A DNA stretch of 64,000 nucleotides, taken from NCBI GenBank assembly GCA_000092065.1, contig CP000581.1; one strand, 5' to 3'. How positions within the stretch are numbered: the first letter of the stretch is position 1; each line of letters opens with the position of its first letter. The DNA comes from Ostreococcus lucimarinus (lineage: Eukaryota). The notes below the pieces were generated by a model. The model searched no databases, was not told the origin of the DNA, and was given only the letters and a program-made list of their open reading frames with translations. A program made the position numbers and the translations under genes. This document shows, in pieces, positions 1-64,000 of this stretch.

Positions 1-217
1 TCGCGTTCGCCGTGTGACACGCGAGCAGGATGTGATTCCTCGGCTGCACCCTCCACGCGAACCGCATGAACAGCCCGGAGTACACCACCAGCGCGCCCGT
101 CATCGGTCCGCTGATCATCGACTCCGGCTTCTTCGTGTCCGCCAAGCCCTGCGCCCGTCGCGCGGCGTCGCGCCGCCGTCGTCAGTCGCCGCGTCCGTCG
201 CTTCGCGTCCGTCGCTT

Positions 218-265
<48 letters not shown>

Positions 266-471
266 CCGGTCGTCGTCGTCGTCCCGGTCGTCGTCGTCGT
301 CCCGGTCGTCGTTCGACGCGCGTCGTCCGTCGTCGTCCGACGCGCGTCGCGCCGTCGTCCGATGCGCGGCGACGGACGCACCGCGAGCACGAACCCCCAG
401 TTCGCGACGGGCCCCCAGAAGTGGGTCGTCCTCGGCCCCGTGGGGCTGTTGATGAAGGCGCGCACGCTCAT
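1..471 (-). CDS. MPC: mitochondrial pyruvate carrier (MPC family). C-terminus runs off the window start. Two exons: complement(join(<1..148,382..471))
   Basis: Minus-strand translation from ATG 471..469 gives [30 protein letters not shown], which contains the MPC signature FWGPVANWG. After a GTGCGT donor at 381 and a CAG acceptor at 149, a second frame continues [49 protein letters not shown]. This matches MPC1 ([40 protein letters not shown]). Unspliced, the frame reads into a poly-Thr/Arg tract. Confidence 0.8.
149..381 (-). other. inferred spliceosomal intron of MPC (233 nt, GTGCGT...CAG) that contains the (GTC)n microsatellite
   Basis: Splicing is required to join the two homology-supported MPC segments. 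Donor consensus matches the other introns in the window. Confidence 0.7.
221..312. repeat. (GTC)n trinucleotide microsatellite interrupted by CCCG; about 18-bp higher-order unit
   Basis: Direct reading: gtcgtcgtcgtcgtc...cccggtcgtcgtcgtcgtcccggtcg. Confidence 0.9.
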
Positions 472-1268
472 GGCGCGGCACTGTGCGGCGATGCCGACGC
501 CGGCGAACGACCGCGACGTCGTGCGCGTGCGCGCGACGCCGCGCTCGAGCGGGTGCGACGTCGTCCGGTGGAGCGCGTGCGGAGACATCGCGTGCGCGGC
601 GCGGCGCGGCGCGGTGGTCGCGGTGCGCGCGACGCGACGCTCGAGACGGAACGCGAACGAAGCGAATCGACCAAAGACTGACGACGCGCGCCGACGACGA
701 CGACGCGCAGCGGGATGGATTCGACGCGACGGAGCCGGGGATGGAGTGCGCGACGTTCGATGCGTCGCGCGAGGGAAACGCGCGAGCGTCGGAGGCGCTG
801 AGACACGGATTGGAGGCGGCGAAGAGCGCGCGGCGGTTGGACGCGAGCGGGACGACGACGCACCGGTTCGGGGAGACGCGCGCGGGAGGAAACGATGGCG
901 CGAACGCGGAGAAAAGCGCGCGGGCGCTCGATTGGTCCGCGGTGGGGGCGATGGGGTGCGGCGAACGGTGCGCGCTGGCGATGTGCGCGACGGATGGGAC
1001 GTGCGAGGCGTTCGCGCCGCCGGAGACGGAGGCGACGAGCGCGTGGAGGCGAGCGGTTCGTTTGAGCGACGCGTGGGGCGACGCGTGCGCGAGCGATGGG
1101 TACGCGCGAGCGCGCGATGACGTCGTGGGCGTCGTCGCCGAGGTAGGGCTAGAGGTGAAGCGGGATGAGGATTGTTTCGAGCGCGCGGCGGAAGTCGCCG
1201 CGAGACGCGCCGCTGAAGACGCGAGCGGCTCGGATGCGAAGCGAGTGAAGGAAGAAGATCCGAAACCG

Positions 1269-3062
1269 ATGGATTCGACGACGGTCGACGGCGACGAAAT
1301 TTACGTATACGGCGCGCTTCGTCAGGGCGTGGGCGTGGAAGTGTCTTCTAGCGCGGACGTGGCGCCAGAGCTTTGGCGCGTCGGCTCCGTCGTTTCGGCA
1401 AACTTCAACGCCGCGCCGCGAGCGCGCGTAGAATACGACGACGACAAGGTGCGCGGGGAGTTTTTAGTATGGGCAAATGAAGACGTCTGGGGGAGTGGTG
1501 TCGCAACGATTCCCGCGCAGGATCGATTCGCCGTGCGCAAGGTGCGACCGACGAGGATGACGTGCGTCGCGCGGCCGGTTCCGCCTCGCGACGATGTGCG
1601 AGCGAGCGATTTACGCGCCGGCGAAATCATCGAGGTCATGCACGAAATTCCGTCCACATGGCGGTTAGCGCAGGTGATCAAGGTTGGGAAGGACGTCACG
1701 GTGAAGTTTAGTCTCGCGAAAAATTCCGCCGAAGCGCTCGTGCCCGTGAGCGCGTGTCGTCGTCGGCGAACGTGGACCGGCGTTCGCGGCGGATGGATCG
1801 CCGCGAAGGACGACGTACGCTTACCGCTGCGCGCATTCGAGTACGAAAAGAATGACGAGACGGCGATGGGAGGCGATGAAGTCGAAATGGTCGATACACC
1901 GCAGGTTGCCATAGGCGACGACGCAAAGCAAACGCGCGTGGCGATGGATGAGTTTTTTCGTTTGCGAACTTCGGAAAAGACGTATAACGGATCCGCGAAA
2001 TTTGACGACGAAGACGCTCGCTTGTGCGAACGGATTTTCGACTCGGTGGGTTTATCGACACGCGCGCGACGCGACGCAAAGGTGGAAATACGTAAGCTCT
2101 TGACGACGACTCCTGAGGTCGACCCCGGGTTTGAACTGCCGAAATCATCGAAGACGCACGTGCACGTGCAGTTGACGTACGACGACGCTCCGATGCTCAA
2201 AGCCGAGCTTTTGCAGTTCATGTCTTGCGCGTGGATGGCGATACCGTGCGCCGATGGTGCCACGCTAACGTACCATCACATGCTCGCGTGCGGTACAAAA
2301 AGTGGCCATGTCGTCATTTTTCTCGTCGGCGACGACGCGACGGTGCGCATCGTCGCGACGCGGCGAGTCGCGGCAAAAGCCTGGATCACGAGTTTGGCGT
2401 GCAGTAAAGATGATTCAACGAAAGAAATCACGCTTTTCATCGGATGCAGCGACGGCGCGATCGTACGCGCCACAGGTGACGTCACCGCCGCGCAAATCGC
2501 GCTGGCGCGCACCCCAGTCGTCGACGAATGCGACTTGTTTGCGACGTTCGCCGTGCTCGATCCCGCCGACGGCTGTGCGGTGACGTGCATGTCTGCTTCT
2601 GGCGGCTGTCTCATCGCGGGTAAGACGAATGGTGACATCTTCGCGTGCGATTTCAGGCGACCGAATAGAGCGCGGAAACGCCGTGTGTCGCTCGAACCAA
2701 TCGCCGGCGCGTGCTGGTCGCGCGACGCCGCCACCGGCGCCTCGCTCGCGCACGTCGTGAGCGGCGCCACCCATCTCATCCTCGACGTTTTTCACGACAG
2801 CCGAGACGACGCGAACGCGGTTTTCATCGCCACTCGCGCCGACCTTCCCTCGCAGTCCAGCGTCGGCGATCGTCGCAAGCGCGTCGACGCCGTCCGCGCC
2901 GTGGAAGCTTCCTTCGGCGCCGCCGCGTCGCCCGCCGCCGATGCCGTCGCTCGATGCGACGCCTACGTTCGCGTCGACGCTCTTCGCACGAAGGACAGTT
3001 TTTTTGAAGCGAAATTCTGGCGAGGCGAAATCGTGCGCACGCGCGGCGGCGCGGCGGCGTAG
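1269..3062 (+). CDS. hypothetical protein with tandem Tudor/Agenet-like domains followed by WD40-like beta-propeller repeats. Start uncertain; ORF is open from 483
   Basis: Long ORF in genome-typical codon usage. Motifs ELWRVGSVVSANF...VEYDDD...GEFLVW and AGEIIEVMHEIPSTWRLAQVIKVGKDVTVKF resemble Tudor/Agenet barrels. The C-terminal VVIFLVGDDATVRIV / ITLFIGCSDGAIVRA / CLIAGKTNGDIFACDF resemble WD repeats. No confident family assignment. Confidence 0.5.
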   Translation: MDSTTVDGDEIYVYGALRQGVGVEVSSSADVAPELWRVGSVVSANFNAAPRARVEYDDDKVRGEFLVWANEDVWGSGVATIPAQDRFAVRKVRPTRMTCVARPVPPRDDVRASDLRAGEIIEVMHEIPSTWRLAQVIKVGKDVTVKFSLAKNSAEALVPVSACRRRRTWTGVRGGWIAAKDDVRLPLRAFEYEKNDETAMGGDEVEMVDTPQVAIGDDAKQTRVAMDEFFRLRTSEKTYNGSAKFDDEDARLCERIFDSVGLSTRARRDAKVEIRKLLTTTPEVDPGFELPKSSKTHVHVQLTYDDAPMLKAELLQFMSCAWMAIPCADGATLTYHHMLACGTKSGHVVIFLVGDDATVRIVATRRVAAKAWITSLACSKDDSTKEITLFIGCSDGAIVRATGDVTAAQIALARTPVVDECDLFATFAVLDPADGCAVTCMSASGGCLIAGKTNGDIFACDFRRPNRARKRRVSLEPIAGACWSRDAATGASLAHVVSGATHLILDVFHDSRDDANAVFIATRADLPSQSSVGDRRKRVDAVRAVEASFGAAASPAADAVARCDAYVRVDALRTKDSFFEAKFWRGEIVRTRGGAAA

Positions 3063-3065
3063 CGA

Positions 3066-4253
3066 ATGTTAGACACTCGGCGCTCTGTAGAGAAACAGAA
3101 ATGTTCCACCGCACACGCCCGCGCGCGCGCGCCGCGACCGCGCGCGATGCCGCGCGAAAACGACGACGTCAACACCGCCGACGCCTCGCCGAGCGCGGCC
3201 GCGTTCTTCGCCGACGACGAGCGCTACGTCCCGCGCGCGGCGTTGCTTCGCGCGTCACGAATTGGCGAGCGTTTGCGCGCCACGTGGAGCGCGCGGCGCA
3301 TCGCGGGCGACGCCGCGCCCGAAACCATCGTCGTCGTCACCTCCGGTGGCACCACCGCGCCGCTGGAGCGGGCGCAGGTGCGGTGCGTGGATAATTTCAG
3401 CAGCGGCGCGCGCGGGGCGAGGTTGGTGGAGGAACTGTTGCGAAGAGGCGACTGCGACGTGGTGATGCTGCAGCGCGAGGGATCGTGCGCGCCGCACGAG
3501 CGCATGGTGAATGAATCACTGGTGAATGATTCGCGCGCGCGCGAAATTGGGCGCGCGCCGCACGCGTTGGATGCGTTTGAGATGGTGAAAGATGGCGCCG
3601 CCGACGAATTTCTGGGCGCGACGCGCATTCGCGCTCGGGACGCGGGCGGGACGAATAGTTGTGGTGTGTTGACTCAAGCGCTTCGTGGTGTCGAGGCAGA
3701 GTCCGAGAGGTTGATCGTGGTGCGATTTAAGACGTTATATGAGTATTTAACTTCGCTTAAGGCGACGTGCGAGGCGGTCGGGGACGAGGCGAAGGCGCGC
3801 GGCGGACGCGCCGTCGTCGTCCTCGCGGCGGCGGTGAGCGATTTTTACGTTCCGTGGTGCGATTTACCCGAACATAAGATTCAAAGCTCGGCGCACAGTG
3901 CGGCTGGGTTAGAGCTGACGCTGAAACCGGTGCCCAAGATGCTCGGGATGATCAAACACGAGTGGTGTCCCGAGGCTTTCGCCGTAGGCTTCAAGCTCGA
4001 AACCGACGTCGATTTACTCGCCGACAAGGCGCGCAAATCCCTCGAACGCTACCGTCTGGACGCCGTCGTCGCCAACGAGCTCACGACACGTTACGACTAC
4101 GTCACCGTATTCGCCGCCGACGGTTCGTCCAAGAAACTCGAGCGCGACCCGAATCCGCGACCGCCGACTTTGGGTCTCGGCTACGGCGCCGCGTCGCTCG
4201 ACGGTCAAATCGTCGACGAACTCTTGCGTTTAGCCACCGCGCGACATCCGTAA
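3066..4253 (+). CDS. PPCS: phosphopantothenoylcysteine synthetase (PPCS/CoaB, CoA biosynthesis)
   Basis: [31 protein letters not shown] matches the PPCS core (VTSGGTxVPLE...R..DNFSSG.RGA). The N-terminal AAFFADDE is plant-like. The true start may be the second ATG (MPRENDD, about 3147). Confidence 0.85.
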
Positions 4254-4404
4254 AACGACGTCCACGGCGCGTTTCAAACATTCCGGTCACGCGTCGTTCC
4301 ATCCTTCCGCTCGATCGCCGTCATCGACCCCCATCGTCGCTCGCTCGCCTCGCCGCTCGCCGCGCCGCGTCCGCACAAACCGTCGCCCGTTCGCGACGAT
4401 CGCG

Positions 4405-6175
4405 ATGACCGCGTCGAGCATGGACGTCGACGCCGACGCGTCGACCAAAGAAAACGTCGAACCGAGCGACGCGAACGCGCGTCGCGCGGACGTCGCGCAC
4501 CGGGTACGCGTCGTCGACGGTGCACGCGACGCGACGTCGCGTCGTCGAGATCGATCGCGACGCGCGGCGCGTCGTCGTCGAACGCTTTTCGATCGAGCGC
4601 GCGCGATGACGGCGGACTGACGACGCGTTCGACGGACACAGCTCGCGGGATGCGTGCGCGACGTGCAGAAATCGGTAGAGGCGAAGGGCGAGGCGAGATT
4701 CGTCGCGAGAGCGCTGCGAGAGGTGCGAGACGGCGACGCGCGAGGCGAGGCGAGGCGAAGACGCGAGGCGGACGCGGAAGAAACGACCGAGCGATGACTG
4801 ACGGTGCGCGCGCGCGCGGTGGATGACGTAGACGGCGATGGTGCGACGAGAGCTCACGAGCGAGAACGTGCGCGCGTTCGTGGGCGCGGTTTTGCCGGAG
4901 GAGAGCGCGGCGCGAGCGGCGCTCTTGGCTCGATGCGAGACCAAAGCGGCGGGAAGACAGACGAGAGGGAAGAGCGCGGGGACGAAGGGCAAGGGCGGCG
5001 AAAGCGATGATGCGGTGGTAGACTTAAGCGACGTTGCGCCGTGTGCGCTTCCAGAGGCGGAGGTGTACGCGTACTTGGTAGTTTTGATGCACTTGATTGA
5101 CGGCGAGCGAGGCGAGGACGCGCTCGAGTGCGCGCGAGAGGCGGTCGATAGAATCAAGCAGTTTAACCGTCGATCGATGGATGTGCTCGCGGCGAGAGTG
5201 TACTTTTACTACTCACTCGCGTACGAGAGATTTGGATCGCTCGAAGACGCGCGCGCGACGCTTCTGGCGCTGTATCGGACGTCGGCGCTGCGCCTGGACG
5301 AAATCGGCCAAGAAACTTTGGTCAACTTGCTGTTGCGCAACTACTTGCACTACAACCTTTACGACCACGCGGAAAAGCTTCGATCGAGGGTGACGCTGCC
5401 GCAATCGCGATCGATTCAACAGCAGTGCCGTTACGCGTACTACCTCGGTCGCATTCGCGCCGTGCAGTTGGAATACAGCGAGGCGAAGGAGTACCTGACG
5501 CAGGCGTACCAAAAAGCGCCGACGGGGGCGAAGGGGTTCCGTCTCGAGCTGTTGAAGTGGATCACCATCGTTCGAATGCTTTTGGGAGAGATTCCCGAGC
5601 GAAAGGAGCTGACTCAGCCGGAGATGCGCGCGGCCTTGGCACCGTATTTCGATCTCGTCCAGGCGGTGCGCATGGGCGACTTGACCGCGTTTCAACGCGC
5701 GGCGGAGACGCACGGGACGACGTTTACCGAAGACAAGTTGTCCAACTTGATCAACCGCTTGCGCGCGAATGTCATTCGAACCGGGCTCACGCGTATTAAC
5801 ACTGCGTACTCCAAGATTTCCCTCGCCGACGTGGCCGAGAAGCTCGGTTTGCCGAGCGTGGAGGACGCGGAATCCGTCGTCGCGAAGGCGATTCGCGACG
5901 GCAACGTCGACGCCGTCATCGATCATTCGGCCAAGGTGATGTATAGTAAGGAGACCACAGACGTCTACAGCACGCAAGAACCGCAAAGTGCGTTCCACGT
6001 GCGCATCGCGTTTTGCTTGGACACGCACAACGAAGCCGTCAAGGCGATGCGTTACCCGCCCAAGGAGAAGGCGAAAACCGCCGACGCGCTCGCGTCGCGC
6101 GGCGTCGACAACGACGCCTCAGGATTAGATCTCGCGGATTTCGACGACGACTACGACGATATGGACTTCTTCTAG
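4405..6175 (+). CDS. RPN3: 26S proteasome regulatory subunit RPN3/PSMD3 (PCI domain). Two exons: join(4405..4503,4832..6175)
   Basis: Exon 2 (ORF 4838..6175) aligns along its length to plant RPN3 (LLNLLLRNYLHYNLYDxAEKLRS...QLEYSEAKE...IRDGNVDAVIDH...DFDDDYDD). An in-frame TAG sits immediately upstream of the ATG at 4838, and the ORF lacks the conserved N-terminal helix. Exon 1 (ATG 4405, MTASSMDVDADASTKENVEPSDANARRADVAHR, donor GTACGC at 4504) spliced to the TAG acceptor gives ...RRADVAHRTAMVRRELTSENVRAFVGAVLP. This matches Arabidopsis RRIARAVRLTVGLRRKLTGSVISSFLDFALVP. Confidence 0.8.
4504..4831 (+). other. inferred intron of RPN3 (328 nt, GTACGC...TAG)
   Basis: See the RPN3 entry: phase-0 junction restores the conserved N-terminus. 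Confidence 0.6.
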
Positions 6176-6229
6176 ACTCTCTAACGATTTAATTACCAAC
6201 ACCGACGCGCGACGTGCGAAAAAACGCCC

Positions 6230-6733
6230 TCACTTCCGTCCCTTCTTCCCCTTCTTGCCGGAGCGCGCCTTCTCCGCTTTCTTCCCCTGCCCCGGCGCCG
6301 GCCCCGCCGCGCCCGCCACCTGCTTCAGGTATTCCTCGAACACCCTGTGTTGCGTCATAAACCTCGGATTCGTCCCCGGCTTCCCGTTTTCTCCTCGCTC
6401 CGGGTGCGCCTTGACCGCCGCCGCGATCGCCCGCAGCAGCTTCCCTCGCGTGTTCAGTTCCTCCCTCACGAAGCTCCCGTCGTCTCGCTTCCACTCCACG
6501 CGCACGCGTCCGCGGCACCAAAAATCTCTCGAGTACGCCTTATCCTCCAGCTCGCACCGCATCCCGAGCGCGCGCTCGCACGCGTCCGCCACCTCGAGCG
6601 CGTGCGGGTGCTCGACCGCGTCCTCGCGCGCGATGCGCCGTCCCTTCGCCACCGACCGCGCGGCGTCGATGTACGGCGGGTACACGACGACGCGCTCGTC
6701 GTGCTTCCAGATCATCGGCGCCTTGCTCGCCAT
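6230..6733 (-). CDS. SRP19: signal recognition particle 19 kDa protein SRP19
   Basis: VVVYPPYIDAARSVAKGRRIAREDAVEHPHALEVADACERALGM...AYSRDFWCRGRVRV matches SRP19 (ICIYPAYLNNKKTIAEGRRIP..KAVENP...YSREWNRDVQYRGRVRV). Lys-rich tail. Real ATG at 6733. Confidence 0.85.
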   Translation of the reverse strand: MASKAPMIWKHDERVVVYPPYIDAARSVAKGRRIAREDAVEHPHALEVADACERALGMRCELEDKAYSRDFWCRGRVRVEWKRDDGSFVREELNTRGKLLRAIAAAVKAHPERGENGKPGTNPRFMTQHRVFEEYLKQVAGAAGPAPGQGKKAEKARSGKKGKKGRK

Positions 6734-6819
6734 GGCGTCGCGCGCGGGCGTTCGGAGCGCGCCGCACTGTGCGGCCGGGACGCCGACCGGATGGCGCCCG
6801 CGTCGCGCGCGAGCCGTCG

Positions 6820-7773
6820 ATGACGCGCGCGTCCGACGCGCCGGACGCGTCGGCGCCTCGGCGCTCGCGCGCGGACGACGCCGTCGCCGGCGTCGTCGCC
6901 GGCGCGGCGTGCGTCGCGGCGGGACATCCGTTCGACACGGTGAAAGTGTTCGTGCAAAAGAACCGCGGACACACGACTGGAAGCGCCATCGCGGCGCTGT
7001 ACCGCGCGCGAGGCGCGCGAGGACTGTACGCGGGCGTCGCGGCGCCCCTGGTCGGGGCGTCGCTCGAGACGGGGGCGAACTACGCGTGCTTTCACGAGGC
7101 GCGCGAGGCGGCGCTCGCGGGCGCGAGCGGCGCGGGCGCGGGCGCGCGGTTGGCGGCGAGCGCGTTCGCGGGCGCCCTCGCGGGAGGGCTCATGACCCCA
7201 TTTCTGACGCCGTTCGAGCTGGTGAAGTGTCGAGCGCAGGTCGGGGACGGAGGCGGGAGCGCGCGGGCGGTGGCGCTCGACGTCTGGCGAACGCGCGGCG
7301 CGCTCGGATTGTTTCGCGGCGTCTCGCACACCGCGGCGCGCGAGATTCCGTCGGGAGCGGTGTATTTCGCGACGTATGAGATTTTCCGAACGATTTTCCC
7401 GCGCGCGCGCGGCGCGAGCGACGTCGGCGGCGACGTGACGCGCGCCGCGTTCGAGACGCGAGACGCGCGGGGCTTGCTCGTCGAGGCGCTCGCCGCGGCT
7501 TCGTGTGGCGGCGCCGCGGGCGTCGTCACCTGGCTCATCGTCCTTCCGTTGGATAACGCGAAGACTATTTACCAGTGCGAGCGTCCCGGCGGCGCGCGCG
7601 ACTTACCGCCGCTGGCGCTCCTTCGCGCTTTGGTCGCCGAGCGCGGCGTCTCCGGGCTCTGGCGCGGCGCCGCGCCCGTCGTCGCGCGCGCGTTTCCCGC
7701 CAACGCCGCGCAGTGGCTCGCGTGGGAGTTCGCGTCTCGCGCTCTGCGCGCCGACCGGCTCGAGCGCTCGTAG
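6820..7773 (+). CDS. mitochondrial carrier family protein (SLC25; carnitine/acylcarnitine- or basic-amino-acid-carrier-like)
   Basis: Three Px[DE]xxK/RxQ carrier signatures (PFDTVKVFVQ, PFELVKCRAQ, PLDNAKTIYQ) in three-repeat architecture. First real ATG is at 6820; the track start at 6769 is a GTG. Confidence 0.85.
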   Translation: MTRASDAPDASAPRRSRADDAVAGVVAGAACVAAGHPFDTVKVFVQKNRGHTTGSAIAALYRARGARGLYAGVAAPLVGASLETGANYACFHEAREAALAGASGAGAGARLAASAFAGALAGGLMTPFLTPFELVKCRAQVGDGGGSARAVALDVWRTRGALGLFRGVSHTAAREIPSGAVYFATYEIFRTIFPRARGASDVGGDVTRAAFETRDARGLLVEALAAASCGGAAGVVTWLIVLPLDNAKTIYQCERPGGARDLPPLALLRALVAERGVSGLWRGAAPVVARAFPANAAQWLAWEFASRALRADRLERS

Positions 7774-8169
7774 CTCGCTCGCAGTTCCGATCGTCGCGCC
7801 GGATCGGGCGCCCGTCCTCGTCGCGCGCGCCGACCGCCGACTTTCGTCGGGGGAACTTAAATCGCCAATTCATCATTCGCCGCACACGTCGACGCCATGT
7901 CCGCGCCCTCGCCCGCGCGCGACGCCGACGACGCGCGCTCGCCCGTCGCCGTGACGCCCGAACCGACGACGACGTCGCGCGACGCCGCCGCCGACGACGC
8001 CGACGACGCGCGCGCGCGAACGCCGACGACGCTCGCGGCGAGTTTCGACGCGATGACGCTGCGCGATCGCACGAACGACGCGACGACGAGGGAAACGAAA
8101 CACGCGCGCGCGTCGTCGCTCGGCGGGAAGAGGTGCGCGATCGATCGCGACGGGACACGACGACGCGCG

Positions 8170-8213
8170 ATGATTGATGATTGATGATGAATGATGAATG
8201 ATGAATGAATGAT
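8170..8213. repeat. (ATGA/ATGAATG)n simple repeat
   Basis: Direct reading: gatgattgatgattgatgatgaatgatgaatgatgaatgaatgatt. Confidence 0.85.
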
Positions 8214-8700
8214 TCGTCGACGACGCGCGCGGCGACTGACGACGACGCGCGAACGCCGGACAGATTCCACTCGCCCACGGACAGCGCGCTGAGCCCGGCG
8301 TCGAAATTCGTCGCGCGCAAGGCGCACCACGCGACGATCGCGATCGCGGATAAATCGCGCGCGGCGCCGCGTCCGGGCGTCGAAAACGCGAGCGAGGCGC
8401 CGCCGCGGTCGCGCTTCGCGCCCTCGTGATCGAACCGCCGCGACGGGCGCGGTCATTCTTTCCGACGCGTCGATCGATCGATCCGCGCGTCTTGTACATC
8501 ACACGCACATTATCTTTTCACGAGATCGCGTGATCGCGCCGTCGTCGTCCCGCGCGTCGGCGCCGCGCGCGTCCTCGCGTCTTCGCGTCTCGTCCGCGTC
8601 GACGCCGCGGGTTCGCTGTTTCCCCCGACGCGTTTCGATGGCGCCAGTCGATCGCGCGCGGCGCGTCGACGGCGAGCGTTCGGCGGACGCGCGCGCGGCG

Positions 8701-8724
8701 CGAACGCGAACGCGAACGCGAACG
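8701..8724. repeat. (CGAACG)4 hexamer repeat, followed by a 12-bp direct duplicate gtcgatcgcgac x2
   Basis: Direct reading. Confidence 0.8.
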
Positions 8725-8782
8725 TCGAACGACGTCGACGTCGATCGCGACGTCGATCGCGACGCCGCGTCGCGCGCATTCG

Positions 8783-8825
8783 TTCAACGCGCGCGTGCAT
8801 TCATTCATTCGACGCGCGCGTTGAA
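8783..8825. repeat. inverted repeat (13-bp arms ttcaacgcgcgcg / cgcgcgcgttgaa) flanking a cattcattcattc spacer; potential hairpin
   Basis: Direct reading. Lies in the gene-free low-complexity region upstream of the K+ channel gene. Confidence 0.6.
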
Positions 8826-9126
8826 TTCATTGAATTCATCGCGAACGCGAACGCGACGCGATGCCGTACCTGGGCGGCGCGGTGGCGGCGAACGTGAACG
8901 ACGACGACGCGCTGGACGCGCGCCTGCACGCGAACGTCGCGATGCGACACGGCGGGGCGAGCCCGCTGAGGGTGGTGAAGTGCGTCGGCGAAGCGAAGCG
9001 CGCGAAGCGAAGGAAATCGAGCGAACGAAAGCGCGAAGCGACGCGACGACGCGAAGGGCGCGCGCGAGGTGACTGACGAGCGCACGTCGCGCGCGGTGTC
9101 GCAGGTTTCGAAGCGATCGGCGAGGG

Positions 9127-10668
9127 ATGCGAGCGAGAGGGCTGTGGACCAAGGTGCGAGTGGTGGTGATTCTCAATCAATTGCTCGGACGCGTGCGGCG
9201 GGGCGAGAAGTTTGAAAAGCTGCACGATAAGGATAAGCTTCTGATCGAGTTCGTGGGGGTGACGGGGAGGGATATTAGGGATGAGATTCGCCGCGTGCAG
9301 GAAAAGTTTAGCGCGCCGACGAAGAGAAAGACGCTGTTGGCTTTGACGCTCAGGCAAAAGGTTTATCTCGCGCTCACGGAGCCGTCGTCGGGAAGGCTGG
9401 CCTTGTCGATCAGTGCGTTGATGTTTACGTTGATTTTCGTGTCGATCAGCTCTTTCATCGCGAGTACAATGCCGGAGCACTCGGGGAAGGCGAGTTTGGA
9501 CATCATAGAGATGGTGTGTCAGCTGATCTTTTCTCTCGAGTACGCGCTGAAGATATGTTGCGCGCCAAAGCGGTGGATGGCGGTGAAGGACCCGCTCAAC
9601 TTGATCGACCTGGCGTCCATTATTCCGTGGTACGCCGAGATAGCGATTTCAGGCTTGCAATTTGGTTACGAGGGAGCGGAAAGCTCATCGTCGACATCCA
9701 GTGCGCGAGTTTTGCGAATCTTTAGACTGTTTCGCGTCATCAAGGTGTTCCGACTCGGTAGTCGGGCGAAGAAAATCCAAGTGGTCTTGATCGCCGTGCA
9801 AGACAGCGCGGACATGTTCGTCGTGCTAGGGTTTCTACTTGCTTTAGGACTGGTGATGTTCAGTGCGTTGATATACTTTGCCGAAAACGGACAAAGCCCG
9901 CCGACGAACGCGTGGGACGCCAACGAAGGCGACGAGTTTGATTCCATTCCGAGCGCGTTTTGGTGGTGCATGGTTACTTTGATGACCGTGGGCTACGGTG
10001 ATGCCGTGCCGACGACGATTTGGGGTAAATCTGTCGCGGCGATCACGATGTTAGGTTCCGTGGTGATCACCGCGCTCCCGATTTCTGTCATCGGCGCCAA
10101 CTTCACGCAGCAGTGGCTCGCGTTCAAGGCGAAGGAGCATCGCAAAGTTGTCAGGCTGAACATCAAAGATCATTCAGAGCTGCTGCTCAAAGAGATGTAC
10201 GCATACTCACAAGTGGTCAGCGCTTTGAGCGATCACATCAGCGCGATTCAGAACGCCATCATCCGCGAAGTTGGCGTCGTTCGCAAATTGCTCGACGACG
10301 TTCTGCAGATGGCGCCAACGTCTTCACAGGAGGAGGTCACGATACTTGCTCGCACGGTGGATTATCGTTTCAGCAAAATAGAAGACATGAAGGAGGAGCT
10401 AGAAGAATTAGTTGAGACTTATGACCTGGTGTCACACACGGAGTTTTCAGTTTCACTGCAAGAACTTAAGGCGATCGGGAACAAGATGCGAAAACTGGAG
10501 GAAACGGGCAGCTTGTTGGACGATGATGTAGAAACATTGGTGCAATCCACGTCGGCATTGCGCTCGCAGCTTGCCCGCGTGAAAGAAATTTTGGATCACA
10601 CGCGAAGCAACACTCCGATGACCAAGGCCGCGGAATTAGCGAGTGAGCCCGCACGGAGCGGGCTCTAG
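9127..10668 (+). CDS. voltage-gated K+ channel (6-TM Kv type) with a long C-terminal coiled-coil tail and no recognisable T1 domain
   Basis: S1-like RQKVYLALTEPSSGRLALSISALMFTLIFVSISSFIASTMPE. S4 RVLRIFRLFRVIKVFRLGSRAKK with Arg every third position. Pore/selectivity filter FWWCMVTLMTVGYGD. S6 AITMLGSVVITALPISVIGANF. Real ATG at 9127. Confidence 0.85.
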   Translation: MRARGLWTKVRVVVILNQLLGRVRRGEKFEKLHDKDKLLIEFVGVTGRDIRDEIRRVQEKFSAPTKRKTLLALTLRQKVYLALTEPSSGRLALSISALMFTLIFVSISSFIASTMPEHSGKASLDIIEMVCQLIFSLEYALKICCAPKRWMAVKDPLNLIDLASIIPWYAEIAISGLQFGYEGAESSSSTSSARVLRIFRLFRVIKVFRLGSRAKKIQVVLIAVQDSADMFVVLGFLLALGLVMFSALIYFAENGQSPPTNAWDANEGDEFDSIPSAFWWCMVTLMTVGYGDAVPTTIWGKSVAAITMLGSVVITALPISVIGANFTQQWLAFKAKEHRKVVRLNIKDHSELLLKEMYAYSQVVSALSDHISAIQNAIIREVGVVRKLLDDVLQMAPTSSQEEVTILARTVDYRFSKIEDMKEELEELVETYDLVSHTEFSVSLQELKAIGNKMRKLEETGSLLDDDVETLVQSTSALRSQLARVKEILDHTRSNTPMTKAAELASEPARSGL

Positions 10669-10783
10669 TCTAGGAAAGCGAGCGTGAGTGGCGTCGCCAG
10701 ATGGTCCGCGAGTTGAGAGATTGTGATGATTATCTACTACTTATAGCTAAAAACGTGCGCCGATATCCACGCATGGACTAAGC

Positions 10784-11722
10784 CTAGGAAGAGGTCGCGT
10801 CGGCGTCTGCGAGATCGACCAAACCTAAGAAGTGTTCGCTTCCTCTCAGTAGCGGCGCGTCGACGAGTCTCATCGTAAATTTCATGGGACGCTTCTTCGT
10901 GTCGACATCCACCATCTTCAACCTACCGCAATAGACGTACTCGCACCCTTCCATGCGACAAAAAAGATGTAAAGGCCAGTCTACGTATTTTGGTGCCGCT
11001 TCTTCGCCGTTCTCTGCGCGTGTCATGGCGTCTTCCACGCTCTCCTCTTCTAGCGTCGACGTCTTCATAATCGACTTGATGACGGGTGAATCCTCATCTT
11101 GTCTCGGTTGCGCGAACCACGTGATTCGCGACCCCGCGCGAGTGAAGACGTTATCATACGCGTTTCCGTGCTTGTCTCCGACGTTCACGTATAGCGCGAC
11201 GCAATTTTTCCATTCTTGTATTCCACTCATCTTGGAAAATTTTGGATTGCTCACCGGACTCAACGCGTGAACTACCGCCGCCTTCAACGCCCCCCGGTCG
11301 CTCTCAGGTGGATGGATCGGTTCACCTAGATAATTTGCGTACACATCCCAGAGATTTGCGTTCAACGCACGCAGGGAGTTCGCGCTCGGCGCCTCGCGTT
11401 TGCTCGAAGAGAAATATTTCTTCGTCGTCGCACTCGAGGACGTTTGCGTCATCTTCGCGCGCTTGCGCGCCGAAACACCGTCGCCGAGATCATCGTTGAC
11501 GTCGAAGGTCGTGTAAACCGGGGCTGGGAGCCGACGGACGCGCCCTGAGCGACGTAAATCAGCCTCGTTTGTGGGTTGCTTGGGACGAGGGCCGCGAGGC
11601 TTTGCCGGCGTCGGGCGCTCGGCGTGGAGCGCGGCGTGCGCGGGATTTGACGCGATCAGACGCTCGAGGATAGATTTATTGCGCGCGATGCGCGCCTCGC
11701 GCTGACGCTCGAATTCGTTCAT
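10784..11722 (-). CDS. hypothetical conserved protein (basic N-terminal region plus C-terminal Cys/His-containing globular domain)
   Basis: 312-aa ORF with genome-typical codon usage, between convergent and divergent neighbours. C-terminal segment HLFCRMEGCEYVYCGRLKMVDVDTKKRPMKFTMRLVD looks like a folded domain; a GNAYDNV stretch is weakly HIRAN-like. No confident family. Confidence 0.5.
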   Translation of the reverse strand: MNEFERQREARIARNKSILERLIASNPAHAALHAERPTPAKPRGPRPKQPTNEADLRRSGRVRRLPAPVYTTFDVNDDLGDGVSARKRAKMTQTSSSATTKKYFSSSKREAPSANSLRALNANLWDVYANYLGEPIHPPESDRGALKAAVVHALSPVSNPKFSKMSGIQEWKNCVALYVNVGDKHGNAYDNVFTRAGSRITWFAQPRQDEDSPVIKSIMKTSTLEEESVEDAMTRAENGEEAAPKYVDWPLHLFCRMEGCEYVYCGRLKMVDVDTKKRPMKFTMRLVDAPLLRGSEHFLGLVDLADADATSS

Positions 11723-11821
11723 CGCGCGCGTGCGTATGTTGTTGCTGGCGCTCTCTCACAGTGACAACGCCCTACGGGCTAGAGATATTTTGGTTGACCA
11801 AAATATTTTGGTTGACGCGGC

Positions 11822-14800
11822 CTAAGCCGCGGGCGTCGGAAGCGCGACGCAAGAGAGCATGCCGAATCGATCACCGTAGATATATCTGTTTCGAGATACT
11901 TCAATCACGGAGCACAGCGCGCTAGTGGAGCGCTTCAGAGGTGGCGCGCACATTGCGACAGGCGACCAGCTCGAGCGGCGTCCTTGTAGACGCGCTGTGG
12001 AGAGGTTCCAGCACGCAAATGAACAGTCTGTAGATGCTGAGAGTAATGGCTTCATCTCCATGTCTCTGACTCCCTTACCGGAGCTTCCCGCATTCACAGA
12101 ATTCGTCCGTTTCGGTCTTCCACTCCCCTCGGTCGTCAGGCACGTCACCGCTCCGACGTGCGCTCGAGACTTGCTCACGCAGCGCCACGCCTGACGAACA
12201 TCGTTCACGAGTTCGCCCCCGGACCAAAGGCACAGCTCGCCGTCGCTGGAACCAGATGCGATTATACCCACGGGCTCACGACCACGAGTTTCGTCCTGAA
12301 GTACGCAGAGCGAGGTGACGTCACCCAAGTGCCCGCTCAGACGAATGTCGCCCCCGGTGTCGCCATCGAGACGCAACACTCGCACTAAACCGTCCGCACC
12401 CGCGCTGGCGGTAGAGTCTGACCCTCGCAAAGGTGCCAAATACGTCACTCTGCCTTGATGCGCGTGTGCCAGCGACACTGGCCCTGCTGTGGCGTAACGA
12501 GGATCCCAAGCGCGCACCACGCCCGCGGCATCGCCAGTGAGAATGCTGCCGACGGCACCGCCGCGCGCGTCGCGAGTGGCAAAGGCAGTGACGCCACCAA
12601 CGTGGCCTTTAATCACGCTCACTGCACGCGTTGCATCGCTTTGTCTAGCGTCCCAGAGTTTCACGGTGCCATCGTTTCCCGCCGATGCGGTGAGCGGCGC
12701 AGACGATATTACTTGATTCACCACCGGAGACACGAAGGATACGGTTTCTCCTCTGTGCGCGTCCGGAACGATGGATATACGCGTGCCCGTCACCGAATCC
12801 CACGTCTCAATCACCCCATCACGGCGACCGCAGAACGCATGCGCGCTACGCGGTATAAACGTCAGCGCAGAGAGCGGTGATGCGTGAATTTGCGGACTGT
12901 GCGAACGCGTCGTGACGCCTGAATCCGGAGCGAAGAAAGCGACGTCACCTCGGCCACTTCCAAGAGCCACCAAGGACGAGACAACACCAGACTGCACAGT
13001 CATCGCCGTAATGGCTGATCGATCCCATATCTGTGCTTCAATAACGTCCGAAGGACAACAATCTTGCACGGGTGCGTACGAATGTAAGGCTCTGTCGTTT
13101 GCGCCAAAGTGGAATGCGCTCGATTGTCGCAACTTTTCCACCCAAGACTCGAATGAAATCGTGGAGTACGCCGACGCCGACAGAGCTCTGCCAACACTAA
13201 CGTCGACTTCAACGGAACACATTTTCTCAAAATCAAATCTCACCATGACTTCGTTCAATAACGCAGAGGATTGGTCCGAAGTCAGTCCGACGAGGGCAAA
13301 GCACCGAACCAGATCACTTGTCCTGGTTTCGGCGTCGGTACCGTGTAACCATGCGACGTCTGTATTGACGGCAAATAAACCGCACCAAAGATTGACAGCA
13401 TCCCATCGTGCGGCTCCCTTTAACCAAAGCGTGCGGGTATTCGAAGGCTGATAAGTGCGTACGATGCGGATGGCGTGCGCCAGCGACGTGGCATCGCCGG
13501 CAGCATCGGCGCGCAGAACGGCTGCGCTGATCGCGATTGAAACAATATTGAAACGCCTGGTACCGGAGATCAAATGCCTTTTGACACCAGTGAGAAGAGC
13601 GATGTAGTTGAGAGTTGCGGCGTGCTCCGCCAAGGCGGCCGCCACGACGTCGTCGTGATTGGTGAAAATTGGATACACGAGCGCCGTCGCCTCGTCGACG
13701 TCGTCATCGTCATTGGATGGCTGCAAATCTTGCGGGACCTCGACCGTATCGATCGCCTCATCGTCGTCAAGCACATCCAAATCATCACGGTGCGAACGGA
13801 TGTAGTCAGCCAATGATGCCGCATCTTTCTTTGTCAGCGTGTTGTAATACCAGTCAAAGTTGACCGCCTTGTCAGCGTTCTCGGCGACTTGTATCGCTTT
13901 TGCTAGGGCGCGTTCTTCGGGCAACGCGTCGGACCCCATTCGACGTCGCACTCTATCTTTTAACCATCCCCATGTTGCTCGCTTTAGCGTCGAATTGGTT
14001 GACGATCGAGCATCTCGGACGGGAACATCGTTGAATTTGTCGACGTTTTCGCCGCCGAGCGAAGGAGAAGAGTCCATAAACTTTGCCTCGATCTTTTGAT
14101 AAATCGAAAGCGAGCGCATAGACTTTGCGCTTTGCTGGGCGTCATCGAAATTCGAAATATGAAGACGCGGTATCAAAAGCGAGTCCGTCGACCGAGACTC
14201 GATAGAAGCGGGTAAAACCAACGAGTCGCCTGTCAGCTGTGTCGAACGAAATTTCGCGCGTCTCTTCCTGCCGATGTCTCCTGCTACAGATTTTCCAAGC
14301 CTGGACAGCGACGAAGCGTCGTCTAGCAAGGACAAGAACGCATTTGTTTCCAAAATCTGATCCGTGAACGCACCGCGCCAACGACTGATTTCGTGCCTAT
14401 AATCGTGTTTCTTGAGTTGCGCCGCCCCGCTGGCGTCCTGCACGACGTAACGATGAAGAGAATCGAGCTGAAGTAACTCGTACCAAAAATCGGTGAAAAC
14501 CGCAGTCACACGCATGTTGACGTCCGCATCCCAGTTGACGAACATGCTCGCATCGAGCTCGTCCGTATCAACGATACCAGGCTTGATTATCTTTCGCACG
14601 CGTTCGATGAAATCTCGCAACATGCTCTCTTGAGGCAGGAGAATTTGCTCGCCGCCGTCTCGCATCGATCCCGTGTCTAAATCTACCACCGTAACACCCT
14701 CGAGCGCGCGTTCATCCACGTCGACGTCGTGCGTGGCTCCCATGATAAACGGCATGGGCGCATCCAAGTAATCAACCATTGAAATCGGCAAGCAGGGAAT

Positions 14801-15727
14801 GTACACGTGTCTCCACACGAGCGGATGCGCGAGCCCGCTCAGGGCTTCGGCGCACTTGACCAACAAGCTCACCTGCTTGCTTCGCAACAGCAACCGACGC
14901 TCGCACGCGATCGCCGCGACACACTTGAACACAGTTCGCACGGGCAAACACCGCATCAGCGGCTCTTTACCGTCCGCAAACGCCTCGCGCGCGCCGTGAT
15001 CCGCCGCCCCCCGCGGCGGCACCGTCACCAACGCGCCGCCGATTGGAAACAAAACCGCGCGATCGCGTCGCCACATCAACCTATCCACCACCATCTCCGC
15101 GATCACGGACAGAACCGGTAGGTGCCCTCGCCCTGGCTTTCTAAAGTAAGCCTCGAACACGTGCTCCAACGCCTCCATCCACGCGTCCAGGCACGGCATT
15201 CGCGACACCAAACACACGCACGCCCGCGCGCGCGTCGCCCCCGCCGTCTCCCCGCTCATCGTCCTCAGGCTCCGCTCCGGCGTCGCCGCCACGAACGACA
15301 CGCACGCGACGTATATCCTATCCCCGTTTTCATCCGTCAGTATCGTCGGGTACCGAGTCGGATGTTCGTCGTCCGCGCGTTCGTCGTCGCCGTACGCGTC
15401 GACGCCTCGCGGCAGCGCCAGCGTCGCCAACTGCGCCGGGTACCGCGCGCTCGCCCGCGGGCACTCATCGAGCACGCCGGCGTGATACACCGTCCGCGTC
15501 CACTCGCGCGCGTCCGCCGTCGCCGCCGCCGTCGTCGCCGTCGCCGTTCCGCTCGCGATACCGTTGCTCGACGTCCCGACCCCTCGCGCGCGCGCGCGCC
15601 GCATCGCGCGCGGGTTCGGCGGCAACCCGCACACGACGAACGCGTCCACGCACGCGCCCGTCGTCGCGCGCGCGCGCCGCGCGTCGCCGTCGCCGTCCTC
15701 GTCGCCGTCGTCGCTCGCGCGCGTCAT
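11822..15727 (-). CDS. DENN-domain protein with C-terminal WD40 repeats (DENND3-like candidate Rab GEF)
   Basis: N-terminal uDENN/DENN-like region (RYPTILTDENGDRIYVACVSF...LPVLSVIAEMVVDRLMWRRDRAVLFPIGGALV). C-terminal WD repeats (GHVGGVTAFATRD, DGTVKLWDARQSD, LSGHLGDVTSLCVL). 1301-aa ORF. Start ATG 15727 lies only 18 bp from the divergent methyltransferase ATG, so the true start may be downstream (e.g. Met at about 15604). Confidence 0.7.
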   Translation of the reverse strand: MTRASDDGDEDGDGDARRARATTGACVDAFVVCGLPPNPRAMRRARARGVGTSSNGIASGTATATTAAATADAREWTRTVYHAGVLDECPRASARYPAQLATLALPRGVDAYGDDERADDEHPTRYPTILTDENGDRIYVACVSFVAATPERSLRTMSGETAGATRARACVCLVSRMPCLDAWMEALEHVFEAYFRKPGRGHLPVLSVIAEMVVDRLMWRRDRAVLFPIGGALVTVPPRGAADHGAREAFADGKEPLMRCLPVRTVFKCVAAIACERRLLLRSKQVSLLVKCAEALSGLAHPLVWRHVYIPCLPISMVDYLDAPMPFIMGATHDVDVDERALEGVTVVDLDTGSMRDGGEQILLPQESMLRDFIERVRKIIKPGIVDTDELDASMFVNWDADVNMRVTAVFTDFWYELLQLDSLHRYVVQDASGAAQLKKHDYRHEISRWRGAFTDQILETNAFLSLLDDASSLSRLGKSVAGDIGRKRRAKFRSTQLTGDSLVLPASIESRSTDSLLIPRLHISNFDDAQQSAKSMRSLSIYQKIEAKFMDSSPSLGGENVDKFNDVPVRDARSSTNSTLKRATWGWLKDRVRRRMGSDALPEERALAKAIQVAENADKAVNFDWYYNTLTKKDAASLADYIRSHRDDLDVLDDDEAIDTVEVPQDLQPSNDDDDVDEATALVYPIFTNHDDVVAAALAEHAATLNYIALLTGVKRHLISGTRRFNIVSIAISAAVLRADAAGDATSLAHAIRIVRTYQPSNTRTLWLKGAARWDAVNLWCGLFAVNTDVAWLHGTDAETRTSDLVRCFALVGLTSDQSSALLNEVMVRFDFEKMCSVEVDVSVGRALSASAYSTISFESWVEKLRQSSAFHFGANDRALHSYAPVQDCCPSDVIEAQIWDRSAITAMTVQSGVVSSLVALGSGRGDVAFFAPDSGVTTRSHSPQIHASPLSALTFIPRSAHAFCGRRDGVIETWDSVTGTRISIVPDAHRGETVSFVSPVVNQVISSAPLTASAGNDGTVKLWDARQSDATRAVSVIKGHVGGVTAFATRDARGGAVGSILTGDAAGVVRAWDPRYATAGPVSLAHAHQGRVTYLAPLRGSDSTASAGADGLVRVLRLDGDTGGDIRLSGHLGDVTSLCVLQDETRGREPVGIIASGSSDGELCLWSGGELVNDVRQAWRCVSKSRAHVGAVTCLTTEGSGRPKRTNSVNAGSSGKGVRDMEMKPLLSASTDCSFACWNLSTARLQGRRSSWSPVAMCAPPLKRSTSALCSVIEVSRNRYIYGDRFGMLSCVALPTPAA

Positions 15728-15745
15728 TCGTCGACGCGTCGACGA

Positions 15746-16591
15746 ATGACGACGCGCGCTCCGGACGACGGCGACGCGCGACGCGGTCGCTCGACGACGG
15801 GCGCGTCGTCGGACGCCTTCGTCGAGGGCGACGCGTTCGAGTACGCGCGCCGGACGACGGCGAACACGACGGGGCAGCTGACGTGGCCCGCCGCGCGCGC
15901 GCTCGCGGCGTTTCTCGACGCGAGCGACGCGCTGCGGCGCGCGCGCGAGGTGCTCGAACTCGGCAGCGGTAACGGTTGGCTCGGCCTCGCGGTGCTGCGC
16001 GCGCGCGGCGCGCGCGACGTGCGAGTGACGATGACGGAGACGACGGAAGGCGGCGCGCTGCGATGGCTCGAGGCGCGGGCGCGGGCGAACGCGGCGTGGG
16101 GACGGATCGAGGGCGACGACGGCGCGCGCGCGCGGTGTCGAGCGTTGAATTGGAACGCGTTTTCGTCCGACGCGGCGGCGAGCGACGCGGGCGACGCGGG
16201 CGACGGCGAGGAAGGCGCGAACGCGGACGCGAGGGGCTCGGCGAGGACGGAGGACGAGACGCCGCTCACGGCGGATTCGCCCGAACTCGCCGACGTCGAC
16301 GTCGTGCTCGGCGCGGATTTAGTGTACGACGACGCCGGTGTCGTCGCGCTTCCGCGCGTCGTCAAGGCGTTGCTCTCGCGCGCGCGGTCGGGTGCGGTGT
16401 TTTATTACGCGCACACCAAGCACAGATACGACGGGATGGATTTGGATTTTTTCGCGAACGTCTCGGCGAACGGGTTGACGTGCGAAGAGGTTCGCCCGCG
16501 CGGCGCCCCGAGTCCACCGCCGAGCCCACCGCCGTTCGAATCGTTATTTCCCGATCAGCGCATCGCTATTTATCGCATCGCGCTCGCGTAG
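15746..16591 (+). CDS. class I SAM-dependent protein methyltransferase, METTL21/FAM86 family (Methyltransf_16-like)
   Basis: FEYARRTTANTTGQLTWPAARALAAFLDA...VLELGSGNGWLGLAV matches the family-16 N-lysine methyltransferase motif (W.AA.LA.FL...VLELG.G.G..G). First real ATG is at 15746; the track ORF from 15122 is antisense to the DENN gene. Confidence 0.7.
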   Translation: MTTRAPDDGDARRGRSTTGASSDAFVEGDAFEYARRTTANTTGQLTWPAARALAAFLDASDALRRAREVLELGSGNGWLGLAVLRARGARDVRVTMTETTEGGALRWLEARARANAAWGRIEGDDGARARCRALNWNAFSSDAAASDAGDAGDGEEGANADARGSARTEDETPLTADSPELADVDVVLGADLVYDDAGVVALPRVVKALLSRARSGAVFYYAHTKHRYDGMDLDFFANVSANGLTCEEVRPRGAPSPPPSPPPFESLFPDQRIAIYRIALA

Positions 16592-16659
16592 TTTTGTATT
16601 AGTAGTTTGTAGTCGCGAGCGCAGCCGCCGCGCGAGCGCAGCCGCCGCGCCGTCACAAC

Positions 16660-17823
16660 ATGGCGCTCGCCGCGCGCCGCGCGCCGCCGCGCGCGCTGGT
16701 CGCGCCTCGCGCGCGCGCGCGCCTCGCGCGCGCGAGCGTCCGCGCCTCGCGCGCGCCCGCGGTCGACGACGACGCGCGGTTCGGGCGGCGTCGCGACGCG
16801 CTCGCGCTCGGTGACGTCGTGGAGGTGCGTCTCGTGCGTCGACCGGGCGCGAGCGCGGGCGACGCGGCGACGGCGGTGGGAGAGATTTCAGATTTCGTGA
16901 CGAACTCGAGCTTTCACGCGGACGGGATCAAGGTGCGGCTGAAGAGCGGGGAGATTGGGCGGGTGACGCGCGCGCGCTGGGACGACGAAGACGACGAAGA
17001 CGAAGTCCACGAGGACGAGGACGAGTACGAGGACGAGGACGAAGACGAGGACGAGGACGCGCGTCAAACGTCATCGAGCGCGGCGACGACGTCGAACGGT
17101 GGTGAACGCGCGGGTGAGGCGCTTCGGACGGCGTACGTGTCCGGCGTCTCAAAGTCGTCGTCGGCGGCGGACGTCAAAGCGTTGGCTTCGGGATTACCGG
17201 GCGTCAAGAACGTGCGCGTGCCCGTGCGAGGAGGGTCGCACATGGGGTACATGTTCATCGAGTGCGCGGACGGCGATGGCATGCGAGGCGTGATCGAGGC
17301 TCTGCACGGACGGGAATTCCACGGCAAGGCGCTGGTCGCCGAGCGCGCGAAGGAGGATCCGAAACCGAAAAAGAAAAAGCCCAAGACCGATGCAGCGAGC
17401 GCGAAACTGAAAACGAAGAAGACAAAAACGCGCGCTGAGCTCGAGGCCGAAGCCGCGGCGCGCCGCATCCTCGACGCTCGCGCGCAAATGGAAGCCGACG
17501 CGCTCCTGGAACTCGAGCGCGCCAAACGCCGGCGAGAGCGCGAGCTCGAGGTCCGCGAGCGCGAGCTCGAGGTTCAGCGCGCGCTCGATCTCGACCGCGA
17601 ACGTCGCGCAAGAAACCTTCTCGAGCGGCGCGCCGCCGCCGCTCAGGCTCGCGCCGAGCGCGCTCGAGCCGCCGCCGACGCTCGCGAATCCGCGCTCTCC
17701 GCCGCGCGCGCGCTCGGCGACGTCCGCATCGATCCGTCCTGGCGTCCTCGCGCCGACGCTCTTCGCGAAACTCTCGCCCGTTTACGCGTCGACGCCGACG
17801 ATGGTCGACCCTCGCGCTCTTAG
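16660..17823 (+). CDS. RNA-binding protein with Arg/Ala-rich presequence, barrel-like segment, acidic DE tract, RRM-like domain, Lys-rich and coiled-coil tail
   Basis: RRM-like YVSGVSKSSSAADVKALASGLPGVKNVRVPVRGGSHMGYMFIECADGDGMRGVIEALHGREFHGKALVAE. Poly-acidic DEDDEDEVHEDEDEYEDEDEDEDED. KKKKPK motif. ELEV repeats. Real ATG. Confidence 0.6.
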   Translation: MALAARRAPPRALVAPRARARLARASVRASRAPAVDDDARFGRRRDALALGDVVEVRLVRRPGASAGDAATAVGEISDFVTNSSFHADGIKVRLKSGEIGRVTRARWDDEDDEDEVHEDEDEYEDEDEDEDEDARQTSSSAATTSNGGERAGEALRTAYVSGVSKSSSAADVKALASGLPGVKNVRVPVRGGSHMGYMFIECADGDGMRGVIEALHGREFHGKALVAERAKEDPKPKKKKPKTDAASAKLKTKKTKTRAELEAEAAARRILDARAQMEADALLELERAKRRRERELEVRERELEVQRALDLDRERRARNLLERRAAAAQARAERARAAADARESALSAARALGDVRIDPSWRPRADALRETLARLRVDADDGRPSRS

Positions 17824-18238
17824 CGCCGTAGCCCTTCGTTGTAGCTTGTAGCGGTTGTAGCGGCGAGCCTTTCGCCTCGAGAGATTTCGCCAAATCATGG
17901 TCGAGCCGCGTTTTTCGCCAAGTGATGGTAAAAACGGACCTCGCGGGACGGGGTCGCCTCCCGCGCGCTCGCATCCGCCTTTTCACGACGCACGCGAGAG
18001 AAGAGTACGTCACGACCGCCGACGCGCGCGCGCGAACGCAATCGAACCATTCGCGTCGCCTCGCGCGCGCTCGTGAAGCGACGCGTGGCGCGACCGACGC
18101 ACCGACCGCCGCGACGCACCGGGCCAAACCCCGAGCGCGCCGCGATCGCGCATCGCGCGTGAAACCTCTCGCGCGAGCGCGAGCGCGCGAACAAGAGACT
18201 GACGATCGACGCGCGCGTTTCGTTTTCATCATTCACAG

Positions 18239-19541
18239 TGTCTCATCGCAAGTTTGAACGTACGTGGCGACGCGAGGCGCGGCACGATGATCTCGGGACG
18301 CGATCGCGCAAAGCCCTAGCGGCGAAGGTGACCTCGCGCGACTCGACTCGGTGATGCGACGCGAACGATGACTGACGAAGACGTGTTGTGTGTGAAATAT
18401 AGACCCGCGTTACGGTAACCTCGGTTTCTTGCCGAAGAAGCGCTCGAAGCGCAGCCGGGGTAAGGTCAAGTCGTTCCCGAAGGATGACGCGAGCAAGCCG
18501 CCGCACCTCACCGCGTTCATGGGCTTCAAGGCTGGCATGACGCACATCGTTCGCGATGTCGATAAGCCCGGCTCGAAGATGCACAAGAAGGAAACGTGCG
18601 AATCGGTGACGATCATCGAGTGCCCGGAACTCATCGTGGTTGGCCTCGTCGGTTACGTGCGCACGCCGAAGGGCTTGCGCGGGAAGAAGACGGTGTGGGC
18701 CGAACACTTGAACGATGAAGTCCGCCGTCGATTCTACAAGAACTGGTTCAAGTCCAAGAAGAAGGCGTTCACCAAGTACACGAAGAACTACACCAACGGT
18801 TCCATCGACAAGGACTTGGACGAGCTCAAGAAGTCTTGCGACGTCATTCGCGTCATCGCGCACACGCAAGTGCGCAAGGTTTCAGGCTTGAAGCAAAAGA
18901 AGGCTCACATTATGGAGATTCAAGTTAACGGTGGTGACGTCGCCGCCAAGGTTGACTTTGGCTACGCTCTCTTCGAAAAGGCTGTGCCGGTCGACACCGT
19001 GTTCCAGCAAGACGAAATGATTGATCTCATCGGCGTCACGAAGGGTAAGGGTTACGAAGGCGTCGTCACCCGTTGGGGCGTCACCCGACTTCCGCGCAAG
19101 ACCCACAGAGGTTTGCGTAAGGTTGGTTGCATCGGTGCGTGGCACCCGTCGCGTGTTTCCTACACGGTTGCCCGTGCGGGTCAACACGGTTACCATCACC
19201 GTACGGAAATCAACAAGAAGGTGTACAAGATCGGCAAGGCTGGTCAAGACAGCTTCGGTGCGAGTACGTTCCACGACCCGACGGAGAAGGAAATCACCCC
19301 GATGGGTGGCTTCGCGCACTACGGTATCGTCAAGCACGACTACGTCATGATCAAGGGTGGTGTCGTCGGCCCGCGCAAGCGCTTGATCACGATGCGTCAA
19401 TCTCTCTTCAAGCAAACGCGTCGCGTCGCCACGGAGAAGATTACGCTCAAGTTCATCGACACCTCGTCCAAGTTCGGTCACGGTCGCTTCCAAACCTCCG
19501 AAGAGAAGGCGAAGGTTTTCGGTACGACGAAGCAAGCGTAA
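18239..19541 (+). CDS. RPL3: 60S ribosomal protein L3 (uL3). Spliced: micro-exon about 18239..18259 (TG TCT CAT CGC AAG TTT GAA C) plus main exon about 18402..19541. Initiator ATG not contiguous (see findings)
   Basis: Main ORF matches RPL3 almost end-to-end ([30 protein letters not shown]...[32 protein letters not shown]...). The track M is a TTG. Upstream, SHRKFE is encoded before a GTACGT donor, and the ATATAG acceptor restores [16 protein letters not shown], matching FSAPRHGSLGFLPRKR. Confidence 0.9.
18260..18402 (+). other. inferred intron of RPL3 (about 142 nt, GTACGT...ATATAG)
   Basis: Joins the conserved SHRKFE micro-exon to the main exon in frame. Confidence 0.7.
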
Positions 19542-19686
19542 GCTTCTTTGTCGTTCGCAATCGCTGGTTAGTCACGTTTGTTTTAATGTCGAAGACGCAT
19601 TTTTAGCTAAACATAATAAACTCCGAGGTCCCGGTCGGCGTCTCTGCGAACGCGCTTAAGTCGTTACGGTGGCTGATTCTCGAAGA

Positions 19687-20079
19687 TTACAAAATCTTGT
19701 TCAAGGTCTTAGTGACGGTCTCTTTCAACGCCGCGCGGTCGGGCTTGTAGAGGAGGTTCTGGTACACGAAGAAACCCGAGAAGAGGATCCCGACGAGTTC
19801 GAGAAGGTCCGGGATGAGCGGCAACGAGTCCACCGCGCGAAGCGTACCGTTCGCCGCGACGAGACCGACGAACCCGTACACACTGAGCGTCACGATCGCC
19901 GGCTTTTCATCCGACTCCTCCCACTTCTCCGAGAGCGTGTCCGTGACTTCTCTCAACTTGTCTTGCAAGTCGTCCGCCGCGGCTCTGCGCGCCACGAATC
20001 GCGCGGGTCGCGCCGCGCGAGACTTCATCGTCATTCGCGTCGTCGTCGGCGCCTTCGCCGTGATTCTCGTCGCAAGCAT
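19687..20079 (-). CDS. CURT1: CURT1/CAAD-domain thylakoid membrane protein (CURVATURE THYLAKOID 1 family) with N-terminal transit peptide
   Basis: LSEKWEESDEKPAIVTLSVYGFVGLVAANGTLRAVDSLPLIPDLLELVGILFSGFFVYQNLLYKPDRAAL aligns with Arabidopsis CURT1A LKEKWDGLENKSTVLIYGGGAIVAVWLSSIVVGAINSVPLLPKVMELVGLGYTGWFVYRYLLFKSSRKEL. Two TM helices. Ala/Arg/Thr-rich presequence. Real ATG at 20079. Confidence 0.8.
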   Translation of the reverse strand: MLATRITAKAPTTTRMTMKSRAARPARFVARRAAADDLQDKLREVTDTLSEKWEESDEKPAIVTLSVYGFVGLVAANGTLRAVDSLPLIPDLLELVGILFSGFFVYQNLLYKPDRAALKETVTKTLNKIL

Positions 20080-20663
20080 CGTCGTCGGCTTTATCTATCC
20101 TTCGTTCGCCATCGCGCGCGCATCGTCAGTCGTTTTTCGCCTCCATCCGCGACCGCGTCTCGCCGCAATCCAATCAATCAATCTTTCGCCCGCGCCAACG
20201 TCACGCCCGATCGATCGTCCGCATCGCGTCCACCCGCGTCGTTTTTCGCGCGTTCGCTCGCGTCGTTCGCGCGCGTCTCGCCGCGATCGTTCGCGCGTCG
20301 CGCGCGCGCGTCGCTTCTTCGTCGTCGCTCGACGCACCGCGTGGATCAGTGGCGCTCGCGCGTGTCGTCGCCATCGTATCTTTCCCGTCCGCGCGGGTCT
20401 CGCGGGGGTCGTTCGCGAGTCACGAACGGCGAAACCGGGGACTCCTCGAATTATACACACGGAACACACGCGTCGTCCGCGGTCGGTCGACCCATCGCGC
20501 GCCGCGCACCGCGACGCGCGCGCGCGCGCGATCCGCGCGCGGACGAACGGGTCGTCGCGATCGCGATCGCGCGCGCGCCGGCGTCGCGACGCGATCGCGG
20601 ACGCGCGCGGCGAAGAAGCGCGATCGATCGGCGCGCGGTGGTTAGCGAGGCGGCCGGGAGGCG

Positions 20664-22517
20664 ATGGACGTGGACGCGCTGACGGACGATCTCGCGCGCG
20701 CGATGGGCGCCGCGCGCGCGTCGACGGCGGGCGGGAACGATGGAACGTCGCGGGCGGCGCGCTGCGTGCGCGGGGTGGCGGGATGCCTGACGAGGAAGAT
20801 GAGCGTCGGCGAGGCGGTGCGCGCGTGCGCGGCGCCGGCGGCGAAGGTGTTGGCGCACCGAGCGCTGCGAGACGTCGGACGACGGGTCGATGAGGCGACG
20901 TTGAGGGATATCGAGAGGTTGTGCGAGGGGACGATCGCGTGGGCGTGCGAGGAGGGACGAGCGGTGACGATCTCGGAGGTGTTGCACGAGCTCGAGTTGC
21001 GGCTGAGCGACTTTGAGGCGAGCCTCGCGGCGGGATGGAGAGGGATCGAGTTCAGCGCGAGTAATCCCGAGAGTCCGGCGCACGCAGACGTGGATGATCG
21101 GCGCATGGATGTGTTTCATAGCGTCGCCGCGACGAAGAATAGGGCGTCTGAACGCGGGCGCGTGATCGACGAGTGGCGCGACGAGTTGTTGGAAAAGCTC
21201 GAGCCCGAGGAAAACTTGAAGAGCATAATCAAACCGAGGCTTTTGCTGCGCGCGTACGAGTTACTGAGCGATCGTAAGGTGGTGAACGACGACGCGGTCG
21301 AAGACATGGTGAATAAACGATTCGATAAATGGACGGAGATGTGGCGTTTGCACGTGCAGCATCAGCGACGAGAAACCGGTTCCGCGCCGGACCACGAAGG
21401 ATTTAAAGACTATTTGTACTCGTTCTTGGGAACAAAGCTCCCTGCGTTCGCGAACGGCGTTCACAAGAGCTCATTCAAGGTTCAACTCGTGCGCGAGACA
21501 GAGACAGAGAAGTTGGCGAAAGCGACCGCGGAACTCGAGCGCTCCGCGCGACCACCGAGCGACGTGACGAAGCTCAAGCACACGCTTGAACACGCAATTC
21601 AAGCCCTTCGCGCGGCTGAAACGTCCAACGACGTGTGCGCTCTTCTCACGACGCGATGGATGCGAGAAGCACTCGTCGATGCGCCGACTTTTTCTCAACC
21701 AGCTAAAAAGTCCTCCAAAAACGTCGACAGCGGCGGTCAAATGATGAAGGATTGGCAGAGAGAGGAGGGATTCGTGCTACGATTTTCCAACCGGCACGGT
21801 GGAGCGTCGAGTGGAAATGCAGCTGGGTTTAAGAATATTTCCGACGACGCGTGGAAGGAGTCCTACGTATCCACGGGACCGTTTCGCGTGCACTTTATGC
21901 GCGCGTGCGCCGAAATCGAAGCCGCGCTTCAAGACTGCTCGACGTGCAACTTGCACAACGTATCCGCGGATGAAAAGCGTGAGGCGTGCGTGAAAGGGGC
22001 CGCGCGTGTCATGTTTGTCGCATCTCGAACGATGCGCAGTGGCGATGGGCTGGATTTCGTTCACAACTTGTTCGGCCCGCCGCCCGAGTTTAGCGTCTCT
22101 CTCGTGGATCCGGGAAAGACGAAGAAGATTGTTGCCGAAAATTCATCGATCGGCACGCCGATCGTCGTCGAAGTCACGAGTGATATCGTCACCATTCGGT
22201 GCGTCGACGTGTTCGTCATCGTCAAACACTGCTTCGCCGACGAAACGAACGCATCGAACGCTCGTTCCGCGCGACGGGCGACCGAGGCGTCGGATTCTTT
22301 ACGACCGTGGGCGTGCGTCGCCCTCGAGACGACGCAATCCCTTCGCACCGCCTCCGACGGCTCCCTCAAGCTCGTCAAGCAGCGCATCGCCGTGGACAAA
22401 AACATTCCTCAGCCCGTGCTGGACGCCTTCCTCGCCGTATCTCTCGATTCCGCGGACGTCGTCCGCGCTTCGCGACCGCCGCTTCGGCTTCGCGTCTCCG
22501 CCGCCGCCTTCGCGTGA
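20664..22517 (+). CDS. hypothetical protein (617 aa), no confident domain assignment
   Basis: Long ORF with real ATG and typical codon usage. Not low-complexity through most of its length. Function unknown. Confidence 0.55.
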   Translation: MDVDALTDDLARAMGAARASTAGGNDGTSRAARCVRGVAGCLTRKMSVGEAVRACAAPAAKVLAHRALRDVGRRVDEATLRDIERLCEGTIAWACEEGRAVTISEVLHELELRLSDFEASLAAGWRGIEFSASNPESPAHADVDDRRMDVFHSVAATKNRASERGRVIDEWRDELLEKLEPEENLKSIIKPRLLLRAYELLSDRKVVNDDAVEDMVNKRFDKWTEMWRLHVQHQRRETGSAPDHEGFKDYLYSFLGTKLPAFANGVHKSSFKVQLVRETETEKLAKATAELERSARPPSDVTKLKHTLEHAIQALRAAETSNDVCALLTTRWMREALVDAPTFSQPAKKSSKNVDSGGQMMKDWQREEGFVLRFSNRHGGASSGNAAGFKNISDDAWKESYVSTGPFRVHFMRACAEIEAALQDCSTCNLHNVSADEKREACVKGAARVMFVASRTMRSGDGLDFVHNLFGPPPEFSVSLVDPGKTKKIVAENSSIGTPIVVEVTSDIVTIRCVDVFVIVKHCFADETNASNARSARRATEASDSLRPWACVALETTQSLRTASDGSLKLVKQRIAVDKNIPQPVLDAFLAVSLDSADVVRASRPPLRLRVSAAAFA

Positions 22518-22573
22518 CGCCTTCGCGTCTCCGCCGCGACGATCGCGACGATCGCGTTCGTCTCGCGTCGTCG

Positions 22574-25174
22574 ATGCCATCCCACTCGACCCATAGTCTG
22601 CGTTTCTCAATCTCACGCATCGGTCTCCCCGCGCTCGTCGCGCTCGTCCGCGTCGCTCGCGCTCGCCCTCGGCCCCCCAGGCCTGGGCTCGCCGCCGTCG
22701 TTCGGCCGAGGATCGGGATTGGCGCGATTGTCGTCGTCGCAATTACACCGCGCGCGACCGCGCGCGAACGCGCCGCGCGCGCTCGAGCGCTCGAACGCGC
22801 GCGGGAAGGCGTCGCGCGCGTCGCGAGCGTCGCGATGCTCGCGCGCGACGTCGCGCGCGACGTCGCGCGCGCGACGCGCGACGCGCGCGAAGACCTGGCG
22901 TTCGGAAGCGCGGCGACGATGCGGTTCACGCGCGCGCCGACGAGCGCGCGAGGGACGAGCGAGGCGGTGCGAGCGTCGCCGACGCAAGCGCGGATCGCGG
23001 CGGAGGCGCGGGAGCGCGGCGAGGGACGGACGCGGTCGCCGTCGCCGGCGAAACGGTCGCGAAAGGGAAAACCGAGGAGCACGAGGACGGGCGCGGTGAG
23101 CGCGAGGACGCGATTGGCGTTCTCTCCGGAGGCGGCGGTGGCGATGCTTCGAGGGATGAATCGACGCGCTGGGAAGGGGGCGAACGGCGGCGGAGGAGAG
23201 GCGAACGCGAGCGCGAATGAGCGAGGGAAGAGAACGAAGACGGAGACGAAGAAGAAACCGCCGCGGAGAAAGTTGGTTCGGTCGGAAAGTTTCAAGTACT
23301 TGAACGAGGCGGGCGAGCTGGAAGCGGTGGAGGGCGCGCCGAATGGGCGCGATGGCGGTAAAAACGATGGTGGCGGCGCCGGTCTCGCGGGTGCGAATGG
23401 AAACGGTTACAAGACGACGGCGAGCGGCGCGAAGCGAGGCAGAGGCGAACAGCCGCTGCCGTCGACGAGTGGTGGTGGCGCGGGATCAAAGACGAAGAAG
23501 CAAACGTTACGTGCGAAGTCAGAGACCAGGCGCGTATCGCTTGATCCGCGCGGTCGAGCGAAAAACAAGCCGTTTGAAAACAACACGCTGTACCAGCCTG
23601 GAAACGTCATCGTGGGTTTACATCTCAACACGCGCGGAGGTAAGGAATGGTACACGAACAAGCAATTGGTTGGATCGTGCAAGCCGGGCTCGTTGTTAGA
23701 AATATCATCAAAGTCCTTGACGGCGCCGACAAAGGCGGCGATTTCTAGCGCGTTGCGCGACGAAGCCAACGGAGAGAAAGTCGAGAAATTTGTTCGCGTC
23801 AAGGTCATGTCGCATTACTTAGACGTGAGTGGCTGGACGCTCACGACGGTGCAAGTAGTGCCGCTACGCTGGAATAGACATGGGCCGAAGCACATACTTC
23901 CGTTGTGCGCTGCCGCCGGCGTGGAGCTCGTTTTCAACTTGACCGAAGAGGCGGCGTACGGATGCTTGCGCGTTTTCAGGTTTCCAATAGGCTCAAATGG
24001 TCATCTCAGCGAGCTGCGCAAGAGCACGAAGGGTGCGACGTCACCGTCTACGCTCGATTCGGAGCGCGTTGTGCGACCGAGCACACCGCCGAGAATGCGA
24101 ACACCATCGCCGAAGAAGCGAAAGAACCGGGCTCACGGTGGATCCTCGGATCGAACGAGCGATCCGTCGAACGCCGCCGCCGCCGCCGCCGCCGCTGAGG
24201 CTCTGGAAGCGCAAGAGGAAGACGAAGACGAGGAAGACGCTGAAGAAGACGGAGACGGAGACGGAGACGAAGACGAGGAAGACGCTGAAGAAGACGGAGA
24301 CGGAGACGGAGACGAAGACGAAGACGAAGACGAAGAGTTGGGCGAAGCGTTCATCCCAGAAAATGGATTGCACAGCGAACTTCCATCCAGTTTGCCCGTC
24401 ATCAAGCCCGTTTTGGGCACGCCATTCTGGGATCAACCGCGCAACGCAACGAACGCAGAAGTCGAGTTGGGTGCGCCAGTGCTTACGATCGGTGAAATCG
24501 GTGGCATCGAACAGCGTCACATTGAGACCCCGCGCAAACGGACAGTCGACTCGCCGCTCTTCGACAACGGCCGAGCGCAACTGCGAGAGTTTTACGACCG
24601 ATTTCACGAACGCGCCACCATTGACGCTGCGCGACCGTACAGAGAACACGTGGTGACGACCGACACATACGTCCCTAGCGGATCGCCCTTGACGATGTCA
24701 CTGCCGCAATCGCAGGTTCACAACATGCCGCCTGTAGCCGCGCAGCGCTTCGTCAGTCCCACCGTGTACTACCTCCCGGTCCCGATTTCTCCGCACGGAG
24801 CGTCGGGAACCATCACTGAAACCATCGTTGGGGGCATGCGCTTACGCATCACTCAGGAACCGATCGAAGGATGGGCGCGGCACGACGTAGTCGCCGAGAC
24901 GGCGAACAATCCCCATCCGCAGCTTCGCACGGAATCGGATGCCTTCTCCGATGTTCACCGCGAGCGTCAGCGTGTCAACGCCAAGCGTGGAGTCCCGAAA
25001 GCACGCGCGAAGCAAATGCGCGTTCAAGATGATGATGACAACCTTCTCGCCGCCAACCTACTCATGCTCAAGACATCCGTCGCCGGACAAAAGCGCAAGC
25101 CGCCGACGCCGAGCAAACCGAGCGCCAAGCGAGCGAAATCGCAAAAAGTCGACTCTGCGCGGAAATCGAGATGA
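22574..25174 (+). CDS. hypothetical, probably nuclear protein with Arg-rich N-terminal region, central globular domain, acidic tandem repeat and basic NLS-like C-terminus. Start uncertain
   Basis: ORF open from 22199 but overlaps the previous gene until 22517; first ATG after that is 22574. Globular segment NNTLYQPGNVIVGLHLNTRGGKEWYTNKQLVGSC...FVRVKVMSHYLDVSGW...VFRFPIGSNG. Acidic repeat EEDAEEDGDGDGDEDE x2. C-terminal KRKPPTPSKPSAKRAKSQK. Confidence 0.45.
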   Translation: MPSHSTHSLRFSISRIGLPALVALVRVARARPRPPRPGLAAVVRPRIGIGAIVVVAITPRATARERAARARALERAREGVARVASVAMLARDVARDVARATRDAREDLAFGSAATMRFTRAPTSARGTSEAVRASPTQARIAAEARERGEGRTRSPSPAKRSRKGKPRSTRTGAVSARTRLAFSPEAAVAMLRGMNRRAGKGANGGGGEANASANERGKRTKTETKKKPPRRKLVRSESFKYLNEAGELEAVEGAPNGRDGGKNDGGGAGLAGANGNGYKTTASGAKRGRGEQPLPSTSGGGAGSKTKKQTLRAKSETRRVSLDPRGRAKNKPFENNTLYQPGNVIVGLHLNTRGGKEWYTNKQLVGSCKPGSLLEISSKSLTAPTKAAISSALRDEANGEKVEKFVRVKVMSHYLDVSGWTLTTVQVVPLRWNRHGPKHILPLCAAAGVELVFNLTEEAAYGCLRVFRFPIGSNGHLSELRKSTKGATSPSTLDSERVVRPSTPPRMRTPSPKKRKNRAHGGSSDRTSDPSNAAAAAAAAEALEAQEEDEDEEDAEEDGDGDGDEDEEDAEEDGDGDGDEDEDEDEELGEAFIPENGLHSELPSSLPVIKPVLGTPFWDQPRNATNAEVELGAPVLTIGEIGGIEQRHIETPRKRTVDSPLFDNGRAQLREFYDRFHERATIDAARPYREHVVTTDTYVPSGSPLTMSLPQSQVHNMPPVAAQRFVSPTVYYLPVPISPHGASGTITETIVGGMRLRITQEPIEGWARHDVVAETANNPHPQLRTESDAFSDVHRERQRVNAKRGVPKARAKQMRVQDDDDNLLAANLLMLKTSVAGQKRKPPTPSKPSAKRAKSQKVDSARKSR
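24215..24340 (+). repeat. coding tandem repeat of about 48-57 bp (GAAGAC/GGAGAC units) encoding the acidic EEDAEEDGDGDGDEDE x2 tract
   Basis: Direct reading of the duplicated gaagacgaggaagacgctgaagaagacggagacggagacggagac. Confidence 0.8.
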
Positions 25175-25545
25175 TTCATTCTGCGCGCGCTCGAACTCTA
25201 CTCCTGTACTCGCAACTTCTGTATCAAATTCACCGCGCGCCCTTACGGCGCCGATCGATTGTAACAACCCCGCATTCACGCAACCGCGCTTCGTCTTCGA
25301 GCGCTCCGCGCCCGACCAGTCGCGACTCACCCGGAGGGGCTCGAGAAAGATTAGAAGAATGCTGCCAACTCGTCAGAACGCGTCGAACGAAAACGCGTCG
25401 ACGCGCCGCGACCGCCGCGACCGCCGCGAGCGAACGAACCGCGAAGCGCCGACGCGAATGCGTCCATGTCGACCGCCTCGACCACCGCGCGCGCGCCGTT
25501 CGCGCGTGGTTGGAATTTATGAATAAAATTCTGATTAAACATCTT

Positions 25546-27510
25546 CTATGATGCGCCTCCATTCAAAGCCGCCGCTGACGCCACTCGATCTTCGCGAGAG
25601 TTCTTGGAGTTAAGTTGTTGCTCCCACATATCCCTGTACAAGCCACGCTGTTTCCCGTGCAGCGTGACGTGATCGCCACTCTCGACGATTTCGCCCTCCT
25701 TCAAGACGAGAATGTTATCGCTATCCATAACTGTACTCAGACGATGCGCGATGACGAGATTTGTTCTTCCTTGCGCCGCAAAGTTGATAGCGACCATGAT
25801 TTGCTTCTCAGTGTGCGTATCTAAGCTCGATGTCGCTTCATCGTAGACCATGATTGGTGGATTCTTCAACAACGCTCGCGCGATGGCGACGCGTTGCTTC
25901 TCGCCGCCGCTGAGCCTCAAACCTCGTTCGCCGACGAGAGTGTTGTACCCTAAAGGTTGGCGCCTGACAAAATCATCGAATTGGGCGTGCTCCGCAGCCG
26001 CCGTGACCTCATCCGTCGTGGCGACTTCCCCCGTGCCAAGCTTGCCGAAGCCAATGTTGTACTCGATGGTGTCGTTGAACAAGACGCAGTCTTGCGGGAC
26101 GATGCCGATGTGCAACCGCACGCTTCGCTGCGTGCATCGCTTGATGTCTTGACCAGCTATACGTATAACACCACCTTGTATGTCGTAAAGGCGGTAGATG
26201 AGTTTGCTTATCGTACTTTTTCCAGCGCCGGATCGTCCGACGAGCGCCACCTTTGTGCCGGGCTCGACGATGAACGATACGCGATTGAGAATAAGCCTCT
26301 CGTTAGGATTATACGCAAAAGTAACGTTCTCAAACTCCACTCTGGCGTCAGCTTTAGATTTAAGAACGAGCACTTTCGAATCTTGCAAGTCTTCCACTTC
26401 TTGGTGTTCTCTGAGAAGTTTGAACATTGACTCCACGTCGACCATGCACTGCTTTATCATGCGATAATACGTCCCTAGGAAATTCAGTGGCACGTACAGC
26501 TGCAAAATGTACGTATTCACTAGAACAAAGTCACCGACGGTCATCTTTCCCTCCACGACTCGCTTCGCCGCCAGAGCGAGAGATGCGGTAATACCGACGG
26601 TGATGATGAGCGCTTGACCGAGGTTCAATCCGGCGAGAGACTGCGTCGTCTTTAACGTCGCCTTTTGCGTCGAGCGCAAGGCTTCGTCGTAGGTGTGAGT
26701 GATGTGCGGCTCAGCGCAAAACAATTTGATGGTTTCGAAATTCAGAAGCGAATCCGTCGCCTTCTGGTTGAACGCGTCGTCCGCAAGAACCATTTCTCTC
26801 CTAAACTTGTTTCGCCACTCCGTAAACGGAACGGTGAAGCCGATGTACGCCGCGATCACGCCGACGGTGATGACGGCAAAGCACCATTCGTATTGCGAAA
26901 ACAAATACGCACACACCAAGCCAACCTCTAAGAAGATCGGCGCGATCTGAAACGAAATATATCGCAACAAGTTCGCGAACGACTCCGAACCTCGCGCGCA
27001 CGCCCGAATCACCGCCCCCGTCTTTCTATTGATGTGAAATCTCAGACTCAGATCCATGACGTGCGTGAACACTCGAAGCGATATTCCACGACTCGCGTGC
27101 GCCGCGACGTACGCGAAGCAATTATCCTTCAGCTCTGCGCACAAATTCGCCCCGAACCGCAGCGCGCCGTAAATCAAAATCGGCTGCAAGTACCCGTTCT
27201 CCCCCTTCGCAATCTTATCCACCGCCGCCTTCAGCGCGATCGGCGACGCGACGTTCGCCACTTTGGACGCCAACAAAAATATCACGCTCGCCGTGAACAT
27301 CACTTTGAGCAACGGTTGATCCTTCGGCCACAGGTACGGCAGCAGATGTCGCAGGTCTTCCTTGTGTCGCCTCCAAAACGACTCCTCCGCCTCGCTCTTC
27401 TTCGTCGATCCCCCGTTCGCCGCCTCGGACGCGCTCGGCGCGCGCGTTCCATCGTTCTTCGTCGCCGCGGCGACGTTCACGATCACCGCGCTCGCGGTCG
27501 TCGTCGACAT
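25546..27510 (-). CDS. ABC transporter, B-family half-transporter (ATM1/ABCB7-like, mitochondrial Fe-S cluster export type)
   Basis: N-terminal 6-TM domain plus C-terminal nucleotide-binding domain. Walker A GRSGAGKST, signature LSGGEKQRVAIARA, Walker B IMVYDEATSSLD. LPYLWPKDQPLLKVMF resembles the ATM1 N-terminus. Real ATG at 27510. Confidence 0.85.
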   Translation of the reverse strand: MSTTTASAVIVNVAAATKNDGTRAPSASEAANGGSTKKSEAEESFWRRHKEDLRHLLPYLWPKDQPLLKVMFTASVIFLLASKVANVASPIALKAAVDKIAKGENGYLQPILIYGALRFGANLCAELKDNCFAYVAAHASRGISLRVFTHVMDLSLRFHINRKTGAVIRACARGSESFANLLRYISFQIAPIFLEVGLVCAYLFSQYEWCFAVITVGVIAAYIGFTVPFTEWRNKFRREMVLADDAFNQKATDSLLNFETIKLFCAEPHITHTYDEALRSTQKATLKTTQSLAGLNLGQALIITVGITASLALAAKRVVEGKMTVGDFVLVNTYILQLYVPLNFLGTYYRMIKQCMVDVESMFKLLREHQEVEDLQDSKVLVLKSKADARVEFENVTFAYNPNERLILNRVSFIVEPGTKVALVGRSGAGKSTISKLIYRLYDIQGGVIRIAGQDIKRCTQRSVRLHIGIVPQDCVLFNDTIEYNIGFGKLGTGEVATTDEVTAAAEHAQFDDFVRRQPLGYNTLVGERGLRLSGGEKQRVAIARALLKNPPIMVYDEATSSLDTHTEKQIMVAINFAAQGRTNLVIAHRLSTVMDSDNILVLKEGEIVESGDHVTLHGKQRGLYRDMWEQQLNSKNSREDRVASAAALNGGAS

Positions 27511-27745
27511 GTCGCCGACGACACCCGGTCGCCGACGTCAGCGCGTCGTTATCCTCCGCGCTCGCGCGTCGACGCGCGCGCGACGCGGCGCGCGCGCGGC
27601 GGGGGAGAGGAGATTCGCGTTCGCGCGCCTCGCGCCTCGCGCGCGATGGACGGACGCGTTCGCGCGCGTCCGCGTCGTCGAGTGCGACGGCGAACGCGAT
27701 GCGACGCGTCGACGTCGCAAAACCGCGCGCGCGGCGCCGCGCGCG

Positions 27746-28294
27746 ATGACGAAACCGTCGCGCGAGCGCGCGCGCACGTCGAAGGCGACGCCGGCGGCGT
27801 CCGCGCGCGGCGTCGGGGCGACGACGACGACGACGAAGGCGAAGGCGAAGGCGAAGCGCGCCGCCGACGGTGGGCGAGGCGACGGCGCGGCGCGCGACGA
27901 CGCGAAACGGGGACGCGACGCGCGCGCGAGCGGTGAGGAAGGGGCGAAAGCGAACGATGACGATGGGTTCGACGTCGACGCGCTGTTCGGGGACGCGAAG
28001 AAGCGCGCGGTGAAGATGAATTCGGGCGCGCGAGAGGCGGCGGCTGCGGCGGAGGCGCCGCGCGTGCGCGTGCTGCTCCCGGGACAGAAGAAACCGAAAC
28101 AGAAGAGAGATAAGCCAGAGTTTACGCCCGTAGATAAACCGCGAAGGTATGAGGACGGTTTGCCGGTGTATAAATCGTACGGGGATTTCAGCGACATGAA
28201 GGCGGGGCAGTGCGACGACGGGAACGGGAAGAAACGGGGACCGAACGGCGAACCGGGCGGAGATTGTCCTTTCGACTGCTGGTGTTGCTTCTGA
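27746..28294 (+). CDS. small basic conserved eukaryotic protein with C-terminal CPFDCWCCF motif (DUF1764-like)
   Basis: Lys/Arg-rich protein ending ...RRYEDGLPVYKSYGDFSDMKAGQCDDGNGKKRGPNGEPGGDCPFDCWCCF. From memory, the C-terminal CPFDCxCCF is the hallmark of a small eukaryotic DUF1764 family; I cannot verify this here. Start chosen at the first ATG clear of the ABC gene. Confidence 0.5.
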   Translation: MTKPSRERARTSKATPAASARGVGATTTTTKAKAKAKRAADGGRGDGAARDDAKRGRDARASGEEGAKANDDDGFDVDALFGDAKKRAVKMNSGAREAAAAAEAPRVRVLLPGQKKPKQKRDKPEFTPVDKPRRYEDGLPVYKSYGDFSDMKAGQCDDGNGKKRGPNGEPGGDCPFDCWCCF

Positions 28295-28413
28295 GCGTCG
28301 CGAGTTGAGAGTCATTCGCTCGCGCGAGTTTCGGTCGCGCGTCGCGTGTAATGCATTGAAGAAAATTGTATAACATCGTCTCTCGCTCCCTCGCCACGAG
28401 TTTATTATTAATG

Positions 28414-29562
28414 TTAATCGGAAACCTTTTGGTTTTCTTTCCACACGACGTAGAGCGTGCTCGGGACGATTATTAACGCGCCGAGCAAAGTGCTCGAGGC
28501 CGGGACTTCGCCGAACAGTAAGAAACCGACCGTGGCGGAGAGGATGAGTTCGGTGTATCTAAACGGCGCGAGCGCGCTCGCGTCCACCATGCTGAAGGAT
28601 TTCAGCAGGCAGTACAGCAACCCATTCGCCCCGGCGCCGAGAACCGCCATGAGTCCGTACTGCAACGTCGTTGGCGGTACCCAGGACGTGAGCGCGGGGT
28701 AGGCGACGATGAGCGTCGTGAACAAGGCGGTGTAGAAAATCATCGCCCAAAAGCTTTCTTTGCCGACGAAGACTTTGTTCAACACGTCCAACGACGCGAA
28801 CATGGTGGCGCTGAGCAAGACGACGAGCCACATCGGGTTGAACACGGCTCCTCCCGGTTGCATTACGACCATGACGCCCGCGAAACCGACCAAAGTGCCG
28901 ATCCATCTCGTGGCGTCCACCTTTTCCTTTAAAAACACGCGCGCGAGCACGAGCGTGAACAACGGAATGGTAAAATTCAGTGTCGTCACCACCGCGATGG
29001 GGGCGATGGTCAAACCTTTAACGTATAAAAATATACCACCCGCCAACAGTGCCGAACGCGCGATGTGCAGCGGCACTCGATCGGTCGCGAACGATTCCTT
29101 CCCTCCCGCCGCCATCACCGGCACCATCGTCAACGTCGCGAACAAAAATCGCAGAAACACCACCTGCGCCACGCCGAGATTCGCACCGGTAAACTTCATG
29201 ATCACGTCGTTCCCGACTCCGATCAACTGATGGGCGAAGAACCACGCGATGCCGACGAGGAACGCGCTCGGCGCGTTCGCGTTCGCTTCGTCGCTCGCCG
29301 CCGCCGTCGCGTTCGTCGCGCTCGCGCGCACCGCGCGCCGCATCCTCCCTCCCTCGCGCGTCACCACCACCGACGCGCGTCGCATCTCGTCGTCGTCGCG
29401 CGCGAGGGCGCTCGGACGCGCTCGCACGCCGCCCGCGCTCGGAACGCGCGCGCGCGCGCTTTGCTGACTCAACCTCTCGCGCGCGCTTTTCGCGGTCGCC
29501 ACCGACGGCGCCCTCGCGCGCGCGCCCGCGCGCGTCGCGCCGAGCGCGCCGCTCGTCATCAT
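28414..29562 (-). CDS. EamA/DMT-superfamily membrane transporter with about 100-aa transit-peptide-like N-terminal extension
   Basis: About 10 predicted TM helices; duplicated EamA-like halves (FLYVKGLTIAPIAVVTTLNFTIPLFTLVLARVFLKEKV..., LLGALIIVPSTLYVVW). Ala/Arg/Ser-rich presequence. Real ATG ATG at 29562. Confidence 0.75.
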   Translation of the reverse strand: MMTSGALGATRAGARARAPSVATAKSARERLSQQSARARVPSAGGVRARPSALARDDDEMRRASVVVTREGGRMRRAVRASATNATAAASDEANANAPSAFLVGIAWFFAHQLIGVGNDVIMKFTGANLGVAQVVFLRFLFATLTMVPVMAAGGKESFATDRVPLHIARSALLAGGIFLYVKGLTIAPIAVVTTLNFTIPLFTLVLARVFLKEKVDATRWIGTLVGFAGVMVVMQPGGAVFNPMWLVVLLSATMFASLDVLNKVFVGKESFWAMIFYTALFTTLIVAYPALTSWVPPTTLQYGLMAVLGAGANGLLYCLLKSFSMVDASALAPFRYTELILSATVGFLLFGEVPASSTLLGALIIVPSTLYVVWKENQKVSD

Positions 29563-29678
29563 TCGTCGTCCGAGCGCGCGCGCGCGCCTTTGCGCTCGAA
29601 GGACGTCGCGCGTCGACGCGCGCGCGCGTCGAGGTTTGTCCCACTCACCGACGCGCGCGCGACGCTCGATCGAGCGCG

Positions 29679-30422
29679 ATGCTCGCCGCGCGCGGGAACG
29701 CGCGCGGCGTCCGCGTCGTCGACGCGCGCTCGAGCCGCTCGCGCTCGAGCCGCTCGCGCGCGGCGAGGCGCGCGGTCGTCGCGGTCGATCCGTCGCGCTT
29801 GGACGGTGTCCCGAACGCGCGCGGAATCGTCCCGGGAATGGGCAGCGGCGCGCGCGAGTGGCGACGCATACACGCCGAACTGCGCGAAAAGTATAAGATG
29901 AAGACGGTGTCGGCGAAGGAGTGCGTGCAGATGATGGCGCGACAGAGGGCGGTGTTGCTGGACGTGCGGTTCCAGCCGGATTACGAGCAGTGGTCGGTGC
30001 CGGGAAGCGTCAGCGTGCCGTACGTCTCGGGAGGGATCCTGGCGAAGATGCGCCTGCCGGGATTTAAAAAGGTGAACGCGAATTTCGTGGAGGACGTCGA
30101 ACGCGCGCTGCCCGATAAGACGACGAAGATTATTCTGTGCGATATTTGGGGCGGGTCGCTGGAGACGCAACCGCCGGAGAATAAATCCTTCACCGATCCC
30201 ACCAAAGGCGCGGGGTCGCTTCCGGGGGCGTTCGAGCTGTATCAGGCCGGGTATAATAATCTGTACCACCTGCGCGGTGGGGTGAACCAGTACTACGAGG
30301 ATTGCGAAAAGGACAAGAGTTTGCCAGAGCCCGATCCCAAGACGTGGCCGGGAAATCTCGAGTGGTTCGGCTATAGGCAATTCAACGGCAAGGATCGCGC
30401 GCGCGGTCAGCGCGACGACTGA
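29679..30422 (+). CDS. rhodanese-like domain protein with transit-peptide-like N-terminus (plastid rhodanese/CaS-like)
   Basis: AVLLDVRFQPDYEQWSVPGSVSVPY...KIILCDIWGG is a rhodanese/Cdc25-type fold signature. Arg/Ser-rich presequence. Real ATG. Confidence 0.7.
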   Translation: MLAARGNARGVRVVDARSSRSRSSRSRAARRAVVAVDPSRLDGVPNARGIVPGMGSGAREWRRIHAELREKYKMKTVSAKECVQMMARQRAVLLDVRFQPDYEQWSVPGSVSVPYVSGGILAKMRLPGFKKVNANFVEDVERALPDKTTKIILCDIWGGSLETQPPENKSFTDPTKGAGSLPGAFELYQAGYNNLYHLRGGVNQYYEDCEKDKSLPEPDPKTWPGNLEWFGYRQFNGKDRARGQRDD

Positions 30423-30588
30423 TGGTCGTCGTCGATATTAATCGCCATTCTTCGTCATCGTTGTAACGCACGCACGCGCGCGCGCGCGTCAACCGCGAAA
30501 TCATCGTCCGAGTCGGTCAACCGCCCGCGCGAGCCAAGCCGGCGCGCGACCGACCGTCGTCACAATCGCGCTCCCCGACGCACGCGCG

Positions 30589-30984
30589 ATGACGGCGACG
30601 AAGGAAAAGGCCATCATCAAGGCGGCGGACATGCCGGACGTGCGTGTCGGCGATCGCGACGCGCGCCGACGCGCCGACGCGCCGACGCGCCGACGCGACA
30701 AAGTCAACGAGAACGATGACGACGACGAACGCGACGACTGACGACGCGAACGCGCGCAGGACATCCAAGACGACGCGGTGACGGTGTCCATGGAGGCGAT
30801 GGAAAAGTTCAACGTCGAGAAGGACATCGCGGCGCACGTGAAGAAGGAATTCGATAGAAAGCACGGCCCGACGTGGCACTGCGTCGTGGGGAGAAATTTT
30901 GGAAGTTACGTCACGCACGAGAGCGGACACTTCATCTATTACTACATAGCCAACGTCGCGTTTTTGTTGTTTAAAGCGGGCTAG
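30589..30984 (+). CDS. DYNLL: dynein light chain LC8 (DYNLL). Two exons: join(30589..30639,30760..30984)
   Basis: Exon 2 ([74 protein letters not shown]) is near-identical to LC8. Its frame has an upstream stop and no ATG. Exon 1 (ATG 30589, [17 protein letters not shown], donor GTGCGT at 30640) reproduces the LC8 N-terminus MCDRKAVIKNADMSEE. Confidence 0.85.
30640..30759 (+). other. inferred intron of LC8 (120 nt, GTGCGT...CAG) containing a (GCGCCGAC)4 octamer repeat
   Basis: Unspliced read-through hits TGA. Splicing gives a full-length LC8. Confidence 0.75.
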
Positions 30985-31127
30985 CGATGCGGTGCGAGGT
31001 ACGGTGAGCGATGCCGCGCGATGCGCGCGTGAGGAGGGTGCGAGACGAGGACGAAGACTAGAAGGACGAAACGATGGGACGCGACGTTGTGACAAAATGA
31101 TTACCAAACTTTAGATGAACCGTATAA

Positions 31128-32469
31128 TTACAGGACGAATTTGCGGCGACAATGTCTCGTGCCGTCGGTGTCGGTGCTTCGAACGTACTCGTACTCGCCG
31201 TGCTTGCTGTCGAAGGTGCCCTTTTGTACGGACATCAGTCGAAGCGTGAATCGCGGTCCGAGCTCTTGCAATCGGGCCTGAATCATCGTGTTTACGGGCG
31301 GTGGCTTCTCCGCATCTTCATCCTCGTCGCTATCTTCATCAGCACTATCTTCATCGTCTTCTTCTTCGCTATTATCGTCGTCATCCATCTCTATGCTCTT
31401 TCTCTTTTTGGATGAGCGCTTCCCTCTACCCTCCTTCATAGAATCGCGCACGTGATCGGGAACCTCCGCGGTCGCTAAGTGTCCCGCGTGCGGTAACCGA
31501 CGACCCTTCTTTTCTTCAAACACGTAGCGATGATGTCTGAAGAATATGAAATCGCGTTGATTGTGAAACGTCACCACGCGTCGGCCTTTGAATTCGGGCT
31601 TTTGCGGAAACACCGACGCAAACATTCTCGACACTCGGTGCCCTAATCGCGTGCTAAAGTTGTTTAAAATCAACTCCGGGTAATGACTCGTTGCCCTCCC
31701 GTGACCTTTGATCTCCTTCGACAACTTGAGAGAAGAGAGCTTGTACAAGCACGTTGGTCCTTCGGGAAGGTGGACGTGCAACATCCCGTTTACTCTCGCG
31801 CCTTTGCTAAATTTTTTATTCTCGTTAAACACCAACACATCCGTGAACCCTCTCGCCGTGCCATGCTTCACGATCTCTTTGACCTGATAATTCCTTCGCG
31901 CGTAGTAATACGCGTTCGGGATCACCGTGAACAAATTCTCCAAAAACTTGAACATGTCCCCGCTCGGCTTTCGGCTCGTCGTTATGATAATTTTCGGCGA
32001 CGTCGCCTGACTGAAATACGACGCAAACTCATCCTCTGCGTCCTGTTCGACCACGTCCACGTCGTTTAAATCATCAATATGCGTCGCATCGCGCACTCTT
32101 TGATTCTCTATCGTCTTCGGGATCTGTCTCGGCGCCGGTTCTTCGCCCGCCTCGAGCGCGGCGGCTTCGGCTTTCTGTCGCGTCTCCCTGCGTTGCTTCT
32201 TCGCCACCGCGCGTTCGTGTCGAAGTTTGCCGTACACCTCGCTTCTTCGCTGTTTATTCTTTATTCCAGACGTCAGCGATCCGACCGTCTCCGCGCCGTC
32301 ATCGTCCCTGCGCGTCGCGTCGCGTCGTCGTCGTCGTCAGTCGTCGCGTCGTGGCGGCGGCGGCGCATTCAACGCGCGCGCATCGCGCGTCGAGGACAGT
32401 GCGCGGGCGCGCGCGAACGCACCCGGTGAAACGTTTAGTCTTCTTCTTCACCGCGGCGACGCGACCCAT
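31128..32469 (-). CDS. RPF1: ribosome production factor 1 (RPF1, Brix domain). Two exons: complement(join(31128..32307,32423..32469))
   Basis: Brix domain and C-terminus match RPF1 (ITTSRKP...RLGHRVSRMFASVFPQKPEFKGRRVVTFHNQRDFIFFRHHRYVFEE...LGPRFTLRLMSVQKGTFDSKHGEYEYV). The track ORF starts on a GTG with the conserved IKNKQRR in frame upstream and no ATG. Exon 1 (ATG 32469, MGRVAAVKKKTKRFTG, donor GTGCGT) joins at phase 2 to the CAG acceptor before GDDDGAETVGSLTSGIKNKQRRSEVYGKLR. Confidence 0.8.
32308..32422 (-). other. inferred intron of RPF1 (115 nt, GTGCGT...CAG)
   Basis: See the RPF1 entry. Confidence 0.65.
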
Positions 32470-32614
32470 GGCGAGGCGCGCGAGCGAGACGCGGCGCAGT
32501 GAAGCGCGAGCGAGACGCGGCGCAGTGAAGCGCGAGCGCGTCGAGGCGTGGTTTCTCGAGGTTGCAATCAGTCGCAAAGGCGGCGGCGTCGCGCTAAAGG
32601 CTAGTAAACTAAGA

Positions 32615-34123
32615 CTAAATGAGCGCATCGACGCCGTTTCCAAGCTCGTCGTCCGCGGCGACGTCGACGAGGAGGCGAGAGGCGAGATCGTCGTCGTCGT
32701 CGAACGCCGAAGCGCCTCGAATGTGCTTCGAGCGCGCGATTTCCGTCGGCCAATCGATGCAGAGCGCGACGCGAGTCATGATGCCAGCGTGCGTGGCGGT
32801 ACCGACGACACCTCCGATGGCCAAACCCATGGCACCGTAGCCCTTGTACGCGAGCCAAGCGCTCAGGGGCAAGCCGACGACGTAATACGCGAAGAGCACG
32901 ATGGGAGTGGCAAACGCTTGACGTCCGGCGCCTCGCAGAACGCTCGTGCTGACGCAACACACGGCGTCGAAAAAGACGTAGAAAGCGAGTGGAACCATCA
33001 GTTTCGATACGAGCGCGCGAACGTCATGGTCAGACGTGAACGCGGCGCCCCATCGCTCGCGCGAGAGATACACCGTCGCGGAAACCGCGACTTCGACGAC
33101 GACGATCAAGCGCAACGCCACGGATGCGGCGAGCTTTGCGCGCGACGCATCTTTCGCGCCAACCTCGTTCGAAACTCGCGTCGCCGTCGCGGCGCCGAAA
33201 CCAACGGCCACCATGAACGCGAACGCGTTCGTCGCCTGGTAAATCGACATCGCCGAAATCGCGACGCTCGGATTTCGCAATTTCCCCGCCGCGAGCACGA
33301 TGAACTCGCTCGCCCACCACTCGCTCATTAACAAAACTCCGGGCACGCCCAGCTTCAGAAACAACACCAACCCCTCGCGGTCGAACATCGTCCTAAAGCA
33401 CACCCTCGACGCGCACGCGTCTCTGCGCTCCGCCAAAGCCTCGTCGCGTTCGCGAAACCATCCGTTCCGATTTCTTCTCAACCGCGCGTACGTCGCGTTC
33501 GCCGCGAACACCAAACTCGTGCTCACGCTCGTCGCGTACGCCGGCCCGACCGCACCGAACCCCATCCTTCGAAAGCACAGGCACGCCGGCGCGTGTAACG
33601 CCGTCGCCGCGACGCCCGCGCACGCGATGGGCCGCGTCGACCCCTGCGCCTGCAACCACGCCTGCGCGCACGCGTTCGCCGCGTACGCGAACAACCCCGG
33701 GCGCAATCCGCGCAAGTACGCCGCGCAGCTCCTCGCGATCGCCGCGTCGAAATGCCACGCCGACAGCCCCCCCTCGACGAACCGCCAGCCGATCGCCGTC
33801 GCCGTCGCCGTCGCCGCGCAGCACGCGAGCGCGCGCTGCGCCCACGCCCACGCCTCGCCGCCGCGCCCCTGACCGTACGCCTGCCCCCCCAGCGTCACCA
33901 GCGCGCTCACCAGCCCCACGACGACGGCGTTTCCCGTGACGTTCGCGATCGTGCTCGCGAGCGCCGCCCCCGCGAGCTCCGCCGTCGTCGCCGCGTCCGC
34001 GCCGACGAAGCCGAGCGAGATCAAGTCCCGCGCGCGGTTGCACAGCGACGCCAGCGTCACGGGCACCGCCAGCGCGACGTGCGCGCGCGCCTCCGCCGCG
34101 GCGCCGTCGACGTCGACGCCCAT
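32615..34123 (-). CDS. MATE-family efflux transporter (multidrug and toxic compound extrusion, DTX-like)
   Basis: 12-TM protein with MATE-typical segments (...AVCCVSTSVLRGAGRQ..., GLPLSAWLAYKGYGAMGLAIGGVVGTATHAGIM). First real ATG at 34123; the track start at 34150 is a TTG. Confidence 0.8.
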   Translation of the reverse strand: MGVDVDGAAAEARAHVALAVPVTLASLCNRARDLISLGFVGADAATTAELAGAALASTIANVTGNAVVVGLVSALVTLGGQAYGQGRGGEAWAWAQRALACCAATATATAIGWRFVEGGLSAWHFDAAIARSCAAYLRGLRPGLFAYAANACAQAWLQAQGSTRPIACAGVAATALHAPACLCFRRMGFGAVGPAYATSVSTSLVFAANATYARLRRNRNGWFRERDEALAERRDACASRVCFRTMFDREGLVLFLKLGVPGVLLMSEWWASEFIVLAAGKLRNPSVAISAMSIYQATNAFAFMVAVGFGAATATRVSNEVGAKDASRAKLAASVALRLIVVVEVAVSATVYLSRERWGAAFTSDHDVRALVSKLMVPLAFYVFFDAVCCVSTSVLRGAGRQAFATPIVLFAYYVVGLPLSAWLAYKGYGAMGLAIGGVVGTATHAGIMTRVALCIDWPTEIARSKHIRGASAFDDDDDLASRLLVDVAADDELGNGVDALI

Positions 34124-34336
34124 CGTCACCGCGCGCGCGCGTGTGCGCAAACAGTGACGCGATGTTTACGGACGGCGACTCGCAAACACCCGGGTGTGAG
34201 GGGGGGGGACGAAACGAGACGTCGAACGCATCGACGACGCGCAATCGTCGACGCGCGCGACCGAACGAACGCGCGAACGCGCGAACGCGCGCGCGCGAAG
34301 ACGGACGGACGCGAACGCGGGGCGTCGACGCGCGCG

Positions 34337-36124
34337 ATGCATCTCAGGGCGCTCGCGATCGACGCGCTCGGACTCGTCGCGCCGCGATCGGTGGCGATTC
34401 AGGATTGGCGATTGCTGATTTCGTTGCAGGCGCTGCGGGGACTGGTGGCGTTTTACGTGCTGTACTCGCTGATCAACGGGAAGACGTACCTGCAGCAAGA
34501 GGTGCCGCACGGAACGATATCGAACATCGGGACGTCGACGGAGTATTTCGATGGACTCGTGGATAAGCACGCGTTTCACGCGCCGGGCGACGGCGCGACG
34601 ACGACGGTGACGGCGTCGAACGGGGTCTCGCGAACGTTTGATTTGATGCCGTGCAGCGATGCGACGGCGATCGACGCGGCGTACAAGTTTAATCGGTCGT
34701 TTGGGTTCGAGTTCGATCACTTGATGTGCGCGTTTCTCGACTCGGACGAACTCGTGAGGGAGTTCCCGAGCGGCGGGATTTTCGTCACGACGCACGTGTA
34801 CTACAAACTCGTCTACCGAAATTACCTCTCCGGCGGTTCGGCCGCGACGTGCGCGGCGGATACCTCGGGTCTCACGGTCGGGAGTAACCCGATCTTCACG
34901 AACGAAGGCGTACCTCTTACGGTCCCTTTGCGGAAAAAGCTCGGCGACGTCTGTTACTACTCCAAGGAGTTTTCGTACCTACCGGTCGCGCCCGAGGCCA
35001 TAGAAATCAGGATTGATCACACGTACGACACCGCTTCGGGCGTAAAAGCCGGCACGAATCCTCCGGTTTACGTTCGACGCGCTGGAAGCGACGTGGACAT
35101 CAAGACATTCGCCGCCGGCGAGTCTGTCCGTCTCACCGTGGAAGAGATTCTCGAAGCCGTCGGCGTCGATTTGGACAAGCGTTACGCCGAAATCGATTCC
35201 GTGAATGAGTTGTTCGGCCAAGGAGTCGATGCTGCGAACACTCCAAAAATCAGGACGGGCGGTATGCGCGTCATCGCCAAGATGCTCTACTACAACTACA
35301 ACCTCGACGGCAAAAGAAGCGCGACGGGCTCTCACGAACCGTACGCCGTGCTCGAGTTGACTCCTCGCCTGGCGTGGACAACTTTGGGCCAAGACGTCAC
35401 TCATCGCGTTCCCAGCGAAGGTGAGCTCGCAGAACCCGTGAGTTTCGGCAGCGGGAACTCGGGACGACCGAAAGATAATTACTATTCCGACTGGGAACGT
35501 TACGGTATTTACGTGGAAGTTTCCTCCGCCGGCATCATCGCCACCTTCAACTTGGTGTACTTTGTGAATGTGCTCGTTTCGGGTCTCGTGCTCTTCGGCG
35601 TGTCCCAGATCCTGTGCATCCTCATGGCGACAACGTGCTTTGGCGCGAGATCGAAGATGTATTCTCGCATGCTGTACGAGCGCACGCACTTTGAACGCAA
35701 CATCGCAGCCTACGGCGTTCAAGCAATCATCGCCGCTCAAATATTCAAGAACAGCGGCAAAACCGACGCGCTCACGGTCGATGATCTCACCGACCTACTC
35801 GAGTCGGCGTTCTCCCAATCGAAGGATGCGGAGAAGGGTGCAAACGTCGTCGTCGATGCGAAGCGTGCGTTTTCGCGCGACGAGTTGAAGCAAATGGCGT
35901 ACTACATCATTCGCTCCGGCAACTTTGAAGCGGTCGAGAAATACACAGAAAAACGCCTTCACCTCGGCGTCGACGAAGTCCACGACAAGACGATCAACAT
36001 GAACGAGTTCATCGATCTCGCCACCAGCGGCGCGATCGACGTCCCGCTCGTCAAGTCTATAATCCACTCCAACGGAGTTGGCCAAATCGAGGACTCGACG
36101 CCGTCGCCAGCCGCGGCGGCGTGA
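34337..36124 (+). CDS. two-TM membrane protein with large extracytoplasmic domain, possible P2X-like trimeric channel fold (low confidence)
   Basis: TM1 about residues 25-50, followed by NGKTYLQ (compare P2X YEKGYQ). About 440-aa ectodomain. TM2 YGIYVEVSSAGIIATFNLVYFVNVLVSGLVLFGVSQILCILMAT resembles P2X pre-TM2/TM2 (YGIRFDI..GKAGKFDIIPT.INIGSGLALLG.ATVLCD). It lacks the canonical ATP-binding KxKG/NFR motifs and the 10-Cys pattern. The track ORF from 33752 is antisense to MATE upstream of the ATG at 34337. Confidence 0.55.
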   Translation: MHLRALAIDALGLVAPRSVAIQDWRLLISLQALRGLVAFYVLYSLINGKTYLQQEVPHGTISNIGTSTEYFDGLVDKHAFHAPGDGATTTVTASNGVSRTFDLMPCSDATAIDAAYKFNRSFGFEFDHLMCAFLDSDELVREFPSGGIFVTTHVYYKLVYRNYLSGGSAATCAADTSGLTVGSNPIFTNEGVPLTVPLRKKLGDVCYYSKEFSYLPVAPEAIEIRIDHTYDTASGVKAGTNPPVYVRRAGSDVDIKTFAAGESVRLTVEEILEAVGVDLDKRYAEIDSVNELFGQGVDAANTPKIRTGGMRVIAKMLYYNYNLDGKRSATGSHEPYAVLELTPRLAWTTLGQDVTHRVPSEGELAEPVSFGSGNSGRPKDNYYSDWERYGIYVEVSSAGIIATFNLVYFVNVLVSGLVLFGVSQILCILMATTCFGARSKMYSRMLYERTHFERNIAAYGVQAIIAAQIFKNSGKTDALTVDDLTDLLESAFSQSKDAEKGANVVVDAKRAFSRDELKQMAYYIIRSGNFEAVEKYTEKRLHLGVDEVHDKTINMNEFIDLATSGAIDVPLVKSIIHSNGVGQIEDSTPSPAAAA

Positions 36125-36185
36125 CCGCCCTCGGCGGCTTGAGAGACAAGGCATCGTCTCTCGTGTACATCATCAGCAGTCGCGC

Positions 36186-36240
36186 AAGACTCAAGCAAGA
36201 CTCAAGCAAGACTCAAGCACGACTCAAGCAAGACTCAAGT
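36186..36240. repeat. 11-bp tandem repeat (GACTCAAGCAA)x5, intergenic/UTR
   Basis: Direct reading: caagactcaagcaagactcaagcaagactcaagcacgactcaagcaagactcaag. Confidence 0.85.
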
Positions 36241-36337
36241 ATGCGACGCAACGCTCGCGCAGCGAACACTTGTTCAATAAGCATTTAATTTACTGTATAC
36301 GCAGCACACGTAACGACGGCGCCGCGCCACGCGCCAC

Positions 36338-37468
36338 ATGTTCGCGCGCGCGCGCGCGGCACCGCGCGGCGACGTCGTCGTCGTCGTCGATCGCGCGGTG
36401 CGAACGACGCGACGACCGGCGTCGATTCGCGCGGCGAGCGGCGACGCGAACGCGATGGCCCCGTCGACGATTTTAGTCAACGACGCGAATGGACTGAGAA
36501 TCCCGCGCGTCGGGCTGGGAACGTGGAAAGCGCGCCCGAACGAGGTGCGCGATGCGGTGCGCGATGCGCTCGGGGCGGGGTACGCGCACGTCGATTGCGC
36601 GGCGGCGTACGCGAACGAGAGCGAAGTCGGCGAGGCGCTGCGAGAGGCGTTCGAGCGCGGCGACGCGAAGAGAGAAGACGTCTTCGTGACGAGCAAACTG
36701 TGGAACGATCGACGACGGCCGAGGGACGTTCGAGAGGCGTTGATGACGACGCTGAACGATTTAGGGGTGGGATATTTGGATTTGTACCTGATTCATTGGC
36801 CGGTGGCGTGGAAACGAGGCACCGTGCTGCAGCCAGACGCGGAGGCGTCCATCGCGGAGTGCTGGAGCGAGCTCGAACGGTGCGTCGCAGACGGGTTGGT
36901 ACGACACATTGGAGTGAGTAATTTTAACGAAGCGCAGCTCGCCGCGTTGTGTGATGATCCCAGGACGAAGATCCAGCCGGCGTGTAACCAAATCGAGTCG
37001 CATCCACTGTGGAGCAACGACTCGTTGGTCAAGTATTCGCAGTCGAAAGGGTTGACTGTGACGGCGTATTCGCCCTTGGCGCAGGGAGGGGAGTTGTTTG
37101 AGAACGAAATTCTCGTTGGATTGGCGAAAAAGTACGGTGTGACCCCGGCGCAGGTGGTGCTGAGGTGGAACGTGCAGCGCGACGTCGTCGTCATTCCCAA
37201 GTCGACTTCGGCGAAGCGCATCGCGAGCAACGCTGATTTGTTCGGCTTCGAACTGAGCGACGAAGACATGGATGCGATGAAGGTATTAGACGTCATGAAG
37301 AGCTGCGCGACGGCGCCATGGAGCGAATTCGCACCCGTTGCGTCTAGAAATAGATTTCTTCGCCCGCTCGGTCGCGCGATCTCATGGTTGCCTTTCAAGT
37401 TTATCGCAATGGACGTGCAACGCATGGGTCGAAGCGGATTCATTTCGTTGAGGGCGCCTTGGAAGTAA
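36338..37468 (+). CDS. aldo-keto reductase (AKR superfamily, aldose-reductase-like) with N- and C-terminal extensions
   Basis: RVGLGTWKARPNEVRDAVRDALGAGYAHVDCAAAYANESEVGEAL...DVFVTSKLWN...LDLYLIHWP...QVVLRWNVQRDVVVIPKS are AKR hallmark segments. Real ATG. Confidence 0.85.
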   Translation: MFARARAAPRGDVVVVVDRAVRTTRRPASIRAASGDANAMAPSTILVNDANGLRIPRVGLGTWKARPNEVRDAVRDALGAGYAHVDCAAAYANESEVGEALREAFERGDAKREDVFVTSKLWNDRRRPRDVREALMTTLNDLGVGYLDLYLIHWPVAWKRGTVLQPDAEASIAECWSELERCVADGLVRHIGVSNFNEAQLAALCDDPRTKIQPACNQIESHPLWSNDSLVKYSQSKGLTVTAYSPLAQGGELFENEILVGLAKKYGVTPAQVVLRWNVQRDVVVIPKSTSAKRIASNADLFGFELSDEDMDAMKVLDVMKSCATAPWSEFAPVASRNRFLRPLGRAISWLPFKFIAMDVQRMGRSGFISLRAPWK

Positions 37469-37579
37469 ACAAGGCCGTGTCTTTAGATGGCGATAGTCGT
37501 TGGCTAGATAAATTTTGTGATTGATACAAAAATGTTCTACTTCCTCCGCCGCCGCCGACGACGACGACGCTCGGTCACT

Positions 37580-38410
37580 TCAAGGCGTCTTGTGCACGAC
37601 GTTTCCAGTAAACGGACACACAAACCCTTGTCCCGGTCGGAGGCTCGTCGGCAACGACGCCGCGGGATTGTTCAACTGCGCGCGCTCCCACGCCTCCACC
37701 CATGATCTATCGTCACCGCCGGATCCTTCGCGACTCGGCGGTCGAGGCGGGAGAAACGCTCTAGGCGTCTGCGCCGCCTCCTCTTCCTCTTCCAGCGCAC
37801 ACCGCGGCGGTGGCGTCATTTCCGACGTCGACAGCGGCGATAACTCGTACGACAACGGCGACAGTCCGTCGCCATCGTCCGGTGAGTCCGGCGCGAGTAT
37901 CTCCCGCCTCGGCGATTTCATCCGCGTCTGCGACCCCGAAATCGTCGCCGCCGTCGACGCCCTCTCCGTCTCCAACGCTCGCACCCGCGCTCGCAGCGTC
38001 TCCATCTCCTCCTCCATCGTCCGCCGCGCCCGTTCGTGCCGCGCCGTCACTTCTCGCAGCAGCGTCTTATATCCCGCGCGCAGCGCCTCGACCGACTTCG
38101 CGTCGTCCAGCGCCGCGTCGACGCCTCGTCCTCGCTCGAACCGCGCCGCCGTCGTCGCCGTCGCGCCGACCGTCGGCACCGCCTTCGCGCGCCACGCGAC
38201 GACGCCTCGCGCGTCGCTCGCCTCGCGCGTCCCGTCGTCGTCGTCGTCGTCGCGCGAATTCGCGTCGTCGCGAAACGTCATCGCCGCGCCGCGCGCGCGC
38301 GTCGCCGCCGCCGCCGCCGCGCCGCCCTCGCGCGCGCCGCCGCGCGTCATCGCGCTCAGCGCCTCGGCGCGCGCGCGCCAGAACGCGCTCGTCGCGCCGT
38401 CGCGCGTCAT
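37580..38410 (-). CDS. hypothetical protein (about 276 aa) with acidic stretch and short coiled coil. Low confidence
   Basis: First real ATG (38410) of minus ORF 37580..39199 that does not overlap the esterase gene. MEEEMETLRARVRALETERA coiled coil. C-terminal GQGFVCPFTGNVVHKTP. No family assignment; could be spurious. Confidence 0.4.
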   Translation of the reverse strand: MTRDGATSAFWRARAEALSAMTRGGAREGGAAAAAATRARGAAMTFRDDANSRDDDDDDGTREASDARGVVAWRAKAVPTVGATATTAARFERGRGVDAALDDAKSVEALRAGYKTLLREVTARHERARRTMEEEMETLRARVRALETERASTAATISGSQTRMKSPRREILAPDSPDDGDGLSPLSYELSPLSTSEMTPPPRCALEEEEEAAQTPRAFLPPRPPSREGSGGDDRSWVEAWERAQLNNPAASLPTSLRPGQGFVCPFTGNVVHKTP

Positions 38411-38467
38411 GCTCTCGCGACAGCTCGCGCGCGATTCGAACGCCCGTCGTCGCCCGCGCCGCACACG

Positions 38468-39373
38468 ATGACGCCCGCGCGACGGCGGCGCGTCGTCGTG
38501 TTCGGAGACTCGCTCACGCAGCGTTCGTTCGAGCCGCACGGGTTCGGCGCGGCGCTGGTGCGCGACGGCGACGCGAAGACGATGGATTCGAACGCGCGAT
38601 GTCGCGACGACGACGCGCGCGACGACTGACGCGCGCGACGACGACGGCAGGCGAATCGGTACGCGCGCACGTGCGATGTGTTCAATCGCGGGTACGGGGG
38701 GTACAACTCGCGATGGTGCGCGCGCGAGGACGTCCTGGACGGGGCGTTCGCGGCGGACGCGCGGCGCGAGGGGCGGACGTTTCTGGCGACGGTGATGCTG
38801 GGGACGAACGACGCGACGCGAATGCGCGACGCGACGGCGGAGCGAACGAACAGGGTGAGGGTGGAGTTGGAGGAGTACGCGAAAAACATGCGAACGATCA
38901 TCGCGCGGGCGGTGGAGACGTCGGAGATCGTGGTGGCGATGACGCCGCCGGCGGTGGACGAACGACGACGCGTCGAGGCGCAACGCGAAAGATGGGGGGA
39001 GGACTGGGTCGGAGGACCGTTCGAGGATCATCGACCGGACGTCGAGGCGTACGGGAAGGCGCTCGTGGACGTGGTGCGCGAATTTCAGGAACGTCGACAT
39101 CGCGTCTACGCGTTGGATTTGTACGCGGAGACGCGCGCGGCGATGGAGCGCGGCGCGGTTTTGTTTGAAGACGGCGTGCACTTCGGCGAGGACGGACAAC
39201 GATTCGTGACGGAGAAGTTATTTCAAGTTTTAGATAGTTTGGATGCGGATCCTTCGGTGCCAGACTTTCCGTACGGGCACGAGATTCGAAACCCAGAGCG
39301 TGCGGCGATGAGCGCGGAAGAAGTGTTTGACGATCACGAAGCGAGACGTCCGAAAGAAGCGCTGGAACCTTGA
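38468..39373 (+). CDS. IAH1: SGNH/GDSL hydrolase, isoamyl acetate-hydrolysing esterase IAH1-like. Two exons: join(38468..38557,38651..39373)
   Basis: Exon 1 (MTPARRRRVVVFGDSLTQRSFEPHGFGAAL, GDS(L) motif, donor GTGCGC). Exon 2 (ANRYARTCDVFNRGYGGYNSRWC...GTNDA...DGVHFGEDG). The join reproduces IAH1 [41 protein letters not shown]. The two halves are in different frames in the ORF track (38036..38629 and 38678..39373). Confidence 0.8.
38558..38650 (+). other. inferred intron of IAH1-like esterase (93 nt, GTGCGC...CAG)
   Basis: Phase-0 splice joins the GDS block to the CDV.NRG..GY.TRW block. Confidence 0.7.
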
Positions 39374-39474
39374 ATTGCAAGAGAATGTAATGTATATACT
39401 ATAGTACAGTGTACTGTGCGCGATGCGAGAAACAAAATCACAAAATCGCGTTTGTCGGTTTATGGTGTGCGACT

Positions 39475-42282
39475 TTACGACTCGTCGGCGCTGTCTTCGA
39501 CCGATCTCATGATCACGCCTTCTTCGACCGAGATGACGTCTTCAAACTTCGGTCGCGTGTTCTCCGGTGCTTTCGCTTGGACCTGCTGCTCAATCACGTC
39601 GGTTTTATCGTTCACCTCCGGGGCGTTCGTCTTGAGAACGCGAGCACGCACCTCCTTGGGCGCGCGTTCAACTTTTTTCACCTTCTTCGTCGCGAGAGTC
39701 GCGAGATTCGCGCGCTTGTCCGATCGCTTCATCATCTTGAGCGTATCCGCCATGAGCGCGACGTGCAAGCCATCCGTAGCGGCCATTTTCATGAGTCGTC
39801 CCTTTCCAGGATCGTGCGCCAAGTGATTCGCCGCGACCTGTCGGGACGTCGGCGTGCGGTAATAACGGCCATCCGAGCCCATTTCCCACGCGAGCACTTG
39901 GTCCGTCAAGCACGCGTCGAGGACTTCTTGTAACTCGGTTTGGATCTTCGGATCGTACACACGCGTGATGACCTCGACGCGTCGAAGTAGATTACGACGC
40001 ATCAAATCCGCGGACCCCATGTAGAACTCGGGTGATCCGTTGTTTTCAAATCGGAACACGCGGTGATGCTCGAGAAAACGCCCGACAATGGAGACGACTC
40101 GAATGTTTTCTGAGACGCCGGGGATGCCCGGTCTAACGCGGCAGATGCCTCGAATGATGAGATGAATCTTCACACCTGCCTGCGAAGCGCGATACAGCGC
40201 GGCGCATATTACCGCGTCGTCAAGGCCATTCATTTTAGCGATGATGGACGCCGGCTTTCCTTTGAGAGCGTTCTCTGCTTCGCGTTCAATCATCTCCACG
40301 AATTCATTTTGCATGCGCAACGGGGCGACGATGAGCTTGTTGAACCGTTCTTGGTAGTGATGGCCCATGAGAAACTTGAACAAGTTACTCACATCATCGC
40401 CAAGCTGGTCGTCACGCGACAACAAACCGAAATCCGTGTAGATACCCGCCGTCGATGGGTTGTAGTTGCCGGTACCGATGTGCACGTACTTGACCAACTT
40501 TTTACCTTCGCGACGCACGACAAGCGACGCCTTCGAGTGCGTCTTGACCCCCTTGACACCGTACGCAACGTTGCATCCGGCGGTTTCTAAGCGCTGCGCA
40601 AAACCCACGTTTCTTGCTTCGTCGAAACGCGCCTTGAGCTCGACGAGCACGGCTACTTGCTTACCGTTTTCAGCCGCCTTGATCAAGGCTCTGACGATGG
40701 GCGAATTGTCGCTCGTGCGATAAAGCGTAGACTTGATTGAAAGCACATCCGGATCTCGCGCGGCTTCTTCGATGAACGCCTGCGTTGATGTAGCGAAAGA
40801 GACGTACGGGTGATGCACGAGGATGTCTCCCTCAGAAATCGCGCTGAAAATGGTGCCTTCGCTTCCGCGAATTTGTTCCAAACGTGGATGCGTTCGCGGC
40901 GACCACGGTGGGTAAAGCATCTCGATATCCATGCCAAAATTTACCGGTAATGAATCGATTGTACCGAAACCGAGTGGCGCGCGATGAGGTACGGTAATGA
41001 CGTCCGTGAGCGTGATGCCGTCGAGAGAGTCGATCAATTTATCTCGAATGTACTCGGGCATCGTGTCCTGGACTTCGAGGCGAACAAAAGACGCAAACCG
41101 ACGCTCTCGCACCTCGTCTGCCATCATCTCGAGCAAATCTTCGGCTTCGTCTTCATTACGCTCTATGTCGGCATTGCGCGTGACGCGAAACACGTGCGTA
41201 TCACGAATATTGCATCCTCTGAAGAGTTTCTCCATGTTCGCTTCGATAAGCTGCTCGAGCGGCAAAAATCGCTGTTCGCTGGAATCTTTGCTATCGCCGA
41301 CTCGAATCCAACGCTCGAGCGCGGCGGGAACGCTCACGATGGCAAACTTTTCCTGCTTGAACGCATCTTCGAGTTCGACCGCGATGGAAAGCGAGAGGGA
41401 ACCGAGAAACGGAAACGGGTGGCACGGATCTATGGCGCGAGGATCGAGCACCGGTTCGATTTGAGCCTCGAAATAGTCTCCGAGTTTCGTTCTCAAGTCC
41501 TTACTCAGATCATCGTATTGCTCCAAGTAGATATTGTGCGCCTTCAAAGCTGGAACGATGTGATCCTCCAACAAAGCCGCTTGTGCGTCCACTTGTCGCT
41601 CCACCTCCGCCGCGACGTTTTGCAACGTCTCCTGCGGCGTCCACACCTCCCGTCCGCGCTGCTTTACCAAGTTCTCCAAACCCGCCGCCGCCTGTCGCTT
41701 GATCGCGCCGACGCGCTTCGCGAAGAACTCATCCAGATTTCTCGCGCTGATCGCCACGAATCGCAACCTTTCAAATATCGGCACCTCTTCGTTCGCCGCC
41801 ATCGCGAGCACTCGCCAGTTAAACGCCAACCACGACATCTCCGCGTTAAACACCGGATCGCTCTTCACCAGCGTCTCCACGTCGTACTCGCTCAGCGCAT
41901 CCTTATCTTCCTCCATTCCTTCCTGCGCGAACGGCGGCGTCACCGTGCGCATGGCGGCGATCGATTCGTTGAACACGTCTCGCAGCTCTCGCGCGTCGAC
42001 GACGCTCTTCTCGTGCAATTCTTCACCATTCGCGGCGATCGCTCGCGTCTCCCCTCGCACCGCGCGCTTGCTCCCTCGACGCACCGCCGCGACGCGCCCA
42101 CCGCTCGCGCGCGCGTCGCCCGCCGCGCTCGCGCGCGCGTCGCGTCGCACGAAGACGATCTCGCGCGCGACCTCGTCGCGTCGACAGTTCGTCGAAACGA
42201 CGCCTCGTCGCGCGCGCGCGCCCGGCGTCGCGCGCGCGCGCGGCGCGCCCGGCGTCGCGCGCGCGACGACGCTCGCGCGCAT
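39475..42282 (-). CDS. ppk1: polyphosphate kinase 1 (PPK1, bacterial-type) with about 100-aa Arg/Ala-rich organellar presequence and C-terminal extension
   Basis: FNAEMSWLAFNWRVLAMAANEEVPIFERLRFVAISARNLDEFFAKRVG matches the PPK1 N-domain. Autophosphorylation motif DILVHHPYVSFATS. Two PLD-like C-terminal domains (HSKASLVVRREG..., VHIGTGNYN). Real ATG at 42282. Confidence 0.85.
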   Translation of the reverse strand: MRASVVARATPGAPRARATPGARARRGVVSTNCRRDEVAREIVFVRRDARASAAGDARASGGRVAAVRRGSKRAVRGETRAIAANGEELHEKSVVDARELRDVFNESIAAMRTVTPPFAQEGMEEDKDALSEYDVETLVKSDPVFNAEMSWLAFNWRVLAMAANEEVPIFERLRFVAISARNLDEFFAKRVGAIKRQAAAGLENLVKQRGREVWTPQETLQNVAAEVERQVDAQAALLEDHIVPALKAHNIYLEQYDDLSKDLRTKLGDYFEAQIEPVLDPRAIDPCHPFPFLGSLSLSIAVELEDAFKQEKFAIVSVPAALERWIRVGDSKDSSEQRFLPLEQLIEANMEKLFRGCNIRDTHVFRVTRNADIERNEDEAEDLLEMMADEVRERRFASFVRLEVQDTMPEYIRDKLIDSLDGITLTDVITVPHRAPLGFGTIDSLPVNFGMDIEMLYPPWSPRTHPRLEQIRGSEGTIFSAISEGDILVHHPYVSFATSTQAFIEEAARDPDVLSIKSTLYRTSDNSPIVRALIKAAENGKQVAVLVELKARFDEARNVGFAQRLETAGCNVAYGVKGVKTHSKASLVVRREGKKLVKYVHIGTGNYNPSTAGIYTDFGLLSRDDQLGDDVSNLFKFLMGHHYQERFNKLIVAPLRMQNEFVEMIEREAENALKGKPASIIAKMNGLDDAVICAALYRASQAGVKIHLIIRGICRVRPGIPGVSENIRVVSIVGRFLEHHRVFRFENNGSPEFYMGSADLMRRNLLRRVEVITRVYDPKIQTELQEVLDACLTDQVLAWEMGSDGRYYRTPTSRQVAANHLAHDPGKGRLMKMAATDGLHVALMADTLKMMKRSDKRANLATLATKKVKKVERAPKEVRARVLKTNAPEVNDKTDVIEQQVQAKAPENTRPKFEDVISVEEGVIMRSVEDSADES

Positions 42283-42485
42283 CGCTCGCGTCGCCGCGGC
42301 GTCGCGGCGCGCGTCACCGCGGCGTCGAAGAATGCCATCGCGTCGAATCCGCGTCGGCGCGTCCGCGACGCCGCAGTGACGCGCGCGGGGCGGCTTCGCG
42401 CGCGCGCGCGCGCGCGCCGGTCGAGCGTCGCGCGACGCGCGTCGCGCTCGACGCCGACGCGGATTCGACGCGCGCGGCGCGCGAG

Positions 42486-44186
42486 ATGCCGCGCGCGAGG
42501 GCGAAAGACGGCGCGCGCGTCGTTCGCGCGATTTCGACGGCGCGCGACGCGGCGCGCGACGCGCGCGCGCGCGCGCGCGATGGACGACGATGGACGTCGA
42601 CGCGCGCGCGCGCGGGCGCGGAGGCGTCGACGTCGGCGCTCGGGAGCGGGCTGGACTTTCGAGCGCTGACGCGCGCGGGCGAGACGGCGAGCGCGGCGTA
42701 CGCGAGGCTGTGCGCCGAGGGCGTCGTGCGCGAAGACGAGGCGCAGAGACACGCGCTGAAAGCGCTGGACGTCGTCGGAGGGCGCGCGAGAGGGACGCGG
42801 CGGAGGGAAGGACTCGGCGCGGTGGGCGCGGGGGGAGGGTGGTCGTTCGCGGGGTGGCTCGGCGGCGACGCGAGCGCGAAACGCGAGGTCGAAGCCGGAG
42901 AGGGGGGGGCGTACGTGCACGGGGGACCGGGAAGCGGGAAAACGTTTGTGATGGATTTGTTTTACGCCACGCTGGACGGTGAACACGGCGTGGAGAAGCG
43001 TCGGGAGCATTTTCACTCGTTTATGCTCGAGACGCACACGCAGTTGCACAAGTTGAAGGACTCGGATAAGAACATGGACACCGTGGGTCAATACGCGTCG
43101 GCGTTGGCGAGAAAGATGCGCGTGCTGTGCTTGGACGAGTTTCAAATCGTCGACGTCGCGGACGCGATGATCATCAAGCGTCTGCTGGAAAATCTCTGGG
43201 CCGAGGGCGTGCTGGTGGTGACGACGAGCAACAGACATCCGGATGAGTTGTACAAGAATGGGTTGAATCGCGCGCAGTTTTTGCCGTGCATAGCGGAAAT
43301 TAAAAGACGATGCATCGTGCACGAGATGGCGAGCGATCGCGATTATCGTCTCACTGGACGCGCACGGAGTGAGGAGGACCAAGCGATGTGGAAATCCGGC
43401 GGCGACGAAGCCGAGCGCGAGCGTTGGCTGGTCGAACGCTTGCAAGTGCTCGCGGGCGAGCGCTCGTTCAAACCGCTACAAATAGCGATCGGTGGACGCC
43501 TCGTGCACGTCCGGCGCGCGGGTGGTGGCATCGCTCACTTTGATTTTAACGAGTTGTGTGACAGCGCTCTGGGCGCCGCCGATTACACCGCCCTCGCGAG
43601 CATCTTCAACTCCATAGGCGTCGGGCACGTGCCGACTTTGAGCTCAGACAGACTCGATCTGGTGCGAAGATTCATTACATTCATAGATGTCATGTACGAG
43701 CATAAGGTGAAACTCCTCGTGAGTGCGGATGCGTCGCCTGAAGAGCTGTACCGCGCGAGCGCCGGCGACGGATCTCGCAAAAACGCCGCCCGCGACGAAG
43801 AGTTCGCGTGGGACCGCGCAGCGAGTCGACTCGCGGAGATGCAGTCGAAAGAGTTTCAAGAGGCACCTTGGAATCCAAAAGCTGGGAGCTGGTTGCTCGA
43901 ACAGGCGCGCGTCACCGAAGTCGTTCCAGCGCAGGTTCTGCGCTCCTTGTGGCAACGCTACGACCGCAACCGAGACAACGTTTTGGACGAAACCGAGCTC
44001 GAGTGTTTGGTGGGCGACTTGAACCAGCTGCGAAGTGGACACAGGCACGTGTCCGAAGAACAATTAGACGCCGTGATGTCCATCGTGCGTGGATCGAAAA
44101 ATTTGCGCGAAAATCGATACATGACGTACGAAGAATTCACGCGATACGGGCACGCCGCCATGCTCGAATGCATGCGCGACCGCTAG
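42486..44186 (+). CDS. AFG1: AFG1-like ATPase (AFG1/ZapE/LACE1 family) with presequence and C-terminal EF-hand-like extension
   Basis: Walker A YVHGGPGSGKTFVMDLFY, Walker B RVLCLDEFQIVDVADAMIIKRL, sensor VTTSNRHPDELY. C-terminal DRNRDNVLDETELECLVGDL fits the 12-residue EF-hand loop pattern. Confidence 0.8.
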   Translation: MPRARAKDGARVVRAISTARDAARDARARARDGRRWTSTRARAGAEASTSALGSGLDFRALTRAGETASAAYARLCAEGVVREDEAQRHALKALDVVGGRARGTRRREGLGAVGAGGGWSFAGWLGGDASAKREVEAGEGGAYVHGGPGSGKTFVMDLFYATLDGEHGVEKRREHFHSFMLETHTQLHKLKDSDKNMDTVGQYASALARKMRVLCLDEFQIVDVADAMIIKRLLENLWAEGVLVVTTSNRHPDELYKNGLNRAQFLPCIAEIKRRCIVHEMASDRDYRLTGRARSEEDQAMWKSGGDEAERERWLVERLQVLAGERSFKPLQIAIGGRLVHVRRAGGGIAHFDFNELCDSALGAADYTALASIFNSIGVGHVPTLSSDRLDLVRRFITFIDVMYEHKVKLLVSADASPEELYRASAGDGSRKNAARDEEFAWDRAASRLAEMQSKEFQEAPWNPKAGSWLLEQARVTEVVPAQVLRSLWQRYDRNRDNVLDETELECLVGDLNQLRSGHRHVSEEQLDAVMSIVRGSKNLRENRYMTYEEFTRYGHAAMLECMRDR

Positions 44187-44252
44187 CGAGCGATGCCGCT
44201 AAACTTCACATTTATCATATTCATTATTTCACGCGTAGTTAGTACAACATCT

Positions 44253-44660
44253 TCACATCTTCGAACGCGTGGCGCTCAGGGCTTCCTTTAAATCCCGCGG
44301 CACCGGCGTGGGTCTCCGCGTTTCCGCGTCCACGGACACGTACGTCACCAATCCATCGAAGCACGCGCCCCCATCCACCGTTCCGACGTACTCCACGTCA
44401 AAGGACGTCGTTCCCCACCGAGGCACTCGACACGCGATCCGCACCCGATCCAGAAACTTGGCTGACTTTTTAAAGTTCCATTTGCTGCTCGCGGCGACGG
44501 CCACGCTTCGCCCGCACGTCCACGCCCAGTCTTTCCCCATCGCCCGCTCCAACCACGCGTCGAACGCGCAATCGGCGTACACCGGATAACTGCCGTTGAA
44601 CACCACGCCTTGTCCGTCCGTCTCGCTGAACCGAACGACCACGACGTGCTCGTGCGACAT
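44253..44660 (-). CDS. hotdog-fold acyl-CoA thioesterase (4HBT/YbgC family)
   Basis: HEHVVVVRFSETDGQGVVFNGSYPVYADCAFDAWLERAMG fits the 4-hydroxybenzoyl-CoA thioesterase family N-terminal motif (V.VR..DTD..GHV.N..Y). First real ATG at 44660. Confidence 0.7.
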   Translation of the reverse strand: MSHEHVVVVRFSETDGQGVVFNGSYPVYADCAFDAWLERAMGKDWAWTCGRSVAVAASSKWNFKKSAKFLDRVRIACRVPRWGTTSFDVEYVGTVDGGACFDGLVTYVSVDAETRRPTPVPRDLKEALSATRSKM

Positions 44661-44997
44661 CGAAACCCGCGACGCGACACCGACCGACACTTTTCCGTCG
44701 ACACTTTTCCGACGCCGCGCGATGCGATTAGTTTTTACGGCCGTTCGCGGACGTCAGGAAGGCTGCGCACGCGACGACGACGTGCCAGACGAACAGACTG
44801 CGGCCTCTCGCGTTGCGCTCGCGCTGTGCGGGATCGGTGTCGCCGGGCGCGGTCATGATTCGCGCGATTGTGACGCGACGGGGTCCCACCAGCGGTCGTT
44901 CCCCTGGATCGAGGCGGCGCGGCTGCCCGTCGAAACGCGACGGATTCGAGGCTCTATCGGCTACAACGCTAGATGCGACGATGGTTTGGGTGCATGA

Positions 44998-47163
44998 CTA
45001 TGATTTCGACGCGATCGTAAAGTGCTCGTGGCGCACGCGAGCGGCGTTCATGTCCTGTCGAAGCGCGGCGAGCGCGGCTTCCTTGACGACGTGACGAAGC
45101 TCGGCGCCCGTGTAACCGACGGCGACGCGAGCCAACGCGTCGAGATCGACGTCGTCGTCGAGCGTGACGTCGCGGGTGTGGACGCGTAACGCCTCTACGC
45201 GACCGATGAAGTCGAGTGGGGGAATCTCGAGCACTAAATCGAGTCTTCCTGGGCGCGTGAGCGCGGGATCGAGACTCTTCGGGCGGTTCGTCGTCGCCAT
45301 CACGAGCACGCCGCCCGCGGTAGAGGGCGCGGTCTCTAACCCATCCATCTCCGTCAAGAACACCGAAAGCAGGCGAGTGGCGACGTCGTGCGCGCCGTCC
45401 GACGCGCCGTCGCCGCGAGATCCGCACATACCGTCGATTTCGTCGAGAAGAAGAACCGCCGGCGCCGACTTGCGCGCCTTGGTAAACGTACTGCGAAGAA
45501 TCTTTTCACCTTCGCCCAAGTATTTGCTGAACACGTCCGCGGCGGAAAGCGCGATAACGGTCGCGCCCGATGCCGTGGCTGCGGCGCGCGCGAGCGTGGT
45601 CTTCGCGCATCCTGGAGGTCCGTGCAAAAGAATACCCTTTGGCGGTCGCAAGCCTAGACGCTTGAACGCGTCTGCGTGGTGCAACGGCCACTCTACCGCT
45701 TGTCTAAGCCGCTTCTTAACGTCGGCTAAACCGCCAATGTCATCCCACGTGATCGGCGGCAAATCGATCGCGACGCCACGCACGACGGACGCGCGCACGC
45801 GTGAGCGAGACGCTTGAAAATCAGCCATCGACACCGTCATCTCGCTGTCGCCGTCCTCGCGTCGATTTTGAATCGCACGCATCGCGGCTTCGCGGCAAAG
45901 CGCCGCGATATCTGCACCGCTGTACCCTTTACTATCGAAAGCGACGATGTCCAACGCGACATCGTCGGCGAGCGGAATCGACTTCGCGTGAAGTTTGAGG
46001 ATTTCTGCGCGCTCCATCGCGTTCGGTAGCGACAACTCAACCTCGCGATCGAATCTACCCGGTCGACGAAGCGCAGGATCGATGGCGTTCGGCCGACTCG
46101 TCGTGGCAACGACGGGAACGACGACCTCGTCAGACTCCCCTGCGCCGTCCATTAACGTCAAAAGCTGCGCCACGATTCTCGTCTCGTGCGCGCTCGTTTC
46201 TTGCCTCGTCGGACACAACACGTCGAGCTCATCGATCATGATCACGCACGGCGCGCCCTTCGTCACCTCTTTCCGCGCGCGTTCGAATATCTTACGCAAA
46301 CGCTTCTCGCTCTCACCCGCGTACGCGCCCACGATGTCCCCGCTACTCACCCCTAAAATCGTCGCCCCCGCCTCGGCCGCCACCGCGCGCACCGCCTCCG
46401 TCTTTCCCGTACCCGGCGGTCCATGCAAAAGTAAGCCTCGAGGAAACCGCACGCCGAGCCTTCGCGCTTCGCTCGCGTACCGCATCGGCCACACGATGGC
46501 TTGACGCAACGCGTTCAAAGCTTCATCGCACGCGACGACGCGCGTCTCCGCTCGAGCCGCCGCCGCGTCGCCGCTCGCCGCGCGTCCCGTCTCTTCATCC
46601 GCCCCGAGCATCTCAACGCGTTCGATCACCGTCGACGCCGTGATGCGCCACGTCACGCTCCTATCGTCGCTCCCTCGCACGCTCGGCTCGACGCGTTCGA
46701 CGACGACGCGCTCGCGTTCGCCGCCGCTCGTCGACGCCGACGCGCCGACGCGCACGACGCGTTCTCGCAATCCTCGCTCGAGCGCCGCCGGCGTCACGCT
46801 CACCGGCGCTCGCACGCGCACGCGTTCACACGCGATCGGTTTCGCGTCTAAACGCTCGATCGTGCCCTCGTACGCGTCGCGTTCGTCGAATTCTTTCGCA
46901 TTCGCATTCGCCGCCGAATCTGCCTCGCGCACGCTCGCGTCGATTTCTGCGCACAGCCCGGGCTTTTCGTCCCACGGCTCGAGCGCGCACAGGAAGACGA
47001 ACTCCTCGTCCGCGCCGTCGCCCGCGCGAGGGCGTCTGCGCAGGCGCACGCGCACGGGGGCGCCGAGCGGTAGACGCAGGGCGTCGACGACGTCGCGGGA
47101 ACATCGCGCGCGCTGGGCGCTCGAGCGCGCGATGCGCGCGACGTCGACGCGAACGACGTCCAT
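44998..47163 (-). CDS. type II AAA+ ATPase with tandem D1/D2 domains (AFG2/SPATA5/CDC48-like)
   Basis: D1 LLHGPPGTGKTEAV...VIMIDELDVLC. D2 LLHGPPGCAKTTLA...VLLLDEIDGMC. About 200-aa N-domain. First real ATG at 47163 (MDVVRV). Confidence 0.8.
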   Translation of the reverse strand: MDVVRVDVARIARSSAQRARCSRDVVDALRLPLGAPVRVRLRRRPRAGDGADEEFVFLCALEPWDEKPGLCAEIDASVREADSAANANAKEFDERDAYEGTIERLDAKPIACERVRVRAPVSVTPAALERGLRERVVRVGASASTSGGERERVVVERVEPSVRGSDDRSVTWRITASTVIERVEMLGADEETGRAASGDAAAARAETRVVACDEALNALRQAIVWPMRYASEARRLGVRFPRGLLLHGPPGTGKTEAVRAVAAEAGATILGVSSGDIVGAYAGESEKRLRKIFERARKEVTKGAPCVIMIDELDVLCPTRQETSAHETRIVAQLLTLMDGAGESDEVVVPVVATTSRPNAIDPALRRPGRFDREVELSLPNAMERAEILKLHAKSIPLADDVALDIVAFDSKGYSGADIAALCREAAMRAIQNRREDGDSEMTVSMADFQASRSRVRASVVRGVAIDLPPITWDDIGGLADVKKRLRQAVEWPLHHADAFKRLGLRPPKGILLHGPPGCAKTTLARAAATASGATVIALSAADVFSKYLGEGEKILRSTFTKARKSAPAVLLLDEIDGMCGSRGDGASDGAHDVATRLLSVFLTEMDGLETAPSTAGGVLVMATTNRPKSLDPALTRPGRLDLVLEIPPLDFIGRVEALRVHTRDVTLDDDVDLDALARVAVGYTGAELRHVVKEAALAALRQDMNAARVRHEHFTIASKS

Positions 47164-47279
47164 GCGAATGCGCACGCGCGCGACGCGCGATGGGGCGCGC
47201 GACGTCGTGTGGAGAGTGAAAGAATGAGTGTACGCTATTACACGCTGGAGAGCCGTCGCCTTCGCGAACGCGCTCGCGA

Positions 47280-50200
47280 TTACTTGTCCTCGTTCGACAT
47301 GTCGAGGAGCTGCGTGAAATAATCCACCGCGCTGGCTGCGGTTTTCTTCGTTTCGTTGGTGTTTGTCTTGCGCGTGATGACGCTGCGCAGGGATGAAATG
47401 GTCATCGATTTGACGACGTCTTCGGCTTCGACGTCTTGAACCGAAATACCCATGGACTCGGCGTATTTGGATTTGAGATCGTCGAGTTCGCCGGCCACTT
47501 TTTTGGACTCTTCGAGAACCTTGAGTTCTTCATCGCTCAGGTTCACAAAGTCGCGGAGACGCTTTTTGGCCTCGTCGAGGGAAACGCGGAGGCGCTTGAT
47601 CTCCACGGCGTACTCATCGCGTTCGGTTGCCGTCTGCTCAAACGAACGTTCGAGCGCAAGTCTGTCGGCCTCGAGCTGCTTTTCTCGATCGGAGACGCTA
47701 AGCCTGAGGCTCTTTTCGGCTTTAGACTTTTCTTCCGCGACGATTTTGAGCGCTTTTTCGCGACTCGCTTTGAGCGCCGCGTCCTTCGCCGCGATGGTGT
47801 CTCTCAGTCGTGCCTCGTACGATTCGCGAAGCTTGGCGATATCGATCTCGCTTCGCTCGCGAAGTTCCTTGAGACTCGCTTGAGTTTTGGCTATCTCTTC
47901 GGCGTAAGCGTCAGCGTCGCCACGTCTGCCGGTCGAGGTCGCAACTTCCTTCTCAACAATCTTTTCAACCTCAACAATCTTCTCGACGACCTTCTCGACT
48001 ATTTGCGGCGGTCCGCCTGTTTGCCCGGCGCGCTTTTCCGCGTCGCGCACAGCCCGTTGAAGCGTTTCAACTTCTTGACGGAAGTCTACGACTAGCTTAT
48101 CAAACTGCGCGTTGAATTTGGCTTCAATTTCCAGATCACGATCGTTGAGCATGTTTTCAAAGTTGGCAATTTTGGCCTTGAGTTTATCATTCGCCTTCTT
48201 CGCCGTCGCACGAAGCGCCGCTTCAGATTTTGAGCGTTCGGCGGCGGCGATGGCCAATTGATCGCGCAACGCCTTCTTCGCTGTGGTTTCCGCCTCTCTC
48301 AGAGCCGCGATATATTCACGCTGTGCCGCGAGCTTGGCACTCTCGGTGAGCTTCTTTGCCGCCGCGATTTCAGTGCGCAAAGTCTTTTCCATACGGTCGC
48401 GCTCCGCCTTCGCAGCTTCCATCGCGGACGCCAACTTCTGGTTCGCAATCTTCTCAGAGTTTGCGAGCTGATTTTCGAGTGTAGAAACTTTGGATTCCAA
48501 AGCCTTAAGCTTTGATTCGGATTCGATGCGCATTGCTTTCTCTACCGCCTCGATTTCAGCCTTTTGTGCCGTCTTAAATTCGCTCAGTTTCTTCACGGCG
48601 GCTTCAAGATCACGCTCGAGCGTCGCAACCTTGCTAGGCGATTGAGCGGGCTTGCTCTTCTGTATGACTGACTCCGTCGGTGTAGACGCGTTCGTCTCCT
48701 TCATCGAGCGATTCGACGCGCCGAAGAGACGTTCAAAGAGCGAAGGCGCGGAAGTCTTCGCCGCTTCTTCAGCCGCCAACGCCGCTTCTTCAGCCGCCAA
48801 CGCCGCATCTTCCTTCGCTTTCGTAGCTTCTTCCTTCGCTGCAAGCAACTGATCGCGCAAAGTAACCATTTCACTTTGCGCCGCACGAAGCTTACGCTCG
48901 GCGTCTTCGCGCGCGGCTCGTTCAGCTGCAACCTTGCCTTTGTTGAATTCAAAGAGAGGGCGCTGAACGGAGGTTTCCGATACCACCTTCGATGACGAAG
49001 ATTGCTTCTTTGCGACATCGAGTTCATCAGTGAGTGCACCAACGCGTTGCTCATAAAAGGCGATCTTCTCTGCGAGAGTTACTTGCTCGGATTTCAATCT
49101 TCGCTCGAAGTCTTCCTTCATCAAAAGCATCGAACGGGACCATTTCGCCTCCGCTTCGGCAAACTCGGCCTGAACACTCGCAAGTCGATACTGGACATTC
49201 TCCATTTTCTTCGCCTGTTCCGCATAATCCCTGTGCGCACGTCTGATTTGCTTCTCAAGTTCGCGTTCGCGTGACTTGAGTTGCTTGTTCATTAGCTGCG
49301 CCGAGTCTCGTACGCGTTCTTTGAAGTCTTCGCGCAACGCGGCGAGAAGAACTTCAACCTCTCGCGTGTGCTCCTTGCTTTCTTGAATCTTTTGGTTGAA
49401 TTCTAAAGTAGCATCAGCCATTGTTTGAGCGACAGCGCGAACGATCTCGTCATTGTGCTTTTCCTTCATCGCGTTCATTTCAGAAATTCTAGAACCCAAC
49501 ATCGCCTGACTATTTTGATACTTGACCAAAATATCTGCTCGTTCGGATTCAAGACTGCGCACATTCGCTTCGTCGGCCTGAACACTCGCAAGTCGATACT
49601 GGACATTCTCCATTTTCTTCGCCTGTTCCGCATAATCCCTGTGCGCACGTCTGATTTGCTTCTCAAGTTCGCGTTCGCGTGACTTGAGTTGCTTGTTCAT
49701 TAGCTGCGCCGAGTCTCGCACGCGTTCTTTGAAGTCTTCGCGCAACGCGGCGAGAAGAACTTCAACCTCTCGCGTGTGCTCCTTGCTTTCTTGAATCTTT
49801 TGGTTGAATTCTAAAGTAGCATCAGCCGTTGTTTGAGCGACAGCGCGAACGATCTCGTCATTGTGCTTTTCCTTCATCGCGTTCATTTCAGAAATTCTAG
49901 AACCCAACATCGCCTGACTATTTTGATACTTGACCAAAATATCTGCTCGTTCGGATTCAAGACTGCGCACATTCGCTTCGTACGACTTTGCTTGATCTTT
50001 CCAAGCAACGGAGTCGAATTGCCATGCGTCACGTTCTTGCTCCAACTTGGCCATTTTACGAAGCATTTGTGCGACGGCAGCAGTCATCTCGTCATCCTCA
50101 TCAAACGACGCCGAGGCGTTTTCGGTAAGTCGCGCCAAATCGAGCGCATACTTTGTCTCTGCGTCGGCAACCGCACGTTCTCGCTCTTCGTTCAGGCGCG

Positions 50201-53200
50201 CCACGGTTACCGCGAGCTGTTCTTGAGCATCAGCTTGGAGCTTGGCGATGGCTGCGACGGTATCATCGCCGCTTTTAAGCTTGGACTCAAGCTCGGAGAT
50301 GCGTTGCTTGTACTCTTTGACAGTGGTTTCACTCTCGGCGGCAAAAGTAGAAGATGCGTTACTGACGGCGTCCTTCAACTCTGCTTTGAGTGCCGCGATT
50401 TCATTCGCTGAAGCTGAACTTTTTTGTTCAAACTCCAATGTCAGACGCGATATTTCCTCACGAAGCTTGACTTCGCGCTCTTGCGCATCGCGTGCTTCAG
50501 TCTCTGCAGCTGATAACAGCACAGTTTGATCTTTGATCTGAGCATTTACAGCATCAAGGGACGCGTCCTGTCCCTGGGAAGCGCCGATGATGCTAGCAAA
50601 AATTCCACCTCGATCGCCTTTCGCCTTGTCCAAAACAGCCTTGTATTTCTCTTCAGCCTTTTGCATGCCCTTGCGAGCTTTTTCTAGTTCCTTTTCTAGT
50701 CGTCGCTCGGAATCCAGCTTCTCAGACTGTAGTCTTGTCGTGACCGATAGCACATCTTGATCACGCTCAGCGCGGACGGCTTTGATTTGCGCTTCCAAGT
50801 CGAAGATATGCTTTTCCACGTCCGGGCTGCTCCTCTTAGCTTGCGTAGCGAACTCCGCTTCAAGTTTCTCAAGCTTTTCTTGAAGCGCGTCGCGCTGCTT
50901 CTTGAGACGCTTGACTTCGCCAGTGCTTCCCTCGAACTTGTACGTGACAGATTGGGGAAGGGTGTACTTAACTACACTCTTCTCACGCTTTTGCTGTTGT
51001 TTGCGTTTAAACGCATCCAACTCCTTGCGAGCCTCAGTGACTTCAAGCCTGAGCTCTGCTTCCGTCTCCGTCGCCGTGCGCTTGAGAGTCTTATTGAGCT
51101 TCTTTATCGTCGATTCGTAACCTTCGGAAACCTCTTCTAGTTGAAGTTCCAGTCGCTTGACTGTCGCCTCGTACTCCGCGGCGATTTCATCAGCCTGTAT
51201 CTTCGCAGACCTCTCAACTTCTTCGAGTTTTGCTTTCCACAAGTCCTCAGCTTGCTTTACCTTTGTAGTTTCATCGCTCGCGAGAGAAGTTTTCATGGCG
51301 TTTTGCAGGGTCTCGATCTCGAGAGTCTGAGCCGTGATCAGCGCCTCTTTTTCTTCTTGGAAGAGCTTTGACTCCTGCGATACGCGGTCATCCGCTTCCG
51401 ACTTGACCAAAGCAACCAACGCTACTCGATCAGCCTCCGCTGACGCCTGAATTTCAGCGACGGCTTGGATAAGCTCTCGTTCGGCGCTTTCGTTGGCATC
51501 GGCGAGTTGCTTCTTCAGAGCTGCAACTTGGTCATCAATCGTAGCGGTCTCTGTGTCCGTTTTCGACGTCGATTTCATGTTCGCGATAGTTTGCTCGTAG
51601 AGCCGCTTGGACTTTTGCATCTCGTCAAGTTGGGATTCAAGGCGTGTGACTTGCGCTTGAAGCGCGTCGCGCTCCTTCTCTAGCGATGCATCTACCTTGT
51701 TGCCAGTAAACTTATATGTCACTGTTTGAGGCAGCGTGTACTTGATGCCACCCTTACTTTTTTGCTTGAGGTCTTCGAGGTCCTTTTTCGTCGATTCGAC
51801 TCGTTTTCTAAGTTCACTTTCGCTAGACTTAGATGCTGCGAGCTGCGCTTTAATTTTCTTCATCTCATCGTCGTCACTCGACACCCACGCAGTAGAAGAT
51901 TGAAGCGCATCAATTTTACCTTGATACTCTTGCTTCAACCGATCAATCTGTGCATCCTTGGCTGCTTCGACCTCACGAATCTTCTGTTCCCAGAAAATAG
52001 ATGATTGAGCCTCGGCAGTGGCTACCTCAGCCGTGAACTCAACCATAGCGTCTGCGGACTGTTTTATCGCTTCGTTTCGCATCATCGCATACAGCGCGCG
52101 GCGCTCGCCAGCGCTTGAACGAGACGAAGCGTCGCGTTGCGCCAGCTCGGAAGACGCAAAGGCCTGAATACTAGCGACGGCCTCGACGAGATGCTCCTCG
52201 GCGATGGCTTTTTGCTCTTGCAAACGCCACGACTGCTCAGACAGCTGCTTCTTGAGATCCAGGATCATGGCATCCTTCGCCGCTGACTCGTCGCTCCCAG
52301 CGGTCGTCGCCGCGGGCACGGCGGGCGCCGCGCGTGCAGACGCCTTGAGTGACTCAATCTTCGCGTCATACTCTCGCTTGGTCTTCTGCATTTCCGTCAG
52401 CTGCGACTCGAGCGCGCTGATCTTGGCCTGCTGAGCCTTCATCAGCTTGTCGTCCGTGGAACCGCCCTCGAATGTGTACTTGATAAACTGCGGAAGTGTG
52501 TACTTCACACCGTTCTTCGACGCAGTCTTGAGCGACTGAAGTTCGGCTTTCGCCGCGTCGACTTGACCTCGGAGTTCGAGTTCGATCGACGAGCGCTTGG
52601 AGAGCTGCGCCTGCAGGTCGGACACGACGCTCGAGAGACCATCACTACCAGACGCCTTGGACATTGATGCCTTGAGCTCCTCGAGTTCACGCAGCGATGC
52701 GTCGAGCTGCGCCTTCTCGGCCGCCGCCGCCGCTTGCAGCTTGGCATTATCAGCGAGGATCGTCGCGACAGCCGCCTCAACTTGCTCTTCGGCATCGTTT
52801 TCGGCATCCTGCAGCTTCTTGTTGAGGGCGTCGATTTCGGCGCTTCTGTCAGAAACACCGGTCGTAGTGCTCGCCTTACTGGCCGCCCGGACTCGTTCGA
52901 TCTCTTCGTTGTGTGCCTTCTTCAGAGCAACCACGCGCTGCTCAAACTGAATCTGCGCGTCACGAATGGCGTCGTTCACTTGAGCGCTCGTGTCCACAGG
53001 TGAACCGGACGACGCGCGCAATGACGCCTCCAGCTGTTCGTTCTCAGCCTTGAGCTCAGCGACGGCCTCGACGAGCTGCTCCTCGGCGATGGCTTTTTGC
53101 TCTTGCAAACGCCACGACTGCTCAGACAGCTGCTTCTTGAGATCCAGGATCATGGCATCCTTCGCCGCTGACTCGTCGCTCCCAGCGGTCGTCGCCGCGG

Positions 53201-56200
53201 GCACGGCGGGCGCCGCGCGTGCAGACGCCTTGAGTGACTCAATCTTCGCGTCATACTCTCGCTTGGTCTTCTGCATTTCCGTCAGCTGCGACTCGAGCGC
53301 GCTGATCTTGGCCTGCTGAGCCTTCATCAGCTTGTCGTCCGTGGAACCGCCCTCGAATGTGTACTTGATAAACTGCGGAAGTGTGTACTTCACACCGTTC
53401 TTCGACGCAGTCTTGAGCGACTGAAGTTCGGCTTTCGCCGCGTCGACTTGACCTCGGAGTTCGAGTTCGATCGACGAGCGCTTGGAGAGCTGCGCCTGCA
53501 GGTCGGACACGACGCTCGAGAGACCATCACTACCAGACGCCTTGGACATTGATGCCTTGAGCTCCTCGAGTTCACGCAGCGATGCGTCGAGCTGCGCCTT
53601 CTCGGCCGCCGCCGCCGCTTGCAGCTTGGCATTATCAGCGAGGATCGTCGCGACAGCCGCCTCAACTTGCTCTTCGGCATCGTTTTCGGCATCCTGCAGC
53701 TTCTTGTTGAGGGCGTCGATTTCGGCGCTTCTGTCAGAAACACCGGTCGTAGTGCTCGCCTTACTGGCCGCCCGGACTCGTTCGATCTCTTCGTTGTGTG
53801 CCTTCTTCAGAGCAACCACGCGCTGCTCAAACTGAATCTGCGCGTCACGAATGGCGTCGTTCACTTGAGCGCTCGTGTCCACAGGTGAACCGGACGACGC
53901 GCGCAATGACGCCTCCAGCTGTTCGTTCTCAGCCTTGAGCTCAGCGACGGCCTCGACGAGCTGCTCCTCGGCGATGGCTTTTTGCTCTTGCAAACGCCAC
54001 GACTGCTCAGACAGCTGCTTCTTGAGATCCAGGATCATGGCATCCTTCGCCGCTGACTCGTCGCTCCCAGCGGTCGTCGCCGCGGGCACGGCGGGCGCCG
54101 CGCGTGCAGACGCCTTGAGTGACTCAATCTTCGCGTCATACTCTCGCTTGGTCTTCTGCATTTCCGTCAGCTGCGACTCGAGCGCGCTGATCTTGGCCTC
54201 TAGCGCGTTAACATTCGCAGTGTTTTCCGGTGTTTTTCTAGACGTGTCTTCGAATTTGTAAGTAATGCTTTCCGGCGAAGTGTACTTGACGGTCTGCTGT
54301 GCGGATGCTATCTGATTTCGGAGATCACGCTCAACTTCGGTTCGCTCGCGCAGCTGCCGCTGGAGCTCCGTAATCTCCGCCGACACGTCCACGCCCGGTG
54401 TGTCTGATTTGATTAAAGCCTTCAGCTCTTCGAGCTCGCACAGGGACGCGTCGAGCTGCGACTTTGCAGCGTCAACCGCGGCTTGCAGCCGGTCTTTATC
54501 AGCAACGATTTCCGCTACCGCGCGCTTTACTGCCTCTTCGCGTTCTTTTTGCGCATCTTCCAACTGCTTATTGAGCGCGGCGACCTGCGCGTCCACATCT
54601 TTGCTACTACTCGAGCTGGATGAGGCTTGTAAATCCGCAATCTTTTGTTCGTACGACTGCCTGAGCTGCTTCAGCTGTGCATCCTTCATGAGCTCAACGT
54701 CCTTGATCTTTTTCTCCCAGTATGCAGGAGATTCCACAGCGTGGGTGCTGGCCTTACTGGCCGCCCGGACTCGTTCGATCTCTTCGTTGTGCGCCTTCTT
54801 CAGAGCAACCACGCGCTGCTCAAACTGAATCTGCGCGTCACGAATGGCGTCGTTCAGCTGAACTCTTGCTTCGGCAGTTGAGCTGGACGATGCGCGCAAT
54901 GAAGCCTCCAGCTGTTCGTTCTCAGCCTTGAGCTCAGCGACGGCCTCGACGAGCTGCTCCTCGGCAATTGCCATGTTCTCAGACAGCTGCTTCTTGAGAT
55001 CTATGATTTCTTCGTTAGCGTCAAACTGGTTCAATCTCTTAACCGCCTCGGCGCGCATCATTTTGTACATCGCGTTACGTTCTCCAGTTGTGGATTTAAG
55101 AGCTGACTCGAGTTGTACCTTGCTAGCTTCAGCAAGCGACTGGATTTCAGCAACCGCTCGAACGAGCATATCATCATACATCTCCTTGAGCGTAGTTACA
55201 TCCTGTTTTACCGCGTCCTGCTCTGAAGCAAGATTCGATTTAACGTTGATGCGCTCGGCTTCAAACTGTGCGAGAAGCTGAGCTTTTGACGCTTCACTCT
55301 CGTTCAACTTGGAGATAGCGTCACGTGCGCGATCCTCCGCTTGCGTGACTCTTCTATCCGACTCTCTACGTGCGTCTTCTAATGCTGTCGCGTGAGCAGC
55401 GGCTGTAGTCTGTATCGCCATCTGATGCGCCTGTTCGAGGGCTTTTATTTTGGCTGGTGCGTCATCCTTCGTCGCGCTCCTTTTAAGGCGCTCTAGCTCT
55501 TCGTTGTGCGCCTTCTTCAGAGCAACCACACGCTGCTCAAACTGGATCTGCGCGTCACGAATGGCGTCGTTCATCTTCTTGCTACTCGAAACTTCGCTTA
55601 TGGCAACTTCACTTTGAAGCCGCGTCAAAGTTCGCTCGCTCGCTTTGCGCATCTCAGAGTCGAACATCGACTTGAGCGCACGACGCTCGCCCGCAACTCC
55701 ACGCACAGCTTCGTCACGAACTGCGTCAACGTCCACGTCGTTTCGCATTTCGACCGGAGATACCGCGACCTGAGATTTCTTTGAAACCTTGACTCGTTCG
55801 ATCTCTTCGTTGTGCGCCTTCTTCAGAGCAACCACGCGCTGCTCAAAGTTAAGCTGCTCCTCACGGAGTGCCGCGTTAAATTGATCGACGCTCAGCGCGC
55901 TCTGGCTCGGCTTTGAGGCGTTACTCGCCTTGACTCGTTCGATCTCTTCGTTGTGCGCCTTCTTCAGAGCAACCACGCGCTGCTCAAAGTTAAGCTGCTC
56001 CTCACGGAGTGCCGCGTTAAATTGATCGACGCTCAGCGCGCTCTGGCTCGGCTTTGAGGCGTTACTCGCCTTGACTCGTTCGATCTCTTCGTTGTGCGCC
56101 TTCTTCAGAGCAACCACGCGCTGCTCAAATTTAAGCTGCTCCTCACGGAGTGCCGCGTTGAATTGATCGACGCTCAGCGCGCTCTGGCTCGGCTTTGAGG

Positions 56201-58307
56201 CGTTACTCGCCTTGACTCGTTCGATCTCTTCGCTGTGCGCCTTCTTCAGAGCAACCACGCGCTGTTCAAACTGGATCTGCGCGTCACGAATGGCATCGTT
56301 CGCTTGAGCGCTTACATCGACAACCGATGTGACTGGATCGGCGCGCTCAACTGGAGCGCCGCGCTCGATGTTGCGTCCAGGACTGGCCTTGTTCATCTCC
56401 GAATCAAGAAGCGCCTTTAGCGCTCGTCGCTCCCCAGCGGCACCGCGCATCGCGCTGTCGTACTTGGCCACGAGAGAGCTAATTTCAACTTCAGCCTCGG
56501 CACGTATTTCGGCAATCTTCGAAAGGAACTCGTCCTGAGTCGTCGAGTCACTGTCTTGAATCAGTCCCGCCACCGGCTCCCGTACTTTTGAGAGCGTGGC
56601 GGCAAAATCGGCCCGCTCTTTCACAATTCTCTCGCTATAAGACGCACAAATCGCTTTCAGTTGATCTTCGAGGAATGACAGGCGTTCTCCAGAGGTGACC
56701 TTCGCAAGAGCCAATTCTGACCGAAGCGTCGCCAGGTGCATGCGCTGCAGGTCACGTGATGCGCGATACTTGCTTGCTTCACTTCTTCCAAGTTCGCGTT
56801 CAGCGCGAATCAAGCCACGCGCGGCTCTAATTTCGATTTCATGACGCGTCGCCATAGATTTGTTCACCTCTTTCGCTTCGTGCAAAGCATCCTCAGCAAT
56901 ATTCAGCGCTTTCTCAAGCCTCTCGATGCTGCCCTTCAGCGTAACCTCTTGCGCGTGGAAGGCAGCTTCGTTTGCTTTGATGGCGGTTTCGTGCTCCTCT
57001 TTCATCTTTACGAGCACACGTTGAAGTTCTTCGGTGCTTTGTCCTCCCGCGCCGGCGCTTGAAAGCGAATCGATTTGCACATCCTTCATGTGGCGCTTGA
57101 AGTCGTCGTTCAGAGTCTTGAGGTTATCATTCTTCTCCTTCTTCATGGCGCCGAGCTTTTCGATTTCGGTTTCAAACTCCAGAATCATTGACTGCCGCAG
57201 TACTTCTAAGCGTCGCACCGCGCTACTATCGCTTTCCAAAGGCTGAGCAAGACTGGGCAAACGTTCCAATTTGGATCGCACTTTTTGCACGTCAACGCCA
57301 GAGCGAGAGATACCGAAGCCGATTGCCGCAGCGGCAACTGCAGCCGCAGACGCGATACCAGCTACCGCAGCGGTTTTTGCAACGACTGGCGGAAGCGCAT
57401 TATTGTGACGCAAAGTCATCGAGGTCGCATTTACCGCTGGTAAATTTTGAGCGAACGGGGCGACTGTTGCCGTTTTCACCACATTTTTTGGACGCTCAGC
57501 CACGATCGAGGTCGTCACCTGCGGCACAGTCGGCGACGCCGCGCGCCGATCGGCTGAAAAACTGTGTTTACCTCCGATAAGAGCCACGGCCGTCGCGATA
57601 CCACCGTAAATGAGCTTGGTCTCGGTATCGAATCTCTCAGTCGCGCGCATCATCGTCGTCGCGAGGGATGTCTGTTGTATTTTTTTCCGCACGATGGACG
57701 TCGTTTCTACCGTCTTCTTCACAATACTCGTCGTGGCCTTCATCCCAAGCGCCACGACTTCGTTCGCATCGCTCGATCGTTCGCATCGTTCGCATCGTTC
57801 GCATCGTTCGCATCGCTCGCATCCCTCGCCATCCTCATCGTCGTGCTCGTGCTCGTGCGATTCTTCGTACTCTTCGTACGCCTCGTCCGACATCCACGAG
57901 AACGACGCGAACCCGGGCGCGCTGTCGAACCCAGCCATACCAACTCTCCCCGCCCCCGGTCGCCGAACTTCACGCTCTTCGTCCTCGTCTTCCGCGCCCC
58001 CCCCGACCTCGAGCTCGAGCACTATCTCGTCCACGAGCTTGTATCCGCGAAAACTCGCCGTCCCGACGCCGTTTTCAAACATCGCGCGTCCGATCTCTCC
58101 CGGCTCGTCCCCTCGTCCCGCGCACGTCACCACGCGCCCGACTCGCATCGACGCCCTCCCGCGCGCGCTCGCCCGCGCGTCGCTCGCGCTCGCCCCTCGC
58201 GTCGCGTCGCCGCGCCGCTTCCCTCCCTCTCGCGTCGTCTCCCGCCGCCCCAGCGCGAGCGCGCCGCGCGCGCGCGTCGACATCACCCCGCGATCGACGA
58301 TCGCCAT
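47280..58307 (-). CDS. giant coiled-coil protein (3675 aa) with internal tandem repeats and possible N-terminal hydrophobic anchor. Start uncertain
   Basis: Uninterrupted 11 kb ORF; heptad-rich E/K/A/L/Q composition throughout. Recurring blocks QFEQRVVALKKAHNEEIERV and VKYTLPQ..YKFEG. N-terminal hydrophobic segments (LIYGGIATAVALIGG, AGIASAAAVAAAAIGFGI). CERCERCERCER tract. Real ATG at 58307, but downstream Mets (e.g. MFENG) are also possible. Confidence 0.7.
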   Translation of the reverse strand: MAIVDRGVMSTRARGALALGRRETTREGGKRRGDATRGASASDARASARGRASMRVGRVVTCAGRGDEPGEIGRAMFENGVGTASFRGYKLVDEIVLELEVGGGAEDEDEEREVRRPGAGRVGMAGFDSAPGFASFSWMSDEAYEEYEESHEHEHDDEDGEGCERCERCERCERCERSSDANEVVALGMKATTSIVKKTVETTSIVRKKIQQTSLATTMMRATERFDTETKLIYGGIATAVALIGGKHSFSADRRAASPTVPQVTTSIVAERPKNVVKTATVAPFAQNLPAVNATSMTLRHNNALPPVVAKTAAVAGIASAAAVAAAAIGFGISRSGVDVQKVRSKLERLPSLAQPLESDSSAVRRLEVLRQSMILEFETEIEKLGAMKKEKNDNLKTLNDDFKRHMKDVQIDSLSSAGAGGQSTEELQRVLVKMKEEHETAIKANEAAFHAQEVTLKGSIERLEKALNIAEDALHEAKEVNKSMATRHEIEIRAARGLIRAERELGRSEASKYRASRDLQRMHLATLRSELALAKVTSGERLSFLEDQLKAICASYSERIVKERADFAATLSKVREPVAGLIQDSDSTTQDEFLSKIAEIRAEAEVEISSLVAKYDSAMRGAAGERRALKALLDSEMNKASPGRNIERGAPVERADPVTSVVDVSAQANDAIRDAQIQFEQRVVALKKAHSEEIERVKASNASKPSQSALSVDQFNAALREEQLKFEQRVVALKKAHNEEIERVKASNASKPSQSALSVDQFNAALREEQLNFEQRVVALKKAHNEEIERVKASNASKPSQSALSVDQFNAALREEQLNFEQRVVALKKAHNEEIERVKVSKKSQVAVSPVEMRNDVDVDAVRDEAVRGVAGERRALKSMFDSEMRKASERTLTRLQSEVAISEVSSSKKMNDAIRDAQIQFEQRVVALKKAHNEELERLKRSATKDDAPAKIKALEQAHQMAIQTTAAAHATALEDARRESDRRVTQAEDRARDAISKLNESEASKAQLLAQFEAERINVKSNLASEQDAVKQDVTTLKEMYDDMLVRAVAEIQSLAEASKVQLESALKSTTGERNAMYKMMRAEAVKRLNQFDANEEIIDLKKQLSENMAIAEEQLVEAVAELKAENEQLEASLRASSSSTAEARVQLNDAIRDAQIQFEQRVVALKKAHNEEIERVRAASKASTHAVESPAYWEKKIKDVELMKDAQLKQLRQSYEQKIADLQASSSSSSSKDVDAQVAALNKQLEDAQKEREEAVKRAVAEIVADKDRLQAAVDAAKSQLDASLCELEELKALIKSDTPGVDVSAEITELQRQLRERTEVERDLRNQIASAQQTVKYTSPESITYKFEDTSRKTPENTANVNALEAKISALESQLTEMQKTKREYDAKIESLKASARAAPAVPAATTAGSDESAAKDAMILDLKKQLSEQSWRLQEQKAIAEEQLVEAVAELKAENEQLEASLRASSGSPVDTSAQVNDAIRDAQIQFEQRVVALKKAHNEEIERVRAASKASTTTGVSDRSAEIDALNKKLQDAENDAEEQVEAAVATILADNAKLQAAAAAEKAQLDASLRELEELKASMSKASGSDGLSSVVSDLQAQLSKRSSIELELRGQVDAAKAELQSLKTASKNGVKYTLPQFIKYTFEGGSTDDKLMKAQQAKISALESQLTEMQKTKREYDAKIESLKASARAAPAVPAATTAGSDESAAKDAMILDLKKQLSEQSWRLQEQKAIAEEQLVEAVAELKAENEQLEASLRASSGSPVDTSAQVNDAIRDAQIQFEQRVVALKKAHNEEIERVRAASKASTTTGVSDRSAEIDALNKKLQDAENDAEEQVEAAVATILADNAKLQAAAAAEKAQLDASLRELEELKASMSKASGSDGLSSVVSDLQAQLSKRSSIELELRGQVDAAKAELQSLKTASKNGVKYTLPQFIKYTFEGGSTDDKLMKAQQAKISALESQLTEMQKTKREYDAKIESLKASARAAPAVPAATTAGSDESAAKDAMILDLKKQLSEQSWRLQEQKAIAEEHLVEAVASIQAFASSELAQRDASSRSSAGERRALYAMMRNEAIKQSADAMVEFTAEVATAEAQSSIFWEQKIREVEAAKDAQIDRLKQEYQGKIDALQSSTAWVSSDDDEMKKIKAQLAASKSSESELRKRVESTKKDLEDLKQKSKGGIKYTLPQTVTYKFTGNKVDASLEKERDALQAQVTRLESQLDEMQKSKRLYEQTIANMKSTSKTDTETATIDDQVAALKKQLADANESAERELIQAVAEIQASAEADRVALVALVKSEADDRVSQESKLFQEEKEALITAQTLEIETLQNAMKTSLASDETTKVKQAEDLWKAKLEEVERSAKIQADEIAAEYEATVKRLELQLEEVSEGYESTIKKLNKTLKRTATETEAELRLEVTEARKELDAFKRKQQQKREKSVVKYTLPQSVTYKFEGSTGEVKRLKKQRDALQEKLEKLEAEFATQAKRSSPDVEKHIFDLEAQIKAVRAERDQDVLSVTTRLQSEKLDSERRLEKELEKARKGMQKAEEKYKAVLDKAKGDRGGIFASIIGASQGQDASLDAVNAQIKDQTVLLSAAETEARDAQEREVKLREEISRLTLEFEQKSSASANEIAALKAELKDAVSNASSTFAAESETTVKEYKQRISELESKLKSGDDTVAAIAKLQADAQEQLAVTVARLNEERERAVADAETKYALDLARLTENASASFDEDDEMTAAVAQMLRKMAKLEQERDAWQFDSVAWKDQAKSYEANVRSLESERADILVKYQNSQAMLGSRISEMNAMKEKHNDEIVRAVAQTTADATLEFNQKIQESKEHTREVEVLLAALREDFKERVRDSAQLMNKQLKSRERELEKQIRRAHRDYAEQAKKMENVQYRLASVQADEANVRSLESERADILVKYQNSQAMLGSRISEMNAMKEKHNDEIVRAVAQTMADATLEFNQKIQESKEHTREVEVLLAALREDFKERVRDSAQLMNKQLKSRERELEKQIRRAHRDYAEQAKKMENVQYRLASVQAEFAEAEAKWSRSMLLMKEDFERRLKSEQVTLAEKIAFYEQRVGALTDELDVAKKQSSSSKVVSETSVQRPLFEFNKGKVAAERAAREDAERKLRAAQSEMVTLRDQLLAAKEEATKAKEDAALAAEEAALAAEEAAKTSAPSLFERLFGASNRSMKETNASTPTESVIQKSKPAQSPSKVATLERDLEAAVKKLSEFKTAQKAEIEAVEKAMRIESESKLKALESKVSTLENQLANSEKIANQKLASAMEAAKAERDRMEKTLRTEIAAAKKLTESAKLAAQREYIAALREAETTAKKALRDQLAIAAAERSKSEAALRATAKKANDKLKAKIANFENMLNDRDLEIEAKFNAQFDKLVVDFRQEVETLQRAVRDAEKRAGQTGGPPQIVEKVVEKIVEVEKIVEKEVATSTGRRGDADAYAEEIAKTQASLKELRERSEIDIAKLRESYEARLRDTIAAKDAALKASREKALKIVAEEKSKAEKSLRLSVSDREKQLEADRLALERSFEQTATERDEYAVEIKRLRVSLDEAKKRLRDFVNLSDEELKVLEESKKVAGELDDLKSKYAESMGISVQDVEAEDVVKSMTISSLRSVITRKTNTNETKKTAASAVDYFTQLLDMSNEDK
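49167..49980. repeat. 408-bp tandem duplication (2 copies) inside the giant coiled-coil gene
   Basis: Copies starting at about 49167 and 49575 read near-identically (..ggcctgaacactcgcaagtcgatactggacattctccattttcttcgcctgttccgcataatccctgtgcgc..). Duplicated six-frame ORFs 49002/49425/49833 share sequence. Confidence 0.8.
52176..54198. repeat. 885-bp tandem repeat, 2 full copies plus about 250-bp partial third, essentially identical, inside the giant coiled-coil gene
   Basis: Identical six-frame ORFs offset by exactly 885 nt (52204/53089/53974; 52505/53390; 52597/53482; 52734/53619). Direct reading confirms identity from cgacggcctcgacgag onward. Confidence 0.9.
55788..56350. repeat. 141-bp tandem repeat (about 4 copies), each encoding a 47-aa unit FEQRVVALKKAHNEEIERVKASNASKPSQSALSVDQFNAALREEQL(K/N)
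   Basis: cttgactcgttcgatctcttcgttgtgcgccttcttcagagcaaccacgcgctgctcaaa recurs at about 55788, 55929, 56070 and 56211. Confidence 0.85.
57761..57825. repeat. 9-bp repeat (CGTTCGCAT)x5-6, encoding (CER)n on the minus strand in the giant gene N-terminal region
   Basis: Direct reading: cgttcgcatcgttcgcatcgttcgcatcgttcgcatcgctcgcatc. Confidence 0.85.
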
Positions 58308-58797
58308 CCTCGCGCGCGCGCGCCCGGCGTCTCCCCGTATCGCGCGCGTCCGACGACGCCACTAATCCAAAACCCGACCGATCGCGTCCCGCGCGCGCGC
58401 GTCCTCGTCGCGTCGCGTCGCTCCGATCGCCCGCGTCGCTCGAATCGCGCTCGCGCGCGTCGGCGTCGACGCGCGTCGATCACTGCGCCGCGCGGCGGCG
58501 CCGCGCGCGACGTCCGCGGTCGATCCGCGTCGCGCGGTCGGTCGGTCGGTCGCCGTTTTATCGCGGCGCGCGCGCGCGCGTCACATGGCGTTCGAGTCGG
58601 TACACTACGACGTCCGCGCGCGTCGTCGTCGCCCCTCGCGCGACGGGTCCGATCGCGACGTCGTCGTCGTCGTCGACGCGCGATCGAGGGTCGACGTCGG
58701 CGCGCGATCGACGCCGCGCGTTTCGCGTCGCGCGCGGGCGCGGCGATCGCGCGCCGACGCGCGATAGGGTCGCGGCGGCGCGAGACGACGACGCGCG

Positions 58798-61110
58798 ATG
58801 GCGACGACGACGACGATGCGCGTCGCGGACGCGAGAGGCGCGATGACGCGAGGCGGCGCGCGATGCGCGCGACGCGCGACGGCGCGACGCGCGACGCGCG
58901 CGACGGCGCGACGCGCGACGGTGGCGAACGCGGGGCAGACGATGTACGATAAAATCATCGACGACCACCGCGTGCGAACGCAGGACGACGGGACGCTGCT
59001 GCTGTACATCGATCGACACATGATACACGAGGTGACGTCGCCGCAAGCGTTCGAGGGGCTGCGAACGGCGGGACGGGCGGTGCGACGACCGGATAACACG
59101 CTGGCGACGGTGGATCACAACGTGCCCACGAGCGACCGGAGCGGGTTCGAGAGCGCGGAGACGTTCATCAAGGAGATGGACTCTCGCGTGCAGGTGTTGC
59201 AGCTGGAGGAGAACGTGGAGGAGTTTGGGGTGACGTATTTCGGGATGGACGATAAGAGACAGGGGATCGTGCACATCATCGGACCGGAACAGGGGTTCAC
59301 GCTGCCGGGGACGACGGTGGTGTGCGGGGACTCGCACACGGCGACGCACGGCGCGTTCGGGGCGCTGGCGTTCGGAATCGGGACGAGCGAGGTCGAACAC
59401 GTGCTCGCGACGCAGACGTTGTTGCAAAAGCCGTCGAAGAATATGCGAATCACGATCGATGGGAAGCTCGGAGATGGGGTGACGAGTAAGGATATTATTT
59501 TGCACATCATCGGCGTCATCGGCACGGCGGGCGGAAACGGCTCCGTGATTGAATTCGCGGGCGAAGCCATTCGCTCGCTCTCCATGGAGGCGCGAATGAG
59601 TATTTGTAACATGGCCATTGAAGGTGGGGCGCGCGCGGGTATGATTGCCCCGGATGAGATCACGTTCGAGTACCTCAAGGGTCGTCCGATGTCGCCTCGA
59701 GGGGAGACGTGGAATCGCGCGGTCGAGTACTGGAAGTCTCTCGCCTCCGACGCGGATTCCAAGTACGATCGCGAGATCGTTATTCCGGCGTCCGATATCG
59801 AACCCACGGTGACTTGGGGGACGTCCCCGCAAGATGTCGTTGGGATTTCGGGCATCGTTCCCGATCCGAAGGACTTCGACGAGGCGCGCGGCAAGTCGAT
59901 GCAACGCGCGCTCGATTACATGGGTCTGACCCCGGGCACTAAGATGCAAGATGTCGTCGTCGACAAGGTGTTCGTCGGCTCGTGCACGAACGGTCGCATC
60001 GAAGACGTGCGCGCGGTCGCCGCGGTGGCCAAAGGTAGAAAGGTTGCCGACAACGTGTACGCCATGGTCGTCCCGGGTTCGGGCATCGTCAAGGAGCAAG
60101 CCGAAGCCGAAGGCTTGGACGTCATCCTCAAGGAAGCTGGCTTCGACTGGCGCGAGCCCGGTTGCTCGATGTGTTTGGCAATGAACCCGGATAAGTTGCT
60201 TCCGGGCGAACGCTGCGCGTCAACCTCCAACCGTAACTTTGAAGGTCGTCAAGGCAACGGCGGTCGCACGCACTTGATGTCGCCGGCGATGGCTGCCGCC
60301 GCGGCCATCACGGGTAAGCTTTGCGACGTCCGCACCCTCGGCTCTGGCGCTGTCTTGACCGGCGAAGATGCTCCGGGTAAGCTCGAAAGCAAGGACTTCT
60401 TATCGGACGCCTTGGTCACTTCCCCGCCGCCGCAAAAGAAGGACAACGGTCCGGCGGGCGCGGGCGGCATGGCCAAGTTTACCACCTTGAAGGGTGTAGC
60501 CGCGGCCATGGAACTTCAGAACATCGACACCGATATGATCATCCCCAAGCAATTCTTGAAGACGATCAAGCGCACCGGCCTCGGAGTCTCTGCGTTTTAC
60601 GAAATGCGTTACGACGAGCAAGGCGTCGAACGCCCGGATTTCGTGTTGAACAACGAGCCGTACCGCAACGCCTCCATTTTGGTCGCCGGTAACAATTTTG
60701 GTTGCGGGTCTTCTCGTGAGCACGCGCCGTGGGCGATTAATGACTTCGGCATTCGATGCATCATCTCCACCGCCTTTGCCGACATCTTCTTCAACAACTG
60801 CTTCAAGAACGCCATGTTGCCAATCGTTCTCGACGAAGCCACCGTGAACACGCTCATGGCGGACGCCAACGCCAAGCAAGAGCTCGAAATCGACTTGCCG
60901 AACCAAGTCGTCATTCGATCAAACGGCGAGAAGATTCCATTCGAAGTCGACGAGTTCCGCAAGCACTGCTTGATCAACGGCTTGGACGACATCGGCTTGA
61001 CGATGCAGCAAGACGCCGACATCGCCGCGTTCGAGGCCAAGCGCACCGAAAACTTCCCGTGGCTCAACGGCGCCGGCTACGTCCAAGGCAGCGCCACCCC
61101 GGCGCGTTAA
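58798..61110 (+). CDS. LEU1: 3-isopropylmalate dehydratase, fused large+small subunits (LeuC-LeuD, LEU1-type) with organellar presequence
   Basis: [11 protein letters not shown]...[21 protein letters not shown]...[33 protein letters not shown] (LeuC, aconitase-family Fe-S ligand region). C-terminal [35 protein letters not shown]...[23 protein letters not shown] (LeuD). Single ORF of 770 aa. Real ATG. Confidence 0.9.
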
Positions 61111-61240
61111 TACCACGCACGTCGAAACTTTAGCACAACCACACGATTGCAACGATCACGTATTACCACTATCGACGCGCGTCTCCGCCGTCCGCGCTGG
61201 CCCCCTCATCCGCCACCGTCATCCGCACACCACCGCGCGT

Positions 61241-62410
61241 TTGCCCGACATGTTCCGCCGAGCCGGCGACAAATTTGCCGCGCGAACCGCGCGCGCGACG
61301 TTCGCGCTCTTCGGCGACGTCACCGCGTCCACGCGCGTTCCGCGCGCGTCGTCTCGCGCGCGACGGTTCGCCCAACCGTCAGCCATCGCCATCGCGCGCG
61401 AATTCGCCGACGACGCGCACAATCGCGTGCGCTACCCTTCGCCCGAGGTGAAGATCGGCCAGCCCGCGCCGCAGTTCGATTCTCCCGCGTGCGTCGACGG
61501 CGATCTCGGCCGGGTGAAGCTGAGCGATTACCTCGGGAAGTATTGCGTGGTGTTCTTCTACCCGCTCGACTTTACGTTTGTGTGCCCGACGGAGATCACG
61601 GCGTTTAACGATCGCGCGGATGAATTCGAAGCGCTGAACACGAAAGTGATAGCGGTGTCGACGGATAGTGAGTACTCGCACTTGGCGTGGACGATGATGG
61701 AACGCGAACGAGGCGGTTTGGGGGCGATGCGGATACCGATCGTGAGCGACCGGACGAAGGAGATCAGCGCCAAGTACGGAGTGCTGTTCGAAGACCGAGG
61801 AATTGCGCTGAGAGGGCTGTTTATCATCGACGACGAGGGGATCGTGCAGCAGATCACGATGAATAACTTGCCCGTGGGGCGGAGCGTGGACGAGACGCTG
61901 CGGCTCGTGCGAGCGTTTCAGTACACGGCGGAACACGGCGAGGTGTGTCCGGCGGGATGGACGCCCGGTGCGCCCACGATGATCGATGATCCTGAAAAGT
62001 CCAAGACGTATTTCGAGCAACACGCTGGCGCGCCAAGTGGGGGATCGTCTTCAAGCGGCGGTTCGTCGAACGGCGATTTCGCCGCCAAGCTCACGCCCAT
62101 CGCGTCGCGCGCAGACTTCAACGCCTTGATCGCTGGACCCAAGCCAGTCGTCGTTGATTTCATGGCGAGCTGGTGCGGCAAGTGTCGACAAATCGCCCCG
62201 GAGGTCGACAAGCTCATCGATCAGTACCCGGATGTCGTCTTCGCGAAATTCGACACGGCGCACGCGGATTTGGCGCCTCTCTCCAAGGAGTTGGGCATCG
62301 AGGCCATGCCGACTTTCAAGTTTTACAAGGACGGCAAAGAAGTCAACGAAGTGATCGGTTACAAGCCTAAGCTCTTGCGCGACGCCGTTGTTGATTTCGC
62401 GGGCCATTGA
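61241..62410 (+). CDS. typical 2-Cys peroxiredoxin (AhpC/BAS1 type) with transit peptide, fused through a Gly/Ser linker to a C-terminal thioredoxin domain (WCGKC)
   Basis: Prx: [14 protein letters not shown] (peroxidatic Cys) ... [13 protein letters not shown] (resolving Cys). Linker [16 protein letters not shown]. Trx: [22 protein letters not shown]...[22 protein letters not shown]. One continuous ORF. Real ATG. Confidence 0.85.
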
Positions 62411-62440
62411 GACAATTATTTTACAAAACAGTTCCTATCG

Positions 62441-63613
62441 CTAAACGCGCGCTTTTGATTCCACCTCCACCGTGCTTCCATTCGTCGCCCGTGTGTGCTT
62501 GATGACCACACTTTCACCACGCTCGCGCGCTACTCTGACGTTCATCCAAATCTCGAATGCGAGTGCGAGGCGACGTTGCGTCGGCGCGTCGCGTTCCGCC
62601 CGAGCTGGATCTACTCTAACGATCTCGTCGACGTCGCACTGTTCGTGGATAAACGATTTAATGCTCGCAAAAACGTCGCCATCGCGTGGAAACGCACAAA
62701 TCATCGTGTCGAACACGAATCTGTAGTACGACCACAGCGCCTCGTGTCCCGGGTATTGGCGTATGAGGTGACGCGACAATTCGTCTTCATAGAGTACAAT
62801 CGAACGACGATCCGCCGGCCGCGCGCCCAACGCGCGCTTGACGATGTGCGACCGGTAGTGCAACGCGCAATGATCGCTCACGCTCGTTCGCACGCGGCGT
62901 TCGTTTTCACAGAGCTCTTGATCTAACAACTCCCGACGGTTCGGCAAAAGGCGCCGCAGCGCCCACGCGCGATGCGACCACGCCGCGTAATTCAATCTCT
63001 TCTTCAACACCGCCGCGTCGCACGCCCGGCACTCTTCTCGAAACGTTTCTAGCGCCCACGCGTCCTTTTTCGACCCATCACCAATCACCGCCGCGCGCGC
63101 GGCGTCGATCACCCATCGCCGGTGCGCCCAAGCGCTCGGCGCCTTTGGAAATCGACTCTGCACCGCGCGCGCAAACGCCAACTCATCGCGCGCGCCTTCC
63201 ACCAATCCGTCCCGCTCGCGCGCGCTCATCTTCTCGACGCCGTCGAATCGCGCCTTCATCGTTCTCTTTCGCGCGTTCCACGCCGTGGCGTGATCGCCGT
63301 TCGCGCACAGCGCCGTCGCCGCCGCGTCGAAATCCGCGTCGTCGTCGTCGCCCTCCCATCGCCTCGCCGACGCCTCGCGCACGCCCACGACGGCGTCGTG
63401 CGACATCACCAGCGCGTCGCCGCACGCGTAAAACGCGTCCGGCATTCGCGACGCGTTCTCGTCGCCTCGCGTCGTTCCGAACAGCGCCGCTCGCGACACG
63501 TCCGGCGCGTGTTCGACGCTCCGCACCGCGCGCGTCCCGCTCGCGTCGTCGCGCGCGCCGAGCAATCGATCGAGCTCGATCGCCATCGCCGTCGCGCGCG
63601 CGCTCGGCGCCAT
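62441..63613 (-). CDS. protein prenyltransferase alpha-subunit repeat (PPTA) protein; FNTA/PTAR1-like
   Basis: Repeated W..R.W motifs typical of PPTA repeats (NYAAWSHRAWALRRLL, SAWAHRRWVIDAA, EALWSYYRFVFD). Confidence 0.55.
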   Translation of the reverse strand: MAPSARATAMAIELDRLLGARDDASGTRAVRSVEHAPDVSRAALFGTTRGDENASRMPDAFYACGDALVMSHDAVVGVREASARRWEGDDDDADFDAAATALCANGDHATAWNARKRTMKARFDGVEKMSARERDGLVEGARDELAFARAVQSRFPKAPSAWAHRRWVIDAARAAVIGDGSKKDAWALETFREECRACDAAVLKKRLNYAAWSHRAWALRRLLPNRRELLDQELCENERRVRTSVSDHCALHYRSHIVKRALGARPADRRSIVLYEDELSRHLIRQYPGHEALWSYYRFVFDTMICAFPRDGDVFASIKSFIHEQCDVDEIVRVDPARAERDAPTQRRLALAFEIWMNVRVARERGESVVIKHTRATNGSTVEVESKARV

Positions 63614-63668
63614 CGCGCCGCGCCGCGCGCCGCGCGGTGCCGCACATCGCGCCCGGCCGGGCCGGCGC

Positions 63669-63993
63669 GATGCCGCGGCCGCATCGCGCGCGCGGCGTCG
63701 CGCTCGCCGCGCTGCTGACGCTCGCGCGCGCGTCGCGCGTCGCCGCCGACGTCGCGGTGCGCGACTTCGCGCAGACGGGGACGTCGTGGACGTTCCAGGG
63801 CGTCGCCGCGCCGGCCAAGTCGAGCGAGGCGAGCGACGCGCACGCGCTGCGGGTGACGCCCGCGCGCGCGAACGCGGCGGGAAGCGCGTTCGCGACGAGC
63901 AAACAGCTCGTCGGCGGTGGATTCGTGGCGGAGTTCGCGTTCGCGATCACGACGCCCGCGAACGTGGAGGTGCCGTGCGAGGGGGTGGACCAC
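63669..63993 (+). CDS. secreted L-type (legume-like/ERGIC-53/VIP36-like) lectin-domain protein, 3'-truncated by the window end
   Basis: ATG 63669; signal-peptide-like MPRPHRARGVALAALLTLARASRVAA. Then SWTFQG...ALRVTPARANAAGSAFATSKQLVGGGFVAEFAFAITTP matches the L-type lectin N-terminal pattern (W.FQG...LRLTPD...GS.W....F.F.V). Not in the ORF track because it has no stop within the window. Confidence 0.5.
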
Positions 63994-64000
63994 GCGCCGG

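Follow-up and report, generated by a model that had tools for sequence, protein, structure and literature searches.

Ten short GT-AG introns, distributed over eight genes, were found in the 64-kb stretch of Ostreococcus lucimarinus DNA analysed here (the window, which holds ~36 genes), and it is almost certain that they are ordinary U2-type spliceosomal introns. All ten begin with GT and end with AG, are between 93 and 234 nt in length and fall in about the first 80 codons of the host gene. Their removal leaves a continuous conserved reading frame, as seen from the coverage of Pfam profiles, from alignments with homologues and from exact matches to public proteins, and for each of the eight genes either homology is restored or the intron structure is conserved. 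Four of the introns, those of LC8 and RPF1 and the two of RPL3, are precisely missing from transcript-like contigs. The other six (in MPC, the esterase, the ion channel and a small gene, with two in RPN3) would be expected to be removed in vivo as well, with the spliceosome as the likely agent for all ten.

The window is nuclear DNA from chromosome 1, or the same region of a near-identical strain, of a genome that is gene-dense and intron-poor; the O. lucimarinus genome was reported by Palenik et al in 2007. In genes of this kind a short 5′ exon, carrying the ATG and conserved N-terminal residues, would be spliced onto a long main ORF. Unspliced read-through would run into a stop, often the TGA within the branch motif itself, or would shift the frame.

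Splice signals

Three signals are present in all ten introns: a GT[GA]CG donor, the branch site GACTGACG and a YAG acceptor, with the branch-site A positioned 18–36 nt from the acceptor. These signals, which are unusually uniform, are presumably those by which the introns are recognised. Seven donors are GTGCG[TCA] and the remaining three are GTACG[TC], a spread that fits the strong, though not invariant, GTGCGTG consensus of the introns of O. lucimarinus that lie outside chromosome 2. That consensus was derived from EST-confirmed introns, of which 87% contain ACTGAC and 66.5% the full GACTGACG (Irimia & Roy, 2008, PMC2483917). On chromosome 1, introns were found in 19 of 146 EST clusters, and the mean size of an intron is 188 bp (Lanier et al, 2008, PMC2367439). 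Public ESTs of the species number about 17,600–19,200.

Searching for a donor, ACTGACG and YAG at the right spacing gave 14 matches in the window, against 3.1 ± 1.7 (maximum 8) in 200 first-order Markov simulations of it. ACTGACG by itself is not enriched in the window (15 observed, 11.3 ± 3.2 expected). Ten of the 14 matches are the introns described here, two are clearly spurious and two are candidate 5′UTR introns. The central proposal of an earlier, sequence-only reading is right: these are real short GT-AG introns, placed close to the 5′ ends of genes that are otherwise free of introns. The donor and acceptor strings are as it described. It had listed seven spliced genes. Six of these stand (MPC, RPN3, RPL3, LC8, RPF1 and the esterase), an Ohr-type peroxidase was not detected, and two genes with introns, the ion channel and the small gene, had been missed. 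The range of lengths that it gave, 93–328 nt, contracts to 93–234 nt, as the 328-nt RPN3 intron is made up of two introns and an exon.

Introns missing from transcript-like contigs

LC8 and RPF1 are neighbours on opposite strands:

30589..30639 (+), LC8 dynein light chain exon 1
30640..30759 (+), LC8 intron, 120 nt, GTGCGT...GACTGACGA...CAG, phase 0
30760..30984 (+), LC8 exon 2, Pfam Dynein_light
31128..32307 (−), RPF1 (Brix domain) exon 2
32308..32422 (−), RPF1 intron, 115 nt, GTGCGT...GACTGACGA...CAG, phase 2
32423..32469 (−), RPF1 exon 1, encoding MGRVAAVKKKTKRFTG

The LC8 intron is exactly missing from eight contigs deriving from eight samples (L008–L015), with flanks that are 99.2–100% identical to the window. 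The spliced product of 91 residues is an exact match to XP_001415389.1 of O. lucimarinus CCE9901, and positions 1–86 of the Dynein_light profile are covered only by this spliced form. The RPF1 intron is missing from L009 and L011 and retained in L008. For both genes the junctions are where they had been predicted, 30639/30760 and 32307/32423 (−) respectively. Population variants in two further contigs (L004 and L005) are too few to inform, amounting to a single SNP (esterase intron) and a deletion of 3 nt (RPF1 intron).

RPL3 contains two introns, the first of which splits the start codon:

17993..18004 (+), 3′ end of RPL3 exon 1, 5′UTR and the A of the ATG; contig L016 reads CGCGAGAGAAGA joined to TGTCTCAT...
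18005..18238 (+), RPL3 intron 1, 234 nt, GTACGT...GACTGACGA...CAG, start codon split A/TG
18239..18259 (+), RPL3 exon 2, a 21-nt micro-exon
18260..18402 (+), RPL3 intron 2, 143 nt, GTACGT...GACTGACGA...TAG, phase 1
18403..19541 (+), RPL3 exon 3, with the CDS ending at 19541

Intron 2 is missing from all four of the mRNA-length contigs (L016–L019), which are 1215–1229 nt long and start 1–11 nt upstream of the ATG; three of the four share a 3′ end at 19598. Only L016 extends far enough into the 5′UTR to resolve intron 1, which is missing there, and the split ATG. The other three start with (A)GATGTCT, consistent with removal of intron 1. The spliced protein of 386 residues is identical to XP_001415385.1 of O. 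lucimarinus CCE9901. An RPL3 intron had been predicted at about 18259/18402; the intron is real, with the junction one base away at 18259/18403. The non-ATG start that had been assigned to this gene is replaced, on the evidence of L016 and the identity with XP_001415385.1, by an ATG split by the upstream intron at 18005–18238. No snoRNA or other RNA was detected inside the introns by Rfam or tRNA scans, even when the RPL3 introns were scanned under relaxed settings.

Junctions supported by homology and by conserved intron structure

Pfam profiles are covered from position 1 for the esterase and LC8, from position 3 for MPC and from position 9 for RPN3 only once the introns are removed. In two contigs from related species (L020 and L023) the position, phase and signals of the introns in MPC, RPN3 (both introns), the ion channel and the small gene are kept while their interiors have diverged with indels. 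The genes in this group that had been recognised previously are as follows:

1..148 (−), MPC exon 2, running off the start of the window
149..381 (−), MPC intron, 233 nt, GTGCGT...GACTGACGA...CAG, phase 0
382..588 (−), MPC exon 1, conserved MPC sequence from the ATG at 471
4405..4503 (+), RPN3 exon 1, ATG at 4405, 33 codons
4504..4641 (+), RPN3 intron 1, 138 nt, GTACGC...GACTGACGA...CAG, phase 0
4642..4722 (+), RPN3 exon 2, 81 nt, encoding LAGCVRDVQKSVEAKGEARFVARALRE
4723..4831 (+), RPN3 intron 2, 109 nt, GTGCGA...GACTGACGG...TAG, phase 0
4832..6175 (+), RPN3 exon 3, Pfam TPR_PSMD3_N, PCI and Rpn3_C
38468..38557 (+), GDSL/SGNH (IAH1-like) esterase exon 1, carrying the GDS block
38558..38650 (+), esterase intron, 93 nt, GTGCGC...GACTGACGC...CAG, phase 0
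38651..39373 (+), esterase exon 2

Homologues of MPC and the esterase were obtained with a chimeric protein query made from five junction-spanning N-termini. The predicted MPC junction, 148/382 (−), holds: spliced MPC matches positions 3–77 of the Pfam MPC profile in one stretch (101.9 bits), and over the junction its identity to plant MPCs is 74–76%. The exon 1 peptide MSP[HL]ALH...SHP is kept in L020 with synonymous changes, and an in-frame upstream ATG at 588 is likewise conserved. The intron in L020 retains its donor, branch site and acceptor but differs in length and has a diverged interior. The MPC intron of the window carries a (GAC)n microsatellite. For the esterase, the junction at 38557/38651 was also correctly placed; splicing restores positions 1–37 of the Lipase_GDSL_2 profile and the homologues P0181 and P0192 cross the junction free of gaps. 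Exon 1 presumably supplies the catalytic serine, as we read the SGNH family.

RPN3 had been modelled with a single intron, 4503/4832. This skips an 81-nt exon and deletes 27 conserved residues; the true structure has two introns. Exon 2 aligns to an N-terminal block that is conserved in every full-length homologue, is kept in L020 and L023 as a separate block flanked by GT and AG, and adds positions 9–27 of the Pfam profile and 14 bits to the match when included.

The structures of the two genes that had been overlooked are:

7897..8132 (+), small-protein gene exon 1
8133..8263 (+), small-protein gene intron, 131 nt, GTGCGC...GACTGACGA...CAG, phase 2
8264..8429 (+), small-protein gene exon 2, FHSPTDSALSPASKFV..., a motif kept in L023
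8861..8979 (+), ion-channel exon 1
8980..9104 (+), ion-channel intron, 125 nt, GTGCGT...GACTGACGA...CAG, phase 2
9105..10668 (+), ion-channel exon 2, Pfam Ion_trans and Ion_trans_2

The peptide encoded by exon 1 of the ion channel has homology to the N-termini of related channels (P0206–P0209), in which this region is uninterrupted, and in L023 an intron is found at the same position and phase with the signals GTACGC...ACTAACG...TAG. A search for genes that lack an ATG is not sufficient to find such introns: that of the ion channel was missed because the downstream ORF happens to begin with an ATG. The small-protein gene belongs to no Pfam family and its junction-spanning N-terminus, as part of the chimeric query, returned no homologue. 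Its intron is also at the same position and phase in L023, with a GTACGC donor, a CTGAC branch site and a CAG acceptor; in the window this intron holds an AT-rich microsatellite. Exact k-mer searches of metagenome contigs gave no matches for the ion-channel junction or for the junction between exons 2 and 3 of RPN3, a result that carries no information, since any variant would escape such a search and both genes may be weakly expressed.

Candidate introns and genes with no intron

The two candidate 5′UTR introns and the peroxidase of the window are listed below:

623..710 (+), candidate 5′UTR intron of a WD/beta-propeller gene, GTGCGC...GACTGACGA...CAG, acceptor 4 nt upstream of the ATG at 714
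20095..20337 (−), candidate 5′UTR intron of a CAAD-domain gene, GTGCGT...GACTGACGA...TAG
61250..62410 (+), AhpC/TSA peroxiredoxin–thioredoxin fusion, the only peroxidase in the window, with its own ATG at 61250

All three signals of the candidate at 623..710 are at the matching place in L020, and its upstream exon would overlap exon 1 of MPC on the opposite strand. Within the possible intron at 20095..20337 is a (GATT)n repeat that is polymorphic in length. This intron is made less likely by an upstream ATG, out of frame, at 20374, and a search for transcript contigs of the CAAD gene returned genomic contigs alone. Two intron-like matches were rejected. That at 15318..15395 (−), in the DENN gene, is read as coding because it encodes ...YPTILTDENGDR, which we take to resemble the conserved uDENN motif, followed by IYVACVSF; the block that follows is kept in L023. 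The match at 24732–24930 (−) was discarded because it lies within the ORF beginning at 22574, on the antisense strand. Hidden 5′ exons had also been suspected in the gene at 22.6 kb, the DENN gene and the giant gene, but these have in-frame ATGs of their own at 22574, 15727 and 58307 respectively.

No Ohr/OsmC gene was detected in the window in non-exhaustive checks by Pfam, tblastn and six-frame inspection. The OsmC family is absent from the precomputed Pfam matches, for gene calls covering about 283–62,337, and from our own Pfam scans, which included unannotated ORFs. With approximate sequences of OsmC from E. coli and Ohr from Xylella as tblastn queries, the best E-value for OsmC among the matches listed was 0.66, and nothing was seen on visual inspection of the six-frame fragments in all unannotated segments. 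The gene that had been called Ohr-type is probably the AhpC/TSA–thioredoxin fusion. This scores 148.9 bits for AhpC-TSA (cut-off 26) and 80.5 bits for Thioredoxin, the latter C-terminal, and also matches 1-cysPrx_C; the ATG at 61250 is followed by a targeting-like peptide and there are no intron signals.

Discussion

The contigs from which introns are missing (L008–L019) might be genomic DNA of strains or species without these introns, in which case they would give no direct evidence of splicing. Intron presence does vary, the orthologues of the ion channel, the esterase and MPC from related Ostreococcus lineages being uninterrupted (P0207, P0192 and P0180, on ENA contigs of 102, 107 and 6 kb respectively), and L008–L015 also carry neighbouring genes. 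However, both flanks of each junction in L008–L019 are 99.2–100% identical to the window and the missing piece is exactly GT...AG. The RPL3 contigs, moreover, have the size of an mRNA, start just before the ATG and in three cases out of four end at one base. L008, in which the LC8 intron is gone while the RPF1 intron on the opposite strand is kept, is what would be expected of a read-through transcript and not of a genome, and overlapping transcripts have been documented in O. lucimarinus (PMC2367439). A genomic origin therefore seems very unlikely, and from their structure we infer that L008–L019 derive from RNA.

Still less likely, in our view, is that the introns are copies of a mobile family, like the introner elements of Micromonas, rather than unrelated old introns. 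Their signals are extremely uniform, the GC-rich sequences around their branch sites are similar and their presence differs between close relatives, all of which such a family could explain. Yet an all-against-all comparison of the ten introns gave matches of at most 38 nt, confined to the branch motif or to (GAC)n-type low complexity, with no similarity over the full lengths of 93–234 nt. Hardly conceivable is the idea that the split ORFs are pseudogenes, sequencing frameshifts, non-ATG starts or sites of programmed frameshifting, although several main ORFs do start at GTG or TTG in the mechanical ORF list. RPL3, RPN3, LC8 and RPF1 are essential, conserved genes, the sequence is identical in independent assemblies (L001–L007 and L024–L029), every interruption is bounded by the three-part signal in a structure that relatives keep, and four of the interruptions are precisely missing from the transcript-like contigs. 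Ordinary spliceosomal introns remain by far the best explanation.

The introns share their GTGCG(T) donor, (G)ACTGAC(G) branch site, similar lengths and low density with the introns outside chromosome 2 of the same organism (PMC2483917, PMC2367439). There is no difference in kind, though three of the ten donors read GTACG in place of GTGCG; both the intron class and the signals have been in the literature since 2008 and are biologically nothing new. As in hemiascomycete yeasts (GTATGT...TACTAAC...YAG), introns are few, with near-invariant 5′ splice and branch sites, a branch site kept within a limited distance of the acceptor and a strong bias to the 5′ ends of genes. Yeast introns also occur in ribosomal-protein genes, some of them at or next to the start codon, as seen here for RPL3. 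Unlike those of the yeasts, the introns of the window have the consensus GTGCGT and ACTGACG, are 58–76% GC and have no obvious polypyrimidine tract, and an independent, convergent origin has been argued (PMC2483917). The introns of the ‘outlier’ region on Ostreococcus chromosome 2, which share the same genomes and spliceosome, are numerous and weakly marked: their donors are GTRNGT, and only 4.6% share a branch 6-mer (PMC2483917); none of the ten resembles this class. Introner elements, likewise, vary in presence between close relatives, but they form repeated families that are alike along their length, while the ten introns have only their signals in common. Micromonas is a lineage related to Ostreococcus.

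For annotation, the warning that prokaryote-style gene calling would truncate these genes is borne out by calls on public metagenome and SRA-assembly contigs, which give 370 residues in place of 386 for RPL3, 61–68 in place of 91 for LC8, 445 in place of 507 for RPN3 and 231 in place of 270 for the esterase. Such calling, applied to picoeukaryote metagenome DNA, clips conserved N-termini; looking for ORFs that lack an ATG is not enough to find the introns responsible, and the three-part scan (GT[GA]CG, GACTGACG, YAG) recovers those of the window well. The exact spliced RPL3 and LC8 proteins were found in a protein collection that holds the reference proteins of the species, and full-length exact matches to spliced RPN3, RPF1, the esterase, the ion channel and the small protein were not. 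Some public gene models for these five may for this reason differ from ours. It is possible, though we would place it slightly short of likely, both that several public models are incomplete (the candidates being the 81-nt exon of RPN3, the first exon in each of RPF1, the esterase and the ion channel, and the small protein with its two exons) and that the introns of MPC, the esterase and the ion channel, present here and missing from the uninterrupted orthologues, reflect recent gain or loss. If so, these three introns would record gains or losses that can be dated, in a genome whose splice signals hardly vary.

Short introns of the window

The window, with a GC content of 51-67% and both strands dense with long ORFs, is found in independent assemblies (L001-L007) at 99.3-100% identity. 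Exact look-up showed spliced RPL3 (386 aa) to be XP_001415385.1/ABO93677.1 and spliced LC8 (91 aa) to be XP_001415389.1, both of Ostreococcus lucimarinus CCE9901. These matches, together with the assemblies, identify the source as nuclear DNA of O. lucimarinus, a picoeukaryotic green alga, gene-dense and intron-poor. Ten introns were counted in eight of the approximately 36 genes, all within roughly the first 80 codons of the gene. No RNA genes were found inside them.

Introns and associated exons
381..149 (-), MPC intron, 233 nt
4504-4641 (+), RPN3 intron 1, GTACGC...CAG
4642-4722 (+), RPN3 exon 2, 81 nt, encodes LAGCVRDVQKSVEAKGEARFVARALRE
4723-4831 (+), RPN3 intron 2, GTGCGA...TAG
7897-8132, 8133-8263, 8264-8429 (+), exon, intron and exon of a small unknown gene
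8861-8979 (+), ion-channel upstream exon
8980-9104 (+), ion-channel intron, phase 2
18005-18238 (+), RPL3 intron 1, GTACGT...GACTGACGA...CAG
18260..18402 (+), RPL3 intron 2, 143 nt
30640..30759 (+), LC8 intron, 120 nt
32422..32308 (-), RPF1 intron, 115 nt
38558..38650 (+), GDSL/IAH1-like esterase intron, 93 nt

Microsatellites are present in the MPC intron, as (GAC)n, in the small-gene intron, as ATGATTG/ATGAATG repeats, and in the LC8 intron, as CGCGCCGA repeats.

A sequence-only reading had proposed short GT-AG introns in seven genes; the observation is largely real and its interpretation right in principle, though several specifics were wrong. On direct reading of the sequence, five of its six junctions hold and four are exact to the base: MPC 148/382(-), LC8 30639/30760, RPF1 32307/32423(-) and esterase 38557/38651. 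The RPL3 intron placed at about 18259/18402 exists, though the next exon begins at 18403, one base away from this approximate figure. The single 328-nt intron proposed for RPN3 (4503/4832) is wrong, the span being two introns around an 81-nt exon. This exon is supported by alignment to full-length RPN3/PSMD3 homologues, several from transcriptome assemblies, where it matches a conserved N-terminal block. With the exon included, the Pfam TPR_PSMD3_N score rises from 168.3 to 182.6 bits and the match covers profile positions 9-219 instead of 28-219. It is also kept as a separate GT/AG-flanked block in the related species L020 and L023, where the changes within it seem by eye to fall mostly at third codon positions and the introns on either side have diverged, indels included. 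The exon 2-exon 3 junction k-mer was not found in metagenome contigs.

Three further introns had escaped that reading. The first, RPL3 intron 1, splits the start codon, its A closing exon 1 and a 21-nt exon 2 opening TG TCT CAT... The ion-channel ORF (9127-10668) opens on an ATG, yet an exon and intron lie upstream; the spliced N-terminus, ...ASPLRVVK|FRSDR..., aligns without gaps to related channels (P0206-P0209) whose N-termini are uninterrupted, and L023 has an intron of identical position and phase (GTACGC...ACTAACG...TAG). The ion-channel junction k-mer of the window was not found in metagenome contigs. The small-gene intron is likewise kept in position and phase in L023, as is the exon-2 motif FHSPTDxALSPASKFV. 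The genes suspected of hiding further 5' exons, namely the gene at 22.6 kb, the DENN gene and the giant gene, have ATGs of their own at 22574, 15727 and 58307.

Evidence of splicing

Intron-less contigs were obtained by exact look-up of the spliced proteins and aligned to the window; from their structure, set out below, we infer that L008-L019 are assembled mRNA. In LC8 the contigs L008-L015, one from each of eight samples, pass directly from 30639/30640 to 30760, and two of them (L009 and L011) skip the RPF1 intron as well. L008 lacks the LC8 intron and keeps that of RPF1 on the opposite strand, as would a read-through transcript. RPL3 intron 2 is missing from four mRNA-length contigs (L016-L019, 1215-1229 nt), three of which end at position 19598. 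L016 alone, reading CGCGAGAGAAGA|TGTCTCATCGCAAGTTTGAAC|ACCCGCG, confirms RPL3 intron 1 and the split ATG, the 5'UTR of L017-L019 being too short to resolve that junction.

For the other six introns (MPC, two in RPN3, esterase, ion channel and small gene) the support is indirect, coming from Pfam matches restored on splicing, collinear homologues and structure kept in relatives. Esterase profile coverage is 1-177 when spliced versus 38-177 unspliced, the part regained being what we take to be the GDS catalytic block of the SGNH family, and the MPC profile is covered in one stretch (3-77) only after splicing. Homologues of the junction-spanning proteins are collinear across the splice sites, and intron structure is kept in L020/L023.

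Splice signals and chance

All ten introns begin GT[GA]CG and contain GACTGACG, whose A lies 18-36 nt before the 3' terminus of the intron; the acceptor is CAG in eight and TAG in two. Chance levels were set by 200 simulations of the window. ACTGACG by itself is not enriched (15 observed versus 11.3 +/- 3.2 expected), whereas the complete signal of donor, branch motif and acceptor is (14 versus 3.1 +/- 1.7, simulation maximum 8), so that the intron observation is far beyond chance. Nor are the introns introner-like repeats: unlike introner elements, they share only signals and low-complexity sequence.

Four of the 14 matches lie outside the ten introns. One is within DENN coding sequence and encodes ...ILTDENGDRIYVACVSF, which resembles the conserved uDENN motif, and one is antisense within an ORF; both were rejected. 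The remaining two are candidate 5'UTR introns, plausible but unproven: 623-710, upstream of the WD gene, where all three signals recur at the corresponding place in L020, and 20337-20095(-), upstream of the CAAD gene, for which an out-of-frame upstream ATG is awkward. A (GATT)n tract within the latter (20150-20200) differs in length from one metagenome contig to another (L024-L029).

The peroxidase and neighbouring genes

The seventh gene proposed, an Ohr-type peroxidase with an intron, was not found. Ohr/OsmC is absent from precomputed Pfam matches on gene calls over almost the whole window and from additional Pfam scans of window sequences, and tblastn with E. coli OsmC and Xylella Ohr queries gave a best OsmC E of 0.66 among the matches listed. 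The only peroxidase found in the window is an AhpC/TSA-thioredoxin fusion (61250-62410 (+)); it needs no intron. In the mechanical list its ORF opens on a TTG, three codons upstream of its own ATG. The protein has a targeting-like N-terminal peptide, AhpC-TSA and 1-cysPrx_C domains, a Gly/Ser linker and a C-terminal thioredoxin domain.

In MPC a second in-frame ATG lies upstream, at 588 (-), 39 codons ahead of the conserved sequence (471). The N-terminal peptide MSP[HL]ALH...SHP is kept in L020 with synonymous changes, and thus translation of MPC may begin at 588 and add a presequence-like extension. The 790-aa ORF 33752-36124 probably starts at ATG 34345 (595 aa), as called in L004, and not at 33752, because L004 and L005, two near-identical strains, have frameshifting indels (2, 1 and 5 nt) in 34150-34345. 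The divergent DENN/WD40 (-) and Methyltransf_16 (+) genes have start codons only 18 nt apart (15727-15746; 61 nt in L023), so promoters and 5'UTRs must overlap the neighbour's coding sequence.

The giant ORF (47280-58307 (-)), which encodes 3675 aa, falls where GC is lowest and AT skew is strong, and tandem repeats inside it have periods of ~408 nt and ~885 nt. Metagenome contig L006 (99.7-99.9% identical) is without ~3.8 kb of it (52227-56037), the protein called there being 1600 aa, either through assembly repeat collapse or real copy-number variation. A single intronless ORF (39475-42282 (-)) encodes, in a eukaryote, a 935-aa protein with bacterial-type polyphosphate kinase 1 domains (PP_kinase_N, PP_kinase, PP_kinase_C_1, PP_kinase_C). 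At 63670-64000 (+) an ORF with a signal-peptide-like start (MPRPHRARGVALAALLTLARA...) continues past the window end.

Discussion

Such introns have been described before, and splicing of RPL3 and of LC8 gives public protein records exactly. For O. lucimarinus introns that are confirmed by ESTs and lie off chromosome 2, the published 5' consensus is the atypical GTGCGTG, with ACTGAC in 87% and GACTGACG in 66.5% (Irimia & Roy, PMC2483917); the ten introns are textbook members of this class. On chromosome 1, 19 of 146 EST clusters have introns, of mean length 188 bp, and transcripts that overlap are also recorded (Lanier et al., PMC2367439).

The MPC, esterase and ion-channel orthologues P0180, P0192 and P0207, from related Ostreococcus-like lineages, are uninterrupted exactly at the intron sites of the window. 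P0207 lies on a 102-kb contig, so it is genomic and without that intron, and the P0192 contig also exceeds 100 kb. The MPC and ion-channel introns are kept in L020 and L023, a pattern indicating that introns were gained or lost between closely related lineages. Prokaryote-style gene calls on such contigs clip conserved proteins, and the splice models derived here may disagree with public gene models in some cases.

Follow-up and report, generated by a model that had tools for sequence, protein, structure and literature searches.

Where does the initiator methionine of the cytosolic ribosomal protein uL3 (RPL3) come from in Ostreococcus lucimarinus? In the window (the whole stretch of DNA analysed, 64,000 nucleotides), the conserved N-terminus of the protein is encoded at positions 18238–18258 as GTG TCT CAT CGC AAG TTT GAA (V-SHRKFE), and a contiguous ATG is absent. 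The 21 nt at 18239–18259 are flanked by ttttcatcattcacAG on the 5′ side and by GTACGT, from 18260, on the 3′ side. The first-pass annotation had placed SHRKFE at 18239–18259, directly before GTACGT and behind a gtg, which is exact in the sequence, and had suggested that an intron splits the start codon as A|TG, with non-AUG initiation as the alternative.

Gene model and splice signals

No in-frame genomic ATG is found upstream of the SHRKFE codons, as their contiguous frame reaches a stop within the preceding intron. Intron 1 itself contains no ATG, and neither do the 45 nt 5′ of A18004, a nucleotide that stands immediately before a donor, gagaagA|GTACGT, at 18004|18005. The nearest upstream ATGs, at 17897 and 17925, are both out of frame. 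This donor had been predicted to supply the A of the ATG; its sequence is exact, and the transcript contig L001 joins 18004 to 18239. The features of the locus, all on the plus strand, are as follows.

17979..18004, +, exon 0, comprising a short 5′ UTR and the A with which the start codon begins; exact at its 3′ end (L001 joins 17993–18004 to 18239), with a predicted 5′ end
18005..18238, +, intron 1, 234 nt, phase 1 in codon 1, GTACGT...GACTGACG...CAG; absent from L001–L004
18197..18204, +, GACTGACG, branch-point motif of intron 1; its branch A is 36 nt upstream of the 3′ splice site
18239..18259, +, micro-exon of 21 nt, TG TCT CAT CGC AAG TTT GAA C (TGTCTCATCGCAAGTTTGAAC), supported by sequence, cDNA and conservation
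18260..18402, +, intron 2, 143 nt, phase 1 (GAA C|AC), GTACGT...TAG; absent from L001–L004
18310..18318, +, AAAGCCCTA, a conserved, telo-box-like element of intron 2 and the sole 9-mer that the intron 2 sequences of the four Ostreococcus orthologues have in common
18370..18377, +, GACTGACG, branch-point motif of intron 2; its branch A is 27 nt upstream of the 3′ splice site
18403..19541, +, main uL3/RPL3 coding exon, running from codon 8 (its last two bases) through the TAA at 19539–19541, supported by translation, Pfam PF00297 and identity to XP_001415385.1
19542..19598, +, 3′ UTR, minimum extent; L001 (1229 nt) equals the spliced model exactly through 19598

The resulting coding sequence (A18004 + 18239–18259 + 18403–19541) is open over 1161 nt and translates into 386 aa, in which the micro-exon completes the AUG with its UG, encodes SHRKFE and opens the His8 codon with a single base. 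The product starts with MSHRKFEHPRYGN and thus carries the eukaryotic uL3 N-terminus MSHRKFE. It matches the Pfam family PF00297 (Ribosomal_L3) from end to end (E = 9.7e-177, residues 1–366 versus profile positions 1–369), and is 70–93% identical to plant and algal RPL3 proteins. Over all 386 aa it is 100% identical to the O. lucimarinus protein ABO93677.1/XP_001415385.1 (P0002), deposited as 'Ribosomal protein L3, component of cytosolic 80S ribosome and 60S large subunit'. The deposited protein begins with MSHRKFE, which can be obtained only through the split codon, indicating that the structure is already annotated.

Both introns are canonical U2-type GT-AG introns of the Ostreococcus kind, and the mechanism is ordinary. 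The O. lucimarinus consensus comprises a GTGCGTG 5′ splice site and the branch point GACTGACG (Irimia & Roy 2008, PMC2483917), and the Mamiellophyceae consensus comprises an AG|GTGCGT donor and an NCTGAC branch point (Verhelst et al. 2013, PMC3879977). The uL3 introns resemble these canonical introns in GT[AG]CGT, GACTGACG and YAG, and their lengths of 143 and 234 nt are also ordinary. Intron 1 (GTACGT...CAG) and intron 2 (GTACGT...TAG) both fit GT[AG]CGT...YAG, and the donors of the orthologues read GTGCGT or GTACGT; the distance from the branch A to the 3′ splice site, 36 and 27 nt here, is 31–39 nt in the Ostreococcus orthologues. The exon base at –1 is an A in all four Ostreococcus lineages, forced by the start codon and paired with a perfect GT[AG]CGT donor, whereas the Micromonas donor consensus AG|GTGCGT has a G at this position (PMC3879977).

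We compared these signals with chance expectation. We counted 13 copies of the branch-point motif GACTGACG in the 64-kb window versus 4.7 expected, a count reached in none of 100 shuffles, while GTACGT alone is not enriched (26 versus 21 expected). The composite pattern A|GT[AG]CGT...ACTGAC...YAG|TG has a single occurrence in the window, at 18004, and is present in 1% of 200 Markov-simulated 64-kb windows with both strands counted. A chance origin of the composite pattern is unlikely. In the same window, AAGCCCTA and the AAAGCCCTA motif each occur once, and a crude ORF survey revealed no other evident ribosomal-protein genes.

The two introns were also considered as hosts of a snoRNA or another noncoding RNA. 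An Rfam search of both returned only two chance-level hits (20–22 bits versus gathering thresholds of 70–75), and the introns cannot be aligned between species outside the splice signals and AAAGCCCTA; this candidate was rejected.

Transcript contigs across the split codon

An exact-sequence look-up of P0002 among public transcript assemblies retrieved four contigs of 1215–1229 nt (L001–L004), from the JGI samples 3300021892, 3300026398 and 3300026513 and from Logan SRR7962479. Both introns are absent from each of them, the 1161-nt coding sequence is uninterrupted, and all four agree with the predicted spliced mRNA within 0–1 mismatch. To judge from the missing introns and the mRNA-like ends, these contigs are probably RNA-derived. 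L001 begins with CGCGAGAGAAGA|TGTCTCAT, that is, window positions 17993–18004 fused to 18239, which can also be written as CGCGAGAGAAGA|TGTCTCATCGC; across both junctions it reads CGCGAGAGAAGA|TGTCTCATCGCAAGTTTGAAC|ACCCGCG, with 18259 fused to 18403. The mature mRNA without the two introns accordingly contains ...GAGAAGAUGUCUCAU..., and comparison of the genome (GAAGA|GTACGT...CACAG|TGTCT) with the cDNA (...GAAGATGTCT) locates intron 1 directly after the first nucleotide of the initiator codon. This placement is unambiguous, since the cDNA has an A where the genome has G18238, and a TG where the genome has GT at 18005–18006. A cDNA reading ...A|TGTCTCATCGCAAG had been proposed as the decisive check, and L001–L004 display the junction as predicted. 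The intron of about 233 nt that had been postulated does exist, being absent from the cDNA contigs, but its length is 234 nt.

These data bear directly on non-AUG initiation, in which intron 1 would not exist and a contiguous transcript would be translated from the GUG at 18238–18240. In its favour, the genome presents GTG TCT CAT at 18238–18246 without a contiguous ATG. However, four of four transcript contigs read AGATGTCTCAT rather than CAGTGTCTCAT, and the same holds in a second species. The contigs join 18004 to 18239, so the mRNA has an AUG and not a GUG. Furthermore, donor, branch point and acceptor are all perfect in the segment 18005–18238, and G18238 is the last base of a CAG acceptor that is kept in four species. 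For the assembled major isoform, GUG initiation is thus contradicted by the cDNA contigs, including those of other clades; we assign it a vanishingly small probability, and it is not needed, because the mature mRNA contains an AUG.

Another possibility is that the donor at 18004 is coincidental and that the methionine comes from a different upstream exon, either through a donor farther upstream that ends in A or through a longer N-terminal extension ending in NTG. An ATG followed by GT does occur at 17897 (ATG|GTCGAG) and at 17925 (ATG|GTAAAA), but both donors are rejected because splicing either of them to CAG|TG, the sole candidate acceptor, puts SHRKFE out of frame. In addition, the first 12 nt of L001 equal 17993–18004 exactly, the upstream frame of A18004 contains stops and no ATG, and the preceding gene ends at 17823, leaving 181 nt for another exon. 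Such an exon is extremely improbable.

The contigs themselves could be artefacts, assembly chimeras or copies of a processed pseudogene, in which case they would not prove splicing. One member of the protein cluster (P0005) looks chimeric, and adapter sequence is present in L012 and L014, two cDNA contigs of a relative. By comparison, the four contigs from four samples agree within 0–1 mismatch and end near the mRNA boundaries, eleven more contigs from two other clades have the same intronless junction, an MMETSP culture transcriptome has the same N-terminus, and genomic contigs of these taxa contain introns in all cases. We consider an artefact very improbable. A degenerate-pattern scan of metagenome contigs for spliced RPL3 5′ ends recovered 114 loci, none of them from Ostreococcus (best nucleotide identity 75%), and therefore yielded no additional O. 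lucimarinus 5′ ends.

Exon 0 thus carries the 5′ UTR, the Kozak bases –3 to –1 and only the A of the AUG. Removal of intron 1 joins this A to the UG of the micro-exon and so creates the AUG, and intron 2 precedes the main exon. Within the leader covered by cDNA, no AUG comes before the spliced one, and homologues begin with MSHRKFE, suggesting that the spliced AUG is used for initiation, presumably by normal scanning. A transcript that retains intron 1 would have no in-frame AUG for full-length uL3, so that the spliced mRNA alone would make the protein.

The 5′ end of exon 0 is suggested by a pyrimidine motif, which lies 22–30 nt before the donor in four of four Ostreococcus genomic loci and reads CCTTTTC in O. 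lucimarinus and CTCTTTC or GTCTTTCC in its relatives. In a fifth clade, eight cDNA contigs open with 0–5 variable G-rich bases followed by CTCTT, which lies 22 nt before the ATG. On the basis of these contig ends from a different clade, transcription of the O. lucimarinus gene may start at a pyrimidine-rich initiator some 25 nt further 5′ (CTTTTC, about 17979). If transcription instead started 5′ of 17925, the upstream ATGs at 17897 and 17925 would fall within the 5′ UTR.

The split in Ostreococcus and its relatives

A comparison with RPL3 orthologues of related algae, which the first-pass annotation had proposed, finds the same A|TG split in four Ostreococcus lineages (O. lucimarinus, O. tauri, L006 and L009), each with A|GT[AG]CGT...CAG|TG and the 21-nt micro-exon. 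The three orthologous loci are arranged as follows.

O. tauri GCA_002158475.1 (L132): ...GCGACAA|GTGCGT, intron 1 of 246 nt, CAG|TGTCTCACCGCAAGTTTGAAC|GTGCGT, intron 2 of 169 nt
L006: ...CTCAAGA|GTACGT, intron 1 of 217 nt, CAG|TGTCTCACCGTAAATTCGAAC, intron 2 of 229 nt
L009: ...GACAAA|GTGCGT, intron 1 of 242 nt, CAG|TGTCGCACCGTAAATTCGAAC, intron 2 of 194 nt

Every micro-exon has 21 nt, and differences among the four lineages are only synonymous, at third positions, in five of six codons; the introns are unalignable outside the splice signals and AAAGCCCTA. The last base of the CAG acceptor, G18238 in O. lucimarinus, is kept in all four species. In O. tauri, the deposited gene range begins exactly at the lone A before GTGCGT (position 2001 of L132). 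In L009, the genomic sequence ...GACAAA|GTGCGT...GCGCAG|TGTCGCAC is matched by three cDNAs (L012–L014) that read GACAAA|TGTCGCAC, and for L006 the predicted product of the spliced gene is identical to the MMETSP transcript protein P0121. The fifth clade (P0133) is represented by eight intronless contigs with ...GCGAGCGAG ATG TCT CAT. Taken together, the intronless contigs and the four Ostreococcus lineages bear out the proposed split of the start codon by a 5′ intron, and we are highly confident that the initiator codon of uL3/RPL3 is assembled by splicing across the 234-nt intron 1 in an arrangement conserved across the genus.

Beyond Ostreococcus, the start region differs. In L015, a Mamiellales relative of lower GC content with 84% protein identity, which is probably Bathycoccus, the start reads contiguously AACAAT ATG TCT CAC AGA AAG TTT GAA C|GTGAGT. 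The position of intron 2 is common to O. lucimarinus, O. tauri, L006, L009 and L015, at the same codon, whereas the start codon of L015 is unsplit. In the Micromonas-like loci L017 and L141, the coding sequence is free of introns, and its contiguous ATG directly follows a branch point, a polypyrimidine tract and a CAG (...GCTGAC...polypyrimidine...CCCAG); the two loci also share a strongly conserved upstream segment that ends at an AAAG|GTGAGC donor. Ostreococcus and these relatives have a common synteny, consisting of a DUF2196/RRM gene, RPL3 and a convergent CAAD gene.

From these sequence signals, the Micromonas-like genes may possess a 5′-UTR intron that ends right at the ATG. The Ostreococcus split could then represent a one-base shift of a start-codon-adjacent 5′ intron, relative to the putative Micromonas-like ...CAG|ATG, and the Micromonas RPL3 mRNA would be expected to read ...GACACCAAAG|ATGTCT. 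Look-ups of P0137 and P0139 for a Micromonas RPL3 cDNA returned genomic contigs only.

Start-codon introns and their bearing on uL3

Start-codon-disrupting introns have been described as relatively rare, and as particularly so in plants (Nielsen & Wernersson 2006, PMC1626468). The same study describes a sharp excess of phase-0 introns right behind the start codon, with ribosomal proteins strongly enriched among the carriers, and quotes Yoshihama et al. 2002 on the 'start codon introns' of ribosomal protein genes, for which we follow that quotation. In Yarrowia lipolytica, the 5′ splice site falls right behind the A, T or G of the start codon in 42 introns, a group associated with high splicing efficiency and high expression (PMC13309789).

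Intron 1 of uL3/RPL3 disrupts the start codon in this sense, given its A|TG placement by genome and cDNA and the lack of a usable contiguous in-frame ATG. As in the published cases (PMC1626468, PMC13309789), the AUG exists only after splicing, and the host is a short, conserved gene with high expression. The Ostreococcus gene is distinct from those cases in belonging to a prasinophyte green alga, in its Ostreococcus splice motifs and in the 21-nt micro-exon directly behind the intron. Compared with the ribosomal 'start codon introns' (PMC1626468), the first intron likewise abuts the start codon, but these introns lie between codons 1 and 2 (ATG|), whereas that of Ostreococcus uL3 lies two bases earlier (A|TG). 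The Ostreococcus uL3 split thus belongs to a known, rare intron class and occurs in the expected kind of gene.

The split start codon is not new as a gene structure, being already encoded in the public gene models of O. lucimarinus and O. tauri. Our literature search for a split start codon in Ostreococcus found no description of it, only general papers on start-codon introns and splice motifs.

The split AUG might further serve as a conserved regulatory gate, at which regulated retention of intron 1 switches uL3 output; we regard this putative role as unlikely, although conceivable. The yeast genes RPL30, RPS14 and RPL22 are subject to feedback on their own introns. If such a gate operated in Ostreococcus, it could be controlled by feedback from free uL3 or by diel or nutrient signals, and AAAGCCCTA, whose role is putative, might together with the pyrimidine initiator be part of a ribosomal-protein regulon of the Mamiellales.

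The arrangement calls for nothing beyond ordinary splicing and, presumably, ordinary initiation at an AUG, and a public gene model exists; no new question is opened by it. It has a practical consequence for annotation, in that gene finders demanding a contiguous ATG miss the true N-terminus. Many metagenomic RPL3 calls (P0006, P0011–P0014, P0122 and P0132) have false TTG or ATG starts or read through intron 2. Ostreococcus uL3 provides a clean example, verified by transcripts, of a start codon created only by splicing, and a genus-wide conserved case of ribosomal-protein genes keeping introns that hug the start codon, even in very intron-poor genomes.

Pyrimidine motif and transcript 5' ends

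The Ostreococcus RPL3 genes conserve a pyrimidine motif, in the form CCTTTTC, CTCTTTC or GTCTTTCC, 22–30 nt upstream of the donor of exon 0, the first exon, at the following positions:

Window 17977–17985: pyrimidine motif (CCTTTTCAC)
L132 (O. tauri locus) ~1976–1983: pyrimidine motif
L006 (a further Ostreococcus lineage) ~2553–2560: pyrimidine motif
L009 (another such lineage) ~2511–2518: pyrimidine motif

The 5' ends of eight cDNA contigs from a fifth Ostreococcus clade (L133–L140) fall at CTCTT, after 0–5 variable G-rich bases that are probably non-templated. The motif appears to be an initiator of the TOP/TCT type, placed at the transcription start site. Two Logan cDNA contigs of the L009 lineage, L012 and L014, carry at positions 1–19 the sequence AGATGTGTATAAGAGACAG, which we take to be the Nextera mosaic-end adapter, left untrimmed in the public assembly; their 5' ends are therefore not transcription start sites. 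Among the proteins retrieved with the spliced O. lucimarinus RPL3 as query, P0005 (ENA, 2172-nt contig) is identical over its first ~110 residues to the more distant relative P0015/P0021, itself 76–78% identical to the query, and over the remainder to O. lucimarinus. P0005 probably comes from a chimeric assembly, metagenomic or metatranscriptomic.

A shared element in intron 2

The four Ostreococcus RPL3 orthologues have just one 9-mer in common in intron 2, AAAGCCCTA, and the rest of the introns is unalignable. The freely evolving intron interior is illustrated by intron 1 of L009, in which positions 2560–2700 hold the microsatellites (CGAAG)n, (GAAAC)n, (GGGATG)n and (GCGAT)n. The 9-mer is located as follows:

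Window 18310–18318: AAAGCCCTA
L132 ~2318–2326: AAAGCCCTA
L006 ~2906–2914: AAAGCCCTA
L009 ~2864–2879: AAAGCCCTA

The 64-kb window has a single copy of AAGCCCTA. The 9-mer is similar to the plant telo-box AAACCCTA, which is known near ribosomal-protein genes, and the putative 5'-UTR intron of Micromonas-like RPL3 loci contains AAACCCTAAAA (minus strand) and AAAACCCTC. The intron-2 element may be a ribosomal-protein-gene cis element.

The convergent CAAD gene and other genes in the window

RPL3 faces a CAAD-domain gene, with just 145 nt from stop to stop (RPL3 stop at 19541; interval 19542–19687). Several transcript contigs (among L133–L138) span intronless RPL3 and the CAAD gene in one contig, which implies that the 3' UTRs of the two genes overlap. 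The 3' end of a canonical-looking intron lies 15 nt before the CAAD ATG. Elsewhere, 30589–30990 has the look, from its sequence, of a gene for an LC8-type dynein light chain, with DIQDD in its predicted protein, and a 3693-codon frame with internal repeats, seen as identical antisense ORFs at 52668–53000 and 53553–53885, probably encodes a giant repetitive protein.

19687–20079, minus: CAAD-domain ORF, convergent to RPL3
20337–20095, minus: canonical-looking intron, GTGCGT...GACTGACG...TAG
30589–30990, plus: candidate LC8-type gene
30640–30759, plus: canonical intron of this candidate, GTGCGT...GACTGACG...CAG
47283–58361, minus: single open frame of 3693 codons, strong AT-skew

Micromonas-like loci and the split start codon

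The coding sequences of the two Micromonas-like RPL3 loci, L017 and L141, have no introns. Both loci likely carry a 5'-UTR intron of ~460–470 nt, as read from their genomic sequence, whose 3' end lies exactly at the ATG:

L017 2480–3003: putative 5'-UTR intron with flanks, AAAG/GTGAGC...GCTGAC...CCCAG/ATG
L141 970–1503: putative 5'-UTR intron with flanks, same pattern

Exon 0 is near-identical between L017 and L141. Together with the placement of the putative intron, this suggests that the A/TG split of Ostreococcus RPL3 may derive from an older start-adjacent intron that moved by one base.

Follow-up and report, generated by a model that had tools for sequence, protein, structure and literature searches.

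The minus-strand gene at positions 39475..42282 of the window (the whole stretch of Ostreococcus lucimarinus DNA that was analysed, 64,000 nucleotides in length) is the nuclear PPK1 gene of this alga, on chromosome 1. The gene is already published and is not a new find, since Whitehead et al. included its product A4RQI1 among the eukaryotic PPK1s in 2013 (PMC3680246). Taking the account as a whole, we consider it likely that the gene encodes an intact nuclear PPK1 that descends from an old bacterial acquisition and that carries a probable organelle-targeting head omitted from the public gene model.

The PPK1 coding sequence is complete and consists of an ATG-initiated open reading frame of 935 codons plus a stop codon, without introns. 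Pfam profiles for the N, head, C1 and C2 domains matched the 935-aa protein in that order, each over nearly its full length, and place the N domain at residues 145-253 (41524..41850, minus strand; PF13089, PP_kinase_N, E 2.3e-30), the middle or head domain at residues 265-432 (40987..41490; PF02503, PP_kinase, E 3.4e-52), the C1 PLD-like catalytic domain at residues 478-642 (40357..40851; PF17941, PP_kinase_C_1, E 8.7e-70) and the C2 PLD-like domain at residues 650-814 (39841..40335; PF13090, PP_kinase_C, E 2.1e-65). PLDc_2 was matched as well, and a Nudix domain was not found in the ORF with Pfam at E <= 1e-3, so that by this search the protein is not a PPK1-Nudix fusion. Two NCBIfam models scored above their cutoffs (TIGR03705, 768.5 bits vs 465.85; NF003921, 858.1 vs 701), and solved PPK1 structures match the protein at E ~1e-103. 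The ORF is 100% identical to a metagenome protein (P0001) whose 90% cluster includes O. lucimarinus XP_001415736.1/A4RQI1. The description of the gene in the initial annotation as a complete PPK1 with an N domain and two PLD-like catalytic domains is borne out by the four Pfam domains, by TIGR03705 and by the conserved catalytic residues. The enzyme appears from these comparisons to be complete and functional, and its nuclear context appears to be genuinely eukaryotic.

The catalytic histidine lies elsewhere than was first thought. The initial annotation took the HHPY motif (residues 490-493, 40804-40815) for the autophosphorylation site, but alignment to E. coli PPK (1XDO) pairs HHPY with YYPY of the E. 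coli enzyme and places the phospho-histidine H435 (in 'GLKIHAK') at H582 in 'GVKTHSK' (40537-40539). The same alignment pairs E. coli H454 with H601 (40480-40482) and H592 with H739 (40066-40068). The phospho-histidine role is known from the PLD-like HxK motif of the bacterial enzymes (E. coli H435; M. tuberculosis H491; PMC3215733, PMC4400040), and the roles of the remaining residues in catalysis and in binding ATP or phosphate were taken from a mutagenesis study of the M. tuberculosis protein, mapped with an offset of 56. R522, R552, H582, H601, N606, Y615 and H739, the equivalents of E. coli R375, R405, H435, H454, N459, Y468 and H592, are all invariant in an alignment of 55 sequences. The AF2 model of the protein (mean pLDDT 80.7, pTM 0.80) matches 1XDO in Foldseek at E 1.6e-51, with target-normalised TM scores of 0.84-0.88 to 1XDO, 2O8R and 9URJ. 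As judged from its residues and predicted fold, this PPK1 is catalytically intact. By analogy with the PPK1 family, H582 would be autophosphorylated by ATP and would pass the phosphate to a growing polyP chain, which would lengthen in a tunnel built by the N, H, C1 and C2 domains in a reaction that would be reversible.

Both ends of the protein extend beyond this core. Here 144 residues precede the N domain, vs 22-64 acidic residues in the nearest bacteria. The N-terminal extension (codons 1-94, 42001..42282), delimited by composition, AF2 and comparison among Ostreococcus, is a candidate organellar transit peptide with 21% Arg, 22% Ala and a net charge of +13. Its residues 1-87 are basic, acid-poor and predicted to be disordered (pLDDT < 50 in AF2), and no such basic head occurs in the nearest bacterial homologues. 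A pre-N block follows at codons 95-144 ('VDARELRDVFNESIAAMRTVTPPFAQEG...', 41851..42000), conserved and folded onto the core in the AF2 model, which gives a confident helix for residues 97-110. Thus, what had been described as one Arg/Ala-rich extension of about 100 aa holds up in its composition and in its absence from bacteria, but it is really a disordered head (residues 1 to about 87) plus a conserved folded block (about 95-144).

At the other end, AF2 and comparison define an addition specific to the eukaryotic clade at residues 816-870 (39673..39837), with helices at residues 811-823, 831-837 and 839-865 (block-mean pLDDT 69-94) that end in a basic stretch ('MKRSDKRANLATLATKKVKK'). A disordered, mixed-charge end formed by residues 871-935 plus the stop codon (39475..39672) completes the protein, with pLDDT < 50 for residues 875-935. 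This last segment is confined to the Ostreococcus/Bathycoccus group and contains a conserved 'RP(N/S/K)F..(V/I)I' patch. Lys makes up 12% of residues 816-935 vs 4% of the core, as expected from the Lys-rich tail that was noted initially. Streptophyte orthologues also have a basic tail ('AKKVxLKKKDGS'), and bacteria lack it. As sequence features, the eukaryotic additions are three, namely a fast-evolving, basic, disordered head of about 85 aa, the conserved pre-N block and a helical, basic C-terminal extension, for which we can suggest functions by inference.

An intriguing possibility is that the head imports the enzyme into an organelle. We lean towards this reading, in which the head would be a cleavable import peptide, and within it a plastid destination is possible and slightly favoured, with a mitochondrial or dual destination being unlikely. 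Organelle import is plausible from the sequence in that the head resembles a transit peptide, being basic, acid-poor, Ala/Ser/Thr-rich, unstructured and fast-evolving (5-6 amino-acid polymorphisms within the species cluster), although its composition is also what would be expected from DNA of 77% GC. RAIAA (residues 80-84) precedes an acidic run in the extension, and this 'RAI[AST]' plus acidic junction is found in most Ostreococcus clades (O. tauri is without it) and is compatible with both mitochondrial (R-3) and plastid (V/I-x-A) processing sites. The zygnematophyte orthologues have long heads in which Ser/Thr is abundant and Arg and acidic residues are scarce. Under the import reading, polyP would be made within the organelle from local ATP.

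An alternative explanation, which we regard as rather unlikely, is that the head is not an import signal and that the enzyme is cytosolic or located on membranes of the vacuole/acidocalcisome type. The head and the basic C-terminal helix would then serve regulation, oligomerisation, or binding of membranes or polyP, a kind of role that has been proposed for the long N-terminus of Dictyostelium PPK1. Algae usually store their polyP in acidocalcisome-like vacuoles, which fits this alternative. This storage has also been reviewed (PMC7332688). Whitehead et al. found with TargetP no common targeting signal in eukaryotic PPK1s and proposed roles in membrane targeting or quaternary structure (PMC3680246), but for O. 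lucimarinus that result is tied to accession A4RQI1, which in its current record is the truncated 813-aa model. The amphipathicity of the head is not above that of shuffled sequences (maximum 18-residue hydrophobic moment of 0.64 vs 0.57 +/- 0.10 for the shuffles, with 0.67 for the mitochondrial neighbour AFG1). Moreover, the extension (77% GC, GC2 0.68) resembles in composition the nearby GC-rich intergenic DNA (81% GC), so that base composition could account for part of its Arg/Ala richness. Against the non-import alternative, the head is acid-poor, net positive, disordered and fast-evolving, like a cleavable presequence it ends at a conserved junction ('RAI[AST]' plus acidic residues), and the heads of streptophyte orthologues resemble classical chloroplast transit peptides.

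The origin of the gene was addressed with NJ trees built from 156 sequences over 662 columns under Kimura, gamma and Dayhoff-6 distances, in a data set assembled without red-algal and amoebozoan PPK1s, which formed separate groups in the 2013 tree (PMC3680246). O. lucimarinus PPK1 falls inside a clade of 40 eukaryotic sequences with a bootstrap value of 100. The named members are all chlorophytes or streptophytes, and three further members lie on contigs with eukaryote-type genes. The clade joins Caldilineaceae-like bacteria with bootstrap values of 91 (Kimura), 94 (gamma) and 95 (Dayhoff-6), and we favour these bacteria as its sister group on the basis of distance trees only. An indel supporting that sister group was looked for and none was found. 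Since the clade spans chlorophytes and streptophytes, any transfer must be older than the split between the two. The tree and the gene order described below suggest a single acquisition from a bacterium before that split, which would have been followed by vertical inheritance, adaptation to host codon usage and loss in many descendants. The initial annotation had leaned towards horizontal transfer and had named a broad eukaryotic clade in a PPK1 phylogeny as the finding that would speak against it. Such a clade is largely what the trees returned. Bacterial ancestry and rarity among eukaryotes both stand, but the gene is no peculiarity of this genome.

A second candidate for the origin, which we judge improbable, is endosymbiotic transfer of the gene from the cyanobacterium that gave rise to the plastid. 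A cyanobacterial origin was suggested by Whitehead et al., in whose tree a Cyanothece PPK1 grouped with the eukaryotic sequences (PMC3680246), and a plastid-type presequence would suit such an origin. Cyanobacterial PPK1s also align to the pre-N block from about residue 110, and one single-column, single-residue insertion is common to them and the eukaryotic clade. In our trees, however, the 12 cyanobacterial PPK1s form a clade of their own (bootstrap 100) and joined the eukaryotic clade in 0 of 100 bootstraps of the Dayhoff-6 run, and the split that unites the eukaryotes with the Caldilineaceae-like bacteria was recovered at 91-95% under all three distance schemes. Mean identity of the 40 eukaryotic sequences is likewise lower to cyanobacteria (49%) than to the Caldilineaceae-like sequences (55%).

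The reading of the head presupposes that it is translated, and comparison among species indicates that the N-terminal extension is genuinely coding. The RefSeq model (XP_001415736.1, 813 aa) begins at ORF residue 123 (MEEDKD...) and lacks the first 122 residues. The current A4RQI1 record, to which the 2013 TargetP result for O. lucimarinus is tied, is this same 813-aa model without the extension. It is very improbable that the protein begins at Met123 and that the upstream frame is untranslated, an accident of GC-rich DNA. The local DNA does give many long, spurious, Arg/Ala-rich ORFs, the frame remains open for > 100 codons upstream of M1, and the GC content of the extension resembles that of intergenic DNA. 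Nevertheless, residues 95-122, which lie upstream of Met123, are strongly conserved across the Ostreococcus clades and into Bathycoccus, where the pre-N block is still recognisable. Met111 and Met123 both lie within this block and are both replaced in other clades (Met111 by Ile; Met123 by Cys, Thr or Val), and the confident AF2 helix at residues 97-110 also lies upstream of Met123. Upstream of the conserved block the frame contains a single ATG, that of M1. An extension is also present in the O. tauri model and in the complete ORFs of MMETSP transcripts from related species, and comparable extensions occur in all Ostreococcus clades.

The surroundings of the gene are those of an ordinary nuclear locus. 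PPK1 is head-to-head with a gene for an AFG1-like ATPase with a C-terminal EF-hand pair (42486..44186, plus strand; PF03969, E 6e-79), which is also its neighbour in O. tauri. The two are separated by a divergent intergenic region of 203 bp and 81% GC (42283..42485) that is presumed to be a bidirectional promoter. On the other side, a GDSL esterase gene (38468..39373, plus strand; PF13472/PF00657) is tail-to-tail with PPK1 at a distance of 101 bp, so the arrangement proposed in the initial annotation is correct on both flanks. Frame analysis shows the esterase gene to be split by an intron of about 100 nt with an in-frame stop, and the O. tauri orthologue comprises 298 aa over 1000 nt. The order AAA-4HBT-AFG1-PPK1-GDSL-x-AKR is identical on O. 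tauri chromosome 1, and an independent metagenome contig carries PPK1, then GDSL, another gene and AKR, with 2 nt different from the window across the coding sequence. Other neighbours in the window include PSMD3, cytosolic RPL3, DENN-WD40, Brix and aconitase. The PPK1 core has 54.6% GC and a GC3 of 0.66, vs 61-65% GC and a GC3 of about 0.75 in the five flanking genes, and falls inside the range across the window genes (GC 52-70%, GC3 0.62-0.82). The RSCU of the full PPK1 gene correlates with that of the pooled window genes at r = 0.94, and the RSCU of the core does so at 0.89. The initial annotation called the gene indistinguishable from its neighbours in both respects, which is right for codon usage, but the GC content of the core is below that of the five flankers.

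These data also bear on whether PPK1 entered Ostreococcus by a recent, lineage-specific transfer, an idea that is barely credible. It would be in keeping with the lack of introns, with bacterial homologues that are about 50% identical and with the absence of PPK1 from most eukaryotes (PMC3680246). It is refuted by the tree, in which orthologues from Bathycoccus, Pycnococcus, Tetraselmis, Mesostigma, Zygnematophyceae and moss form one clade (bootstrap 100) and bear the same eukaryote-specific additions, and by a gene order conserved in Ostreococcus species whose PPK1 proteins are only 76% identical. The codon usage of PPK1 is moreover fully host-adapted, and intronless genes are the norm in this genome. 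Bacterial contamination or a chimeric contig assembly, for which the sole point is the bacterial affinity of the protein family, has a negligible probability and is refuted, as the initial annotation anticipated, by flanking genes shared with O. tauri and with the independent environmental contig, by proteins of the 90% cluster on contigs up to 120 kb, by the eukaryotic neighbours, by the intron in the adjoining GDSL gene and by codon usage that fits the host.

What PPK1 contributes to the alga can be approached through the literature. The distributions of PPK1 and VTC4 are reported to overlap scarcely (PMC12526157), and the consulted part of the supplement to an SPX survey lists only OSTLU_31447.SPX among proteins of O. 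lucimarinus (PMC8717665). Given that no SPX-VTC polymerase is reported for O. lucimarinus in these listings, PPK1 is probably its main polyP synthase. The O. tauri protein ostta01g00620 was singled out as differentially expressed under P-deprivation (PMC7407893), so that this orthologue is produced as protein and its abundance shifts when phosphate is withheld, which bears indirectly on polyP synthesis activity. A more far-reaching proposal, which we offer tentatively, is that Ostreococcus and its green relatives import PPK1 into the chloroplast or mitochondrion, that PPK1 is the only polyP synthase of the alga, and that it was acquired from a Chloroflexota-like bacterium before chlorophytes and streptophytes separated. 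If this is true, an enzyme of Chloroflexota-like bacterial origin would be producing polyP within an energy-converting organelle, and an organellar PPK1 would have escaped notice owing to the missing presequence in the public O. lucimarinus gene model.

Comparison with known systems places the protein among both bacterial and eukaryotic enzymes. PPK1 of E. coli (1XDO/1XDP; 9URI/9URJ/9UUH) and of P. gingivalis (2O8R) share its N-H-C1-C2 architecture, the PLD-like HxK phospho-histidine and the Arg, Asn and Tyr residues that bind ATP and phosphate, at about 30% identity. The algal protein has in addition the disordered head (about 90 aa), the pre-N block (about 50 aa) and a C-terminal extension (about 120 aa). 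The closest bacterial relatives are PPK1s from Caldilineaceae (Chloroflexota) MAGs and related metagenome proteins (P0034-P0060), with 53-55% core identity. These are 728-827 aa long, and some have a hydrophobic-PP pre-N motif as the algal protein does, but they lack the basic N-terminal head and the basic C-terminal tail. The trees presented here, with their Caldilineaceae-like sister group, differ from the cyanobacterial link drawn in 2013, in a study that reported no targeting signal (PMC3680246).

The O. tauri protein (ostta01g00620, Q01H21) is an orthologue with 76% identity and the same neighbours, and XP_001415736.1/A4RQI1 is the same gene, whose missing 122 residues are restored in the present reading. 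PPK1s of Ceratodon/Physcomitrium, Closterium, Spirogloea, Mesostigma, Pycnococcus and Tetraselmis belong to the same clade (bootstrap 100) at 50-58% identity; most of their full-length models have a long N-terminal extension, and in many of the proteins the 'GLHxALM' helix is followed by a basic tail. Introns are numerous in the streptophyte genes (21-22 in Physcomitrella, PMC3680246), unlike in the intronless O. lucimarinus gene, and the streptophyte proteins have heads rich in Ser/Thr rather than Arg/Ala, as well as shorter tails. In Cyanidioschyzon merolae, PPK1 is fused to a Nudix domain (Yagisawa et al. 2025, as cited by PMC12526157), whereas O. lucimarinus PPK1 has no Nudix domain. According to the literature (PMC3680246, PMC12526157), the PPK1s of C. 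merolae and Dictyostelium discoideum are likewise enzymes of bacterial type that have been retained by a eukaryote and are implicated in polyP accumulation.

The gene for polyphosphate kinase 1 (PPK1) lies at 39475-42282 (-), where the ORF list contains one 935-codon open reading frame (ORF) with an ATG start, in exact agreement with the initial annotation. It is a known, published gene, with entries in RefSeq and UniProt (XP_001415736.1/A4RQI1) dating from the release of the O. lucimarinus genome and a description as a eukaryotic PPK1 in 2013. Its product matches a metagenome protein at 100% identity, and the 90% cluster of that metagenome protein includes XP_001415736.1/A4RQI1 of O. lucimarinus CCE9901, located on a 1.15-Mb chromosome; it shares 76% identity with the O. 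tauri orthologue (ostta01g00620/Q01H21). Whitehead et al. (2013; PMC3680246) counted A4RQI1 and Q01H21 with the small number of convincing PPK1s from eukaryotes, reported both genes to be intronless, noted long N-termini in eukaryotic PPK1s, and discussed horizontal transfer, points that later reviews restate. The gene as such is nothing new, and what remains of use is the correction of its start and a more precise question as to where green-lineage PPK1 works. Re-examination yields three modest points, namely a truncated gene model, an old eukaryotic clade, and a possible reciprocal distribution of PPK1 and VTC4.

The protein is a complete PPK1, as had been claimed. Its Pfam architecture is whole, with PP_kinase_N at residues 145-253 (E 2.3e-30), the middle PP_kinase domain at 265-432 (E 3.4e-52), PP_kinase_C_1 at 478-642 (E 8.7e-70), and PP_kinase_C at 650-814 (E 2.1e-65), in addition to a PLDc_2 match, and the protein reaches 768.5 bits (cutoff 465.85) on the NCBIfam model TIGR03705 ('polyphosphate kinase 1'). 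The ORF matches the solved PPK1 structures from E. coli and P. gingivalis with E ~1e-103, and its AlphaFold2 model (mean pLDDT 80.7, pTM 0.80) superposes on them with a target-normalised TM of 0.84-0.88. PLD-family enzymes are the next-best fold matches of the model, which is consistent with two PLD-like catalytic domains. Mapping of E. coli residues by alignment to 1XDO (chain index +1) places H435 at H582 in the motif GVKTHSK, the HxK of the C1 PLD-like domain, H454 at H601, and H592 at H739; R522, R552, N606, and Y615 are the equivalents of E. coli R375, R405, N459, and Y468. Because all of these mapped catalytic residues are invariant in a 55-sequence alignment, the enzyme looks fully competent, and we infer its activity from sequence. 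The initial annotation had wrongly taken HHPY to hold the autophosphorylation histidine. That motif aligns with YYPY in E. coli PPK, for which the autophosphorylation site on record is H435 (PMC4400040), the equivalent of H582; the corresponding residue in M. tuberculosis, H491, has been found by experiment to be a phospho-histidine (PMC3215733).

The RefSeq model XP_001415736.1/A4RQI1 is 813 aa long and begins at Met123 of the 935-codon ORF. It lacks 122 codons (41914-42282, -), among them a conserved block at residues 95-122 (VDARELRDVFNESIAAMRTVTPPFAQEG) that is strongly conserved across Ostreococcus clades and recognisable in Bathycoccus. Sister clades have Cys, Thr, or Val in place of Met123 and Ile in place of Met111, M1 is the sole in-frame ATG upstream of these two positions, and an extension is part of the complete ORFs in relatives' MMETSP transcripts. 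Given this comparative sequence evidence, a start at Met123 cannot be right, and the model should reach the ATG at 42282. The PPK1 frame upstream of M1 is open for >100 codons and has no ATG. Within the 203-bp region that separates PPK1 from the divergent gene AFG1 (42283-42485; 81% GC), an out-of-frame ATG lies at 42339-42341, 57 nt before the PPK1 start, and could open a uORF should the 5'UTR extend to it.

The predicted Arg/Ala-rich N-terminal extension is present, with 21% Arg, 22% Ala, and a net charge of +13 over residues 1-94. Its head, residues 1-87, is disordered in the AlphaFold2 model (pLDDT <50), and the confident fold runs from ~residue 91 on and includes a helix at 97-110. The head evolves fast, with 5-6 amino-acid polymorphisms in four variants of one species cluster against 0 in the 60 residues after it. 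Its end in most Ostreococcus clades is RAI[A/T/S], which is followed by an acidic run. The N-termini of AFG1 ('...ARVVRAISTARD', 42486-42560, +) and of the aldo-keto reductase ('...PASIRAASGD', 36338-36460, +) are Arg/Ala-rich and have motifs resembling the PPK1 RAI[AST] junction.

A further question is whether the head directs PPK1 into an organelle. Its properties, its absence from the nearest bacterial homologues, and the heads of Zygnematophyte orthologues all fit a cleavable import peptide, subject to the following caveats. An argument against the import reading is that the head is 77% GC, similar to the 81%-GC intergenic DNA, and its composition is thus partly dictated by the DNA. When a mitochondrial-type helix was sought, the hydrophobic moment of the extension was the same as that of shuffled sequences, with amphipathicity not above the shuffles. 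The RAI motif is compatible with a mitochondrial R-3 site and with a plastid V/I-x-A site; VVRAIS occurs in AFG1, the mitochondrial neighbour of PPK1, and RAI-type motifs may be widely used for presequence processing in O. lucimarinus. A 2013 paper reported no common targeting signal in eukaryotic PPK1s by TargetP (PMC3680246). The O. lucimarinus accession cited with that result is A4RQI1, the current record of which is the truncated 813-aa model, so green-lineage PPK1 may still work in an organelle despite the TargetP result. We found nothing in the literature on the localisation of any green-lineage PPK1, and Abel and Naumann (2024) do not mention PPK1. Organelle targeting of PPK1 is a reasonable hypothesis. 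We lean slightly toward import, with the plastid ranked ahead of the mitochondrion as the destination, and an organelle role of green-lineage PPK1 can be examined in the transformable O. tauri.

An alternative to long residence in the green lineage is a recent transfer from bacteria, and phylogeny had been named beforehand as the check on horizontal origin. We aligned 156 PPK1s, made up of 118 best database matches of at least 650 aa and 38 named bacterial PPK1s found by scanning GTDB species genomes (12 cyanobacteria included); red-algal and amoebozoan PPK1s lie outside this set. Neighbor-joining (NJ) trees were built from 662 well-aligned columns with 100 bootstraps under Kimura, gamma, and Dayhoff-6 distances. 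A broad eukaryotic clade of 40 sequences was found (bootstrap 100), comprising 11 sequences from Ostreococcus, Bathycoccus, and relatives, 10 from streptophytes (moss, Spirogloea, Closterium, and related transcriptomes), Mesostigma, a Pycnococcus/Tetraselmis group, and unnamed marine sequences; the contigs of three unnamed members carry eukaryote-type genes. It joined a Caldilineaceae-like bacterial clade (26 sequences, bootstrap 100) with support of 91 (Kimura), 94 (gamma), and 95 (Dayhoff-6). The 12 cyanobacteria grouped together (bootstrap 100), and they joined the eukaryotic clade in 0/100 bootstraps, a count from the Dayhoff-6 run only. The mean identity of the eukaryotic clade is 55% to the Caldilineaceae-like group versus 49% to cyanobacteria. 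No shared indels for the eukaryotic and Caldilineaceae-like grouping were found in the PPK1 alignment; the indels seen were a one-column insertion that the eukaryotic clade has in common with cyanobacteria and a few that it alone carries. In these trees the eukaryotic clade has its nearest relatives in Caldilineaceae-like bacteria and not in cyanobacteria, with the donor lineage moderately supported only, since the trees are distance trees. The firm conclusion is that PPK1 did not enter Ostreococcus by recent transfer: it is an old gene common to chlorophytes and streptophytes, passed on vertically, with losses in many lineages afterwards. The authors of the 2013 study regarded an ancient gene with later losses as the most parsimonious reading (PMC3680246). 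A broad eukaryotic clade had been named initially as the outcome that would speak against horizontal transfer, and in that sense the trees do so. Of the horizontal transfer invoked initially, bacterial ancestry stands for the clade as a whole, through an ancient event common to chlorophytes and streptophytes, and a recent or Ostreococcus-specific event does not.

The Pycnococcus/Tetraselmis subgroup includes a divergent PPK1 of 961 aa with a 217-aa N-terminal extension (database protein P0070), encoded at 10001-12886 on a 50.7-kb ENA contig (L082, ERZ27288542). It is recurrent on ~50-kb contigs, its cluster members are all from ENA and Logan assemblies, and its neighbours on L082 are eukaryote-type (HA domain, protein kinases, NDUFAF7-like); P0070 is from a marine picoeukaryote.

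Contamination or a chimeric contig, already considered unlikely, is ruled out on four counts, namely conserved gene order in O. tauri, an independent contig, eukaryotic neighbours (one with an intron), and codon usage, and the genuine nuclear location of PPK1 holds. O. tauri chromosome 1 has the same order (AAA ATPase-4HBT thioesterase-AFG1-PPK1-GDSL esterase-unnamed gene-aldo-keto reductase). On an independent environmental contig, PPK1 is likewise followed by the GDSL esterase, an unnamed gene, and the aldo-keto reductase. Only 2 of the 2808 nt of the PPK1 CDS differ between this contig and the window, too few to give a dN/dS comparison of the extension any power. The adjoining GDSL esterase gene (38468-39373, +) has a ~100-nt intron with an in-frame stop, exon 1 ending near 38563 ('...FGDSLTQ...GAALVR') and exon 2 restarting near 38675 ('DVFNRGYGGY'), with approximate splice sites. 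Typical eukaryotic nuclear genes elsewhere in the window include PSMD3/Rpn3, cytosolic RPL3, DENN-WD40, Brix, an ABC half-transporter, aconitase, and a prenyltransferase alpha subunit. Codon usage of PPK1 indeed resembles that of the pooled window genes (r = 0.94; remaining genes 0.58 to 0.94), but the claimed GC match to the neighbours was overstated, as the PPK1 core is 54.6% GC versus 61-65% in the five flanking genes, a value still within the window's range of 52-70%.

Several other genes in the window deserve mention. A 3675-aa ORF at 47280-58307 (-), rich in Ala, Glu, Lys, Leu, and Gln and coiled-coil-like in appearance, has no Pfam match; the strong AT skew (about -0.24) and low GC over 47-58 kb are due to it. 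Together with the aconitase gene (58798-61110), it separates the AAA ATPase from the Prx-Trx/prenyltransferase genes, and the corresponding O. tauri stretch (L001) has no gene call of its size or family. A 790-aa ORF at 33752-36124 (+) has two predicted membrane segments and resembles the P2X ATP-gated channel family only weakly, below threshold (E 8.6e-4, residues 583-643). It lies between MatE (32615-34150, -) and the aldo-keto reductase, which are directly adjacent in O. tauri, and a 595-aa gene is called at its position on an environmental contig (L086). At 61241-62410 (+), one ORF encodes a 2-Cys-type peroxiredoxin (AhpC-TSA + 1-cysPrx_C) with a C-terminal thioredoxin domain.

Several lines of evidence bear on the physiological role of PPK1. 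The protein of the O. tauri orthologue ostta01g00620 was detected by proteomics and singled out among proteins changing in phosphate deprivation (PMC7407893). The entries listed in an SPX-domain survey include one plain SPX protein and no SPX-VTC for O. lucimarinus, and two SPX-VTC for Chlamydomonas (PMC8717665 supplement). VTC4 is reported for Micromonas (PMC7332688), and the 120 best PPK1 matches include O. tauri-labelled proteins and none labelled Micromonas; Bathycoccus is named within a cluster in the search results. A review states that the distributions of PPK1 and VTC4 barely overlap. Taken together, the proteomics, the survey, Micromonas VTC4, the matches listed, and the review suggest that PPK1 is the main polyphosphate (polyP) synthase of Ostreococcus and Bathycoccus. 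PHR1-type P1BS sites (GNATATNC) were dismissed, with 4 in the window versus ~9 expected by our own estimate; the site at 39392 is downstream of the PPK1 gene. PPK1 and VTC4 may be reciprocally distributed in the Mamiellales, with PPK1 in Ostreococcus and Bathycoccus and VTC4 reported for Micromonas. If that is the case, the Mamiellales are a natural system for comparing two polyP routes, a comparison of relevance to phosphorus cycling in oligotrophic seas.

Both ends of the algal protein can be compared with those of other PPK1s. Bacterial PPK1s stop soon after the 'G(T/L)(Q/H)xxLM' helix, whereas members of the eukaryotic clade run on. In O. lucimarinus PPK1, AlphaFold2 predicts helices at 811-823, 831-837, and 839-865, beyond which are a basic stretch (KKVKKVERAPKEVRAR) and a disordered mixed-charge end (875-935). 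Our guesses for this C-terminal extension are polyP or membrane binding, or autoregulation of the polyP tunnel. The equivalent position in streptophyte PPK1s carries a basic tail too, but a shorter one, 'AKKVxLKKKDGS'. At the other end, the nearest bacterial homologues have no N-terminal head, and the heads of Zygnematophyte orthologues, at 60-100 residues or more, are Ser/Thr-rich and poor in Arg and acidic residues, and in this they resemble classical chloroplast transit peptides.

Follow-up and report, generated by a model that had tools for sequence, protein, structure and literature searches.

An apparently Ostreococcus-restricted giant protein with N-terminal hydrophobic segments and a module-built helical rod

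Golgins (giantin, golgin-84 and the GRIP-domain proteins) are rod-like coiled-coil tethers of 1000-3000 aa with non-helical breaks, and are anchored or recruited via the C-terminus by a transmembrane helix or a GRIP/GRAB domain; they sit at Golgi cisternae and bind Rab/Arl GTPases. The metazoan families kinectin, p180 (RRBP1) and CLIMP-63 have a membrane anchor near the N-terminus and, behind it, a helical rod of great length, and p180 carries a long tandem-repeat array in which the number of repeats varies. Rootletin and SF-assemblin, from the ciliary rootlet and the striated fibre, are fibrous, alpha-helical and long; they contain internal repeats and are not membrane-anchored. MFP1 is a plant plastid coiled-coil scaffold of ~730 aa. 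It combines an N-terminal targeting sequence, a hydrophobic/transmembrane anchor and a long coiled coil that recruits partners (PMC10801857), and has been reported missing from Chlorophyta and found only in Spermatophyta (bioRxiv 10.1101/2024.10.03.616402).

The locus described here lies in a window of 64,000 nucleotides (the whole stretch of DNA that was analysed) from contig CP000581.1 of the Ostreococcus lucimarinus assembly GCA_000092065.1. Its long helical build and internal repeats recall Rootletin and SF-assemblin, the non-helical breaks in its rod recall the golgins, the position of its membrane-type segments recalls kinectin, p180 and CLIMP-63, and the predicted order of its parts would be that of the far shorter MFP1. 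A sequence-only reading had called it rootletin-, striated-fibre- or golgin-like. No Pfam, PDB or fold match to golgins or to any named family bore this out: scanned over its full length against Pfam at E<=1, the protein gave just a sub-threshold GHMP_kinases_C match and no Rootletin, SF-assemblin, GRIP, golgin or kinectin, a PDB sequence search gave no match, and Foldseek with a model of the repeat unit found in PDB no match at E<=1e-3 and nothing beyond generic helical hairpins. Unlike the C-terminally attached golgins, the protein has no C-terminal hydrophobic segment. In kinectin, p180 and CLIMP-63 the anchor lies near the N-terminus, whereas here it is preceded by ~230 aa of presequence-like extension and acidic domain; there is no sequence similarity to these families, and for kinectin/RRBP1 homology there was no Pfam or PDB sequence match and no non-Ostreococcus match among the 17 matches of the profile search described below. 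Homology to MFP1 was not detected either: the same exhaustive search, its profile taken from the N-terminal region and first coiled coil, returned no plant proteins. MFP1 also carries a twin-arginine signal, which was not seen in the window protein, whose plastid site is a prediction.

The sequence-only reading pointed to a fibre protein of the flagellar root or basal body, akin to rootletin or SF-assemblin; such a protein would share only the general likeness of a very long helical protein with repeats. To our knowledge the genus Ostreococcus has no flagella and no basal bodies, and the idea therefore fails on its host. The Rootletin and SF-assemblin models were silent at E<=1, the N-terminal profile search gave no non-Ostreococcus homologue although flagellate green algae are well sampled, and the window protein bears N-terminal membrane-type segments; we consider this explanation extremely improbable. 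Whole-cell cryotomography of O. tauri described a single microtubule and left flagella unmentioned (PMC1939878).

Gene structure, orthologues and distribution

The gene comprises one uninterrupted reading frame.

47280..58307, minus strand: complete single-exon ORF of 3675 aa plus stop

As had been claimed, this is the longest ORF in the window, the runner-up being only 1301 aa. The proteins adjoining it are identical to entries from chromosome 1 of O. lucimarinus CCE9901 (e.g. ABO94032.1), and the gene order (IPM dehydratase <-, rod gene ->, AAA ATPase ->) is shared with three other lineages. Other Ostreococcus lineages have intact syntenic orthologous ORFs of 2460 aa and 2033 aa, and within O. 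lucimarinus the long-contig assembly Ga0494219_00011 has an unbroken rod ORF of 4265 aa; one error-broken orthologue spans ~14 kb. These ORFs agree with the initial description of a single long gene whose product is mostly alpha-helical and of structural type, and the comparison indicates that O. lucimarinus has here a genuine nuclear gene of 11 kb with one exon. The literature held nothing on the gene or its probable accessions.

An artefactual ORF, or a functionless gene in decay, would account for a reference copy number that conflicts with long-contig assemblies, for four in-frame TAG stops in the orthologous L002 contig, and for broken frames in L001, L046 and Ga0494222. The broken frames, however, come from error-prone long-read contigs. 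The Ga0494222 frameshift consists of two 1-nt deletions, both in AA dinucleotides, which typify long-read error, and it was rejected as a true allele. For the L002 lineage, a reassigned TAG codon or pseudogenisation was also considered; at the one TAG position of the four that was compared, a second contig of this lineage reads Ser, a sense codon. Chance could not keep an 11-kb frame open, intact ORFs of 3675, 4265, 2460 and 2033 aa are present in independent assemblies, and the 2027-2033-aa form is backed by 40 cluster members. We give hardly any credence to an artefact or a decaying gene.

The orthologues P0083 and P0084 are 36-48% identical to the window protein over its N- and C-terminal thirds. 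pN/pS was ~0.5 against the more divergent strain, as for a gene under constraint, and near 1 against the closest same-species strains, the latter value coming from 10 substitutions only. An HMMER hmmsearch with a 708-column N-terminal profile against 1.84 billion (1.84e9) representatives gave 17 matches, and all those inspected were of Ostreococcus type. The genus restriction rests on this one exhaustive search, whose profile spans the N-terminal region and first coiled coil. Word-indexed searches, run with either end of the protein (520 aa from the N-terminus, 606 aa from the C-terminus) and with a C-terminal alignment of three sequences, gave 2-4 unnamed fragments and no long protein, and say little on distribution. 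Family members have in common the IPM dehydratase-AAA ATPase synteny, GFDSAPGFASFSWMS, two Ala/Gly-rich segments, the FEQRVVALKK motif and a conserved C-terminal third. Together with the profile search, this points to a giant protein family restricted to Ostreococcus.

N-terminal region and helical rod

All lineages with a readable N-terminus follow a common plan, with a basic presequence-like start, a GFDSAPGFASFSWMS-acidic-His block, two Ala/Gly-rich hydrophobic segments and the segmented rod with its repeated conserved motifs. In the window protein the parts ahead of the rod are as follows.

58119..58307, minus strand: aa 1-63, basic, presequence-like extension rich in Arg/Ala/Ser/Thr, net charge +10
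58005..58100, minus strand: aa 70-101, conserved block GEIGRAMFENGVGTASFRGYKLVDEIVLELEV, kept in P0083 and P0084
57843..57956, minus strand: aa 118-155, GAGxVGxAGFDSAPGFASFSWMS, then an acidic His-rich tract (HEHEH)
57777..57821, minus strand: aa 163-177, (CER)5, 9-bp microsatellite TCGTTCGCA
57570..57614, minus strand: aa 232-246, hydrophobic segment 1, LIYGGIATAVALIGG
57300..57377, minus strand: aa 311-336, hydrophobic segment 2, core VAGIASAAAVAAAAIGFGI

The N-terminal extension is present in four lineages (54-70 aa, net charge +6 to +10), while its sequence itself is not conserved, and the acidic domain that follows has a net charge of -15 to -23 in the four lineages. In the window protein the putative mature N-domain is strongly acidic (D+E 36 vs R+K 13). 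The end of the extension (...GRVVTCA/G) resembles that of the presequence of the adjacent IPM dehydratase (...RRATVANA/G). Its presequence-like character suggests that aa 1-63 may be cleaved and may serve in targeting. Arg/Ala-rich N-terminal extensions can also arise from translated GC-rich upstream DNA. An alternative start at M54 would lie just 13 residues ahead of the conserved block. The short N-terminus of P0078 had prompted such a start as a general rule, which was rejected because P0083, P0084 and P0112 carry long extensions; P0083 has no further Met between M1 and the conserved block.

The GEIGRAMFENGVGTASFRGYKLVDEIVLELEV block is absent from the P0078/P0112 lineage, and its AlphaFold2 fold is not confident. 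GAGxVGxAGFDSAPGFASFSWMS is near-invariant across four aligned lineages; P0084 shows isolated changes, among them A->Y and S->T. The (CER)n tract singled out in the earlier description is present as (CER)5, but it is a polymorphic microsatellite (CERCERCEGCERCER in P0076, shorter in ERZ23495636) that is missing from the orthologues, and so it is no conserved feature.

Two N-terminal hydrophobic stretches had been described as compatible with membrane anchoring, and both were found (aa 232-246 and aa 315-333). Segment 1 has a Kyte-Doolittle value of 1.81 over 15 residues, and its ETKxxY(A/G)GIAxAxxxI pattern is kept in four lineages. Segment 2 reaches 2.05 over 19 residues (aa 315-333), alone in the protein in exceeding 1.2 on this measure, and its Ala/Gly-rich equivalents in the orthologues score 1.46-2.02. 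The two are the sole hydrophobic stretches in the 3675-aa protein, and both are conserved in the four lineages. Segment 2 is probably a transmembrane helix. AlphaFold2 did not model it as a helix; the mean pLDDT over the N-terminal 411 aa was 44, and the model was therefore unfit for a fold search.

The hydrophobic segments bear on where the protein is anchored. An endomembrane tether, held by an ER-type signal-anchor with a cytosolic rod extending from the ER, nuclear envelope or Golgi in the manner of kinectin, p180 or a golgin-like tether, would fit the value of 2.05 for segment 2 and the predicted disorder of the N-terminal domain. The C-terminal flank of segment 2 is the more basic one (SRSGVDVQKVRSKLER), which by the positive-inside rule would leave the rod on the cytosolic side. 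The animal ER does contain giant coiled-coil proteins with an N-terminal anchor. An ER signal-anchor, however, needs no basic extension of 54-70 aa ahead of an acidic domain such as the four lineages have, the anchors are Ala/Gly-rich and score merely 1.46-1.75 in two orthologues, golgin, GRIP and kinectin family signals are absent in Pfam, and golgins use C-terminal anchoring. We consider the endomembrane explanation unlikely, though the most serious competitor to an organelle-membrane site.

The remainder of the protein forms the rod, which extends to the C-terminus.

47283..57239, minus strand: aa 357-3675, segmented, coiled-coil-like amphipathic alpha-helical rod
47283..47549, minus strand: aa 3587-3675, C-terminal end FVNLSDEELKVLEESKKVAxELD..KSKYAESMG ... 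VDYF(T/K)QLLDMS

The rod is composed of 15% A, 12% E, 9% K and 8% L, with 1.2% P, and its longest stretch free of Pro is 621 aa. A crude a/d occupancy score for heptads barely exceeded that of shuffles because of the 15% Ala content, and was replaced by spectral analysis. Hydrophobic periodicity peaked at 3.6 residues (3.55-3.65), not 3.5, in nearly all regions, with a mean power ~2x that of shuffles; the exception is a short linker region (aa 3111-3240) with a peak at 4.0. Windows with significant 3.5-residue power hold 69% of the residues after aa 340. In the AlphaFold2 models, confident helix starts at aa 360, and one 295-aa unit, modelled at low confidence (mean pLDDT 58.6), consists of helices of 35-67 residues with short Pro/Gly/Ser linkers between them. 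The protein had been described as almost entirely heptad-type coiled coil, which goes too far given the peak at 3.6, the linkers and a share of only 69% of residues in windows with 3.5-residue power. A largely helical rod stands; with the peak at 3.6, a canonical two-stranded heptad coiled coil, as in myosin tails or tropomyosin, is not demonstrated. The C-terminal end is kept in P0083 and P0081 and has diverged in P0084.

Repeat modules and their copy number

Tandem units and dispersed motifs lie along the rod.

50922..56327, minus strand: aa 661-2462, diverged super-repeats of ~255-330 aa
52173..54242, minus strand: 885-bp (295-aa) unit in tandem, 2.3 copies, the complete ones 100% identical
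49165..49981, minus strand: 408-bp (136-aa) tandem unit, 2.0 copies, 99% identical
55787..56310, minus strand: 141-bp (47-aa) tandem unit, 3.4-3.7 copies, FEQRVVALKKAH motif in each
52894..56305, minus strand (span): eight-copy helix motif NDAIRDAQIxFEQRVVALKKAHxEEIERV at aa 680, 727, 774, 821, 923, 1162, 1493 and 1788
54246..54287, minus strand: aa 1341-1354, linker motif copy 1, KYTSPESITYKFED, non-helical in the AlphaFold2 unit model
53349..53390, minus strand: aa 1640-1653, linker motif copy 2, KYTLPQFIKYTFEG
52464..52505, minus strand: aa 1935-1948, linker motif copy 3, KYTLPQFIKYTFEG
51702..51743, minus strand: aa 2189-2202, linker motif copy 4, KYTLPQTVTYKFTG
50928..50969, minus strand: aa 2447-2460, linker motif copy 5, KYTLPQSVTYKFEG

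The sequence-only reading had listed the three tandem units, and each was recovered: 2.3 perfect copies of the 885-bp unit, two copies of the 408-bp unit and, for the roughly four copies claimed of the 141-bp unit, 3.4 copies at 55787-56270 with its motif four times at 47-aa spacing. Its further count of about ten for a recurring block was too high, the FEQRVVALKKAH core occurring eight times and the exact 20-mer QFEQRVVALKKAHNEEIERV just three times. A phmmer search with one 295-aa unit found 12 domains spanning aa 661-2462, and the 885-bp copies are just the youngest of these super-repeats. GC3 is 0.71-0.73 in the young repeats vs 0.52-0.64 in the remaining rod, as expected if conversion is frequent.

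The FEQRVVALKK-type helix motif is present in every orthologue seen (one copy in P0083, one in P0084 and at least six in L046), and its conservation is far above that of the surrounding rod. A second conserved motif that had gone unnoticed, (V/I)KYT(L/S)Px(S/F)(V/I)xY(K/T)F, has five copies, the linkers listed above; KYTLPQSVTYKFEG nearly matches KYTLPESVTYKFEG/QG of the orthologue P0083, which has three copies.

The warning about copy number in the earlier description was justified. Three long, independent contigs of the same species (Ga0494219_00011, Ga0494222_0007 and ERZ10646592 contig_23253) contain 4.3 copies of the 885-bp unit vs 2.3 in the window. In the two JGI contigs the full copies are identical to each other and to the window copy, and in the error-prone L001 the copies are 99.4-99.5% identical. 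L001 and two older JGI scaffolds have one copy of the 408-bp unit, and the 1.13-Mb JGI contigs have two. The number of 141-bp units is unchanged in the long contigs; the short-read contig that underlies P0076 shows a collapse to a single unit. Short-read scaffolds have the 885-bp unit collapsed to 1.3 copies; among the short-read metagenome scaffolds examined, 1.3 copies or gaps were found, with gene calls of 1647 to 3324 aa, and such assemblies thus systematically shorten the gene. Since module number varies by assembly, that of the window may be too low. The 2.3 copies would be an allele of the strain or the product of a collapsed reference assembly; for this gene of the reference genome a collapse is probable, and an allele difference is the minimum.

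Rapid change in module number between strains and species, together with the high within-species pN/pS, would also fit a fibrous type II membrane protein of the cell surface, with the rod outside the cell and module number under selection by prasinoviruses or grazers. Surface complexes and filaments that remain unexplained have been described in O. tauri (PMC1939878). The window protein has no cleavable signal peptide, however, the charges around segment 2 favour a cytoplasmic or stromal rod, a Lys/Glu-rich, Cys-free rod with few sequons is untypical of eukaryotic extracellular proteins, and the motifs are conserved rather than diversified. A surface location seems to us very unlikely.

Proposed architecture and location

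The reading that we prefer, at about an even chance, is a membrane-anchored, module-built helical rod or scaffold at an organelle membrane, restricted to the genus. The pair of Ala/Gly-rich hydrophobic segments would anchor the protein in the membrane. The remaining ~3300 residues would form amphipathic helix with a short linker every 35-70 residues, and these helices may come together, probably in a dimer, to build a segmented rod that resembles a coiled coil. At full extension such a rod would measure ~0.5 um, half the cell diameter. Antiparallel helical bundles would make the object much shorter than an extended rod. The copies of the FEQRVVALKKAH helix and of the KYTLPxSVTYKFEG linker along the rod probably serve as a series of docking sites; the protein would then be a multivalent scaffold or tether bound to a membrane.

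The Arg/Ala/Ser/Thr-rich extension, kept in presence though not in sequence, and the weakly hydrophobic Ala/Gly-rich anchors suggest that an organelle membrane is the most likely location. We favour the chloroplast over the mitochondrion; the rod would lie in the stroma, or in the matrix if the site is mitochondrial. MFP1 has a similar layout without homology. Unequal crossing-over or gene conversion of the ~295-aa modules would alter both the length of the rod and the number of motifs, and such module turnover could have given proteins of 2033 and 2460 aa and a ~14-kb gene in different species and 2.3 or 4.3 of the 885-bp units within O. lucimarinus. A more specific proposal, which we regard as doubtful, is that the single chloroplast (or mitochondrion) takes up the rod, which, anchored in a membrane inside the organelle, acts as a multivalent scaffold or ruler and places or partitions contents such as the single starch granule or the nucleoids at division, its reach and valency being set by a 295-aa module number that is polymorphic in natural populations.

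Ostreococcus, the smallest free-living eukaryote, is a model of a minimal eukaryotic cell, with one chloroplast, mitochondrion, Golgi and starch granule. A conserved, genus-restricted and membrane-anchored rod that could potentially reach across half the cell would be a concrete candidate for the positioning and inheritance of these organelles; should the protein prove to be structural filler of an ordinary kind, interest in it would stay local. Gene targeting works in O. tauri, so that a role in organising organelles could be tested there. Module number shows a twofold difference between sister species, and also between assemblies of the same species.

An unbroken giant frame and its repeats

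The giant gene is a single unbroken frame of 3675 codons in an ORF scan of the window, where it is the longest by far (the runner-up encodes 1301 aa), as the sequence-only reading had claimed. The tandem units of 885, 408 and 141 bp that this reading described (295, 136 and 47 aa) are likewise all present.

Giant gene and its repeats (nucleotide positions in the window; aa, positions in the protein)
47280-58307 (-): giant gene, 3675 codons
52173-54242: 885-bp unit, 2.3 copies, copies 1 and 2 100% identical
49165-49981: 408-bp unit, 2.0 copies, 99% identical
55787-56270: 141-bp unit, 3.4 copies
57760-57823: 9-bp microsatellite encoding (CER)5
aa 680, 727, 774, 821, 923, 1162, 1493 and 1788: FEQRVVALKKAH core, 8 copies
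aa 1341, 1640, 1935, 2189 and 2447: (V/I)KYT(L/S)Px(S/F)(V/I)xY(K/T)F, 5 copies

The block reported to recur about ten times does recur but was over-counted, with eight copies of the core and three of the exact 20-mer originally quoted. Two features had been missed, the five KYTLP-type motifs and a chain of diverged super-repeats (~255-330 aa each) that makes up the whole of aa 661-2462, the perfect 885-bp copies being its youngest members. GC3 is 0.62 in the giant gene versus 0.69-0.79 in neighbouring genes, with the young repeat region exceptional at 0.71-0.73.

Repeat copy number between assemblies

Many independent assemblies of the locus were retrieved through exact look-ups of neighbouring proteins, and the whole gene was rebuilt in them from overlapping loci.

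The 885-bp unit and the giant-gene product in different assemblies
This window: reference-type; 2.3 copies; 3675 aa
JGI 3300047157 Ga0494219_00011: 1.13-Mb contig; 4.3 copies; intact 4265-aa ORF
JGI 3300046163 Ga0494222_0007: 1.13-Mb contig; 4.3 copies; 4108-aa ORF and a frameshift
ENA ERZ10646592 contig_23253: error-prone long contig; 4.3 copies; several frameshifts; 408-bp unit single
Short-read metagenome scaffolds: 1.3 copies or gaps; gene calls from 1647 to 3324 aa

Earlier caution over copy number was justified, as the window has 2.3 copies and three long contigs have 4.3. Across the flanks, ~0.2% of positions distinguish both JGI contigs from the window, so these contigs represent another strain of the same species and not the same DNA. 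All full 885-bp copies in both are identical to each other and to the window copy, copies in the ENA contig are 99.4-99.5% identical, and P0086, a related protein from a further strain, has at least three 885-bp-type units with small differences between them. Given the 4.3 copies, the identical JGI copies and the differing units of P0086, the 885-bp duplications are real biology, and the window's count of 2.3 is either allelic or due to identical interior copies having collapsed in the reference.

The frameshift in Ga0494222_0007 consists of two 1-nt deletions in AA dinucleotides of the 9-bp microsatellite, which is why the gene caller's protein starts at M189 (4077 aa); such deletions are typical of long-read error, the most likely cause. 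Strains differ in this microsatellite (CERCERCEGCERCER, or a shortened form), and other species lack it. Short-read metagenome contigs misrepresent the gene, as exemplified by P0076, a near-identical fragment on a 2817-bp ENA contig with the 141-bp units collapsed into a single one and an end (...LSLIHISEPTRPY) that is presumably translated sequencing adapter.

The identity of 885-bp copies within and between the JGI contigs and the window, the raised GC3 of young repeats and the variability of the 408-bp unit are weak signs that unequal crossing-over or gene conversion is still going on. Within the species, pN/pS is ~0.5 (15 synonymous and 24 non-synonymous changes relative to ERZ23495636), and among the closest strains it is ~1, on 10 changes. 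Constraint is accordingly weak on most of the rod, as is usual in such proteins, with the motifs and termini conserved.

Orthologues and the segmented helical rod

An HMMER search of all 1.84 billion representatives with a 708-column profile (A1) of the N-terminal region and first helical segment matched only 17 proteins at E<=1e-3, none of them seen outside Ostreococcus-type contigs; this exhaustive search used the N-terminal profile only, and fast-evolving helical proteins can escape such detection. Two of the 17 are full-length orthologues, P0083 (2460 aa) and P0084 (2033 aa; 40 members in its cluster, 2027-2033 aa). Each has an isopropylmalate (IPM) dehydratase gene on one side and an AAA ATPase gene on the other, the same arrangement as in the window. 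The neighbours of P0084 cluster with an Ostreococcus mediterraneus UniRef entry. A further Ostreococcus-like lineage carries a syntenic orthologue of ~14 kb (ENA ERZ28548099 contig_27749_pilon, 3452-17630), whose frame is broken many times by errors in this long-read contig and which contains a repeat type absent from the window (EVEKFNHxSxDLERIMxDD..AK.ALR.AN.EIERL). The FEQRVVALKK motif occurs once in each of P0083 and P0084, 8-10 times in this species and at least six times, in separate units, in the ~14-kb orthologue. Length ranges from 2033 aa up to a ~14-kb gene, and the difference lies mainly in how many ~295-aa modules are present.

Another lineage is represented by P0078, a partial orthologue with 51% identity (ENA ERZ1283823 k141_421203, 603-4955). 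Its single conserved frame has four in-frame stops without a frameshift, all TAG (nt 2457, 2691, 3144 and 3579). P0085, from the same lineage on another contig, has Ser at the first TAG position, so at least that stop is specific to the contig. A nonsense allele, a chimeric assembly or a sequencing artefact could each account for the stops.

All lineages compared have an N-terminal extension of 54-70 aa, rich in Arg/Ala/Ser/Thr (net charge +6 to +10), which is conserved in presence and not in sequence; P0083 has no alternative Met ahead of the conserved region. One lineage lacks the small conserved block GEIGRAMFENGVGTASFRGYKLVDE..LEV. Near-invariant GAGxVGxAGFDSAPGFASFSWMS lies inside a strongly acidic, His-rich tract, at which this species has the non-conserved (CER)5. 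The two N-terminal hydrophobic stretches noted earlier were confirmed as Ala/Gly-rich segments at aa 232-246 and 311-336, both conserved between lineages and the only ones in the protein. Helical sequence follows to the C-terminus, which is itself conserved (FVNLSDEELKVLEESKK ... VDYFxQLLDMS). Conservation of the FEQRVVALKKAH helix and KYTLPxSVTYKFEG linker far exceeds that of the sequence around them, and RxLFEFNKGK and SxFExLFG are additional short motifs that are conserved and non-helical.

Composition is typical of a coiled coil (15% A, 12% E, 9% K, 8% L, 1.2% P), the spectral power of hydrophobic residues is ~2x that of shuffled sequence, and 69% of residues after aa 340 fall inside a significant spectral window. 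The periodicity peaks at 3.6 residues, not 3.5, in nearly every region (3.55-3.65), and at 4.0 in aa 3111-3240. AlphaFold2 modelled one repeat unit, from an alignment of paralogous and orthologous units, as helices of 35-67 residues with short linkers at low confidence (pLDDT 58.6), leaving the KYTLP motif and the APAVPAATTAG and SSGSPVD tracts non-helical. Its model of the N-terminal 411 aa was mostly disordered, with a confident helix from aa 360. The proposed heptad coiled coil therefore stands as a long amphipathic, segmented helical rod, although the 3.6-residue peak leaves a canonical heptad unproven; the rod is probably coiled-coil-like with frequent stutters. Fully extended, 3319 residues at 0.1485 nm each would span at most ~490 nm, and the 4265-aa allele at most ~580 nm.

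Proposed function and genomic neighbourhood

The original observation was essentially right, and its functional labels were not supported. Ostreococcus is a naked, non-flagellate green alga of ~1 um, and on that ground alone a flagellar-root or basal-body protein is rejected. The golgin label finds no support either: Pfam, PDB sequences and Foldseek against PDB gave no match. Whole-cell cryotomography of Ostreococcus has been published (PMC1939878).

In general class, the giant protein probably belongs with the membrane-anchored long helical scaffolds; it is uncharacterised and restricted to Ostreococcus. Its N-terminus would anchor in a membrane through the hydrophobic segments, and the rod, probably dimeric, would project with multiple docking motifs along it, acting as a multivalent tether or scaffold. 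We rate the generic reading, a membrane-anchored helical scaffold, at even odds or slightly better. An organelle membrane is our first choice of location, judged from sequence, because the basic extension ahead of the acidic domain is conserved in presence, it is styled like the neighbouring probable plastid presequence of IPM dehydratase (...GRVVTCA|G in the window, ...RRATVANA|G in the dehydratase), and the anchors are Ala/Gly-rich and only moderately hydrophobic. The main rival is a kinectin/p180-type tether on the ER or nuclear envelope. For an organelle membrane, the chloroplast is favoured over the mitochondrion, a plastid location being a tentative assignment that we consider appreciably less probable than the generic reading. 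If plastid-located, the protein would resemble in layout plant MFP1, in which a transit peptide and thylakoid anchor are combined with a stromal coiled coil that positions starch-granule initiation (PMC10801857). The two are not homologous, and green algae are reported to lack MFP1 (bioRxiv 10.1101/2024.10.03.616402). There is a modest chance that the giant protein plays a part in how a minimal eukaryote organises its organelles.

The surrounding ORFs are ordinary eukaryotic housekeeping genes (double-AAA ATPase, isopropylmalate dehydratase, AFG1 ATPase, polyphosphate kinase, peroxiredoxin-thioredoxin fusion, prenyltransferase alpha-repeat protein). All six neighbours tested share clusters with O. 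lucimarinus CCE9901 reference proteins, and several neighbouring proteins match chromosome 1 proteins of that strain at every residue, for example ABO94032.1/XP_001415740.1. The exact 3675-aa product is absent from a 15-billion-protein collection, and none of the searches yielded a record from NCBI or UniProt that covers the gene; the reference annotation may omit it or model it differently.

Other features of the neighbourhood
58308-58920: ~490-bp divergent intergenic stretch between the giant and IPM dehydratase genes, with GC-rich low-complexity repeats (CGACGCG and CGCGTCGCTCG) that reach the first part of both ORFs and account for several long spurious ORFs on both strands, e.g. 57564-58952 (+)
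33752-36124 (+): 790-aa ORF, weak sub-threshold match to the C-terminal part of the P2X receptor family
39475-42282 (-): complete bacterial-type polyphosphate kinase 1, four PPK domains, long Arg/Ala-rich N-terminal extension
61250-62410 (+): 386-aa peroxiredoxin (AhpC-TSA and 1-cysPrx_C) with a C-terminal thioredoxin domain

The P2X-like ORF, at its sub-threshold match, and polyphosphate kinase 1 are unusual genes in a green alga. The peroxiredoxin-thioredoxin fusion is syntenic and conserved across all Ostreococcus contigs seen.
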